DNA from: Chiloscyllium plagiosum
Taxonomy: Eukaryota
Direction of reading: 5' to 3'
NCBI RefSeq assembly: GCF_004010195.1
Contig: NC_057718.1
Location: 49,253,239-49,317,238 of the forward strand
DNA: 64,000 bases
The notes under the pieces were generated by a model. It did not search any database and had not been told where the DNA came from. It was given only the letters and a program-made list of their open reading frames with translations. The position numbers were made by a program, and so were the translations under genes. Positions 1 through 64,000 of the stretch are shown in pieces (the stretch's first letter is position 1; each line of letters starts with the position of its first letter).

Positions 1-2500
1 AGGATAAATCCCATCCGGCCCAGGGGACTTATCTATTTTCAAACTCTGCAGGATTTCTAATACCTCTTCCTTGTGAACCTCAATCATACCTAGTCTAGTA
101 GCCTGTATCTCAGTAATCTCCTCGACAACATTGTCGTTTTCTAGAGTGAATACTGTCGAAAAATATTTATTTAGTGCTTCCCCTATCTCCTCTAACTCCA
201 CACACAACTTCCCACTACTATCCTTGATTGGCCCCAGTCTTACTCTTTTCATTCTTTTATTCCTTAAATACCTGTAGAAAGCCTTAGGGTTTTCCCTGGT
301 CCTATCCGCCAACAACTTCTCGTGTCTCCTCCTGGCTCTTCTGAGCTCCCTCTTTAGGTCTTTCCTGGCTGCCTTGTAACCCTCAAGCGCCCTAACTGAG
401 CCTTCATATCTCATCCTAACATAAGCCTTCTTCTTCCTCTTGACCAGAGATTCCACTTCCTTCGTAAACCACGGCTCTCAAGCTCTACAGCTTCCTCCCT
501 GCCTGACAGGTACATACTTATCTAGGACACACAGTAGCTTTTCCTTGAATAAGCTCCACATTTCTAATGCGCCTATCCCCTGCAGTTTCCATCCCCATCC
601 TATGCTTCCTAAATCTTGCCTCATCGCATCGTAATTGCCTTTCTCCCAGCTGTAACTCTTGCCCAGTGGTATACACCTATCCCTTTCTATCACTAAAGTA
701 AACATAACAGAATTGTGATCAGTATCACCAAAGTGCTCACCTACTTCCAAGTCTAACACCTGGCCGGGCTCATTATCCAGTACCAAATCTAATGTGGCTT
801 TGCCCTTGTTGGCCTGTCTACATATTGTGTCAGGAAGCCCTCCTGCACACACTGGACAAAAACTGACCCATCTATAGTACTCGTAGTATAGTGTTCCCAG
901 TCAATATTTGGAAAGTTGAAGACCCCAAGACAACTACCCTGTCTCTCTCACTCCTATCGAGCATCATCTTTGCTATCCTTTCCTCTACATCTCTGGAACT
1001 ATTCGGAGGCGTATAGAAAACTCCCAACAGGGTGACCTCTCCTTTCCTGTTTCTAACCTCAGCCCATACTANNNNNNNNNNNNNNNNNNNNNNNNNNNNN
1101 NNNNNNNNNNNNNNNNNNNNNNNNNNNNNNNNNNNNNNNNNNNNNNNNNNNNNNNNNNNNNNNNNNNNNNNNNNNNNNNNNNNNNNNNNNNNNNNNNNNN
1201 NNNNNNNNNNNNNNNNNNNNNNNNNNNNNNNNNNNNNNNNNNNNNNNNNNNNNNNNNNNNNNNNNNNNNNNNNNNNNNNNNNNNNNNNNNNNNNNNNNNN
1301 NNNNNNNNNNNNNNNNNNNNNNNNNNNNNNNNNNNNNNNNNNNNNNNNNNNNNNNNNNNNNNNNNNNNNNNNNNNNNNNNNNNNNNNNNNNNNNNNNNNN
1401 NNNNNNNNNNNNNNNNNNNNNNNNNNNNNNNNNNNNNNNNNNNNNNNNNNNNNNNNNNNNNNNNNNNNNNNNNNNNNNNNNNNNNNNNNNNNNNNNNNNN
1501 NNNNNNNNNNNNNNNNNNNNNNNNNNNNNNNNNNNNNNNNNNNNNNNNNNNNNNNNNNNNNNNNNNNNNNNNNNNNNNNNNNNNNNNNNNNNNNNNNNNN
1601 NNNNNNNNNNNNNNNNNNNNNNNNNNNNNNNNNNNNNNNNNNNNNNNNNNNNNNNNNNNNNNNNNNNNNNNNNNNNNNNNNNNNNNNNNNNNNNNNNNNN
1701 NNNNNNNNNNNNNNNNNNNNNNNNNNNNNNNNNNNNNNNNNNNNNNNNNNNNNNNNNNNNNNNNNNNNNNNNNNNNNNNNNNNNNNNNNNNNNNNNNNNN
1801 NNNNNNNNNNNNNNNNNNNNNNNNNNCCCACTGCTTTCCCCTGGTAAGTCGTCCCCCCAACAGTATCCAAAACGGTATACTTATTGTTGAGGGAATGACC
1901 ACAGGGGATCCCTGCACTGCCTGCCGGTTCCCTTTCCGTCCCCTGACTGTAACCCATTTGCCTTTTTCTTGTACCTTAGGAGTGACTACCTCCCTGTGAC
2001 TCCTCTCAATAATCCCCTCTGCCTCCCGAATGATCCGAAATTCATCTAGCTCCAGCTCCAGTTCCCTAACGCGGTTTTCAGGGAGCTGGAGTTGGGTGCA
2101 CTTCCTGCAGATGTAGTCAGCAGGGACACTAGTGGTGACCCTTACCTCCCCCATTCTACAGGAGGAACATTCAACTGCCCTAACCTCCATTCCCACTATT
2201 CTAAATTCCCAAAGAGACTGTTGAAAAAATAAGGAATAAAACAAAAACTCGTTACCTTACCAATCTGTTGCACAGACCTTTTTTTTGGTTAGAGGAGGAG
2301 GATGGGTGGGAGATACTAACCGGGTAGTGTTTCGGGTAACGCAACCACACAAATATATGACTTCCCAGAAGTCCTTCACTCCTCCCTCGCACCTCTCGGC
2401 AAATGTAGGCCCAACTCCCGAGGTAAGTCCCTTTTAATGCGGGAAAACTCACCCTTCCTGGCAGCCCTCACTTCACCACTCCTTCTCTCCTCACCATTCT
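1..2500 (-). mobile_element. CR1 LINE, 5' portion (5'UTR, ORF1, ORF2 endonuclease), running off the window start; contains assembly gap
   Basis: ORF1 MEVRAVECSSCRM...YICRKCTQLQLPENRVRELELELDEFRIIREAE (Cys zinc finger plus coiled coil; ATG at 2190). ORF2 APE endonuclease motifs VWAEVRNRKG..LLGVFYTPP and TLDLVL...EHFGDTDHNSVMF (478-1070), with frameshifts. Confidence 0.9.
1072..1826. other. Assembly gap (755 N)
   Basis: Run of N; the ORF-track calls spanning it are artefacts. Confidence 1.
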
Positions 2501-2964
2501 GGCAAAAATTCATTATCAAAATGTTTAAAGACATGTACTAAATGGGGACTGATAACCTATCACATTGTCACCCCACTGTTCACACATAAACAATCTAGAA
2601 GAAAGAGTGGAACACACTATCAAGTCAATAATAATTAATTGTTGAGCAATAAAACAAGATTTTCGCATTGCATTGCTGCATTTTCTTGCAACATCACTGG
2701 AGAAGGGACAGACATTCCCGATGCAAAATATGCTGAGAAAGCAAGTGAAAACTAAAATGTGCAACAACCATTTGTCTAACTACTCCTATTCACAGGACAA
2801 TCCTCTTCAAAGTTGGATCAGAATGAAAAAGATACATAGTGAGTGAGCAGGTAGAGGATGACCACAACTGCGAAATTGGCAGAGAGTGCAAGTTAGAAAA
2901 CAAACTATAAATTCTGGGACCTAAGCATAGGTTTCTGGAACCCAGATCTTATAAGGTCATAAAA

Positions 2965-3212
2965 ACAAAATAAAGAACTGAAACAAAGATCTGAAGATCT
3001 GAAGCAAAGAGAAACCAAAATTGCTTAAGAAACTCAGCAGGTCTGGCAGCATTTGTGGAGAGAAAGCAGAATTAATTTTTCAAGACCTGCAACCCTTTGT
3101 AAGAACGCATTTCTAATGAAGTGTCACAGAATTCAAACATCAATTCTATTTTCTTTCCACAGATGCTGCCAGACCTGCTGAGTTTCTGAAGCAGTTTCTG
3201 TTTTTGTTTCAT
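2965..3212. mobile_element. Penelope-like terminal hairpin (family C), decayed hammerhead cores
   Basis: Inverted arms aactcagcaggtctggcagcatttgtggag / ttccacagatgctgccagacctgctgagtt; same family as 53655-53863. Confidence 0.7.
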
Positions 3213-3554
3213 ACAAAGTGATTACTGATTTTAGGAGGAACAGAAGCCAACTCAGAACAATATAAGGCACAACAATCATGCCCAAAGAGAGTGAGAAAGA
3301 AGGGTCTATTGATGATGATTGTGCAGTGATATTGAGTAGCAGTAACCAGCAACAAGACAACCAAGTTTTGAAACAAGTATGATTGAAAAAAATTCATAGC
3401 TATGCAGACAGATATACGATCACCAGATGAGATGAGTCATCAAACTCAAACTCTTATGTTATTGTTTGACTTGTAAATGTTGTAAACTCTGTTTGTATAA
3501 TTATTAAATTGGTAACCAGTGCCTATGAACAACTGTGTGTAGTGTGAAAGGGTG

Positions 3555-3910
3555 GCATACTAACAAAATCAGACTACTATCTAAAGACCTGTACTCTGGA
3601 GATATGGTTTCAAATATTAACAAGGCAGCTAATGGATTTTGAATTCCGTTAATAAATCTGGAATGTAAAGCCAGCATTGTGATTGTGATCATGAAACTCA
3701 TTGACTGTTGTGAAACCCATATTTTACTAATATCCTTTAGGGAAGAAAATCTGCCATTCTTCTGCTGACTAGCCTATATGTGACTCCAGACATACCACAA
3801 AGTAGTTGTTTCTAAATGCCTTCTGAAATGGCTGAGCAAGCTACTTAGTGCAATTAGGAATGGGCATGTAATAATGGCCTCCTCAACACGCCCTGGAAGA
3901 ATTAAGAAAA
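3555..3910 (+). mobile_element. tRNA-headed SINE (~350 bp family), diverged
   Basis: B-box-like ggtttcaaat; body tcctttagggaagaaaatctgcc...tatatgtgactccagac; tail caattaggaatgggc; aligns to 18895-19243 and 52395-52752. Confidence 0.75.
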
Positions 3911-6368
3911 CAAATCTCTTCTGGATAATTCTTTGTCTTTGGAAAAACTAGATGTGTGATATCTTTTGATCAGTCTATGCAAGTATGTTTGTGACAGTAT
4001 ATGCTGGAGGCAAAACGCACAACAGCACCTGTGTATAAATTGAATTTAAATAACAGTTCATAAACTGTAAAGGAACATGTACTGGTTACACTGGTGCATA
4101 GTAGTCAGGTTCTTAGTAATTTAAAAGTGATTAAAACCCTTTCAAAGTTATGGCTCAGTGAAACCCCTTGGCTTAGATATTTCAATCATCGCGTAATTGA
4201 ACAAAAATTGCTAGGGCTTTCTCCTGGATATTTTCTTTTAATTAACAATATTTTGTTACTGTATATTTTTATCTTGTTAATCTGAGCTCATGTTGTACTC
4301 CAAAGTTTTGTTGTCATTGAGTTCTGTTTAATTGCAATAAATTGACATTTTGAATGTGACAACTGCTTTACACATTTTTCTTTTATTTTCTGTTGTTTCT
4401 TTGTCTTCCTGATACCCATTTCTGTAGAATCATGAATTTAGCGGAAGAGTTTGAATTTGGTCTAAATCTCAGTCTCAGAAGACACTGTCACATGCATCAG
4501 TCACGTACAATCATATCTCCTGGAGATAGGAAAGACGTAAAGGAAATCAAAATTAGAGGGATTTGGAACTGCACAGCATACTATTGGAGAAATGAACTAA
4601 TTGACCTGTTGTTTGTTGTTCAATTTAGACACACAACTGAAATGTTTCAAGATTAGTTGCACAAGGATATTGTCCTTCGAGTATAAAAAGGTTCAGAGGA
4701 AATGTAGCATAAGTATTTGAAATCATAAAGGTTTTAGGTAGTACAAATAAAGGGAAACTGTTTCCGACGACCTAAGTATTAATAGCAAGACAACAAGGAA
4801 TTAAAGTGATTGACAAAAGAACCAGAGGTGACAAGATGAAAAACGTTGATGCAACAAGTGTTTGGGATTTGGAATGCACTCCCTGATAATATGGAATATA
4901 GACTTAACAGTCGTTTTCAAATGGGAACTGGATAAATACATAAAGAGAGAAAAATGGAAGGACATTGCTTGCCCATCCAAGCTATTTCAGACTAATGCCC
5001 TGATTATATGAGGCCAACATACATAACATTTTTCACTTGAACACACATAGATTCTGGAAATGCCTAACAGTATTTGAGAATGCAACATTCTTCTTGGAGT
5101 CACATAATTAATAATCGAAACATTAATCATCCAACAATTGGGGTTACTCCACCTGCCTGAGGTAATTGACTGAAAGTCTAATTAAAAATGAAAGTAATTG
5201 ATAAGAGAAAGTTTTTTATTTGGAAAATTGTATTTTCTTTTAACATGAACTAATTCAAAGAGTAAATTGATACTACAGCAATGAGGCTCAACATTTCAGC
5301 ATATCTATTGTGCAAAATGTAAAAAGCATCTTCTTTCCTTTGTTACCATATCGAAGAATGGCACCAATAGGGTGAGTGTTTGACCAAGCAGGAAAGTATC
5401 AGTATAATACTCTTAAGACATTAGGGACTCCAAAGAACATCTGAAATCTGGCATCTGAAGTATGAAGGTTCAACTGAGGCAGGGATAAAATATTTTGGAT
5501 GTTATACATAGATAGACTGTCAGTGAATTAAATGGGGTCAAGGTGTGATTTTAAAAAGGGACAATGCAGATTCCATCAGCCAAGTGGCCTTTTTCCCTTT
5601 CGTACTATTATAAGCAAAGGTGCCTGGTAATACCTTTACATCTATACATAGCTACTTTTTAAGAACATTCCTGAAGGCTTGCAAAAGGGTACAATTAACA
5701 GAAACTTTCCATGATGTTCAATTTGAGGATGGAATAATTTTTCAGCAAAACATTTTCAGACAAGAGCAAACGTCAATGGAAACACAATTTGTAGTCAATA
5801 TAGCTTGCATTTGAATTTGGAATGCAATAGAATGGCAGACTCTGAACAAATTTATTTGAAAACATGAACCCAATCAAGTGCAAATTCCAGGTCATGATCA
5901 ATGATGAGAACTTGAGACCAAGTGGACTGATCATCTATTCTGGTCTGATCTCTGTACAAGCCCATGTGAAAGGGTTCACTTGTGATTGTAAGCATTGTAT
6001 GATTAAGGTTATGCAGTATCATTTCGTCCTGTACTCTGTTTAATAAGATACATTTGATGTAATCCAGTGTCAAAAACTGCCTTGGGCTTTAGTTATCCAG
6101 AGTCAAACCAACACACTGTAGAAATTGGGAATAAATGCCTACAGCTGCTTGTTTTTGATTTGATTTGATTTATTATTGTCACATGTACAGTGATACAATG
6201 AAGAGCATTGCTTTGAGCACTAACCAGACGAACCATACCTGACATCAGTACATCAGGGTAATGGAACAGAATGCAGAATATAGTGTTACAGCTACAGAGA
6301 AGGTGCGGAAAAAGATCAACTTTCATATATGAGAGATCTGTTCAAAACTCTGTAACAGTGGGGAAGAG

Positions 6369-6643
6369 CAGCGCCAGAGACCCGGGTTCAATTCCCGACT
6401 CAGGCGACTGACTGTGTGGAGTTTGCACGTTCTCCCCGTGTCTGCGTGGGTTTCCTCCGGGTGCTCCGGTTTCCTCCCACAGTCCAAAGATGTGCAGGTT
6501 AGGTGAATTGGCCATGCTAAATTGCCCGTAGTGTTAGGTAAGGGGTAAATGTAGGGGTATGGGTGGGTTTCGCTTCGGGGGGTCGGTGTGGACCTGTTGG
6601 GCCAAAGGGCCTGTTTCCACATTGTAATCTAATCTAATCTAAA
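6369..6643 (+). mobile_element. HE1-type V-SINE, 5'-truncated
   Basis: B box gggttcaattccc; V-domain ttctccccgtgtctgcgtgggtttcctccgggtgctccggtttcctcccacagtccaaag; CR1-like tail and (taatc)n. Confidence 0.9.
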
Positions 6644-7028
6644 CCTGGTTTAAAATCTGTTTGCACATGATTTCAAACTTTTGTATTTTCTGCCCAATTG
6701 AAGAGAGTGGAAGAAAGTATAACTGGGGTGGGAGGTGACTTCAATTATGTTGGCTGCTTTCCCAAGGCAGCAAGAAGTATAGACAGAGTCAATGGGAGGA
6801 AGGATGGTTTTTGTGGTGGACTGGGCTGCATTCACAACTCCCTGTAATTGTTTGCAGTCTTGGACAGAGCAGTTGCCATACCAAGCTGTGATGCATCCGG
6901 ATAGGATGCTTTCTATGGTGCATCTATAAAAATTGGTAAGAGCCATTCTGGACATGTCGGATTTCCTTAGCCTCCTGAGTAAGTAGAGGCATTGTAATGT
7001 TGATGTGGATGGACCAGGCCAAATTGTT

Positions 7029-7235
7029 TCTGGATTAGTGGTGCTGGAAGAGCACAGCAGTTCAGGCAGCATCCAAGGAGCTTCAAAATTGACGTTTCGG
7101 GCAAAAGCATTCCTGATGAAGGGCTTTTGCCCGAAACGTCGATTTCAAAGCTCCTTGGATGCTGCCTGAACTGCTGTGCTCTTCCAGCACCACTAATTCA
7201 GAATCTGGTTTCCAGCATCTGCAGTCATTGTTTTT
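7029..7235. mobile_element. Penelope-like fold-back insertion (family A) with 16-bp TSD
   Basis: Arms 7029-7108 and 7123-7202 are reverse complements; TSD accaggccaaattgtt at 7013-7028 and 7236-7251. Confidence 0.85.
7109..7145 (+). ncRNA. Minimal type I hammerhead ribozyme motif
   Basis: CTGATGA(7113-7119)-A-GGGC-TTTT-GCCC-GAAA-CGTC|GATT; core intact, palindromic stem III (ACGT), weak stem I. Confidence 0.75.
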
Positions 7236-7383
7236 ACCAGGCCAAATTGTTAGTGATGTTTACTTTTAGGAATGTGAAGTTCTCGACCACCTCCACCTCA
7301 GCACCATTTATCCAGACATGGGCATGTCCTCCACTTCCTGACATCGATGACCAGCTCCTTTGTTTTGCTGACATTGAGGGAGT

Positions 7384-7410
7384 AGCAAGTTTTGAGACGA
7401 TTTGTAGCTC
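7384..7410 (-). mobile_element. 27-bp Penelope-like terminal micro-insertion
   Basis: TSD agggagt at 7377-7383 and 7411-7417; insert resembles the terminus of the 25013 element (gatttgtagctc). Confidence 0.55.
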
Positions 7411-8599
7411 AGGGAGTGATTATTGTCTTTATGCCATGCCACTAACCTATCTATCTCCTTCCTGTGTCTGTCTTGTCATTGTTTGAAATCCAACACTCCA
7501 CAGTGGTGTCATCAGCAAATTTGCAGTCGGGAATGTACAAGGAATACAAGAAGGGGCTGGGTATGCAGCCTTGTGGACCACAGGTACTGAGGTTTATTAT
7601 GAAGGCGGTGTTGTCACCTATCCTTACTGATTGTGGTCTGCAGGCCAGGAAGTTGAGAATCCAGTTGTGGGGGTGGGAAGCAGAGTCCTAGGTCTTGAAA
7701 TTTAGAGATGAATTTTATAGCAATTATGGTGTTGAAGGCGGAGCTAAAGTCAATAAATAGGAGTCTGATGGAAGTCTCCATGATATCCATATGTTTCGGG
7801 GATAAGTGTACGGCCAGGAAGATGGCATCTGCCATATACTCATTATGATGGTATGAGAATTGTAGCAGATCAAGCCAATCTGGAAGGCTGGAGTCGATGT
7901 GAGCCACTACTAACCTCTCAAAGCACTTCATAATGATGGATGTCAGAGCCAGATGTCAGTTGATAGGTATTAAGGCAAGCTGCTTAGGTTTTCCTCTGGC
8001 ACCAGTTTGATAGTGGTCTTCTTGAAGCAGGGAGGAATGCTCAGATCTGAGAGGTTCAAGATGCGTGCAAATACACCCACTAGCGAGTCTGCACAGGATT
8101 CAAGTGCACAGCCAGGGACTCCATCAGGTCCAGTTGCTTTCCATGGGTTCACCCTTGAGAAGGCTAGCCTGACATTTGCTGCGTTGACTGTGGGTACAGA
8201 TGTACCTGAGGCTGTCAGAGCAGGTAGAGTACATTGAGCTCATCAGGGAGGGATGCACTGTTGTCAGCATTATACTCAACTTCTCTTTGTAGCCCATTAT
8301 ATAGGGTAAGTGTTTCCACCATCAACCTGTGTTCACATGGTTAGGCTGGGGCTCTAATTTAGTCTAGTATTGTTTCTTGGCATCCCTGATGGCTTTGCAA
8401 AAGTCATACCTAGATCTCCTGAATAAGTCAGCGTCACCTAACTTGAATGTCTAGACTACAGTAGGTTCCTCCATGGTTTCTGTTTGGGGAATAATCTGAT
8501 TAATTTATTTGGCACATAGTTAGACTTACTGATGCAGTCTGTGATGGTGGTGGCATACTCATTTAGGTTGCCTGCTGAATTCTTGTATATGGATCAGTC

Positions 8600-9150
8600 A
8601 TTGAGTCATAGAGTCATAGAGATGTACAGCACGGAAATGGACCCTCCCAACCTGTCCATGCCAACCAGATATCTTAAATTAACCTAGTCCAATTTGCCAG
8701 CACCCAGCACCCTTCCTATTCATGCACCCACCCAGATGCCTTTTAAATGTTATAATTGTACTAGCCTCCACCACTTCCATTGGTAGTTTATTCCATGCAT
8801 GCACCACTCTCTGTGTGAAAAAGTTGCCCCTTAGGTCCCTTTTAAATCTTACCCCTCTCACCCTAAATCTACACCATCTATTTCTGGACTCCCCCACTCT
8901 AGGGAAAAGACCTTAGCTATTCACCCCATCCATGCTCCCTCATGATTTTATAAACCTCAATAAGGTCATCCCCTCAGCCTCTGATGCTCCAGGGAAAACA
9001 GGCCCAGCCTTCTCAGCCTTTCCCTATAGCTCAAGCCCTCTGACCCTGCAACATCCTTGTAAATCTTTTCTGAACCCTTTCAAAATTCACAACATCCTTC
9101 CTATAGCAGGGAGACAGGGATTGCACACAGTACTCCACATTTGGCTGAAT
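8600..9150 (-). mobile_element. CR1 LINE 3' fragment
   Basis: RFKRDLRGNFFTQRVVHAWNKLP...FKRHLG; (ctatgact)n tail at ~8600-8622. Confidence 0.9.
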
Positions 9151-9843
9151 CAACTCCAACCAATCATGTTGGAGCTTGTCTGTTATTGCAGACTAGTATT
9201 GTAAGGCATTCTGTACCAGATCCTACAGCTTCAGGTTCTGCTTGTAACCTGGGAGAAGGAGCACACTGTTATGTATTTACCAAAATATAGGTGGGGGATG
9301 AAGTGGTAGATATCTTTAATGTTTATGCAGCAAAGGTCCAGGGTGTTTAGACCTCTGTGGGGGTCAGGAGGTGTGTTGGTGGTATCTGATAGCACACTCT
9401 TGAGTTTGGCCTAGTTGAAGTTACCGACTACAATGATCAATGCCTCGGGGTTTTCTGTCTCAAGGCTATTTGCTGTGGCGTACCTTTCATCAAGTGCGCT
9501 CTTCACATCCTCATGGGTTAGGATGTAAAGTGTTGTCAGGATAGCAGAAGTAAACTCCCACGGCAGGTAGTAGGTATGCTATGTCACTGTTAGATATTTT
9601 AGATCCGAGAAGCAGTAACTCCCCAGAGTCCTCACATCCAAACATCAAGAAGTGATGATCAGGAGGTAGACCCCACTTTCCCTTGCCTTGCCTGAGGACA
9701 CCGTGTGGTCCATCTGGTGGATTGAGAAGCCTTCAGGTTGTAAGGTACAGTCAGGTGTAGCAGGAGTGAGCCATGTCTCTGTAAAACAAAGCACACAGCA
9801 GCCTCTCAATTCCCTTTGGTAAGTGAGTCTAGCTTTAAGTTTG

Positions 9844-10152
9844 AGAGTGTGTTGCTGGAAAAGCACAGCAGGTCAGGCAGCATCCGAGGAGCAGGAGAAT
9901 TGACGTTTCGGGCCAGAGCCCTTCATCAGGAAATCCACACTCTCAACTCTAATCTCCAGCATCTGCAGACCTCACTGTCTCCTCGTTGATTTTAACCTTA
10001 CTGTGAAGCCTCTTCCAAGGATGCCTACCTTGAAGAAGTTCTCCTCCTCTCTCTACAAAGATCTCAGTGAGTCCCTCTCTCACTGGACTCCCCAAGCCCT
10101 TTCCTACACACTCTCAACTCTTATCTCCAGCATCTGCAGACCTCACTGTCTC
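9844..10152. mobile_element. Penelope-like composite insertion (family A) with 15-bp TSD
   Basis: TSD ctagctttaagtttg at 9829-9843 and 10153-10167; inverted terminal arm, then a ~48-bp direct repeat (9936-9983 / 10106-10153) flanking a putative ORF start. Confidence 0.8.
9897..9932 (-). ncRNA. Minimal type I hammerhead ribozyme motif
   Basis: Minus strand reads CTGATGA-A-GGGC-TCTG-GCCC-GAAA-CGTC|AATT. Confidence 0.72.
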
Positions 10153-12029
10153 CTAGCTTTAAGTTTGTCTGTCTTCTTTTCAATAGCTTGGACATTTGCC
10201 AGCAGTATGCTAAGGAGGGAGGAATTGAAACTAAGTTGTTTCAGTCTCACCCGCAGGCTGGTGCATCTTTCGCATTTCCTGGTTAAGTGGCTGTTTCTGA
10301 TCAGGCCCAGGAGTTGGTGCGGATGGTCTGCTGTTCTGGAAGGTAAGTGAGCATGTCCGATGGGATCCTAGGCATCGGTTGTGGTGTTGGGCATTCCAGA
10401 GGTCTTGTACTCGATCTGCTCGGGCCTCGATGTCAGGTCTCCATGTGGTTGGGTAGGGCATCATATCCATGTTGGGTCAACTTCACACAGCTAGGTTGCT
10501 GATTGAGAAGCTGATAAGTAGCTGGCGACTTCATTGTCGCAGAGGCGACAACCTTGGCCTTACAACTTGGCAAATGAGCATGTTAATCAGCTACACTCTG
10601 AACCATGTCTCGAAGTGTCAGAACTTGTTAGCTTCTGTTTCTCGTCTTGTGATGAAAGGTGTTTATTGTACAACAATCTTTTAATTAATCAGCACCAATG
10701 GAATTAGGAATGTACTGGTATATCACACAATCAATGTAAAAACACACAGTAAGTAGAGAAACGTCATGCAGGGGGTATACATATGACTGTTAGACTTATT
10801 TAAATAAATATGCTGTAAATTAAAATTACAACTTTGCCTTAAATAAAATTTACTGGCAAAAATCCTTCTCTCTTGAACTTCAACTGACAACTCAGATATC
10901 GCAGTAGATCAAATATAGTAAACAACCAATATTTCAGAGCTATAATTTTTGCTGGTTTATTGAGAGTGCTGGTTCATAAGGTGCCAGTTAAAACAAACTG
11001 GCTGTGTTTTGTATTTTGGGATTTGATATTCAAAATAGAAGCAGATGGATACGGATCAGACAAATCTGTGAAGAATTTTTTTTCAACAGGTCAGAAAGTA
11101 ATTCAGAACATTGATTTAATCCATTAATTTCAATGTGGCCACAGTCAAGTGCCTGGTAGGATTCCCTTTGGTTTTAATGGATAAAACGTTTACACTGTTG
11201 ATTTTATGACAGATAGGGTCAAGGCCAATAGTTCACATTTGACCTCTGTACAGAAAGTTCAAGATGTCGACACAAAAAAATCGGGAGTTGAATTCAGAAG
11301 CAGGTTTTAGTTTTCTCTGAGCGAGAGGAGCAAAACTTTAGTTCAGGGAAATCAGTTACTATAGGCAAAGTATCTAAGTTTTGTGAACTTTCTGAGGCAG
11401 AATAGCTTGGATAGAAATCTTCAAGTTGTTGGAACTGTAAAAGTTTACATTATCAGAATTGTGAAATGCCAGAGAGACCACAGTAAAGAGATCCCCACCT
11501 TTCACCCCAGTTTACTGAGAGGGTCTTGGCACACTTACCTGATGGACTTTGACACTGTAGGTTCACCATGTTACTAATGTCCAAGTACAGGGGCATATGT
11601 TCTGCATGGGGTTCAGCAAATTCCAATCCCCATCAGTGTCAGTGAAACACTGGACATTTCTTTCTTCACTTGCTGTAAACACATCTTCGTGATGCACTCA
11701 CCAGACTGTGTCTCTGACTCTGCTCCAGCTACAGTGCCCATTGAGATGACAGTCTCTGTGTTGATGAAGGGTGCATTTGAATGCCTTACCAGTGCATCCT
11801 TTGAGGGTTCTTAGACTTCATCATCAGAGGTGGGACTCATGCTGGACAGCTTTGAGCTCACTTGTGTTTAACTGTTGTGCATTTGTACATTTGCAGAAGT
11901 AAAGAGAGCATTATTTGAAGAAGAATCTCAAACACTTGTGTAAATATTATCTGGGAGTAGCTGTATATCTGAGAAGAGGAGACAATGATCCCCATTGGCT
12001 TTACTCAGGCTGATCTCTCTGTTGGTGCA

Positions 12030-13472
12030 GAGTGAACCCACAAAAAGTGACTGGCCCAAATGAAGTCCCCAGCCATGCACTCAGAGTCTGCACAGACCAG
12101 CTGGCAGGAGTATTCACAGACATCTTTAACCCCTCCTTACTCCGATCTGAGGTCCCCACCATATCCAAGAAGACAACTATCATCCCGGTGCCAAAGAAAA
12201 ATCATGCAGCGTTTCAATGACTACTGCCCAGTGACTCTGACACCCATCATTATGAAGTGCTTTGACAAGTTAGCAATGACACACATTAACTCCACCCTCC
12301 CAGCTTGCCTAGATTTGCTACAATTTACCTACCTTCACAACAGGTCCATGGCAGATGCCATCTCCCTGGCCCTGCATTCATCCCTGGAAGATCTGGATAA
12401 CAAGCACTCCGATGTCAGACTCCTATTTATTAACTTTAACTCCACTTCAACATGATAATTCCAACAAAGCCCATCTCCAAAGTCTGAGACCTAGGTCTCT
12501 GCTCCCCCCATGCAACTGGATCCTCGACTTTCTGACCTGTAGACCACACTCAGGACAGGTGACAACACCTCCTCACAATAATCCTCAACACTGATGCCCT
12601 GCAAGGCAGTGTATCCAACCCCTTACTATACTCCTTATACACTCATGGCTGTATGGCCAAATTCTGCACTAATTCCATTAAAATATTTTCTGATGACACC
12701 ACCACAGTGGGTTAGATCTTAAACAATGACAAAACAGACTATAGGAAAGAGATTGAGGGCTTAGTGGCATGATGGAAGGTGTCTGCAAAATTAAGGAGCT
12801 GGTTATTGACTTCAGGAAGTGGAGCGGAGGGCATGCCCTGTCTGGATCAAAGGTGCTGAAGTGGAAATAGTCAAGATCTTCAAGTTCTTAGGAGTAAATA
12901 TCACCAACAATCTATCCTAGTCCATCTACACCGATGCTACAGTCTAGAAAGCACACTAACATCTCTCCTTCCTCAGAAGCTAAAGAGATACAGAATATCC
13001 ACAATGACTCTTACCAATTTTTATAGATGCATCAGAAAAGCATTCTATCTGATTGCATCACAGCTTGGTCTGGTTCTGCTCAAGACCGCATGAAATTACA
13101 GAGAGTTGTGAATGCAGCCCAGTCCATCACGTAAACCAGCCTTCCTTCCATTCTATATTTCCAGCTGCCTTGGGACAGCAGCCAACATAATCACCTTGAT
13201 TATATTCTTCCACCCTCTTCCACCAGGCAGAAGACAAAAGTTTGAAAACAGATTCAAGAACAGCTTTGAACCTGCTGTTTTTTGCGCATGTGTCATGTAC
13301 TAGAGTTGACCTTTCCCTGAACCTTCTATGTAGTTTAACACTATATTCTGTTTTCTGTTCTCTTATCCTTCTGTACTCTTGCAAGGTATGACTTGCCTGG
13401 GTAGCAGACAAACCAATGCTTTTCACTGTATCTCAGTACATGCGACAATATTAGATCAAATCAAATCTAATC
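12030..13472 (+). mobile_element. Rex1/Babar LINE, 5'-truncated
   Basis: [48 protein letters not shown]-like RT core near 12690; tail aaatcaaatctaatcaa. Confidence 0.9.
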
Positions 13473-13499
13473 AAGTTCCTCACTCACCGACTCGATCAC

Positions 13500-13945
13500 A
13501 TCTTCCACTCATTGAGGGTCTGGAGATCAGGAAGGCATTGCCAGTCTGGACTTTGTTCTTCTTGTTTTGTGCCAACTTGTCCTGTAATGAGAGAAAGGGA
13601 AGGCTTGAGTGTGATGGGAATGTGTACACAAGCACTTGATGAGTGAGAAGCACAGTGCCCAGGAAGTGTTAGGAGATATGCAGCATTAGGGGAGTGAGAG
13701 CCCGTCAGAGCACACCATGTATCTGATGGTAAGGTCAACAGACCTATGTAAAATGGCTGTACAATGACACAGGTAGTCTGAATGATGGCACTGTCAGCGT
13801 GAGATTGTAATGAGAAGATGGTGGTACTTATCCTTATGTCACACAAGAGATCACCCATCCACTTTGTCACTGGGTCCTGCTTTTTTATTCTTGTTTGAGG
13901 CATTGACCTCCTGTTTGAACAGCTACCCAGTTCTGATGGGAGGCC
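13500..13945 (-). mobile_element. PIF/Harbinger-like Myb/SANT gene relic (two exons)
   Basis: Acceptor ctctcattacag followed by DKLAQNKKNKVQTGNA; upstream exon EVNA...MGDLLCDIR ends at a donor-like site; resembles the 41090-41700 relic. Confidence 0.45.
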
Positions 13946-13949
13946 TTCT

Positions 13950-14003
13950 TTTGTCTGGATGCTGCCTGACCTGCTGTGCTGTTCCAGCAATAAAGTTTCA
14001 ACT
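13950..14003 (+). mobile_element. Penelope-like terminal fragment (family A)
   Basis: ggatgctgcctgacctgctgtgctgttccagcaa matches the family A arms. Confidence 0.65.
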
Positions 14004-14084
14004 TCTTTTGTCTGTCAGCCTACAAATGATACTAGTAATGTGGGGGATGGCATTAGGCAGGAAATTAGAGATGCAGTAATCATG

Positions 14085-17000
14085 GGTGAACTTGGATTTT
14101 CAGAAAGCTTTTGATAAAATGTTATTGTTCAAAATCAAAGAATATAGATTGGTGGTAATGCATTAGAATGGATTGAGAATTCATTTAAAGAAAAAAAAGC
14201 ATTAAAAGAAGTTGAAACTCTTGTCAAGAGGAAGAAGAAGGGTTTTGTGAGGATGAGGTGTGAAGGCTCAGCTAAAGGGCTTGAGAGTTTTAGGATAGCC
14301 AGAAAAGATCAAAAGAGAGGGCTAAGAAGAGCCAGAAGGGGATATGTGAAGTCGTTGGCAGATAGGATCAAGGAAAATCCTAAGACTTTTCTGTATGTAT
14401 ATCAGGAATAAAAGAATGACTAGAGTATGATAAGGGCCAGTCAAAGATAATAGTGGGAAGTGTGGAACTTGAGGACATAGGGAAGTGTTTAATGAATACT
14501 TTTTGTCAGTATTCACATTGAACAAGGACAATGTTAGTGAGAATACAGAGGTACAGGCTACAAGATTAGATGGAATTGAGGTTGACAAAGAGGAGGTTTT
14601 AGCAACTTTTGAAGATCTGAAAATAGATAAGACCCCTGGGACAGATGGAATTTATCCTCATGTTCTCTGGAAAGGCAGGGAAGAGATTGCAGAGTCTTTG
14701 GCTTTGACCTTTATGTCATCATTGTCGACAGGAGTAGTGCCAGAAGACTGGAGGATAGCAAAGGTTGTTCCCTTGTTAAAGAAGGGGAGTCAAGGCAATC
14801 CTGGTAATTATAGGCCAGTGAGTCTTACTTCACTTGTGGGTAAGGTTTTGGAAAAGGTTATAAGAAATAGGATTCATAATCATCTGGAAAGGAATAATTT
14901 GATTAGGGATATTCAACTTGGTTTTGTGAAAGATGGGTCATGCCTCACTAACCTTACTGAGTTCTTCAAGAAGGTTGCAAAACAGGTGGATGAAGGTAAG
15001 GTAGTTGATGAGGCGTACATGGACTACAGTAAGGCGTTTGATAAATTTCCACATGGTAGGCTATTGCACAAAATATGGAGTTTCGGGATTGAAGGTGATT
15101 GCGCAGTTTGGATCAGAAATTGGCCAGCTGAAAGAAGACAGAGGGTGGTGGTTGATGGGAAATATTCATCATTTCTCATTTACCAGTGGTGTGCCGTTTG
15201 GGGCCACTGCTGTTTGTCATTTTTATAAATGATCTGGATATGGGTGGAGAAAGATGGGTTAGTAAATTTGCGGATGACACTAAGGTAGGCAGAGCTGTGG
15301 ATAGTGCTGAAGGATGTTGTGGGTTACAGAGGGACATAGATAAGGTGAAGAGCTGGGCTGAGAAGTGGCAAATGGAGTTTAATGCAGAAAAGTGTGAGGT
15401 AGTTCACTTTGGAAGAAGTAACAGGAATGCAGAGTACTGGGCTAATGGTAAAATTCTTGGCAGTGTAGATGAACAGAGAGGTTTCGGTATCCAGGTGCAT
15501 AAATCTCTGAAAGTTGCCACCTAGGTTGATAGGTTTGTTAAGAACGCATACAGTGTATAGACGTTTATTGTTAGGGAGATTGGGTTTTGGAGCCACTCAA
15601 TCTGTACAAAACACTGGGAAGGCCACACTTGGAGTATTGTGTACAGTTCTGGTCACCGCATTACAGGAAGGATGTGGAAGCTTTGGAAAGGGTTCAGAAG
15701 AGATTTACTAGGATGGTACTTGGTATGGAAGGAAGGTCTTATGAGGAAAGGCTGAGGAACTTGAGGCTGTTTTCATTGGAGAGAAGAAGGTTAAGAGGTG
15801 ATTTAATTGAGACATATAAGAGAATCAGAGAGTTAGATAGGGTGGACAGTGAGAGCCCTTTTCCTCGGATGGTGAAGACTAACATGAGGCGACATAGCTT
15901 TAAATTGAGAGGTGATTGATTTAGGACAGATATCAGGGGTAGTTTCTTTACTCAGAGGACAGTAAGGGCATGGAACGGCCAGCCTGCAGCAGTAATAGAT
16001 TTGCTGACGTTAAGGGCATTTAAATGGGCATTGGACATACATATGGATAATAATGGTGTAGGTTAGATGGGCATCAGATAAATTTCACAAGTCAGCACAA
16101 CATCGAGGGCCAAAGGACCTGTACTGTGCTGTAACGTTCTATGTTCTATGTAAAATCAAAGAGTAGGAATAAATGGGTTGTTTTTGGAGTGGAAGGCAGT
16201 AACACATGGGATTACATAAGGATCAGTTATTCACAACATATATCAACAATTTAGAATGCAATACTGTATTTACAAATCTGCTGATAATACAAAAGCAATT
16301 GAGAGTGTGAGTGGTAAGGAGTACATAATGAGAGTGAGTTTGACAAGTTGAATGAATGGTATGGCAGATACAGAATAACATGGATACATATGAAGTGACC
16401 CAATTTGGTAGGAAAAGTGGAATGGCAGAATATTACTTAAATGGTGGTAGTTTGGGACAGCTTGATTTAAAAAGGGATCTGGGTGTCTTTGAGTATTGGT
16501 CACAAAAAGCACGTAGCAAACTGTTCAGACTGCAAATTGTATGCTGCAATTCATTGAAAAGCGGTTTAAGAACAGGAGCAAGGAAGTCTTACTACAGCTC
16601 GACAGGGCCTTGGTGAGTCCACATCTGTTATATTGTGTGCAGGTATGGTCAGTTTACCAGAGAAAAATTTATACTTACAATAAAAAGCATGCAGCAAAGT
16701 TTCACTCGACTAATTCTTGGATAGATGTTTTGCTGTTGAAGGAGAGATTAGCCGACTGAGCCTGTACTCATGTGAGTTTAGAAAAATAAGAGGAGTTTTC
16801 ACTGAAATATATAAAATATTGATAGGGCTAGACAGACTGGATCCAGGGGTGAAGCCTTCTGCAGTTGAGGTCCACAATAAAGGCTTACAGTCTCAGGCGG
16901 TGTCACAGATTGACATGAGGAGAAATTTCTTCACTCAGATGGTTATGAACCTGTGGAATTCTGTACTACAGAGGTCTGTGGAAGCAAATTTATTGAACGT

Positions 17001-17165
17001 AATTAAGAAAGAAATAAATAGATTCCACAAATAAAGTGTCAAGAGGTAAGTGAAGAGAGTGAGTGTATGGTACTGAAGTGGTGGATCAGCCATGATTGTG
17101 TTGAACGATGGAGTGGGCTTGCTGAGCTGAATGGCTAACCCCTGCTTTTATGTTGCTATGTTTCT
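14085..17165 (+). mobile_element. Old CR1 LINE (14085-14190 and 16152-17165) split by a younger CR1
   Basis: LDFQKAFDK before the insertion, QRVGING after it; ...ALVSPHLLYCVQVWS, RRNFFTQMVMNLWNS; 3'UTR ends ~17165. Confidence 0.75.
14220..16150 (+). mobile_element. CR1 LINE ORF2 (RT) 3' ~1.9 kb, frameshifted
   Basis: PGTDGIYP, PEDWRIAKVVPLLKKG..NPGNYRPVSLTS, YMDYSKAFDK, SKFADDTK, LYKTLGRPHLEYCVQFWSP; tail (ttctatg)n. Confidence 0.95.
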
Positions 17166-17454
17166 GTGACAGCAGGATCAATGATCTAAGGCAGGTTTTC
17201 TACTGGCCTGACTTCTCACCCAAACTCCTCCATCACTCCACCATTGCTTACAAACTGCACCTAAACCCTGCATGAAAATAAACTAATCCTGGAAAAAGTC
17301 AGTTGTGAGTCATAGTTACATTTTGAATGTCAGGACAAGGTCCAACTGTCTTTTCACACCCTCAGCATGAAAATCAAGCCAACAAGCGCAGCTTAAAGCA
17401 TGCTTACTCCAGGCAATAATCGAATCCCTTCTCCCTGTTTTGCCAGTCTTCCAG

Positions 17455-18015
17455 TGTCATACAGTCAGAGTCATAGAGATGTACAGCACTGAAACAGTCC
17501 CTTCGGTCCAACTCATCCATGCCAACCAGATATCCCAGCCTAATCTGGTCCTATTTTTCAGCACTTGGCCCATATCCCTCTAAACCCTTCCTATTCATAT
17601 ACCCATCTAGATGCCTTTTATATGTTCTAATTGTACCAATCTCCAACAATTCCTCTGTCAGCTCGTTCCATACACACACTACCCTCTGCATGAAAAGGTT
17701 GCCCCTTAGGTGCCTTTTAAATGTTTCCCCTCTCCCTCTAAACCTATGCCCTCTAGTTATGGACTTCCTCATCACAGGAAAAAGACCTTGTCTATTTACC
17801 TTGTCTATGCTCCTCATGATTTTATGAACCTCTATAAGGTCACCTCTCAGTCTCCAACGCTCCAGGGAAAACAGCCCCAGGCTATTCAGCCTCTCCCTGT
17901 AGCTCAAATCCTCCAACCCCAGAACATCCTTGTAAATCTTTTTTGAACCCTTTCAAGTTTCACAACATCCTTCCCATAAGAGGGAGAGTAGAATTGCATA
18001 CAATATTCCAAAAGG
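17455..18015 (-). mobile_element. CR1 LINE 3' fragment
   Basis: LSYRERLNSLGLFSLERWRLRGDLIEVHKIM...; same subfamily as 8600, 29190 and 47585. Confidence 0.9.
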
Positions 18016-18894
18016 GAGTCCTTTTAATAAAGTCCTCTTCACTCAACTCTTTCAGCATTACCAAAAGGCCTCCCCATTCTCAGGCTTCCTTTTGTAATTC
18101 TGTGGTCTCCAATTCTTTATAATCCACTTGTTCTCAAATGTGGATTTCATTCTTACAAATCCTTCCTTTGGTAAATACTTTGATAGCAGGCCTGTTTTTC
18201 TGCTTGGCATTGCACAACCTGTAGAAATATCCTGCCACCAGCCTGACAGGGTGAGGAGGGCACTTTTTCAATGGAGCGATGAATGTGAAGGGAATTCAAA
18301 ATGAGACACCCTCTCAGAAAGTGCAAATTGTAACTGCAGCTGCTGCAGTACACGTTATGGAGGGTCTCCCCCTTCTACAGGCCTACCTGTGCCAGAAACA
18401 ACTCCGGGTAGGTGTTTAAAATAGGGCTGCTTTGTTGTCCCCGGCAATCTTTCAGGGTGCTACCTCCAGGGACATGCTGAGCTTCCCACATTTGGCCTAT
18501 CTGCTGCCAGGAAGATCTCAGCGGCACTTCTAATTTGTCCCTCATTGGCCAGGTTATTGCTTTCTGTTGGACAGTTATCTGTTGTTCTTGCTCAGAAATG
18601 ATCATTCAATCTGATGTGCCAACCTCAAAATGCTCCCACAACCTGCCACCAAAGTTACCTATAGTGCAGCTGGTCAGACTCCACCCTTCATGGCTAAATA
18701 CACCTTTACAATCATTGGCAATGCCATCCTCACCTGCAGGTCTCTTGAGAAGAAGTGGCATTTTCATTGACCAATTGATTTGTGATATGGCAACAATGCT
18801 CCAATGTGTACTGTTTTCCAGGTTTAATTCAAAGGATACCTAGACATTGAAATCCTTGATGGATATGTACATTGCTGAGAGTCCTTCTCCATGT

Positions 18895-19243
18895 GGGGAG
18901 ATGTTGACCTAGTGGTAATATTGCGAAACAATTAAACCAGAGACCCACATAATATTCTGGGACTTATGTGTGGATCCCACCACGGCAGACTGTGAAGTTT
19001 GAATTCGATAAAAATCTGGAATTAAGTATTTAATGATAACCCTGAAAACATTACTGATTGTCAAAAAAACTTATCTAGCTCACTAATGTACTTTACAGAA
19101 GGAAACTGCTGTCCTTACCCGGTCTGGCCTACATGTGACTCCAGACCCACTGCAATGTGGTTGACCCAGAGGGCAGTTAGGGATGGGTAATAAATGTTGG
19201 TTTAGCCAGTGTTGCCCACATCTCACAAACAAATAAAATAAAA
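18895..19243 (+). mobile_element. tRNA-headed SINE (~350 bp family)
   Basis: A box tgacctagtgg, decayed B box, body ggtctggcctacatgtgactccagacc, tail gggcagttagggatgggtaataaatg..., A-rich end. Confidence 0.85.
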
Positions 19244-20289
19244 CTCTGCCTTCCTCTTCAAACAATTTGTCCTTCTCTGTTTCATTTCAGTTCATTTTCC
19301 CTGCTAAACTAACATGTCAGAAACTACATCACCAATGAGTGAGAGGAAATGATCTAAGCAAAACTCTTGAAGTAAGACCCAAGCCCTTTGCCATTGACTC
19401 ACCACTCATTTTGGCCTTCATCCACCTTAAATTACAATGCAATTAAGGGAAACCTTCTGTTTTAATTTGCTGATTAACTTTAATTGTTTGTGTGGTGGAG
19501 TACATGTTGTCATCGTGCTTACAATTCATTGTATAAAATACAAAAGTGTGATCAATAGCAAAAATAAATATTTTGCTCTATCTAGTATTGGATAGTAACA
19601 TTATTGTGGGAAGTGCACTACTATATAGCTGCACTTATTGATTTGTAAATCCTCTTGAGTGCATTTGTTGTAACACAGAATAATTATTTAGCAATTTAAT
19701 ATTACCCTATCATGGCATGCAGTACATAACTATGAGATGACTGTCATTCTTGAAGCTTACCTCAGCAACTTTAACCTAATTTTTAATGATCTGTGCTGTT
19801 TCTGCGCTTAGCTTTTCATTTATTCTCTGTCTTCTGCTATCATCACCAATCATTGAGATTTCTTTCACTCATTAGATAGTGTTTCTTATTTACTGATCTG
19901 ACTCTCAATCCAAGACACTCTATCCCATCATTTTGTTTTTACAAACAACTTGCTATTGCATTATGCTTTAAAATTTTACCCAACAATCCTTTTTTGGAAA
20001 CATTTTACATGAATATTTTCAGATCAACAAATCAAAACATGCTTTTATTTGTGATGGACCTCATGCATTTTAGTGCAGCTGATAACACGTTTGTACATCA
20101 ATATACACACACTCCTATCTAAACCATAGATTTCCATGTACTCTTTCATAGTTGATTGACCTTTATTGACTTTCCATGGGGCCGTATGCCATTTAGAACA
20201 TCCCTGCTGTGCACAGTTATGGACCAATTAATTCAACCTTTTTACAATGTATGGCATTACTTATGACAAACAGTGTGTTTTATTTAATA

Positions 20290-20680
20290 AAAACATAGAA
20301 AAGAAATAGAAGAGTTGGCTGTTTGATCCATTGAGTCTATTCCACCTGTCAGTAAGATCATGGGTGACCTTCAATCTCAACTGCAGTTTTTCAAACTGTT
20401 CCCAAATCCCTTCATGCTCCAGAATATATTGATCTCTGTGTTGAATATGTTCAGTGAGGTAGTGTCCACAGTTCTCAAGGGTAGAGAATTACAAAGATTC
20501 GTAAGCTTTTGAGTGAATTGATTTCTTTTCATCTCATCTTTAATTGTCAACTCCTTTCTCTGATTTATAGCTCATACTACCCAATTAGGGGATGTATCTT
20601 TCCAGTATTTACCCTGGCAGGTTCCTTAGGAGTTATTTAGATTTCAGCTTGATTACCTCTCGTTCTTCTAAATTCTGGGG
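20290..20680 (-). mobile_element. Old CR1 3' fragment
   Basis: Reverse complement resembles a CR1 3'UTR/ORF end (ggtagagaattacaaagattc; agattacctctcgttcttctaaattc). Confidence 0.6.
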
Positions 20681-21399
20681 AATTTAAAGCTCGTATTTAT
20701 AATGAAAGGAGTATTTATTAGATTCATTTACTTCAGAATTATAATTGTAATATATTAAACAATATATGTATTTGAAAATTAAAGTTATGATTAAAGTTTT
20801 TATTTTAAGAAATGGTAAACATATTGTTACTGATCTGCACTTCATCAAAAGTGACATATATTGCTATGTAAATAAACGTTTTCCATTTTTCTTCAGCTCT
20901 TCCCATGCTATCAATCTTCTGTAGCTGAATGGCTTGCTCATATCATCCCAACCGACTGCTGTGAAATGGCTGGGTTTAGCCCTGCATTGTTTCTTTGCTT
21001 CTCTCTTTCTTGCTCTATCAAAATCACCAACATCTGTTCAGTATCTTTGCAGATTATTGTGTTTTGTATTTTTTATGAAATTATAGATATGAATCAGATT
21101 CTTAATGTGCTATTGTGTTCACGACACTTACTAAGATTAAAAGTGTTTGTTCAACAGAGTCCTGCTCCCTTTTCCCATATTTAGAAAAGTTCATGTATAT
21201 TAATGAATAATTTTGAGTTTCTTGAATATGGCTCAAAATTGATATGGGTTATACCAAAATAAGAACAGCTCATTAACATTGCTGATTGGATGAAAGAGAG
21301 GAATACAAACTGCACATAAACTGCCTTTCTTCATTGACTTACCTATTACCAAATTAAAATGAAAACTAAACTAAGGTCTGTTATATTTATATTTTAATG

Positions 21400-22150
21400 T
21401 CATTTGGTATGCCGATTTTGTCCAAACCTTTGGTCTTTCACTCATCAGGAGGACATTTCATAAACAATACAAAGTAAACAGAAAATCATGTGTATGCCAT
21501 TTCAGAGGAAAGTCCAGATTGATTTGCAAGTGGGTTCTGATTGGTGCAGATATTGCTATGGAGAAAGCACCAGTTAATGATGACTGACAATTAACTGCTA
21601 AGATTTGTTTCTACTTAAAAAATGCTGGATCAATCAATGCTCTGATTGATCAAAGACATTATGCTAAGAACTGAACCAGTGAATCAGTGTCATTATTTTG
21701 TTGCAGTGAAACAGGTGAAGTGTGTGTATGTTTTCTTTCAGTCTGCAAAGAACAGAGCCCTTTATATTAAAAATGCATATGTAATTCAGATGTATTAATA
21801 AATGTACATATTCCAAATTATATTGCATGCCCAATTAACAATGCTAAATTGGTTGTCAGCATAATTCTTCACACACTCAGGATTACATAGCAAATGTTGT
21901 CCAATTGTAGAATCTCATCTAATGCTAGACATTGGGCCATTAGCTCTATAAGCTTAACATGGTTCAGTACGGTCAGTAGCTTGCTCACTGTGAACAGTTG
22001 AATGGATATGCTGTTGGATGTGTTCTACCTGTTCCTGGGACTTATAGCCTACTTGTCTAGCATCACACTGGCACTGAAATTCATATACCACATTACTCAC
22101 TTGCATTATAGGCAAAACATAGTTTGCCTTGAGGGCAGCAGTTGTTCATG
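21400..22150 (-). mobile_element. Old Penelope-like element 3' part (family E), with decayed hammerhead at 21420-21452
   Basis: Reverse-complement homologue of 33400-33950; minus strand tcc-CTGATGA-GT-GAAAG-AC-CAAA-GGTTT-GGA. Confidence 0.6.
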
Positions 22151-25012
22151 GCAACATTAGTTGTGTTGCTACTCCATAGTAGCAGTGTGAGGCACTTAGC
22201 CTTTCCTTTACTTTCACATTTCTTATGAGTTATCCTGAAACAAAAAAGCTTGAACAAAATGTAATTTCTTTGGCCTTTTGTACCAATTTCTCCTTAATAG
22301 TTTATAATATATTTGGAAAGCAATGAGGATAAGTGAACATTACCAGAGTCTTTCAATAATGCAATTTTTTGCACAAATGTAATTGCACATTTTATTCTTT
22401 TTAAACTGGTTTTCAGTTAATACACATTTTGGAAATAATTCTATTTTATTCTACCATGCATATGCATTGTTGCTCTAATTAGAGTAAACTGTTTGCCTGT
22501 AAAGTCCAAGTTAGGTCCATATTTTATTAAATTTATAGAGCATCTGAATTGCATCTTTAAGAATCTTAACTTCAATACATTTATAACTTTTAATCAATAC
22601 ATCATCTAACTTTCAATAAAAGGGGATTGAAGACTAAGTGAATTAATTTGAATTAATCCAGTTTACTTACATTGGTCATCTTTTTCAAGGCTGTGAAATT
22701 TGTTTTAACACTACATTAGTGCAGACATTCAGTTGACACTGTGATTTTTAAAAATCAAGTCCTTTATGTGAACATTTGACAATCACTTCAGTGGAAATGT
22801 TTACCATCCATTTTGATAATATTACTGTACTCAGAGGAGAAGCCTCTAGAGAAGGCCAAAGTAGCACATGGTAGCAGGGCGTCTTCTGCTGGTGTGTTTT
22901 GCAGCAGGGGTACTTGCACAGTTCCCCAGCAGCTTGCCTGCCGCACTACTCCTCCCCACTAAAACCTGTCCACAATTTTAATGTGGGAGAGAAGGAGACT
23001 TTGCACTGCTTGTCCACTTCTACCCCATTGAGATCAATTGCCCGCACTTAAGATCAATTATTGACCATTGAAAAGTTGCTACCTATCTTGTAGCAATTTC
23101 GCGCAAACCCCCCTCTCCTACCACCTCCAGACTCCCATCCGGTCCACACTTCCAGACCCCTACAAATACTGGCCCTATGAGCTCTGGTACACAGACTCGT
23201 GGAAGTACATGTACTCCTAGCATTAGCTGCCTTTGCCAGTTGTGTGGCTGGGTAATTGACCCACAGCTCTGAAAAAGAAAACTGAAGGATAGAAGGCCCA
23301 TCTCTTGTCAATTCACAATCCTTGCAGAATTAAATGGCTGGGGCAACAACCAGTGTAGATGGGAATTTGTTGTCTGCCATCAGGCCATCTGAAAAATCTT
23401 ACGCAATAGAACTGGTTGGGCCAAATCTGAAATCAAAGACAATTAAACCCCTTACCTTCCACTCCGCCTAATAGATGTAAAATATTACAATAAATTCTTT
23501 ACTATAACTGATAGTAATCCAAACTGTCAGCCTAGATCTCCATTTTGTACAGCTCTGCTGGTCCTATTTCAACAGAGCTGATTGTGATGAAATTGTGTAA
23601 GTACATTATCAAGATAATTTAAAATACTGCTACTGATTACAGGCAACAGCATTGATTTAGGTAGGATTCAAATTATATTTTACAAATTACTGCCACAAGG
23701 TCCAACTTGGTATACTGTCAAATTTTAAAGGTTCTTTTATTAGAACAGTTTCATCCGTCAAAGTAAAATTGATTTTGCTTAAATTTTCATTGTAATTTAA
23801 CTTTTAAGATTTGAGGCCACAGTAATCTTCAATGGAATGAGACAGACTCGATCTGCTCATGATCTAAATGTTAAAATTAAACATTAATAATTTACTTTAG
23901 AAATTAGAACAAATGTTGTTTACTGCATGACAGGAATTATTTGAATCTGTTGGGCTCTGGTTATAAAGTAAAACACTTGTTCCAGAATTGTTTTCAGTGA
24001 AACTAATTTCATTTGGTCTCCATTTCTTTGGTCTCCTGACTTGGGACTTCACATTTACACAGAGAATTGGCAGTAAGGGGCACTGTAGGAGGGGGGTTAG
24101 GTAGTTAATGAGGCAGGTTTGGTAAGATATTGTGAAAAGTATGACTGGACCTTGCAAACAGAAATGCTTCATGAAACTTGGTGAAACCAACACAGCCAAA
24201 AAAGGCATAAGATGCAGTCCATCACTTATTAAGAGAAGTCACTGTCAGGAATACTGCTTGGTAAAGTATTTTCTTTCAGAAATTCAGAATCATTACATGA
24301 GCCCTGTTACTTCTTTTGGTGATGTTAGGACAAAAATATCATGCAGCATTTCAGTCTCTTGTTTCTCTCTGAGCTGCGACACAGTGATAGCAATCATGTC
24401 GAAATATGGTTTGAAACATTTTTATTTCATTTTGCACTTTTCATTATAACTGGCAGAAGAATTTTCACATCAGAATACGAATCTTTGTACTCCCAATCAT
24501 TGTTGAAAGTTTTATGTTATTAGTAAACGACTATGGGTAGAATCTCCTAGAGGTCTGAGCGACATGGCTGATAAGGAAACGTGCGATATGTACACATGGC
24601 ACATTGTGAAGTTAAGGTCATCTCACTTTGTCATTTACGCTTTCCACAAACTGAACTCCACACTAATATTCTGACATAGGGTTCAAATCCCTGGTGACCA
24701 TGTAACTATTGTTGATAGCGTTAAAAAAAAAACCCATGTGAAATTTGCAATTCTTCCCTGGGTTTGACCTCCATGTGACTCCAAATGCACGGCAATGTGG
24801 TTGATTCTTAAGTGCCCTCCTAAAAGGCTTAAGAAGCCATGTCATATTGCTAAAAAGTCTAAAGACAGGAATGAAACCAAACGAAATCGTAAACAAGTTA
24901 TGCATCAAAAACAGCAACAACACAGAGCACTGTGGACACTGCAAATTCCTCCATACCAAGATCTAGGGGCTTGTGCCAAAACTGGGAGAACTGTCTGATA
25001 GACTTATCAAGC

Positions 25013-25391
25013 TCAAGGTTTGTGTGAAGATTTGTAGCTCGGATGCCAGTTACCATAGTTGTGGGTGTATTCGCTGAGCTGTGATGTTGATTTATAGAAG
25101 TTTTGTCCCCTGTCTAGGTGATATCTTCAGTGTTTTGGAGCCTCCTGTGAAGCACTGCTGCATTGTGTCTTCTGGAATTTATTTGATTCTGTTTCTCCTG
25201 CTTCGGATTGCCAGTTCGATTGTTCATTGTAGTGGCTGGTATATTGGGTCTAGGTCTATGTGTTTGTTGATGAAGTCCATGGATGAGTACCATGCTTCTA
25301 GAAATTCTAGAAATCCACAAACTCCATCAGCAGGGGACGAAACATCTACAAATCAACTTCTCAACTCAGCAAATATACCCACAACTATGGC
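25013..25391 (-). mobile_element. Penelope-like (Poseidon-type) 3' fragment with inverted terminal copy (family D)
   Basis: Minus strand encodes GIY-YIG C-terminus EFLEAWYSSMDFINKHIDLDPIYQPLQ*; inverted arms ~25052-25112 and 25331-25390; imperfect TSD agacttatcaagc / agatttagcaagc. Confidence 0.8.
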
Positions 25392-25407
25392 AGATTTAGC
25401 AAGCAAC

Positions 25408-25697
25408 ATTAGATTAGATTTCATTAGATTAGATTACAGTGTGGAAGCAGGCCCTTCGGCCCAACAAGTCCACACCGACCCGCCGAAGCGCAACCAAGCC
25501 ATACTCCTACATTTACCCCGTACCTAACACTACGGGCAATTTAGTATGGCCAATTCACCTGACCCATACATCTTTGGACTGTGGGAGGAAACCGGAGCAC
25601 CCGGAGGAAACCCACGCAGACACGGGGAGAATGTGCAAACTCCACACAGTCAGTCGCCTGAGGCAGCAGTGCTAACCACTGTGCCACCGTGCCGCCC
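25408..25697 (-). mobile_element. HE1-type V-SINE lacking its B box
   Basis: 5' gggcggcacggtggcacagtggttagcac, V-domain, (taatc)n tail; 34-nt internal deletion. Confidence 0.9.
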
Positions 25698-26792
25698 CTA
25701 AATATAGTCATAGTCATGGAATTATACCTTATGGACAACGTCCCAGGCAACACCATTACCATCCTCGAGTATGTCTCATGGAAACAGATCAAATGTGGGC
25801 AAGGAAATCTCCTGCTGATTGCCATTCACCACCCTACCAGCCTATACCCTCATGACCTCACCCCTCACCACTCTCCCACCCATGCACACTAAACTTGGCT
25901 GATAAGTCAGTACTTTGTATTGTAGGAGACTGGAGAAAATCAAGAGTTCAGAACGGGGCACTGATTACTGCTGAGGCAAGATAACATGAAGTTAATGGAC
26001 AGCAAAGAAATGCTAAACATAATAGAAGCATACGTTACATCTTAGCAGATCACATAATATTATGATGCTGTGATCCAGGAATGGGGAGGAAAGATTTGAG
26101 AAATAAATTGCCTAAGTCACTATTAAAGTGTGGAATCATGCGGAGGTTACTAAAGACTCAGCTGCTTGCGTCACCTCTGTTTTAGCCAATCAGACAAATG
26201 ACAGGCCAGTGACAGACCCTGACCAAAATTAAGGACCCTGAATGTAAAAGTTTTGATGGCAGATAACATCCAACCCAGCAGTTGTTATCTGCTTCTCTGT
26301 GCTTAGCAATGGCATCAGGAAGAATAGGCTGCTGCTGGTACTGCACCCAGCTGAGTCATGGATCAGGGAGATTCCCCATAGTTGTGTGATTGTGGGGAGA
26401 GGGCTGCCAGGTGTTGATCACGAGGGAAGAAGGAAAGGAGTTCAGAAGTTAGGACTAGAGAGTGATTATCAACAGCACTCACATCATTAAGAGGCAATAA
26501 TGTAATGATCTACATATTTAAACAAAGTCATTTTTGCCTTTGGGTGGATGGATAATTGGCTCATCATAAAACAATAAGTGCAGAAGAAATACTAACAGAA
26601 GTAGGCCATTCAGCCCTTCAAGACTCCTCTGCCTTTCAATAAGATCATGACTGGTCAAACATTTCTTATGTCCACTTTCCTGTCCTTTTCCCCATCAACC
26701 TTGATTTCAGAACGTTGAGTAAAAGCCACAGCCAGTGGGACTATGAGTTGATTATGTAGCAAATAAGTAACTCTGCATTTTAACCACTGCTC

Positions 26793-26946
26793 CAGGGCAA
26801 CCTTGGTTATCCGAACATCGATTATCCAAATTTCGGATTATCCAAACAAGAACTCAAGGTCCTGGGTAAACTGTATTTTCGGATAATTCGACTATCCGAA
26901 CAAAATATTCTTCGCTAGTGTCGTTCGGATAATTGAGGTTGCCCTG
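26793..26946. mobile_element. Tc1/mariner-pogo (Tigger-like) MITE
   Basis: 24-bp TIRs cagggcaaccttggttatccgaac / gttcggataattgaggttgccctg; TA on the right flank (TC on the left); internal ttatccgaa repeats. Confidence 0.75.
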
Positions 26947-27392
26947 TATTGTTAAAATGACACCTATTGTCAATGTTTCACAAATTATAGCTTATTGTAG
27001 GAGCGATTTGACATGTGTGTAAAATAAAAAGCGGCTCATTGTGAGTGTTGGTTCTTGGAAAAATGAACTAGATTTTGGCTTTTCATAAAATTGACATAAA
27101 AGCATGAGTAACTTCTGCACTAAGCTACGTACAGTCAGGAAGGAGAGATCACATTTGGAGTGTGACACAGCCCAAATAAATATAGAGTTCAGGGAATTTG
27201 GAGGCTGCATGGGAATTTGATACAGATGGGAAGAGGTGTTTTCTGCCAGCTTTATTGGTCCATAGTTTACATGGCTTTTTTTAAAAAACAGGATCAGGGA
27301 CCCTGCACAAGAGAAAGAGTGACCTTATAGGAAAATCTTAAGTTCAATGATTGGTGAAAACAAATTTAACTATCTATTATCAGATACTTTCA

Positions 27393-27430
27393 GATTCCTG
27401 ATGAAGGGCTTTTGCCTGAAACGTCGATTT
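27393..27430 (+). ncRNA. Minimal type I hammerhead ribozyme motif
   Basis: CTGATGA(27398-27404)-A-GGGC-TTTT-GCCT-GAAA-CGTC|GATT; G-U pair closes stem II. Confidence 0.7.
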
Positions 27431-27523
27431 TACTGCTCCTCGGATGCTGCCTGAACTGCTGTGCCCTTCCAGCACCACTAATCCAGAATCTGGTTTCCAG
27501 CATCTGCAGTCATTGCTTTTACC
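27397..27523 (+). mobile_element. Penelope-like single terminal arm (family A) with 12-bp TSD
   Basis: TSD tactttcagatt at 27385-27396 and 27524-27535; nearly identical to 7112-7238. Confidence 0.85.
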
Positions 27524-27614
27524 TACTTTCAGATTGAAAGTAAGAATGGGAAATATTACAAACTACAAGACCAGGAGGAAACTTCCAAAAATCAAATTAA
27601 GAACAAAGTAAATG

Positions 27615-27980
27615 AAATAGAGTTGCAGGACCAGGCGATGTGTTGTACGTGCATGGTGTGATAGCTGGTGAACCTGATGGTGGTTCATAGTTACCATATG
27701 TATAGCAAGTGTTCTTTGCTTGAGCAACTCTGATTCAGAGTTGATGAGCTGGACTCTGAGCTTTGAACATTGTGACACATCATGGGGAGGGGGAGAGTTA
27801 CCTGGATGCTGTGTTTTAAGGAGGCAGCCACAACCCTTACATTGACCACCTTGAATTTGGTTAATAGCCAGGGACAGGAAGGAGTAAATATGAACAAGGC
27901 AAGTAGAGGGGTCTTGGAGGAAGTACTGAAGGAGCCACAGCCTTTGAGCTTGTTTAATAGATTTGAGATTCTTGCAGACA
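27615..27980 (+). mobile_element. Decayed CR1-type ORF1 fragment
   Basis: AMCCTCMV...SKCSLLEQL.FRVDELDSEL...GESYLDAVF...PQPLSLFNRFEILA, with stops and frameshifts; parallels the ORF1 at 1830-2190. Confidence 0.65.
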
Positions 27981-28289
27981 GCAAAATAAAAAGATGGAAT
28001 GAAAGGTTAGATTGTGACAGAGAGAGAAGAAAAGTCAGAAAGGAGAAAAAGTAATTTTAAATTAGTATAACTAAAATCGCCATTCACAATTCACTATCTG
28101 AACAAATAGACTGCACACTCTTAATTGTAAGAGAGGTTGATTCATCGTGAATAAAATTGTCTTATTAGTAAAAGATCATTACATTATTAGCTACAAGACA
28201 TAATTTTCTGTTTGGAGTTTAACATGGAATTAATGTGCATTTGTTTTGGGGTGGGGTCGGTGGGAATGGCCTTGTCGTATTATGATTTG

Positions 28290-28583
28290 ATTGCCTACAG
28301 TATGGAAACAGGCCCTTTGGCCCAGCAAGTCCACACCGACCCTCCAAAGAGTAGCCCACCCGGACCCATTCCCCCACCCTATTTTGACCCCTGACTAACA
28401 CACCTAATACCACGGGCAATTTAGCATAGCCAATTCACCTGACCTGCACATCTTTGGATTGTGGGAGGAAACCAGAGCACCCGGAGGAAACCCACACAGA
28501 CAGTCCTTCTGAAGCTGGAGTTGAACCTGGTCCCTGTTGTTGTGAGGTAGCAGTGATAACCACTGAGCCACTGTGCTGCCCAC
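28290..28583 (-). mobile_element. HE1-type V-SINE
   Basis: Head gggcagcacagtggctcagtggttatcac, B box ggttcaactcc, V-domain, CR1-like tail. Confidence 0.85.
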
Positions 28584-28589
28584 CGAGGC

Positions 28590-28915
28590 TATTAGTCCAC
28601 GATACCCAAGCAATGTTCTGGGGAGATGTGTTCAATCCTGTCATAGTAGATTGTGGAAATTGGATTCAATAAAAATCTGGAAATGACATCACCATAATGA
28701 TGACCATGACACTGTTGTCAACTGTCAAGAAAACCCCTTTGGTTCATTAATGTCCTTTAGAGAAGGAATTTGCTTTCCTTACCTGGTCTGGCCTACATGT
28801 GACCCCAGAACCACAGCAATGTGGTTGACTATTAACTGCCCTCTGGAGCAACTAGCATTGGCAATAAATATTGAGCCAGCAAGAAATGCCCACATGCTAT
28901 GAATGAATAAAAAAT
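28590..28915 (+). mobile_element. tRNA-headed SINE (~350 bp family), 5'-truncated
   Basis: Body and tail match 18895-19243. Confidence 0.8.
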
Positions 28916-29189
28916 ACATCAAGTTCAGCAAACTCACAAGGAGACTGAGAATACTGCTACTGACTCTGAAGAGAGACATATTAAACTCTTTCATTCTCCA
29001 CCACTGTTTGTAGGCAGGACAGTTTTCATTTTGAATAGTTTGTGGTATGCTTTTACAGCCTTCTTCTTGGTGACGTCAATTTAAAATTAATGCGCCGCAA
29101 ATGTTCTTAAATTTAGATTAGAGATATCATTTATTCACACGTTCAAATCTGGGGGTGGTCTTTTTGGCATTACACACGTACACACAGAT

Positions 29190-30030
29190 TCATAGAGTCA
29201 AACAGTCATAGAGATATACAGCACAGGAACAGTCCCTTCGGTCCAGCTTGTCCATGCTGATCAAATATCCTAAATAAATCTAGTCCTATTTTCCAGCATT
29301 TGGCCCATATCCCTCTAAACTCTTCTTATTCTTAAACCCATCCAGATGCTTTTTGAATGTTGTAATTGTACCAGCCTCCATCACTTGCTCTGGCAGCTCA
29401 TTCCATACACAGACTACCCTGTGTGTGAAACAGTTGCCCTTTAGATCTCTTTTAAATCTTTCCCCTCTCACCTTAAACTTATGCCCTCTAGTTTTCGACT
29501 ATCCCACTCCAGGGAAAATACTTTGTCTATTTACCGTATCCATTTTCCTCATGATTTATAAACTTCTATAAGGTCACCCCTCAACTTCCAGATGCCCCAG
29601 CCAATTCAGCCTCTCCCTTTGGCTCAAACCCTCTAACCCTGGCAAAATCCTTCAACAACCTTTTCTGAACTCTTTCAAGTTTCATCGCATTCTTCCTATA
29701 GCAAGGAGACCAGAACTGCGTGCAGTATTCCAATAGTGGCCTAACCAATGTCCTATGCAGCTGCAACATGATCCCCCAACTCTTACAGTCAATATACTGA
29801 CCAATAAAGGAAAACATACCAAACGCCTTCTTCACTATCCTAACTACCTGCAACTTCAGTTTCAAGGAACCATGAACCTGACTCCAAGGTCTCTTTGTTC
29901 AGCAACACTTGACAGGACCTTAACATTAAGTGTCTGACTCCTGCCCTGATTTGCCTTTCCAGAATGCAGCACCTCACATTTATCTAAATTCAACTCCATC
30001 TGCTCCTCCTTGGCCCATTGGCTTATCTGT
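29190..30030 (-). mobile_element. CR1 LINE 3' fragment
   Basis: EQMELNLDKCEVLH, LVRPLLEYCTQFWSPCYRK, FTHRVVCVWNELP. Confidence 0.9.
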
Positions 30031-30449
30031 TCATGACCCCACAAGCATATATAAAAGATATAGGAGACAACCATTTATGTGAATATCAAAATCCAGTGGT
30101 GGTTCTGTTACTCAGAAGGGCAGTCCAGATTGCCAGCAGCAGGAATTCCAAAGTTTTTTGAAGTTGCTGATGATGCAGTAAGATGATGTTGGTCTATAGG
30201 AATTGATTTGCTTTGTAAGCAAATACAAGAATCTTCTGAAGCTAGGTTTCATGGTGACTTGGACTTGGGGCAAGCCTGGAACTCTGACTTCTGTTGATTG
30301 TATTATAAACATGTTGGATGTTCAAAGGAGACTGAGGCAAGTGTTCAGATATGAAAAATTAAAACTATTCAATGACTAGAAGAGTTTGGTCATATGATAT
30401 TGTCCATGCGTGTTACCAAGGGACAGTGAAGGGGAACGAGCTGAGAATA

Positions 30450-30505
30450 GTTCACATGTCAGCGCAACATCGAGGGCTGAAGGGCCTGTTCTGTTCTATG
30501 TTCTA
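30450..30505 (+). mobile_element. CR1 extreme 3' end
   Basis: gtcagcgcaacatcgagggctgaagggcctg...ttctatgttcta, matching 16090-16150. Confidence 0.7.
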
Positions 30506-30689
30506 AGGCATGTTTTCATCATTCTGGTTGCAATCCCTTGACTGCTTTAGCCTCAATCAGTCTCCTTTGTTATTGTTACTGGTTTGTGTTTCCAATGTCC
30601 ATGCAATTATTTAGATTTGATTTTTTTAGCATTGTCCCTGTAATTGCTATTTCTAACTGTGACCTAATTTGTAAATCATGTCTGCTATA

Positions 30690-30960
30690 GTTACTACTCA
30701 GAATCCCTGCAATGTGAAAGTAGGCCGTTCACCCCAGCAAGCACCCACCCAGACATCACCCTATTACTGTAACCCTGCATTTCCCATGGCTAATCCACAT
30801 ACCTGCACATCTCTGGACTATGGGAGGAAACTGGACTACCCAGAGGAAACACATGCAGACATAGAGAAAACGTGTAAAATCCACATAGACAGTCGCCCGA
30901 AGGTGGAATTGAACCGCGTCCCTGGTGCTGTGAGGCAACAGTGTTAAACACTGAGCCACT
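30690..30960 (-). mobile_element. HE1-related V-SINE, diverged
   Basis: Head gtggctcagtgtttaacactg, B box ggttcaattcc, decayed V-domain. Confidence 0.8.
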
Positions 30961-30974
30961 ATAACTCGTACCTA

Positions 30975-31253
30975 CTTCTGCTGAGAAGGACAAGGGCAAC
31001 TGACACATGGGAATCACAACCAGCAAGTTCCCCTTCAATTCATACACCATCCTGACTTGGAATTGTATTACTGTTCCTTCATTGTTTCTGGGTCAAATTC
31101 ACGAAAATCTCTCTAATAGCATTGTGAATGTACTTACACCATGTTTTGCAGCAGTTCAAGAACCTACCTCACAACTCTTCTCCAGGCTATTAAGGAAGGG
31201 AAATAAATTTGAGCTTAGCCAGTGACATGCATATTGTGAATGAATTAAAAAAA
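30975..31253 (+). mobile_element. LINE 3' end sharing its tail with the ~350-bp SINE family
   Basis: Tail taaggaagggaaataaatttgagcttagccagtgac...gtgaatgaattaaaaaaa aligns with SINE tails at 19180-19243 and 52690-52752; upstream sequence is LINE-like, not SINE body. Confidence 0.65.
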
Positions 31254-31279
31254 CTATAAGTGCTTCAATGGCAATTAAC

Positions 31280-31990
31280 TTGCATATCTTTCAATCTAGT
31301 TGACTGTATTCACTACTCATAGTGCAATCTCCTCCCTATTGCGGATACCAAGTGCAGACCATATGATCAATTTGTGAAACACCTCCACACTGACCAGAAG
31401 CACGATCTTGACCTTTCAATTCCTTGCAATTTCAATAAACCATGTCATTCTCATACTTACATATCTGTCCTAGGCCTGCTGCTTAGTCAGCTAGTGAAGC
31501 TTAATGCAAGTTGGAGGATCATCCTGCATTTTACAATTATTCACTTTACAAACTTCTAGGCTCAACATTCAGGAACATCGTACCATGAACTCATCTCCAC
31601 TTTGCTATTATTCTTCCCTTCAGTGTCTGGGTTTTGTTTTCATGTTGTGCTTTCAGTCAGAACTGATTCTTAACAAATGCATAAGATGTTGGAGAAACTC
31701 AACAGAATCTGTGAAGAGAGAAACAGAGTTAACATTTTGAGTCCAGTTTGGCTCTTCTTTAGAACTGGAACTGATCAGAGCAGATCTTTATTTTGCGATT
31801 AACAGCTAGTCTAGTCAATGTTCTGTATCTTTTTTACAGGCATTACCACTTCCTTTGCCTTTTGTTCTACAATACCTAATCTCTAATCTTTCTCGTGCTT
31901 TCACATTTCCCTGACATACTGTTTTGTTTCACTTATCCCTTTCCCTTTTTCATCATCATAAAACCAATCATGCTTCAACCACTTGCTTAT
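31280..31990 (+). mobile_element. Decayed Penelope-like GIY-YIG endonuclease and 3'UTR, with inverted family C arm at ~31670-31770
   Basis: CISFNLVDCIHYS*CNLLPIADTKCR..DQFVKHL...PCNFNKPCHSHTYISVLGLL...TLQTSRLNI. Confidence 0.65.
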
Positions 31991-31994
31991 TTTT

Positions 31995-32640
31995 GATTCT
32001 GAAGACATTTTCAGCTTATGTGGTCCTCAGCGTTTCTTCCAGGTCATCTTCAATACAGAGGAGCACTTATTCATCATCTGAGGAAGCACTGTCAGCGATA
32101 ATATGCAGGAGAATTCTCAGTGCTTCTCGTTCTGACTGAATACCACTGTGCCACCATTTGTGCAGGTTTGTCCTGCTGTTATTTGAAAGATGCTGTCTTA
32201 GGTATGATTTGGTGAGTTAGGCTGCTGCTTGACTAGTTTTTAGACAGTTCCTCCAAATTTGGCACAAATCCTGGTATATTAATGAAGAGGATCTGTGGGG
32301 TTGACTGGGCTGAATGTGCCTTTGTCACATCTGGTTTTACTCTGAACAGAATTTTTCCATATGACTAAGTAATTTTGTCAGCCATTTGGGAGGGCAGTTA
32401 CAATACAAGAACCTTGCTGTTCTCATGGAGTCACATAAAGACTAGACCAGTTAAGGAGGAGAGATTTCCTTCCATTAGCTCATGAGTGAAGAAGATGTAG
32501 TTTTCCAACAATGGTTACCATTACTGACACTGGATTTTATTTCAGGATTGACATTATTGACCAATTAAATTTAAGATCCCCAATTGCTGTGGTAGAATTT
32601 GATGTTGTCTTCATATCATTAGTTTAAATCTTGTATTCAG
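31995..32640 (-). mobile_element. tRNA-headed LINE 5' end, second older copy
   Basis: Minus strand: SINE body (ggaaggaaatct...tatgtgactcc...aactgccctcccaaatggct) then INIPGFVPNLEELS, KQQP, GGTVVFS, VLLCIEDDLEETLR. Confidence 0.65.
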
Positions 32641-33399
32641 TGAAATATTATCATATCCCTAACTTGTTTTCAATGCAACTGTTAACTATTTCACTCAAGT
32701 ACTCTGTTCAGAAGATACAGTCTGTCTTTTCTAATAAAATTCTCATCTATAATAAAAGTAGGTGGAGGCAATCAACCATCCCTCCTCCTGTTTTCAAGCA
32801 CTTTGACCAAGTTTCTCCTTTTCATTCACACCGTATGGGCTATGGTTGCTTCTAAGCAATGCTTGAAGTTTGAAGGGGAAATACAATCGATGGTTTTGTA
32901 TGGAATCCTTCAGAAAACTTTGCTATTAATTTCAGTCAGTTTTCTCACACTAAGTCCGACTATGTGGTTTTCTAATATGCTCTGGCTGACTTTTTTAAAC
33001 AGAAAGGAATGATTTGCAACTCAAGATACAACACATACAATGAATTTGAAGTGAATGATTATTATTCAAGTACTAGCTAAGGAACAGATAGTAAAGAATT
33101 ACTTCCTATCAATTCCAGAGGTCCTTTTTAAAATCAATGCAGACGGACATGATTACCTGTCACATCCTTTTGCTATCTTTGTAAGGATGCAAGGCAGAAG
33201 CCCTCCATTCATTGACGATGCTTTGGTTGTTGAATGAACATCGAGTCTGGATATATTGATACCTTGTTGAGTGTCAGACTATGAGGGACAAATAATAAAA
33301 TGCAACATTAAACCCAAACCTATGTCCACTTTTTGCAGTTTTCTGTTTGCTTTGATTCAGAAAATCTAATAAGTTTACAAATAAATCATTATTCATCAT

Positions 33400-33950
33400 T
33401 TAGTAGTACAGAACTTGAATATTGCTGAAAGAGTCTAATATTAGATGTGAATCTGCAGTTGGAGAACACTTGTTGGATAATCCTAAACATGTGAGGAATT
33501 ATGCAGGCAACCGACTTAGAATTGTCAGTCAGGTTTGTAGTTTGATGCACTTATGAGTTCTGAAAGTGACATATATTAATACAAAGTGCCCAATTCTTTG
33601 CAGACAGAAATAACATGTACACACACATGCACTTCAAATCAACAAAATTGGTGACAGCTATTCAATGGTTCATTTCTCAGGGTAATGCCCTGACCAGTTA
33701 GACTCAATTTGCCTCATTTGAAATTTAAACAAAGCCTGGTTGGTAACAGTTAATTAGTATAAATGAAGGTGTTCTCAACAGAAACATCTTTACGAAACAG
33801 AATCCATTTGCCAACCAATTAGCATCTCATCTCTCATTGAGTATAAATATTGATTTTCCCCTTTTGAACTAGTATTCTTTTGAAATGTCCAGAAGAATGC
33901 AAAATAAAAAAAAACTTTGAGAAAATCTGTCTTTTTTCAGCAATACTCAA
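33400..33950 (+). mobile_element. Old Penelope-like GIY-YIG C-terminus and 3'UTR (family E)
   Basis: From 33452: SAVGEHLLDNPKHVRNYAGNRLRIVSQVCSLMHL*VLKVTYINTKCPILCRQK*. Confidence 0.7.
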
Positions 33951-34827
33951 ATTGTAGTCTCATGCACATCATGCTATGGTATAGCAATACGCATAGTAGC
34001 AACGAGGAGGATGACAGAATTTTGAAAGGCAAATGAGTCTCTTTAACTATCTCTGCACCTGGAGTATTTATGCAAAGAGCTAGATCTGTATGCTGGTTGG
34101 TCAGGAAGGACAGAGCTGGAATGAAAATAAACTTATCAAGCGCTAAAGTAAGTACATCAACTCTTCATATTTACCTTTCAATATTTCATTTATTCATTGA
34201 TGTTCTGTTATCAATACAAATGCTTCTGCCCTGCATTCTTAGGAAAATTGCAAAGTGGTCATTTAGCCCTTGTTCAAAAAAACCTGGCTTGTATCTTTAA
34301 AGGAGAATTCTGTTGAACATACATTAATTAGAGACAAAAGTTATTTTCAAAACTTAGGCAATGAAGGCTATGAGAAGTTGCAAAAACTAGCTCCAATGGT
34401 CCTTTCATTTTCAACACTTTCTTTCCACTTCCTTAGCAATGTTGGAAGCGAGAAGCAGAATGAAAATGTAAATTCAATTATTTCTGGTGTGCACTTAACT
34501 TGGGTGCAGGCAGGTCCACATCAAATTGGTTATCCAGCCACAATATGATAGTATGGATGGGCTGTGACTATTAATACTCAAAGTACTAAAACCACCATTA
34601 CTAAGGATTCATTGTGTCCATGCCATGATCAGGAGTAAGGTACTTTCACACATTGTGTTACATTGTGGTACTCAGGCAATATTAGTTGTACTGTTTACCT
34701 GAGGTTCAAACCCACCCATGATCAACTTGTCCTATTCTACTTGATATAAATGTGCCAGTATTGGACTAGGATGGACAAAATCAGAAGTCACACGCCACAG
34801 GTTACAGTCCAACAGGTTTATTTGAGA

Positions 34828-34864
34828 TCACAAGCTTTCGGAGTGCTGCTCCTTCAGCAGGTGA
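34828..34864 (-). ncRNA. Hammerhead ribozyme motif, A6>C core variant
   Basis: Minus strand TCAC-CTGCTGA-A-GGAGC-AGC-ACTCC-GAAA-GCTT|GTGA; stem I TCAC/GTGA. Confidence 0.65.
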
Positions 34865-35002
34865 AGTGAAGAGAAGCACACAGGCACAGACCTTATAGGT
34901 AGAGAGATCAAAAGATCATACAAATGGTGTGAGCTCACACCACTTGTATGATCTTTTGATCTCTCTACCTATAAATCCTTTGCCTGTGTGCTTCTCTTCA
35001 AT

Positions 35003-35039
35003 TCATCTGCTGAAGGAGCAACGCTCCGAAAGCTTGTGA
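35003..35039 (+). ncRNA. Hammerhead ribozyme motif, A6>C core variant
   Basis: TCAT-CTGCTGA-A-GGAGC-AAC-GCTCC-GAAA-GCTT|GTGA. Confidence 0.65.
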
Positions 35040-35558
35040 TCTCAAATAAATCTGTTGGACTGTAACCTGATGTCATGTAACTTCTGACATTATTCTACTT
35101 GTGGCAAAGTATCTGGGTTTTTCCCAGTCTCATGACAGAAGACAGAAGACATTCTTGATGAACCGTTGGGATCAAAGCATTTACTATGACAGACACGGTA
35201 AACGACTGTCTAAGACAGTATTGCTGTTCACTCACAATTAGCCTTTTTTTTGTAGATTGAGGAGGGATTTGATTTCTGATACAGGATTACCATCCTTCTC
35301 ACTTGCCCCATGTCATTCTGAAAAACAAGTTTTGGGGGGAGAAAACCATATTTAGCTTTCCACCACAGATGCTGTAGACCTGTTGAGTTCTGATTCATAA
35401 AGGTGGTCTGAATTGGACAAGCAGTTGGTGCTTACCAGTCCAATCTGTCGCTGGTAATGCTTGAGAAGTAATTTTCCACATATCTGCAAACCCTCATACT
35501 GCGCTCTAGCCATTAGGCAATTATGTTTCTGGGTTTAGCTAAGCCAGGTGTCTCCATT

Positions 35559-35584
35559 AGAGAGAGAGAGAGAGAGAGAGAGAG
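35559..35584 (+). repeat. (AG)n microsatellite
   Basis: Direct reading. Confidence 0.95.
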
Positions 35585-36059
35585 TGTAGTGTTGTACTGA
35601 CAAAGGAAACAGCTGAGGAATGATGGACATCTGGTTTGTTCCTAACAACAACTTTATTCTGAGTAATATTCCTCGCTCAAGCTATCACACCGAAAGCACA
35701 TTCTTATCAGACTATTTGCAGCATTTTACTGAGGGCCATTTAGCTGCCACATTTGTTTATGTGACAACAGTCGTGCACATTAAAATATAATTCTTTGATT
35801 GTCAACCATTTTGAGACAAAAGGCTCAATGGAATGCAGATCATTTTCTTTTGATAGCATTGGATTATCTTACTGCATCTGGATATTTCCCTCATAAAGCT
35901 AGTGTCAAGAACAGCTTCCATTAGCCTGAATGCAAACACCAAATCTCACAACTTAAATGTGCAATATGTGGGAGGGACATGAGGAAGGTTTCCTGTGCCT
36001 ACTCTGCAAACAAAATACATAGTTCAAAGATCACTCTTTTGGATTGTATGAATATATTT

Positions 36060-36366
36060 CAACTACCAATGGCTTCTTCTGGTAGCCCCTGAAAATGAGG
36101 AGAATATTTGCCATTGAGTGCAGTCCATGCCAGGAGCATGTACATGGAGTCTTTTCACATGGGGAGGCTGTTGCATTACAACTGTCATGTGGTTGGCCAG
36201 TAAGTTCTTTTGCTTGCTTGTATTTCAAGGTTCAGCAGATTAACAATCAACCTGTTTAGCTACATCATGGGTATACTTTCCCTGGCCTTCATATCCTGCA
36301 GTGAGACTTGAATCCAAGGCCTCTGGTTTAGAGGCAGGAATACTATCCATTAAACCACAAGACCTC
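36060..36366 (-). mobile_element. tRNA-headed SINE-like element (further family; related head at 44530-44650 on +)
   Basis: Minus strand gaggtcttgtggtttaatggatagt...ggattcaagtc has A/B-box-like motifs. Confidence 0.5.
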
Positions 36367-37859
36367 CTCAACTGCCATTAATCAGCCTTTATGGAAACCA
36401 TATTTTTGCAAATCAGTGTCCCCATTTCAGGTGAGGGGGAGCTAATTGTTTTGCACAGTGACAGACATTTTGTCAAAACAGTGTTTCATCAATATAATTT
36501 ATCATGGAGAAGCATTGCAACTTTTAAAACTTAATAGAAAACTGAGACTGCTTAACTTTACTGTTGAGCCTAAGTTTTCTTTTGCCATACATTTCTCAGT
36601 ACTGAAAATGCACTATTTATAAATCCAGTTGGATTTATGATCTTCCCTGTAAATCATGATTTATTTTATCTGAAATGATTTAAGTATTTTCCTGTTGGAC
36701 TTTTTAACGTTCAAAAAAAAAATCCCCAAAGCGATTATGTTTAACTTGTGATCAGGATATCATGCTGTACTGCCTGGTTTTTATCAGTCAACAGCTAATC
36801 CAAATTTTAAAAGTCAGAACCATATTCAAAGCTGAAGTGACATGACTTACAATTGCCTTTCATTTTTCATACAGGATGGGTGCTTTGCTCTGTCGGCAAG
36901 GAGATGACACACTCTTGTGATACATGTACACCAGTTCCTGCAGTTTCCATCTGTGGCTTACCCCTGATTTAATACATGTTCTCATTGTGACTCAACATGA
37001 AAGAAAGAGCAAACCACTCACTAATGCATGGACATCACAATAAGCCCGAAAGTTCGTGTTGACTCTGGCTTACAAATACTGCTCCACATGTGGTATGTGA
37101 TATGCGGTCTCATTAACATGGCTTCCTCTTACAGCAGTTTTCCATTGCGCAGTCTTAAAAACATTAACACTTTATTCTGAAGTCAGACACACTCTACCTA
37201 AATCTGCTGAAATGAAGAATTTGTAATTTATACACTGAATGACGTTTCCAACTCTTAAGATCAATTATCATGAACAATAAACGTCTCTTTTCTTTTGCTT
37301 CTCTTTTTATGATGTATTTGCATTTTGAATCATTCAGTATGAACCGGAGGTGGGGATATTTTGAAGGCGGAGGAGGGAGTTTTCACTTTCTTCTCATGCA
37401 CTTACACTGTTTCGAAAGAAATAACTTGTGATTGGTGGCAAACAGACACAGGATTTATTGATCTATAGAACCTTTTATACTTCCTTGTATGAAAATGTAC
37501 ATAATTTTTCTGATCTATTCCTGGAATGTTGATAACACTGAGAAGACTACACTTATTGTTTGTCTCTGGTCAACTTAATGTGCTGGTATCAGTATATCAT
37601 GGGCAAATACTCCATCCTCTCCTATGATATTTGGTCAGATTAGGTTATTTGGTGCATAGAATATAACACAAAAATTTTTCACAAGTCAGATAATTTCTAA
37701 GTCCCATATCTGCAATGGAACAGTTTGGCTAGGGAACATCTAGTTTTGTTTTCAGGTCTTTGGCATTACAGTTAGGATGTTGTCAGTATCCAGTGTGTAG
37801 TCCTCACATGTCTTCTAGCTGAAACATGCAAAGTCCAATCATCCATTACACTTGCAAGT

Positions 37860-38025
37860 ACTTCAGGTCAGGCAGCATCTATGGAGAGAAATAGATGTAA
37901 CATATCAGGTGAATAGCCTTTCATCATAACTGATGAATGATCGTCAACCTGCAATATTACCTCCATTTCTCTCCACAGACACCACCAGAACTGTTGGGTT
38001 TTCCAGCTCTTCTCATTCTTATTTT
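37860..38025. mobile_element. Old Penelope-like hairpin with relic ctgatga centre
   Basis: ggcagcatctatggagagaaat...tttcatcataactgatgaa...atttctctccacagac. Confidence 0.6.
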
Positions 38026-39379
38026 AGAGTTCTCACATCTTCAGTATTTCACTTGTACAAATGCTTCAGCCTTGTCTCTTCCTCTCAGGTATTGGACTCC
38101 ACCATGCTTGAGGATGGACTCTTCTCTTCTTGCTGGGTACCAGGTTGTGCACCATCATTCTCAACTGAACATGGTAGGTCTACAGAGATTTTATCTGATG
38201 CTGAGACTACGTAGCTATGTCACCCAGGCTGCTACTTTAGCATGAAGCTAGCTCAATATCACTTTTACTAATATCAATTCCTTATTGTAATGAATGGCTG
38301 GTTCTGCTTTTGACAACATTTTTATTTTGCATTTCGCATATAACCAGACTTTGCTTCATGTCTGGATGGCGATGAAAAGATGAGGAATATGTTGGGCTCC
38401 ATGGTTACAGGCTGCGGTGATATACAATCCCAAAAGTGATGATGGCCCACATCAGTTTTTGGATACCCAGTGTCTGGGTGTTGACCACTTAATATGGTAG
38501 ATATTAAGCACAAAACCATAGTACAATGATAGTAGTACCATAGACACAAGGTGATCTTTAAATATCAACAGTCGCTTCTACTAATGCTATCATAGACTAT
38601 CGTGCCTTTACACCTCTTCATATTACACCTTCACTTTTTTTATTCCAGCAGCTATATATTGAGGTCTCAGAATATTTGGTCAGTGGTGAAACGTTTTTGA
38701 TCCCAATTTATATTATATTCTGTCTTTGTACATCTTTGTAGCTTCTTCCAAAAGAGATTCAACTTGGAGAAATATTGATGTGTCAGCTGAGGGGAATTTA
38801 TAGGTGGTATTCAGCAGGAGAATTCCTTGAACTTGTTTGACTTCAAGCCATAGGTTTCCTGACTGTTTATTACTTTGTGCTCTCCACTCTTGGATTTCTG
38901 CATGAATAAAGTCATTCTGAAAATTCTAAAACCTTGGAGTGATCTAACCTCACCTGTCTGGTTAAGTTTTCTAATTTACTTACTAACACAAGACCCCAGC
39001 CCCATTCCTCTTCTTTGGCCTGGAGGCACTGGGATCCTGTGGTCTATGGCTTTAATCTCCTCTCCTAATCAGGAGCAATGCTAGTCAGCTAAAGATGGCA
39101 TCGCCCATCTAGACCAATGAGGCAATTTGGATCCAACTATAATTTTCATAGGTAAACTCTAATTTTTTTAGTGATTTGTTTTAGTTACATTATTTGCAAA
39201 AATCTGTCAAAGCATTCAGAAAATGATTTATACAAAGATTTCAACTATTTTATAAAACAAAATCATATAACACAAGTCCATGAAATGTTTAGGTGTAGGT
39301 TGGTGACCACATCTCAGATGACAACTGTATTAACATATTAGACACAATAATTTGAATAACTGTCAAGTATTGAACTAAG

Positions 39380-39615
39380 AAATCTCCAAGGGTTGTGAGT
39401 ATTTGGAATTCTCTTCCTTGAAAGGCAATGAATACAGAATCTTTAAACATCTTTAAGGCAGAGGTGGATGGATTCTCACTTACCAAGAAGATGAAAGAAT
39501 ATCAGGTATATGCAGGAATGTAGACTTCAGGTTAAAATTAGATCTGCCATGATCTTATTGAATGATGGAGCAGGCTTGAAGGGCTCAGTGGCCTACCTTT
39601 GCTCCTTGTCCGTAT
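39380..39615 (+). mobile_element. CR1 3' end
   Basis: RVVSIWNSLP-like frame followed by gccatgatcttattgaatgatggagcaggcttgaagggc 3'UTR. Confidence 0.75.
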
Positions 39616-40589
39616 GATGATAATGTTTTTAGGCTTAATAAGGATTAGCTATTAAATAACACTCAGAATTTGCCAAGGGTGTCAGACAGCTGGCCTTTTG
39701 GCACTAGGACATGGATTGATCAAAGGATCACACAGAAACAGATCACGATGAAGTATTGCAACATGCTCTGCCTTATGATTAGACCTCCCATATTGCTGTG
39801 GCTCAGCATTGCTAGCGATCACTGATCCAAATGCTATCCTTATTCTTTGGACCCCAGTCTGTTTGAGATAGAGGGGATGGTTGAACCCAGAACATGGATG
39901 GCTCCTACCAGAATACCCCTGAGAAATGCTGTTTTGGTTTCTCAGAGCTCTAGATGGAGGCACGACTGCATGAGTGTCGGTGCCAAATATGAGAACTTAG
40001 ATTGTGAATTCCACCAGAATATCCAAAGTTAGTGTCATTTCCACTTTACACCTTTCAGAAAGATGGGTACATCAAATCATTGGCCTCCAGAGGAAAGAAA
40101 CATGGTCGTTTTCTAGGATGCTCATTTTACATTTTGCAAGTACAGAAATTGATTCAAAATCCATGTAAGTTTGGTCTCCCTGCCTTTTCTGGACAGATGT
40201 TTGTTAAATAAAGCATTTTTCAGGCAGCAGTGTTCAGCGATATCCTGGGAGATGGCAGGCTTGAAACTACTTATCTTGTTTCACTCTCAATTGTTGCAAT
40301 GGATTTCAAACTAATGACTTGATTGTATTTTGATAGCTGTTTGACCTGACCTCAGTACCCAAAGGGCAGAGGAGGTTAGTAACCAACAGAACTGGTTGCA
40401 ATCGCACAAGAGGCACAGTATCCTGAATCTATAGTTTACAATTTAGTCTGCCACCAAGAGAGTGGTGCCATTGCTCATGACTGTCATTTTCTTCATTGTC
40501 AGGAGGGCTGAAAGATGTCAAATTGTTGAAGGAGAACTGACAAGTGAGAAACACCCCCTGTACTTTCCCTGGACCCGACTGACACTTTG

Positions 40590-40593
<4 letters not shown>

Positions 40594-40620
<27 letters not shown>

Positions 40621-40621
40621 C
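40594..40621 (+). repeat. (CA)n microsatellite
   Basis: Direct reading. Confidence 0.95.
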
Positions 40622-40782
40622 TTAGCAATATGGCTGCCTGGGGATTCACACGTCCGTTCAAAGCCTCCCAACATCTGGATTTGCTTCTCATCTAATCACA
40701 AAATCTGTCTCTGGGCAGACAGCAAGAGTGGGAGTGAGAGAGCTTATGATGGGAGTAACTGGTGAAGCAGCATTAGAAGCAG

Positions 40783-43700
40783 AGGGCCTGAACTTCACAA
40801 GACATCAACAAAATATCTTTCGTGTCCACTTTCGAGGGTTTCTCTCTGCGAGGCCTAGATGGTATTTTCATGTGATCATCCCAAACTCATTAAATAGGTA
40901 CCATGTCACTTATGGGCTCCCCACCACCACCTTGCTGATTCTTCCCCTGCCAGTAGGAAGAAGCCAGGATTCCTGGCATTGTTATCATATTTAAATGGCC
41001 ATTGTGCACCGAGTCAAGCATGGGCAATCTTGAGCTACCTGCACAGTTTAAGACATTATCCGTGGACATGACAGACAAGGGAAATTGGCATCCAATTTTA
41101 AGAATAGGGGCCTGGAGATTCAGATGGATGGGGTGGGGCACAGGAAGGTTGTCCTCTTCCTGCAGGACTGTGTAGAGGAGGTCACAACACCAGACCCTGA
41201 TAACCTGCCACCCAGGTCAATGTGGTCTCAGTTATCTGGAGAAATGTCTAGAAATACCACAAGCTGATCAATGACCTTTTCTGTTTTGCCAGTGTAATTA
41301 CCACCCCTTCTCTCCCACTCACTCTGTCTCTTCTACTGCACCCACCTCTTACCAATGTTCATGCTCTATCACTTTCATTATTGCATACAAAATCTTCCCA
41401 CTTGTTGTCTCCCACCCTAAACTCCCACTTTTCTAACCCTGCATGACCTTTGAGCTGCTTACTCACTCATTCAAGACATCTCAGCACTTTTCCCCTGCCT
41501 GTACCAGATAATAAAAGCTGCATTACTCGTATCCATCTCATTCAATCTCTTTCTTTCCCCCATTGCAGGAGAAAGTAGACCATAGAAAGACTGAAGGTGC
41601 AACAGTGGTAGTTCTTCATCCCTAACAGGAGACGATCAGGGCTCTCAAGGGCCAGCACTAGAGATGCTGAAATATCTCTGTCCCAGCAAGCAAGTAAGAA
41701 GTACTGATCTTTGATGTGCTACTCTCCATTGGCCCTGATAGTGAATGCATTCTTAATATGCAAAAACCTCTGTATCTTGATTGCTACACATTCTCTCTTT
41801 TGTCTCCTACAAGTGCTAGTGGGACTTTGTGGATTCGTTCCTCCCATTGGCCAATCAGGTCGTACCGCCTACCTGTCTTCACCTATCCCCACTTCACCAC
41901 CCTGTCCCTGCCACTCCTTTTATCTGCAGTTTCCCCCCACACCCAGCCCCCAGTCCTGAAGAAGGGTTACACCTGAAACATTGACTTCTCCACCCCTCAA
42001 TATTGCCTGCCTTGCTGTGTTCTTCCAGCCTCCTGCTTTGTCTACTGCGAGATTTCCATGGTGGCCAAAGTCAAGATGGCTATGCCATAAGACACTTGCT
42101 CTTCCACCTCTGAGGAGGAGAGCACTGATGCTTAGGCTCTGCCCTGCACCCACAGTAGCTCAGAGACTGACACCTCCACTGATATGCAGATCAGGTTAGA
42201 GTACTGAGCACCTATTGGTGAACATTTCACAGCCACATCCCTGAAGCTGATCATGGACGAAATGCTGCCAGTCTCTGGCACTCAGAGGATTGTAGGAGAC
42301 CAGGCGCTTGCTCATCCCAGGCAGGGGAGAAACCCCTCACAATGTTGGCAATTCATGACTTTATTGGCATAGAGAAACAGATGTGTTTCAGCTTCAGTGT
42401 ATAGGTTTCAGTGTAATGTTGCCCTTTGAACAAGACAAAATAAAACTGTGGCATCCATGTTCATCTTACTCAATACTTCCGTTTGGCACATTGATTAAAA
42501 TTGAAGCCTTTTGCATCACAGAATGACTTGTCACACTGGATGTAGTTGTGGTTATTTTCTTCTCCAGTGTTACTTACAGCACAATGGAAGACAGCAGCAG
42601 TCGCTTATTAAGCAGTGACTTTGAGGCTCAGCCTCTTAACATTGGTGAACACCCAAATGTAAGCACTTCCTTCTTGGGAACCATCCCAGCAACCCCATAG
42701 GCTCTCTATGCCCACAAGACCCCACCTGACCCATCTATCTGAATCTTCATCAGCCTACTTTACCACCCTTAGTCTCGGTAAACATACCATCTCTAGAGAA
42801 CAATAATTTCCCACCACAACCCTTTTTAAAATAGCATCATAACCCCCTTTCTCATGTTATCTCTTTCACTTCAATGCTGTATCATCTCTCTTATATATTG
42901 CATTGACCCTTCACTGTTATATTCCTCTCTGTTTGCCAGCATTATTCCTCCAATCTCCACAATTAAGTTTCCCAGCAGTGGTCCCTGCAACTCCTTCTGA
43001 TTTTTAGTGGAGAGACTACCAAGACAGACCATACCCCAGCCCCTTCAGAACTTCACTGGATGGTCCTGAAGGAGCATGTCTATCGAGCACCCGATTGTGT
43101 TCATGTGACTCCCCAATTATGGTCCTGTGACTGCCTGGATTGGTTATACTGGACTCATAAACTGACCATGGCCCATTCCCCAAACAGAAGAGGGATGTTG
43201 GCAGACTGCCTGAGTGCCCCACTGACTGTGCCCAATCCCCTGAACTGATATCGGCTGCTGCCTTGACATACTCTACTGAGACTCTCTGCATGAAATGTGT
43301 CTCTCCGGACTTGACTGAGGACCACTCCCCAAAGACTTTGAGATACGGGTGTTCACTTGAAATAAATGCAGTGTCTTTGGCATGCATATGGCTGGTCCAT
43401 AATGCAGATGTAACAGTGACATAGCACAGTGCCATGAAACACTTGAGTGAAGACTACTGACTCTATGACAAGCTTCCTGGTTTTGCGTCTGTGCTAAAAT
43501 GCAAGACAGAACAATGTTATGAGTCTTTAAGCTACAGCTGAGAGAGCAAAGCACTAAAAGGCAAGGCAAAGCAGGGATGCTGTGGGCATTGAAATTGGTG
43601 GTAAGTGAGTGAAAACTAAGTGAGCAGACCTGAAATGCAATATGTGTGCTGGCTACCTGTGCACTTGTTCAAAGTAGTAGCATTAAATGGAAGGTGCGGA

Positions 43701-44178
43701 AATGCGGAAGTGAACAGTAAGTTGATCAGAGAGATGCCATGACGATGTAGAGAGGCTGGTATTTGTGGGATGCCAATATCCGCACATGTGGGCTGTATCC
43801 AGTCACTGCCATAGAGTGTGATCTGAGATGTTTGTGCCCACTGTCCAAGATGGTGGTCCAGAGAAGCAAACAGTGAGCTGGAGTCATCAGGTACTTCCTC
43901 AGACTTTTATTCAGGAATTCTCTGTCTAGTTTCTATCCAGTTAGTGGTAGATTGGGAGACAGCATGTTCATGAGCTAATAATCAGTGTGTTAATGAGTGA
44001 CAATCCTTATTAATAGGTCTCCCACTGCTCAATAACAAGAATGTCATGTCAATGTCTAATACTTGGTTGGAATTTGTGGCTTTTTGGTCTTAAGGAGGAC
44101 ATCACTGGATATCTTACCTGGTTTTCCCAAAATTCTTGCCATTTCTGCATCATTCAGGGTTTGGAAAAGTTCTGCTCG
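40783..44178 (+). mobile_element. Decayed PIF/Harbinger-like DNA transposon (Myb/SANT relic at ~41090-41700)
   Basis: QVNVVS...INDL then acceptor cccattgcag followed by EKVDHRKTEG; weak TIR-like ends gggcctgaacttc / gaaaagttctgctc. Boundaries uncertain. Confidence 0.35.
41830..42045 (+). mobile_element. Penelope-like 3'UTR with hammerhead relic at 41952-41986
   Basis: C-rich UTR, then AGTC-CTGAAGA-A-GGGT-TAC-ACCT-GAAA-CATT|GACT, then tgcctgccttgctgtgttcttccagc (family A-related). Confidence 0.7.
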
Positions 44179-45034
44179 GACTTTATAAGTGGAGAAGCAG
44201 TTCTTCATAGATTTTGGCTCTCCCACACAAAAGGGACACTTTGCTCCAGCTGCTTGTCCCACATGATAGAATTTTGATCAGTGTTTTGTATTTTTGGGGA
44301 TGAATTCTGATTATACACCTGTCTATTTTGAAAGATGCCACACACACATCATACCATGGAGAATGGAGCGAATAACTTAAAGAAAACATTGACTTAATTC
44401 ATATTAATCAGAGCCCAGTAAGTTAATATGCATTGAAAGTTCTTGCTGTTTGCTGTTATTTTAGAATTCCCTTTCATAGGAATGGACACAGGTGGATGCT
44501 GAAGATAAAACAGTGTAACTTGTGTCAATTAGGGCTCTTGTAGTGTAGTGGTAATGTCTATGCCAGTGAACCAGAGGGCCCAGATTCAAGACCAACTTCC
44601 TCCAGACATGTATAGTAATAACATCTCTGACCAGGCCGATTAGAAAATATCTTTTGTTCTTGTAGACTAGGAATTACTCACAGTTCAGGTAAGTTATTGG
44701 TTTCTTCTTAGAAAACAGGTTTCAAGAGAAGTCAAAATTAGAGACTGCCTTTAGCCGAGCCAATAGCTGCTTGTTGTCTGTGCTGCTGATTAAAAAACAA
44801 ACAGACTCATTGAACACCTCAGATTTCTACAATTACAGCCACCCAAAAACCTAAAGTTTCAGTCATGTGGCAGAGTTCCTGGATCAGGAAATTCAATTGA
44901 ATAAAGTGGTTTTGATTTCTCTCAGCAAAAGCCATTGTACATGGTCAGAAACATCTGTGGGATTGTTCACACCACTCTGGCTTTCTTTGCTCAGAACTGA
45001 GGTGGACTGATTGTCTGTTGCTCCTTTGTGCAGG

Positions 45035-45259
45035 TGTAGTGATTGCAACAATGACAGCTAGGTGCACATCATAGAATATGAGTTCCCCAATTGGAGTTGT
45101 TAACCTGGTCCTAACAGGGAGTCCTGGCTGACAGCTATAAACAGGAGTGTCAGAGGTGCTGTACACTCTGAGATCTGGCTCTGAAGAAGTCAGACCAATG
45201 TCAAAGAGTTTGTCCATGCGATTTGGTAACAGGATACCAGCCTCTGTGGAGTTATTTCA
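45035..45259 (+). mobile_element. Short LTR (225 bp)
   Basis: TG...CA termini (tgtagt...tttca), central tataaa; no clear TSD. Confidence 0.55.
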
Positions 45260-47584
45260 GTGTATTTTATTATTCCTTAACACATATAGGAAGTGTATGA
45301 TTCCAATGCAATGAAAAGTTAGCTTTTGTCCTGGAAATTGATGAAACTTTTTAAAAGCAGGCACTTCACCCATTTTGTGTTCAATTGCAGCCATTTTAAA
45401 TCCAGCAAATGCCTACTTATAAAAAAGGCTGTGGCATTTTTATTTTCTGTAGTTTTTATTGTGGACTGAAATGAAAAAGAACTGTTTCAAAAAACAAGGA
45501 TTGTTCGGGGATTGTTGCATTTTTTAAAGCAGTAACCTGGCACAGATTGGAAGAGCTGTCAATACAGCTTCTGGGTCAGCAGCAGGAGTAAGGGTCTGTG
45601 GGTTTGGGATGAGTTATCAATGACAAAGGCCTTTCATTGATCTCTATGTCCTTCCTTGCTTTGATCTGCCTGTACTGCTTGCAAAACAATACTTTTCACC
45701 GTACTTAGGTACACATGGCTGCAATAAATCAAATTGAATCACATCAAAGAAAGCATCTGGAGAAAGAAAACTAAAAACCAGCATTCTTATCAGTATAAGA
45801 ACCATCTCAGCAGATTTGGTGAATAAGGGCCACTGCACTGCTTTTCTCTCCAACCATTTGTTGCCCTGTACATATGTGCCTGTCTGAATGTTTGTGTAAA
45901 GGAGGAGTCTATAAAGGGGTTAGAATTTTAAGTACTAGTATTATATGTCAATGGTTCATCTTTGTTTAATTGTAATTAGAGTCTATTTATTTCTAACTAT
46001 CATGAACACTTGTTCTGTACAGAAATCTAGTCCATGCTTTCTGGCTTGAAAAGATAGGTTAAGTTGGGGAATTCTGGGTTTTTCAAAATCTTTAACATTT
46101 GTGACCAATCTGGAAATAGAAGGTCTTGATTTTCAGCATGTTATTCCAGTGAGGAGTAATGCATTTTAAAAATTAAATAACAGAGTACAGTTTGGAAAAG
46201 CAACAATTTATGCTTAGAGGGTATGAAAGGTACTTGTGACTGTAAGTCTTTTGTGATTGAATAACATCATGAAAGGTGTAAGATAAATATAAGCTCTTCT
46301 TTATTTTTAAGCATACTACACATTCTATACATTAATAGTAGCATAATATAGATAGTCGCGGTGAAAGATTTTTGCTGTTTCTGAGTTGATGGAGGGAAAT
46401 AGGAAATAGCAGCAAGAAAAAAGCGCACTTGGCCCCTTGAATCTATTCTACCATTCAACTGGATCATGGCTGATGTTCTATCCTTGTGGTGGGGAGGCCA
46501 ATTAATGAAAATCTGGATAAATGAGACAGTAGCAGATTGTCAAATTCTTGCAATTCCTGTTTTGTGCCTTGGTGACAAGGAGGCATTGCTACAAATGTGA
46601 ACTGCTAACACAACATATCCATCATCAATTTCACAGCCTGTACATAGATATGATGTTCCTCAGGCATTTTTTCCGAGGTGAGGTGATTTAGTTCCTATAA
46701 TGCTCCTGACATAGACAGCCCTCTCTGGTAAGGTGTCACTCCTCTGGAACACTAATTCTCACCAAAGTGTTCTCCGCAGCTACCTGAGGATAATAGCTTC
46801 AAACTGGATTCTCGGGGAGAGGTGCACAAGAATTGAAGATAGTGAGGTATATCTAAAGAAACCTCAAGAAGAATGCGGTCACCGTTGGTTAGACCTTTGG
46901 TTATTAATTATTGGGAATGCATATTCAAAATTAAGGATAATGTAAAAAAAAACTCGAAAATACAGAACTATTTGGATCATTATAGGCCAAGCTGATCGCC
47001 TCGTCAGTGCCATTTTCCCATGCTGACTCCATTTCCCGTCATGAGGTGAGACTCCAGAAACCTAATGGTTTCTATATTGAAATTGCTTGATGATTGAGCT
47101 TCCTCAACCTTCCTTGACCTTCTGGAGTCAAGAATTCCAAAGATTCAACATTCTCTGAGTGAAGATATTTATCTTCCTATCAGCCTTAAATGGACTGCTT
47201 CTTTTCCTACGATTACATTCCTTGCTTCTGGAGTCAACTAACCTATATAAGCTTCTGCCTTTTGCTATTGCCATTTTGTGATAACAAAATGCTATCAATC
47301 AAACAAGACTCCCATTGACTTTGGTCTGTCAGAATATTATAACACTTTGCACAAATGAAAAACAAAATACCGTCCCCTCTCTATTGGAGAAGAATGAGAA
47401 CGGTTTTTTTTCACAAAAGACAAACAAAAAGGAATATTAAATGAAATCAGGAGGCACACCTCAAGTACACCCACCATAACAGACTCTGGAAGAACTTTGT
47501 GAGTCCAACCCATTTCCTCAATCTTTCCTCACAAAACAATTCAGGCATCTCAGGGATTTCCTTCCTTAGGTTAGAAGACCAAAC

Positions 47585-48415
47585 CAGTGGCAGATGGAGT
47601 TCAATTTAGATAAATGTGAGGTGCTGCATTTTGAAAAGGCAAATCAGGGCAGGTAAATCATATACTTAATGGTAAGGACCTGGCAAGTGTTGCTGAACAA
47701 AGAAGCCTTGGAATGCAGGTTCATTGTTCCTTGAAAGTGGAATTCCAGGTAGACAGGATAGTTAAGAAGGTGTTTGGTACACTTTATTGGTCCGAGCATT
47801 GAGTATAGGAGTTGGGAGGTCATGCTGCAGCTGTACAGGACATTGGTTTGGCCACTTTTGGAAGATTGTGTGCAATTCTGGCCTCCCTGCTACAGGAAGG
47901 ATGTTGTAAAACATGAAAGAGTTCAGAAAAGATTGACAAGGATGTTGCCAGGGTTAGAGGGTTTGAGCTATAAAAAGAGACTGAATAAGCTGGGGCTGTT
48001 TTCCCTGCACCATCGGAGGCTGAGAGGTGACGTTAAAGAAGTTTATAAAATCATGAGGGGCATGGATACGATGAACAGCCAAAGTTTCTTTACCCCAGGG
48101 TAGTGAGTCCAAAATCTGGGGGTATAAGTTTAGAGTGAGAGGGGAAAGATTTAAAAGGGACTTAATGGACAGTTTATGCACTCAGCAGGTACTGCTTATA
48201 TGGAACAAGCTGCCAGAATAAGTGGTGGAGGCTGGTACAAATACAACGTTTGAAAGATATCTGGATGGATATATGAATAGAAAGGGTTTAGAGGGATATC
48301 AGCCTACTGCTGACAAATGGGACTAGATTAATTTAAGGTATCTGGTTAGCATGGACAAGTTGGATTAAAGGGTCTGTTTCCATGCTGTTCAACTCTTATG
48401 ATTCTATAACTTTAT
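47585..48415 (+). mobile_element. CR1 LINE 3' fragment
   Basis: WQMEFNLDKCEVLHF, MLQLYRTLVWPLLEDCVQFW, RRLRGDVKEVYKIMRG; (tatga)-type tail. Confidence 0.9.
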
Positions 48416-50934
48416 GACAGTACTCCAGTTGTGTGCAACTGCAGCAAGACACTCTTTGTTCTGTATTCAATTCCACTTGAATCAAACACCAACATGTTTT
48501 CTTTCTAATTGCTTGCTGCACCTACATGATAGCTTTTAGTGACTAAGATCAAGGCAGAGACCAATGGGTTTTTGGATAAGAAAGAAATCAAGGAGTGTGG
48601 GGCTAATATGGCTGAGATAGAAGATTAGCTATGTTCAAATGGAATGACAGAACAAAATCAAAAGGTGAAATGACCTACTTTTGTTCTTTTTCATTGTTAT
48701 TCTTATATTCTTGTTTCTTAGGCAGGACAGTCGAGCATAAATTGTTTCTGTCCATTTTATGCCATAAAGCACTTTCCCCAAAGCTCTCTTTTTGAATTTT
48801 CTCATGATTTTTCTGCCAAGTCTGAAATGAACTCTGACATATGTTATTGTGAGAAGCAGTGGCAGAGTAGATGTGAATTTCCTGAGTTTGCATTACTAAT
48901 TCACTCTGGGTAAATAAGACGGAGAGAGAAATAAGGCACAGCAGCTGTTGATTGACTAATTAAGGCAGAGTTGAATGTCTGTGAGGTTGGAAGAGCTTGA
49001 AAAGTTTAAGAGCAAAATATTATTGGTGCTGGAAACCAGAAACAAGCACAGAGAATTTTGGAGAAACTCAGGAGGTCTGGCACCATCTGTGGACAGAGAA
49101 ATTGAGTTATCTGTGAAGAAGATCTGAAGAAAATACATACCAGACTTAACTTTAACAGTGTTTTCTGTGCTTGTTTTGGAAAGTTTAAACTCTGACCTCT
49201 GCTGCTTGGCAACACATTTTCATAGAAGCTTTATTGGACTTTTGAATAAATGTGCCCGTATACGCTTCTGAGTGGCAATATCAACTTAGGACCTCTGAGA
49301 AACAGCGATGTCATGGATGAAGAGAAGTACAACATTGAGCAACCCCCTTTTACCAGCTCTGGATCCAAACCCTCCCTTAATTCCCTTTCACACGCAGGGT
49401 GCCACCCACAAGTACTTGAACTATTCACCTCTTCCTGATCTGACCCATCTTAACCTGTGCAGAACTGATCTCCTTCACACTTCTCCAGGTACTGACCCCA
49501 CCTTTGATGACCCAGGATACTACTCACAGTGCCTGACTCCTTGTTCACCCATTCCCAACTTGTATCACTTCCCCTTGCTCTGGACCTTATCCACTTTCCC
49601 TGTTCTGGACTTGAAACCCCTTCACCCACCTTAAACATAATGCCTCTTTATACTCGGCAAACTAATCTCTCTTCACACCCCAGGACCTGATACTCCTTTA
49701 GCCACTCTGGACTCACACCACCTTCCCTCACTTCCTCTATTCCTGCTCTGGATCTGATCTAGAATGCTCCAATGCTCTCTCTTGGCATGCTACCTACTAC
49801 CCCCGGCACCCTGCTTACCACATTCTCTATTCCCTGGAATCCTAACCTTACACTTACCTTGACTACAGCTGTCAGTGTGGCTGTCAGTGGTTCTGGAATA
49901 CAGCAGTTGACTGCCATGACTACCATGGTCTGCCTTCCCCCAACGGTTCTGCATTACGAGACAACTGACAGAATGGAAGAAAGGTTCTATATTCATGAAG
50001 GAGCTCCAACAGAATCTCCTTTCAGAGATGTGGAGTTCCCTTCTTACATTAAAAAAAATGGATAAAATGGTAACCTGTCTGAGTTTGCCAAGATTTGCAA
50101 AATCTGGCCATTAGTTTTTAATATTCTAACCTTTCTTACTTAGCTATTTACCCCTTGAATTTTCCAATTTAAATGGGGGGCTCCAGGTGTAGGGAATTGC
50201 CAAAGAGAATCTTCAATTTCCTGTGAAATTCCTTCAGATTCTGCAATGCTGGTTATTCATGCAGACCCCATGTCCAGTTCCTATGTTTGCTTCAGAAATG
50301 ATTATTTGGCCAGGCACGTTTACAGGATTGGACATAACCAACAGTTTTGACATATCCCTTTGAATAAGAAGTCAAAACTACAAAAAAAAACCCTTTATTG
50401 TCAGGGAGACTTTATTTTAATCATTAGCCATTTAGTATAATGTCAGCATCACAAATTTTCCAAAGAACTGTGATGAACATTCAACAAGGCATTAGAAGAG
50501 TAATATTACATATGGGTACCATATGCTCTATGGTGAATCCATTGAAGAATATGATCTGAAGGTTAACACAGTTTTTAACTCATCCAGAAGAGGAAGACCA
50601 GACACTTATTGAAAAGTTTGAATTCTCATAAACATCTATACATTTTCTCGAGAATGTTGCTCGTAATAAGGATATAATGGTAAATCGAAGAGCCAGTCAT
50701 AAATTCCCAATCTCCACTTCCAAGCAGGTCCTTCAACAGTTTCTCAGAATAGTTAATCAACAGGTAAAACTTCTGCTCAACCCAGCACAAGTTCTGAATG
50801 TTAAGACATTATGAGAGAAAACCCAAGGATGCTGGGTAATAGTGGATTACTAGCTTTCACTGCTGACTGCAGTTACAGCAGATGCCTCATCTACAGGACT
50901 GAGGTAGTCCTTCATTAAGAATAGTGAGATGGGT

Positions 50935-51036
50935 CGATTTTCCTGCTCCTCGGATGTTGCCTGACCTGCTGTGCTTTTCCAGTACCACTCTGATCTTGAC
51001 TCTGATCTCTAGCATCTGTAGTACCCACTTTCACCT
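50935..51036 (+). mobile_element. Penelope-like terminal arm (family A) starting at the hammerhead cleavage site; 8-bp TSD
   Basis: TSD agatgggt at 50927-50934 and 51037-51044; insert begins cgattttcctgctcctcggatg. Confidence 0.8.
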
Positions 51037-51607
51037 AGATGGGTTTTGCAGGCTAGTTTACTGTTTATCTTGAGCATTGTGTCACACAGAGAAATACACA
51101 GTCAAAGAGAGAAAAGGCTCTTGCGGTCATGTGGGTTTGCAAAAAGTTCTCTGATTTTATCATCATTTTAAAGGTAATCAGAGAGACAAACCGCAAATCC
51201 CCAGATTCTTAACTTGAGGAAAAGAAAACATGCTAGAATGCCTTCGAGAATCCAGAGATTCCATTTGAAAGGAATGAGACTCACTAATAAAAAGGCATAT
51301 GTCCAGTTCTACTGCTGACCATTCTACACAACAGGATGTTGATCTCATTAATGTGATTGAGTCATATTCACAGCAGTATAATCATCAGCTAGCTCAAAAA
51401 TGTTCCAATAAGGTCATCATGTGCAGATGCAAGATTAAGCTTGCATTTGCACCTGCTAATTCTGCACACCAGGTTGGGTACAGCAGAACATTAATAGTGT
51501 GGCGATGTAAACCTCCTTTGAGCATTGGAAGCAGTTTACAATTGGCATATGATGAGAGGGTGGAGATTCCAATATCACTTGGCCAGAAATCTTGGACACA
51601 ATGCAAT

Positions 51608-51754
51608 AGAGGAGCAGGAGAATCAACGTTTCAGGCATAAGCCCTGCCCAAAATGTTGATTCTCCTGCTCCTTTGATGCTGCCTGACCTGCTGCGCTTTT
51701 CCAGCAACACATTTTTCAGCTCTGATCTCCAGCATCTGCAGTCCTCACTTTCTC
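51608..51754. mobile_element. Penelope-like asymmetric hairpin (family A) with 11-bp TSD
   Basis: TSD cacaatgcaat at 51597-51607 and 51755-51765; arms ggagcaggagaatcaac / gttgattctcctgctcc; CTGATGA absent. Confidence 0.8.
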
Positions 51755-51886
51755 CACAATGCAATCGAGTCTGTTAAGTGTCACGAAAGGCAGAGCCTAG
51801 ACTGTGGTGGCTGAGAATATCAAGATCTACAGAAGCAGTCATTTCTCATGGCTGTGTGTCCACAATGCATAGACTAAAACAAAGGG

Positions 51887-51987
51887 CAAAGTTAAAAATC
51901 ACACAACACCAGGTTATGGTCCAATAGGTTTTGTGTGATTTTTAACTTTGTTCACCCTGGTCCAACATCAGCACCTCTACATCATAG
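51887..51987. mobile_element. Penelope-like short hairpin (family B-related) with 9-bp TSD
   Basis: TSD aacaaaggg at 51878-51886 and 51988-51996; arms caaagttaaaaatcacacaa / ttgtgtgatttttaactttg. Confidence 0.75.
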
Positions 51988-52394
51988 AACAAAGGGAATC
52001 ACTTATCTCCCCTCAATTTTGATATTGACCATAGGAATGTCTGGGAAGGGATTTATTAATGGGAAATCTTATCTAATTGTCATTGACTATTTTCTCAGCT
52101 CGCTTGCAGTCGAATGGCTTTACACCATAACCACTGAGATAGTTATTCAGACATTAAAGGAAATAGTTGCAATATATTGCATTCTAGCCAGATTGTCTCC
52201 AATAACAGTTTAGTTCACACATTTTGCAGAAAACTGTGGGTTTGTATATCTTACAAATTCCCTGACTTATCCAAAGATGAAACTGAAAGGAGAGCCAGAA
52301 CTATCAAAACACAAATAAAGAAAAATTAAACTTTTCAATTTCACTTCTGATTTTTAGAATGATACCATTATAATGTGAGAAGGTGATGGACGCA

Positions 52395-52752
52395 GGAGAT
52401 AATGCCCTAATGGTATTATCATTAGATTATTAAATCAGTAGACCCAACTCATGTTCAGAGGCCCCAGGTTCGAATCCTGCCATGGCAACTCGTGGAATTT
52501 GAATTCTGTGATGGAAAGGAATCTGGAATTGAGGGTTTCATGAAATTATTGTTGACTTTTGGAAAAACCCGCCTGATTCATTAATGTCCTTTAGAGAAGG
52601 AAATCTGTCGTCCTTATTTGGTCTGGCCTACATGTGACTCCAGAGTCACAGCAATGTGGTTAACTCTGAACTGCCCTCTGAGCAGTTAAGGATGAGTAAT
52701 AAATGCTGGCCTATCCAGAGATGCTCACATTGTGTGAGTGAATAAACAAAAA
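52395..52752 (+). mobile_element. tRNA-headed SINE (~350 bp family), full length
   Basis: A-box-like tgccctaatgg; canonical B box ggttcgaatcc at 52467-52477; LINE-like tail. Confidence 0.88.
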
Positions 52753-53654
52753 GCGATAGCATCTTTAATACTTGATATGTAGAAAGCTTTGAACTCCACT
52801 TCCCACTCCAAAATAATTGCTTACAGGCGAGACGTTCAGGATTATCAAACTGTTCAAGGCTGAGAATAGTACTGAAAATAGTAAACAGGCCTATGACTAT
52901 AACAAGAGATACCATACCATTGCACCTTTCCCATCCCGCACCACACCCATACCCAACCCATCCATTACCTCCTCACATTGTAATGGTGTAGCTCTATAAT
53001 TCAGAAATGCAGTTTGAAAATTTTCAGTTTTCTTTATTGGTGCTTTGATAGTTCCTTTCAGCTTCATATTTGGTTTGGGGACAGTATAGGGAACTGTCAC
53101 CTATCCTAGTGATAGAAGGGGAAATATTTATGAGTATGAGACCAAGACAAAGAAGGCATACTCATTCAGGAGATGATAATCAACAGAGACCTTACCTAGT
53201 ACATACTATGAATGGTACTCTATGATAAAAGAGGAGAAGTCTTATTTCTATTCATTTAAGATGTCGATGAGTCATATTTTTGGATGAATTAGATGCTGAG
53301 CAAGATATTTAAAAACTACTGGATACTACAAACCTCAATTCAGGCCATACAAATCAAGGTACAAGAGTTCTGAGAAACTCGACTGATCTTCAGATTCTGA
53401 CAAGAACAGGATTAGGAAGAGGTGGGAAGCCTCCTGACAGTTTGAAAATGCAATGTCAAAGATTTGGCAGCACGGGGGTGGGGAGATGGTGGCATGTAAA
53501 GAAATCAATGTGGAACCATTTTTGGTTGGCTATTTGAGGGAAATGTGTAGTATTAAGGTTTGGAAAGATTAATGTTTGCGATTCAGTGAGTATTACCTCT
53601 GGTAATGGGATTGCAAGGGAATACTTGGCAGAAAAAAAACAGAAGATTTGATTA

Positions 53655-53863
53655 CAAAAATCAAAAGAATTGTGAATACTGTAAATTGGAATTGCTGGAA
53701 AAGCTCAGCAGGTCTGGCAGCATCTGTGGAAAGAAATCAGAGTCAATATTTTTGCTCGAGTGACCCTTCCTCAGACCCTTCTCAGGAAGGTCACTCAATC
53801 TGAAACGTTAACTCTGATTCTTCTCCACAGATGCTGCCAGGTCTTCTGAGCTCTCTATTTTCG
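53655..53863. mobile_element. Penelope-like fold-back insertion (family C) with 10-bp TSD and two decayed hammerheads
   Basis: TSD gatttgatta at 53645-53654 and 53864-53873; the arms together suggest CTGAGGA-A-GGGTC..GAAA-CGTT|AACT. Confidence 0.8.
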
Positions 53864-53959
53864 GATTTGATTATAGCTTCAGCAGAGTCAGACATTCTTC
53901 TTAGTGAGTCTGAAATATTAATGGGATTAATAGGGTTAGAAAGATGAAACTGGGGAAGA

Positions 53960-54860
53960 ACCATATGGACGATCCAATGGCCTCACTCATTTGCTATCTA
54001 AATAACGACTTGTAGGAGGGGAAGTGTAATGTATCCACATTTGCTGATGATACAAAATTAGGTGGGGGTAAAGGCATGCAATGAGGAATCTACATGTGAG
54101 CAATCAAAGGGCAGAGCGAGACTTCAAAAAAGTGCTATGCAGAGAGATCTCCGTGTTCTTGGGCATGGAATACAAATAGAAGCATGCAAGTGCAGCAAAT
54201 AATTAAGGCAAATTAAATGTTGACCTTTATTTCTAGAAGATTGGAGTTCAAAAATAAGGAAGTCCAGTTTTTAATGCACAGGGTGTTCGTGAGATCACAC
54301 CTCGAGTGGCTACATAGATTTGGTGCTCATATTGAAGAAAGGATGCACTGGCATTGAAGGTAGCTCAAAAGAGACTTGCTAAGCTTATTCCTGGGATGGA
54401 GTGGTTGACTTATTAAGGCTAAACAGGTTCGGCCTTTAATCATTAGAATTTAGATGAATGAAAGATGATTTCATTGAAACAATCAAGACTGTAAGTGGGC
54501 TTGACTTGGGTAGATGTTGAGAAAATAGTTCAATGAGTGGGAAATTGTAAACTAGGGGACATAGTTACAGAATAAGAGGGCATTCATGTAAAAGTAAGAT
54601 GAGAAAGATTTTGTTTTCCCTAAAGGGTATGAAATGTCTGGAAATCTCAATCCCAAAGAATTGTGGAGGGCAGATAACTGGAAGTATTTGAAGAGGAGTC
54701 AGATGCATTATGAAATATTGGAGAGTTGAGGGCCATAATTTGTTGCCATAACATAAAAGCTGAAGCCTGTGTCTGACCAGCCATGATCTTAAAAGATGGC
54801 GGACTAAGCTTGAGAGACTCAATGGACTATTCCTACTCCAATTTCTTATGCTCTTATCTA
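53960..54860 (+). mobile_element. Old CR1 LINE 3' part
   Basis: STFADDTKLG at ~54033; CR1-type 3'UTR ccatgatctt...gactattcctactcc. Confidence 0.75.
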
Positions 54861-56293
54861 AACCTATACATAGTTCCTTACTATATAATAAAATAGTTAC
54901 TTTTTGAACCTACCATTGAATCAGCAACCTCTCCAAAGCTAAACTAATCAACCAATAACAAAGTCCAGAAAAATATAAATATTTTGCACTGGCAATCTGG
55001 AACAAATTGCACTGCTCAATGGAAAGTAAACGACTTCCAGTTTGGGGTTGAACATGGGAGATTGTGTCAAAATACTACCTGATTCCTGTAGTTTGGAAAC
55101 TTATTTCTCTACTGCAAGGACTTAGCAGAAGAGAAATACTTGATTCATAATATTCAATCATGAGGAACAGCAGATCGAGTTTGTTCGTACCTAAAATTGT
55201 TCACATACCGGTCCTCAGTTCTTTACTAAATAATTGGCTGCAAAATTAGTCTTTGGTGTCACTGTTTTTGGCAAATCACGTTGGAATTTTTAACAAGTTC
55301 ATCTACCACTAAAATATATGGCGGAGGCAAGAAAACAGAAGAAAAGGCAAGTAAAAGATTTTAAATTCAAGCAACTACAGGAAAAGAAATGTTAGAAAAA
55401 GTAATATGAAGATAAAATTAAAATAAAAGTGAAGAGAAAATAAGAGGAAGAGGAATAACAGTAAATATAGATGAGGTTTTGAGGTTTTCTAAATTTAAAA
55501 TGCCATTCATTTCATATTCAGAGCAATCCATTAAAACTCTTTCCGAAGTTTGCATTTGATTATGTAAGCATTACCTTCTGGGTCAAAGAACTTGACTTAA
55601 AATTGTACAAAAGCCTCTTCCCTCTCCTTTGAGTGATTTTAGGATTGATACATTCCCCGCAATCCTTTTGGTGCCTGTTGGTGAGCTGAACGTTTTTTTA
55701 TGATTTAAAGCACTTTTCCCACAGGTATTCGATATTCAGTTGACCAGGCATCTTTGAATTTGATGCCTTTTTGATTAAAATGTTGTACCTCATGCCTTTG
55801 TGGTATATGTTATAACCCTACATTTGTACTTTTAAGTGGAATTGACTTGAAACCTATTTAATATTGAAATAAAATGTGTTGGTCTAATTTCTTTTCTAAA
55901 TGCGTTATTTTTTTCAATTATTAAGTATACTTACACAAAATATTCCAGATGGAATTAGCAGCTTATTTATAACTAGTTTTTGCCCAAGGGCAGCTTGCAA
56001 TGATTAAATATAGGACATAAATCAAGGAGACTGTAATTTGCATTTCTTTCTGCTTAGCTCATTGATGCTGTGACTTCAAAACAAAGTTTAATCCTTTATT
56101 TAATGATTTTGAGCATGACTTCTGACTTTAATTCCACTGGGAATCCATTATTGAGGTTTCCCTTAAACATATAAATGACATCACTCCACAGTTCCTTTTC
56201 TTGTGAACAACATACCTTTGTTGTCATTGTATTGAATGGTGTGTGATATGATTTTTTAAATCATTGTGGAACAATTAACTTTTTTGTCTAGAT

Positions 56294-56422
56294 TTGGAGA
56301 TGCCGATGTTGGACTTGGGTGTACAACGTTAAAAATCACACATCACCAGTAGTAACATTCCAAAAGCTAGTGTTTCCAAATTCCTGTTGGACTATAACCT
56401 GGTGTTGTGTGATTTTTAATTT
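56294..56422. mobile_element. Penelope-like hairpin (family B-related) with ~14-bp TSD
   Basis: TSD ttttttgtctagat at 56280-56293 and 56423-56436; arms ttaaaaatcacac / gtgtgatttttaa; relic ccaaaagctagtg. Confidence 0.75.
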
Positions 56423-56441
56423 TTTTTTGTCTAGATCTAAT

Positions 56442-56733
56442 GGGCGGCACGGTGGCACTGTTGCCTCACAGTGCTAGAGACCCGGGTTCAATTCCCGCCT
56501 CAGGCGACTGACTGTGTGGAGTTTGCACATTCTCTCCGTGTCTGCGTGGGTTTCCTCCGGGTGCTCCGGTTTCCTCCCACAATCCAAAAAATGTGCAGGT
56601 TAGGCAAATTGGCCATGCTAAATTGCCCGTAGTGTTAGGTGTAGGGGTAATGGGTCTGGGTGGGTTGCGGGTCGGTGTGGACTTGTTGGACCGAAGGGCC
56701 TGTTTCCACACTGTAAGTAATCTAATCTAATCT
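56442..56733 (+). mobile_element. HE1-type V-SINE with A-box deletion
   Basis: gggcggcacggtggcactg; B box gggttcaattccc; V-domain; (taatc)n tail. Confidence 0.9.
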
Positions 56734-56759
56734 CTATTTTGCAGAGGGAAGATTCATGC

Positions 56760-56812
56760 TGCAGCTGACAAGTTAATAAATCATACAGTTATTTGCATAA
56801 AACAATTGCAGT
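56760..56812. promoter_or_regulatory. Candidate developmental enhancer motif cluster
   Basis: TGACA (56766), PBX-HOX-type TGATTTAT on minus strand (56776-56783), octamer ATTTGCAT (56791-56798), SOX AACAAT (56801-56806). Confidence 0.3.
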
Positions 56813-57679
56813 GAACTTAGATAACAAGGCAATAGAAATACAATTTGAGTGTATTGGGGAAAAAAAAAGCTTTTGACCATGAATTTACCACCCTTTTCCT
56901 ACAATTAATCTCCCTGCATGAGTTATTCACTAACCTTTGTCATCAGTTTCATTTTGAAATCATGTTTTATATACAGTGCACAAAACATGTTTCCTTTTCT
57001 CATCATAAAGTAATTATCCATTGACAGTTTCTATTCATAGAACTGTATTATTTGATTGTTTTAAAATTTTGTGTTTTGCTGTGCACTGCCTGTTCTCCTA
57101 CAGCCTCATAAAAATAATTATACTTTGTATGGTGTTTGTTTTTCATAGACCTCAAAGGAGCAAACAAAAAGCAGCAATTAATCCCAGCAGGCAGTGACCA
57201 TTGAGAATAAAATAACGCAGATGCTAACAGTAGATGACTGCAACAGTGATTTCAATGAAATTCGTCATATGGTCAGCTTTGCATGTATTAAATATCTGTT
57301 CCTGTGACAGCTCATAAAGGAGAGTTAGGACTATTTTCTTTCTGTTTATATTGAACATCTCATCAACCAGACTTCAGATTATTGCTGTTGTGGATACCCC
57401 CGAATATTAACCATGTTATAATGTGTAAAACTTACAAGATCGCACAGCTAAACTTTGTAACATCCTTTTATGTTATATGCCTGAAATTCAGATGAATTGA
57501 ATAGGATTTAGGACTGAAAAACAAACTAAAGGATACAAGGCCCAGCAAAAACAATCTCCCTAGAATGTCAACATAAAGCCTGTCTACTCTCTACAGGGAC
57601 ATAAATGTCTCAGATACATTTAAAAAAAAAATAGAATGTCCGAGCATACCTGATGGCATATCCAGATAAAAAAAGGAAA

Positions 57680-58036
57680 GCAATCATTTCTATATCACCT
57701 TTTGCAACCTCGGGATGTCTGAGCAAATGAAGTGTATTTAATACAGGTAATTTGTGCACAACTTCTTCCAATATGTCATTACAACCAGAAATTCTGGGTT
57801 TTTTTGTAATGTTGATTGAGGGATTAATATTGTCAAGATAATCAAAATTAATTCCCTTTCTCTTCTTCAAAACAGCACCTTTAAAATAGTTTGCATCCAC
57901 CTCAGCGAAGACAGACCTTTCATCTGAAAAGTATCACCTCATCAATTCAACACTCAGTGGCAGTGCTGGAGTGGCACTTGAATTCACAGCCTTTTGATTG
58001 TGAAAGAACAGTGCAACTAACTGAGCCACAGATGAC
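57680..58036 (-). mobile_element. Ancient Deu-domain-type SINE (SacSINE1-like)
   Basis: Minus-strand tRNA head gtggctcagttagttgcactg...gaattcaagtgccactccag; body gttgattgagggattaatattg...ctcttcttcaaaa (shown as + strand). Family name from recall only. Confidence 0.6.
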
Positions 58037-58074
58037 AATAACAATGATGACTGGTCAAGATTTGTTTGTTGGGT

Positions 58075-60310
58075 AAAGGTTAGCCTGGGAATCATCAACA
58101 TTGTTTCTGTCCCTGGTGAAATCTCATGGCATCAGGTTAATCACAGGCAAGGAAATGTCCTGCTGATTTAGTGCCTTCTGCGACAATTCAGTTGATGCAT
58201 CAGTACTCTCCATGTTAGGATCTGCATGAAAGAAGTACTCAACATGGTCAGGGCACAAAATATACACTGGGTAGAAGATCTTAATGTGTCTGCGATCACT
58301 AAGAATGACTGAGTAATGGCAGCGCTAACTGAGCTAGCCAATTCCTAAAGGACATAGCTGCTAGATGGGTTTGTGGCAGGTGGTGAAGGATCCAACAAAA
58401 GGCAAAAGTTACTTGACTTCATCCTCATCAATTTACTGGTCACATATGGCCAAGACTGCATTGGTAGGAGTGACAACTGTACAGTCTTTATGGAGCCAAC
58501 GTTCTGTGTTAACATTGATTATCCGCTACAATCTGTGGTTTAACATCATAAAATGCTAAAAGGGACATATTTGGAACAGGTTTAGCATCTCAAAACACTG
58601 GGTATGCAGGAGATGCTATATGCCATCATCAGCAGAATTACATCTAAACATGGTCTACAAAGACATGACTAGGTTTATCTCTCATTTTACCAGGTTTCCA
58701 GATGGATTTTGACAAGATGCTACACAGGAAGCTGTCAAATAAAATCAAACCCCATGATGTTAGGGGGAAGGTACTGGCATGAGTAGAGGATTGGCTTACT
58801 GGCAGAAGGCAGAGAGTGAGATAAAGGGTCTTTTTCAGGGTGACAGCTAGTAGTTGGTAGAGTTCTGCAAGGATCAGTGTCAGGGTCACAACTATTCACA
58901 TGCTACATTAGCGAGCTGGATGAAGGAACTGAGGGCATTGTTGCTAAAGTTAACACAAAGATAGATGCAACTACAGGTAGTGTTGAGGAAGCAGGGAGGC
59001 TGCACAAGGACTTGGACAGGTTTGGAGAGTGGGCACAGAACTGGCAGATGGAAAACAATGTGGGCTAATGTGAGACTATGCACTTTGGTAGAAAGAATAG
59101 AGGTGTGGGTTATTTTCTAAATGCCATAAGGCTTCACAACTCTGAAACTCATAGGGACTTGGGAATCCTAGTTCTGGATTCTCTTAAGGTTAACATGCAG
59201 GTAAACATGATAGTTAGAAAGGTAAATGCAATGCAATGCAAATGCAGGGCTAGAATACAAGAGTAGAGATGTACTGCTGAGGTTGTATAAGGCTCTGGTC
59301 AGACCACATTTGGAATATTGTGAGTGGTTGGGGTCTTATACCTGAGGAAGGATATGCTGGCATTGGACACGGTCCTAAGGAGGTTTCTAAAAATAACCCC
59401 AGGGATGAAGGGTTTGCCAAATGAGAGGTGATTGGGTACTCTGCTCTGTACTTGATGGATTTTAGAACAATAAAGGGGGGATTTGATTGAAACTTACAGG
59501 ATACTGAGAGGCCTGGAGAGAGTGGATATGAGAAGATATTTCCACCAGTAGGAGAGACTAGGATATAGAAGCACAGCCTCAGAGTGAAGGGACAACCCTT
59601 TAGAACTGAGGTAATGAGATATTTCTTCAGCCAGAGGTAAGTTAGTCTGTGGAACTCATTGCTGCTGACGACTGTGGAGGGCAAGTCATTGAGTGTACTT
59701 AAGACATAGATAGATTCTCGATTAGTAAGGGGATCAAGAGTTATAAAGAGTAGGCAGAAGAATGGGATTGACAGACATATCAGCCATGAGCAAATGGTAG
59801 GGCAAACTCGATGGGCTGAATGGCCAAATTCTGCTCCTATATGGCACAGTGTAAGTTGGGAGATCAATCCCATTTCAGTTGCAAGATGGAATGCCAGCAG
59901 CAGCAGGAGGTTTGCCTAAAAAATGAGATGTCAACTCTATGAAGCTACGATCCAGTATGTCTTGCTTGCCAAACAACGGGAAGAGCCATATCATACACAG
60001 AGCTTAGTGATCCTATGGCCAGTGTGTTAGATGGATGCTCTGAAGTATTGCTGCACCCTACTGATGAAAGGTAGCAGACAATTAGACAGTAGCAGTAAGG
60101 GAAGGTGTCACGTAACTTTTAAGATTGGAGAGCCCAAAACATCAGTGCAAAAGATAAGGTTGCAAAACTATCTTCAGTCAGAAGTGCCAAGTAGATCATC
60201 CCTCTCCTGATATTCCTAGAATCACAGATGACAGTTTTTAGCCAGTTCTTTTCAGTCCATGTAATATGAATGCAATAGAGACTGCAAAGGCTTTGTTCCC
60301 TGACAGTAGT
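58075..60310 (+). mobile_element. Endonuclease and linker region of the tRNA-headed LINE family, split by a CR1
   Basis: LGIINI..GEISWHQVNHRQGNVLLI matches 25770-25825; GLWQVVKDPTKGK; apparent continuation at 59850-60310. Confidence 0.6.
58685..59845 (+). mobile_element. CR1 LINE RT / 3' end
   Basis: QGSVSGSQLFTCYISELDEG, LHKDLDRFGEWAQNWQM, LYKALVRPHLEYC, 3'UTR gggctgaatggccaaattctgctcctat. Confidence 0.85.
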
Positions 60311-63300
60311 CTGGCACTAAGTCTGAAGACTTGTGTTCCAAAATTAGCCTCATTCCTAGCCAAGCTGTTCCAATATAGTTAGAAAATGGCCTGCATTTGG
60401 CAATGTTAAAATAGTACAAGTACATCCTCGCTAATAAACCAGCACAAATACAATCCAACCAAATACTGCCCTGTAATTCAATTTTCCCAAACGTCTCATA
60501 ATAGCTGATATCAGGGCCTGAGAACATGACACCCCTCATGTTTGTCCTGATGAGCACAAGAAGAAAAGCATCATGTTTCTGTTTGCAGCCGGGATATTAC
60601 TGAACAATATTTGAAAACAAGTCACGTAAAGAAAATACAGGGAGAGATTATGGTCAAAAAAGATAGTTTTTAAGGTGGTGAAATTTAGGAAGGGAACTCC
60701 AGTGATTTGGGTCAAGGCAGCAGAAATCACAAGAGCCATTGGTAGCGCGATAAAAATTGGAAGTGCACAGAGAATGTGAAGGTTGAAAGTTATTTAAAAT
60801 CCTGGAGACAGTCCGGAGTACGCAGCAAAAAAAAGTTACTCGTGCACTGCAATATTTGGAACATTATGGGTTGTCAACAGGACAAGATTGGTTTGCAACT
60901 TTCTGATGGCTGTGAAAATGCCAAGATTGGAAATTGTTAAATCGCAGAGATCAGAATTAATAAAAAAGTGAAAATTTCTGCTGTCTTATTTCTGGTAGCA
61001 CTTAATTTTCTTACAGATTTCCCCTTTGTGGAATTAGATGCTAAAGAAATATGTAAAGAATGTAAATGGAGTGTCCTTCAGGCTTTAACTGCATTCCACA
61101 GATTTGGTGCTAAAGATGATATATGGTAGTGTCATAAACAATAAATTTTGAGCATGCTTTCTCCTCAATATCATTCATGTATGACAGCACAGCAGCATGA
61201 AGCAGTATAAAAATTTGAATTATAAATCATGCTGGTAAATAACTCACTCTTAATATTCAAAAGATGTAAATGGAAGTATGACTTAGAAGTTAGATTTTAC
61301 ATAATCTGTCACTGATTCTCAGTGAATATCTAGTGACAAATGCAACAGTACAACCGAAGTGAAAAAATATTTTATTTGTTTGATTACTTGTAATCATTTC
61401 AAATAAATTAGTATTTGAACTGTAAATTTCTAAAGTCCATACTTTAAACTTTTTAAAATTTAAATGCTCTCCAAACCATGTCTTTAGCATTTCTAATAAA
61501 TCTGCTGTAATTAATATATCAGACATTAATGCATTGATTTTGGCATATTTTTGTTGTATAATTAGCAATGACATCTATATGTGGCAGAAAAGTGGAACAT
61601 AAACCACTTTAACCATAAAATTGCAATGAAGCTGCTGCATGCTTCACTGGTGTTACCACATGGACAAAGCATCTTTGAAGTAGCCAGCATTGAAATCAGA
61701 AATCACGCCCTTGTTAATCAACCCCAGAGCCTGGACATGGTGCAACAGTCCTTCAGTTATCCTTTTCTGAGTGACTGTACTTGAGCTCTAAACCGTACCA
61801 TTCAGAGATATACACAACCTTTTCCACTACTTCCATTAGGAAGGTGGCACATTCTCATCCATTGCTTATTTTTCTTGTTCTAGCGAATCATCTATTGTCA
61901 ATCCTGATTAATCATATATATATTTCTTTTGTTTGAATAAGTATAAGCTAGTACATGGGAGAGAGAGTTACATGTACATTATATATATAAAATGCCTTAG
62001 ATACTTCAAAAAACATTCTAGTTAATGAAATACCTTTGAAGTAAAGCCAAGTTGCTGTAAAGTTGGGAATTCAGCAGGCAATTTATGTCCATTTTGTCAT
62101 CAAAGTAAAAATTGCACAGTTGTCTCTGTGGAACTCTAGAGCACTTTTCCTTCTCCCCATTTACTTTATCTTGTGCATTAAGCTGGTGTTGCTTCCTGAA
62201 TATTGAGATACCTGTTTGGTGTATCTCAGACTCAGGGTGTCTGTACATACATTGCTTACTCTTTAGAACTTCGTTGACTATTAATGTACTGTAATGTTAC
62301 TTTATTTCAACTGTACATGGTGGATTATCAAATGCACTACTCTAATGTGATGTCCAAGAACTCTTTCTGTACACACTCATTCTAGACGAATGGCTTCAAT
62401 TTTATTAAAGTCAAATTATATCATCAGCTACGTCATCATTATTTACATGAATGTCATGACCCCACAGCTTCCAGCATGCTGGTCCTGCTCCTTTCTGGAA
62501 TATGATTCATGAAACAGTCTTTTGGTATCTTTGTGAAATGGCTTGTTTCCTCATTCAAAGTTGAGCTTGACTCCAATCTCCAGTTAGGGGCTACTTCCCC
62601 TTCCTAACCTAAAGGCACAGCCAACATGTTCACTGAACTTAGCTAACATACTACGGTTCAAATTGGAGAGATGGCTAGACAGATTGTCTAGACAGATTGT
62701 CTAGTCTGCTTCTGTTAAACACTGACTGAAGAAACTGTAAAGTATCATTAAAATAAAACTAGTGTGGAATCATTTGCCGTGGTATTGTCAGGTAAAGTAA
62801 GATTTGTCACACAGGTTAAAAATGGTTATGTAGTTTGGACATTATATAATCATTCAGAATGAAATATATCAAAATAGATTACATTATCAATCCACAAGCA
62901 TGGGTTTCGCAGTTCATGCATGAAAAATGGAAGAAGTTATTTAAACTCAACAGTGGTTTATAGTTCATTTTTAGCATAAATTACAATTGCCATTGTTAAA
63001 TGCACCATCCACTTCCATCTTTCAAATGCAGACAATCTTGCAGAAATGCCTAAACTGAAATATTTTAAATAAAGACATGAGTATACTTAAACAATAATCA
63101 ATGTAGATTGCTTTCAGGTCAAAAATTGTTCAAGATTCAGATGTATTAGTAATTCCACAGGCAATACATAAATATGTTTAATATACACTAACATCACAGG
63201 TTAAGTTATGTATGAGTACGTACATTTCATGTGTTGAGTGCTCCTTTCACACCGAAGCTCTCTATAATATATGTAGTTGGAAAAAATGTTAATTGAGACC

Positions 63301-64000
63301 ATGTTTAGGTTAAAATATCTAAGATCAGTATGCTCAAGACATGTCAGGGAAGATTGAGCTAGCATAAAAGAAAGCACTGATTCTTGATTTCAATATAAGA
63401 TGTAGCAAGGAGGGTACAGGACTGAATTTCTAAAGTCTTGAGGATCATGGGATTTCTGTATAAGTTGTATATGTGATACGTATGTGTCATTTCTTTTTAT
63501 GTATTGACACACTCAGTAAGATAAATCTTGATTGGCATTCTGGATACCTGTATTACTGTGGATCAGAAATGCAGATGTGCTTTAAAGTCATTGATTTTTT
63601 TCTAGTAATGGTGTGTTTCTCCTTTTGCTGAGTAATGAACTGAATTCAATATCACACGCTTCCAATGAAGAAAAAAATACTGACAAGTATTTATAATCTT
63701 AATGGACATATCACAGGCTTTCAGGTTTCTTAAGGGCTTGAAGCCCGTTCCCAGGGAACATCAACGCAAACTGCTGTGGAGGTGGAAGAAAGAAAAGGAC
63801 AAAGACATTGGAAATGAAGGCTTTCTGTTAGAACGGTGCTGCTGCCAATATAGAGGACTCTTGTCAGAGCACATCACTTTTCCTCAAAAGTGGCTGTGAG
63901 CAAGAGAAAGGTTTGTCATTATCTATTACTATTCATAGCCATACAAAGCTCTGTTGTTTGCATCCTGACTTGCATCAAGTTCCAATCATTCACTTCCCTC

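Follow-up and report, generated by a model that had tools for sequence, protein, structure and literature searches.

The window, a stretch of 64,000 nucleotides from the Chiloscyllium plagiosum genome, holds 27 repeat arms in about 16 insertion units, which belong to five repeat groups (A/B, C, D, E and F). Group A, classed as Neptune-type from the coding motifs described below, is represented by a two-armed insertion at 7013–7251, in which a short minus-strand arm (7029–7108) is followed by a long plus-strand arm with tail (7109–7238), framed by a 16-bp TSD (7013–7028 and 7236–7251). The long arm begins with a minimal hammerhead with intact core (7109–7144, plus strand; C3 at 7113, predicted cut after 7140), whose helix I, AUUC/GAUU, contains a U-U mismatch. 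This is the sole core that combines wild-type core, stem II and palindrome with the family-consensus helix I, and it is sequestered within a predicted fold-back of about −166 kcal/mol. Two further group A insertions lie on the plus strand, i.e., a solo stump at 27385–27535 (about −4 to +127; intact core with C3 at 27398 and a G10.1-U11.1 pair; 12-bp TSD with ATT microhomology at its end), and a 3' fragment at 50927–51044 with an 8-bp TSD, the 5' junction of which (+25 to +27) adjoins the predicted cut. The group B insertion at 9829–10167 has a 15-bp TSD, a minus-strand arm (9842–9932) with an intact core (C3 at 9929) that has lost its first helix I pair (C-A), and a tail that occurs twice on the plus strand (9935–9983 and 10107–10154). 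A group B 3' fragment without hammerhead (13945–14014, plus strand) has a 13-bp TSD, and a two-armed group B insertion truncated within stem II (51597–51769) has a 15-bp TSD with one mismatch.

Group C contributes a plus-strand stump at 41830–42049 (C3 at 41956, helix I AGUC/GACU). Group D contributes head-to-head pairs at 2958–3216 (arms 3006–3097, minus, and 3112–3210, plus; cores decayed, no convincing TSD) and at 53645–53875 (minus core at 53774, plus core decayed; 12-bp TSD with one mismatch, marginal), as well as two minus-strand fragments without core (31703–31767, and 49005–49112, which begins near +29); an old D-like head-to-head remnant with decayed cores lies at 37856–38007. The Neptune-type group E forms a head-to-head pair at 34733–35101 (centre 34933/34934, 11-bp TSD) with cores at 34860 (minus) and 35007 (plus), and two-armed fragments at 51878–51998 (no core; 11-bp TSD with one mismatch, marginal) and at 56280–56434 (no full core; 12-bp TSD). 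Finally, the minus-strand 3' end of a group F element, Penelope/Poseidon-type by its coding motifs, is found at 25013–25392, with degenerate coding sequence for the endonuclease C-terminus (25135–25330), a hammerhead at 25130 and a short plus-strand arm (25331–25392).

An earlier note on this DNA had named seven hammerhead sites. Their coordinates and stem II sequences hold, with GGGC/GCCT in place of GGGC/GCCC at 27406, where the conserved G10.1-C11.1 pair has become G-U, but in four of the seven the core or the palindrome is broken: at 35015 each arm of the inverted pair has the core CUGCUGA (A6>C), stem III at 41964 is the non-palindromic ACAU, GAAA is absent at 53764 (minus), and the site at 25100–25130 (minus) carries G12>A and a stem III of ACUU. 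A CUGANGA...GAAA match at 60547–60575 (plus strand), considered as a sixth family, was rejected as a chance match outside the hammerhead system, being single-copy in the genome and failing the descriptor, and the CUGANGA at 2991 is not a hammerhead core.

The hammerhead motif and its families

An Rfam scan of the window, one of the checks proposed at the outset, returned no hammerhead covariance-model match at E ≤ 5, only hairpin look-alikes; a strict descriptor (CUGANGA, 0–1 extra nucleotide, stem II of at least 3 bp, GAAA, palindromic NN, UH), finds three distinct intact cores (7113 and 27398, plus; 9929, minus), compared with a chance expectation of 0.035 on average and 1 at most in 200 dinucleotide shuffles. 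In a 1.05-Mb genomic sample, 55 distinct descriptor sites (67 rows) were obtained, compared with 0–2 rows across 10 shuffles, which corresponds to a genome-wide density of about 50 descriptor-intact cores per Mb.

The CUGANGA/GAAA/UH core with one unpaired nucleotide before stem II is the majority sequence in all eight subfamily bins, and the palindromic 15.2-16.2 without loop 3 is ACGU or AGCU in the family majorities, allowing for CpG decay. Pairing is kept among the majorities of different families while the sequences vary, both in helix I (AUUC/GAAU, AGUC/GACU, AGUU/AACU, UCAC/GUGA, GCA/UGC) and in stem II (GGGC/GCCC, GGGU/ACCC, GGAGC/GCUCC), so that the predicted covariation is present. 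The flanks had been described as unrelated; the five groups are indeed distinguishable, but a downstream block is common to A/B, C and D.

The motif is a known one, namely the minimal type I hammerhead of Penelope-like elements (PLEs), as described in the parts of the report by Cervera and De la Pena (2014; PMC4209133) on which we draw. The shared features are the absence of loop 3, G10.1-C11.1, the unpaired nucleotide between 9 and 10.1, the palindromic 15.2-16.2, and the occurrence of many consensus families per genome, mainly as single motifs from truncated PLEs and as opposite-strand pairs. The extra nucleotide and the palindrome are thus standard features, and the earlier description of the ribozyme as atypical is not upheld. 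Compared with that account, which in the same parts names no shark, helix I of groups A and B1 differs in having just 2 bp, a U-U mismatch and 1 bp, and the number of descriptor-intact cores extrapolated here (about 190,000) exceeds those of coelacanth (about 4,000) and Xenopus (about 9,000), the descriptors being different.

Truncated insertions of Penelope-like elements

TSDs had been claimed at 8–16 bp for most units. A score of at least 8 is reached by 10 of the 16 window units (14 of 300 mismatched-flank controls) and a score of at least 11 (11–16 bp) by seven (one of 300 controls). Among solo copies, 25 of 140 have a TSD by strict criteria, compared with 0–5 per control round, and 115 do not. 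The units include an optional tail of 30–40 bp and an inverted 5'-truncated arm. In groups A and B the 3' ends are bimodal (+80–90 and +120–127), i.e., there are two fixed ends about 35–40 nt apart, and two-armed A/B/E units pair a long with a short arm in 49 of 56 cases and two long arms in none. Group D was considered as a fixed palindromic MITE and rejected, as a half-query search found the inverted arm in only about one-third to one-half of 30 matches, with variable junctions.

In groups A, C, E and F, the long copies extend into PLE coding sequence (RT and GIY-YIG). RT followed by a C-terminal GIY-YIG upstream of the pLTR was found for groups A, E and F; in group C the coding link consists of translated motifs. 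One of 14 fragments (L026) gave a GIY-YIG match above the Pfam cutoff. In the group A copy L303, a readable frame of 724 aa, matching RVT_1 (E 2.8e-6) and GIY-YIG (E 6.5e-4) slightly below cutoff, is followed by a group A pLTR with intact core. L305 matches RVT_1 above cutoff (E 1.3e-9) and carries group F pLTRs, inverted, at both ends, and L306 combines a YIDD motif and a CxxxxCxxC linker with a group E pLTR and has no Pfam match. The long copies carry stops, frameshifts or N stretches, and a PDB sequence search with the Neptune frame returned no match.

The Neptune clade is defined, in the part of the literature consulted (PMC8557442), by a CX2-5CxxC linker between RT and endonuclease. The linker is present as CHRRNCKTC in L303 (A) and as CHSKHCKTC in L306 (E), and absent in L305, which is why group F is called Penelope/Poseidon-type; groups A–C and E are Neptune-type, an assignment that follows linker and coding motifs, not phylogeny. 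For group D no tie to an ORF was found (upstream, its copies share about 200 nt at most), and its PLE link therefore rests on the block common to A–C.

The PLE origin suggested earlier is thus borne out, as is the placement of a minimal type I hammerhead in PLE terminal repeats. Subfamilies contain short as well as long copies, and the long A, C, E and F copies are coding, which argues against a separate class of "non-coding insertion units". Because the longer copies continue into sequence that encodes RT and GIY-YIG, the units are read as PLE insertions that are 5'-truncated, frequently arranged head-to-head, and provided with tail and TSD. Heavy 5' truncation, an inverted 5'-truncated head-to-head copy, a tail of 30–40 bp at one end only and TSDs of about 8–16 bp are likewise attributed to EN+ PLEs (Neptune and Penelope/Poseidon) in the portions of Craig (2021; PMC8557442) and Arkhipova (2013; PMC3846280) cited here, as is the CX2-5CxxC linker to Neptune.

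The cores decay like the neighbouring bases, with non-CpG changes at 67 of 990 core and 196 of 2376 non-core bases (p = 0.16), and selection on them after insertion was not detected; about 15–23% of CpG sites are changed, and 32 of 99 A/B/C copies retain core and palindrome. The units are very probably 5'-truncated insertions of hammerhead-bearing pLTRs of protein-coding PLEs, made by the element's own RT and endonuclease and decaying neutrally since. By analogy with PAc, a Poseidon element of Anolis (Frangieh 2024; PMC11167929), the endonuclease would nick both target strands, and reverse transcription would begin at two internal sites located downstream of the hammerhead. The two-armed units would result from priming at both ends. 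In the master elements the ribozyme is conserved and would act on PLE RNA in dimeric form. The 3' ends, two in number and separated by a tail, match the two internal RT starts of PAc, whereas most copies here are of Neptune type.

It is unlikely that the short units are instead non-autonomous SINE- or retrozyme-like elements, self-copying from short master RNAs that start at helix I and borrowing PLE protein. A sharp common 5' end and fixed 3' ends do define a stereotyped unit of 95–130 nt, group D is almost without long copies, and a preprint, in the part available, derives animal retrozymes from PLEs (10.64898/2026.07.22.740005). Against this, the same subfamilies contain short and long copies, two-armed junctions vary from copy to copy, and longer truncations form a continuum that extends to the ORF. 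Non-LTR retrozymes, as far as the consulted parts of PMC7229834 and of the preprint describe them, are similarly short, non-coding, PLE-related and equipped with a type I hammerhead, but are tandem repeats, whereas the units here are solo or head-to-head, with TSDs and coding long copies; no tandem head-to-tail hammerhead array was found in the window. As a catalogue, the present data add shark families to the known association of ribozymes and retrotransposons and little beyond that; with 325 arms in 1.047 Mb (about 310 per Mb), however, the genome is an unusually rich record of PLE insertion.

Scattered copies and host RNA

The earlier note had suggested that sense copies in introns dimerise and cut host pre-mRNA, for which we find no support and which we regard as very improbable. 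A Pfam search gave no exon match in 300 of the 325 stop-to-stop frames of at least 45 aa in unmasked window DNA, a search that short exons would escape. RNA reads from three runs (2–6% of the raw reads) fell on no unique sequence between 34000 and 44400, only on repeats, where all match partially and hence come from other copies; one run yielded nothing but such partial repeat reads and another yielded no reads, and this is a weak test and not proof of silence. Strand bias is absent (72 plus and 73 minus arms over 464 kb). With about 50 intact cores per Mb genome-wide, encounters are conceivable, and cleavage of motifs of this kind as dimers, at a low level, is described in the cited part of PMC4209133; in the window, however, 20 kb separate the two intact plus-strand cores, one of which is bound in a hairpin. 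The double-hammerhead fold is the predicted minimum in none of eight subfamily examples, a nearest-neighbour result that is uninformative on activity, and the Anolis PLE hammerhead needed PLE protein for cleavage (PMC11167929). The scattered copies are passengers and probably without effect on host RNA.

Copy ends at helix I

The 5' ends of A/B/C copies pile up at −7 to +2 (50 observed, 10.3 expected; mode −4), as do those of group E at −10 to +2 (30, 3.6 expected) and of group D at the helix I edge (9, 2.0 expected); in group F the edge count is not significant (2, 0.6 expected). In short solo copies of A/B/C, A(−4) is retained in 37 of 50 and position −5 is random, and of 28 A/B/C copies that end at the edge, 12 have a TSD there. 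Some edge ends could represent rare subfamilies that lack a long reference. At the cleavage site, no excess of ends was found (A/B/C, 7 with 9.9 expected; D, 3 with 4.0; E, 2 with 2.4).

It is a serious possibility, if somewhat short of an even chance, that synthesis of many Neptune-type cDNAs ends by run-off at the 5' end of the RNA, which would coincide with the first nucleotide of helix I. More tentatively, we propose that in this genome Neptune PLE RNA starts at this nucleotide, an initiator-like A located 4 nt before CUGA, so that promoter start and ribozyme would coincide, and that the roughly one million stumps would be run-off cDNAs made from uncleaved RNA, from the two internal RT starts to the 5' end.

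The pile-up could also, with a plausibility likewise below even, reflect stalling of RT where the folded ribozyme ends, or joining by 1–4 nt of microhomology with AT-rich target ends, rather than an RNA start. Many TSDs share 1–4 nt with the element's ATT/TC, the Anolis PLE endonuclease prefers 5'-ATT-3' (PMC11167929), and a cap-G signature is lacking (of 23 short solo copies, 7 have G at −5, p = 0.17; of the two-armed copies, none). However, the ends of groups E and D accumulate at the edge with no ATT there, and group F, with the same ribozyme fold, shows no significant pile-up. A(−4) lies, moreover, in what we take to be an initiator-like context (YYANWYY) in groups A, B, C and D.

If transcription does start at helix I, the stumps record, as fossils, where PLE transcripts begin, and cleaved RNA is not a preferred template. 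A single-nucleotide pile-up of 5' ends at this position is not among the features of EN+ PLEs given in the parts of PMC8557442 and PMC3846280 drawn on here, and literature searches brought up no such description. End statistics offer a cheap test of where Neptune RNA starts and of whether hammerhead-cut RNA ever serves as template. The copy ends speak for uncut RNA with its start at helix I, which agrees with the observation, made in vitro, that insertion does not require cleavage, and PAc likewise shows no genomic or RNA trace of hammerhead cleavage (PMC11167929).

Hammerhead-bearing arms and their abundance

The hammerhead motifs of the window (C9:49253239-49317238 in the 3.56-Gb genome) are real and of a known kind, and most of them are decayed. 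A strict hammerhead descriptor retrieves three window sites, where 200 shuffles give 0.035 on average. In a 1.047-Mb sample, made up of 464 kb surrounding the window and of 60 scattered stretches of 10 kb each, it retrieves 55 distinct sites, and 10 shuffles give 0-2 rows. Repeats matching a small library cover ~32% of the window. The stem II coordinates given in the earlier note are correct for all seven sites that it named. Four of these hammerheads are damaged, by the core change A6>C in both arms at 35015, loss of the palindrome at 41964, absence of GAAA at 53764 (minus strand), and G12>A together with palindrome loss at 25130 (minus strand). At site 27406 the 10.1-11.1 pair is G-U, and site 9910 (minus strand) has lost the first helix I pair. 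Site 60547, considered as a further member, was rejected as it has only one copy in the genome. Of the 16 units in the window, to most of which target-site duplications (TSDs) were attributed, 7 have a convincing TSD and 3 others a possible one.

For each query, 40 of 981-2915 first-look candidates were scored. Repeat groups A-F have majority sequences of a single layout, in which helix I, stem II and stem III all show compensatory changes; this bears out the proposal that stem II varies in sequence and stays paired across families. A downstream block is common to A/B, C and D, and absent from E and F. BLAST searches with the 3' parts yielded 325 arms, i.e., copies of the Penelope-like element (PLE) terminal repeat (pLTR) end, in the 1.047 Mb, with 27 in the window and 134 in head-to-head pairs. 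Extrapolation from this sample, 44% of which is one region, suggests roughly a million arms and ~190,000 descriptor-intact cores genome-wide. Helix I carries a U-U mismatch in groups A and B1 and is fully paired in B2, C, D, E and F; since A and B1 are the most abundant and youngest-looking subfamilies genome-wide, their spread was not limited by a weakened ribozyme.

Association with PLE coding sequence

Reverse transcriptase (RT) and endonuclease frames sit upstream of long copies, and Pfam matched one of 14 upstream fragments (GIY-YIG). Five long-frame loci were fetched, three of which gave usable structure: in L303, RT, a CxxxxCxxC linker and GIY-YIG precede a group A pLTR with an intact core; in L306, the linker precedes a group E pLTR; and L305 contains RT without the linker, and group F pLTRs in an inverted arrangement. 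By the linker criterion of PMC8557442, which separates Neptune from Penelope/Poseidon, A and E are assigned to the Neptune type and F to the Penelope/Poseidon type. The endonuclease end of group C resembles that of A, and no ORF link was found upstream of group D copies. Between two tail copies, window positions 9984-10106 resemble the sequence that follows the tail in another genomic locus, L007, and on the basis of this likeness are probably a rare piece of the 5' body of a Neptune element; one frame reads ...MPTLKKFSSSLYKDLSESLSH, possibly an ORF start.

Insertion anatomy and 5' ends

Copies have two 3'-end positions ~35-40 nt apart, a spacing that matches the published optional tail of PLEs. 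For 5'-end, A(-4)/cap-G, core-decay and arm-asymmetry counts, 40 further stretches enlarged the sample to 1.43 Mb. One long and one short arm make up 49 of 56 two-armed A/B/E units. Of 140 solo copies, 25 carry a TSD of 8-24 bp, compared with 0-5 per control round. In an Anolis element (PMC11167929), both target strands are nicked and RT initiates internally at two sites; by analogy, two internal initiation sites would give rise to the two 3' ends here, with both strands likewise nicked. Short head-to-head pairs involve 0 of 20 arms of Poseidon-type group F versus 134 of 305 Neptune-type arms (1.047 Mb), an apparent difference between the clades in how insertion is resolved.

In a numbering that places C3 of CUGANGA at 0, groups A/B are predicted to be cut after +27. 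Among 163 A/B/C copies, 50 have 5' ends at -7..+2 (mode -4) versus 10.3 expected from the flanking rate, and there is no excess at the cut (+26..+30; 7 versus 9.9 expected). Groups E and D also have an edge excess and none at the cut; the 19 copies of group F have neither. A(-4), the first base of helix I, is retained in 37 of 50 short solo copies, and -5 is random. In groups A-D, A(-4) lies in what we take to be an initiator-like context (YYANWYY). The Penelope pLTR contains an internal promoter (PMC2377424), and for a rotifer pLTR an Inr-like motif has been noted (PMC3846280). The edge pile-up is most simply read as run-off, with RT starting internally and copying up to the 5' end of the RNA. 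Points against this reading are a cap-G signal at -5 that is not in significant excess (7 of 23, p=0.17) and the frequent microhomology at junctions, and it is possible that edge ends instead derive from rare subfamilies missing a reference. A search of the open literature, outside Repbase/Dfam, turned up no paper on shark PLE hammerheads or a helix I pile-up; the supplements of PMC4209133 may list shark motifs.

Ribozyme decay and neighbouring sequence

Decay was counted in the 99 core-spanning copies out of 174 A/B/C copies collected, leaving out 75 that do not span the core. Core and non-core bases change alike (67/990 non-CpG core versus 196/2376 non-core; p=0.16); the hammerhead thus shows conservation between families and not after insertion. 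In stem II, at G12 and in the palindrome, CpG sites are changed at a rate of ~15-23%, and core and palindrome are both kept in 32 of the 99 copies. In two-armed units the hammerhead is predicted to be hidden within long hairpins.

As to an effect on the host, Pfam identified no exons in the 300 window frames scanned out of 325, RNA reads were absent from unique DNA in the 10.4 kb examined, a weak test, and arms have no strand bias over 464 kb (72 plus versus 73 minus). Exon-like coding sequence, presumably from a penta-EF-hand protein, lies ~40-150 nt upstream of a group D copy in the flank of locus L143; given what looks like an exon upstream, this group D stump would be a sense-oriented copy close to the start of the next intron. 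Broken LINE RT frames that we take to be CR1/L2-like occur at 14473-15919, 478-900, 16714-17034, 17551-17952, 47762-48103 and 59250-59915 of the window. Fragments of another non-LTR RT, presumably Rex/Babar-like, lie at 6650-7000, 7614-7955 and 12051-12594, and the PLE unit at 7013-7251 sits inside one of this set. Copies of an abundant SINE-like repeat, which we assume to be HE1-like, are found at 6154-6995, 28278-28920, 30710-31255 and 56438-56744.
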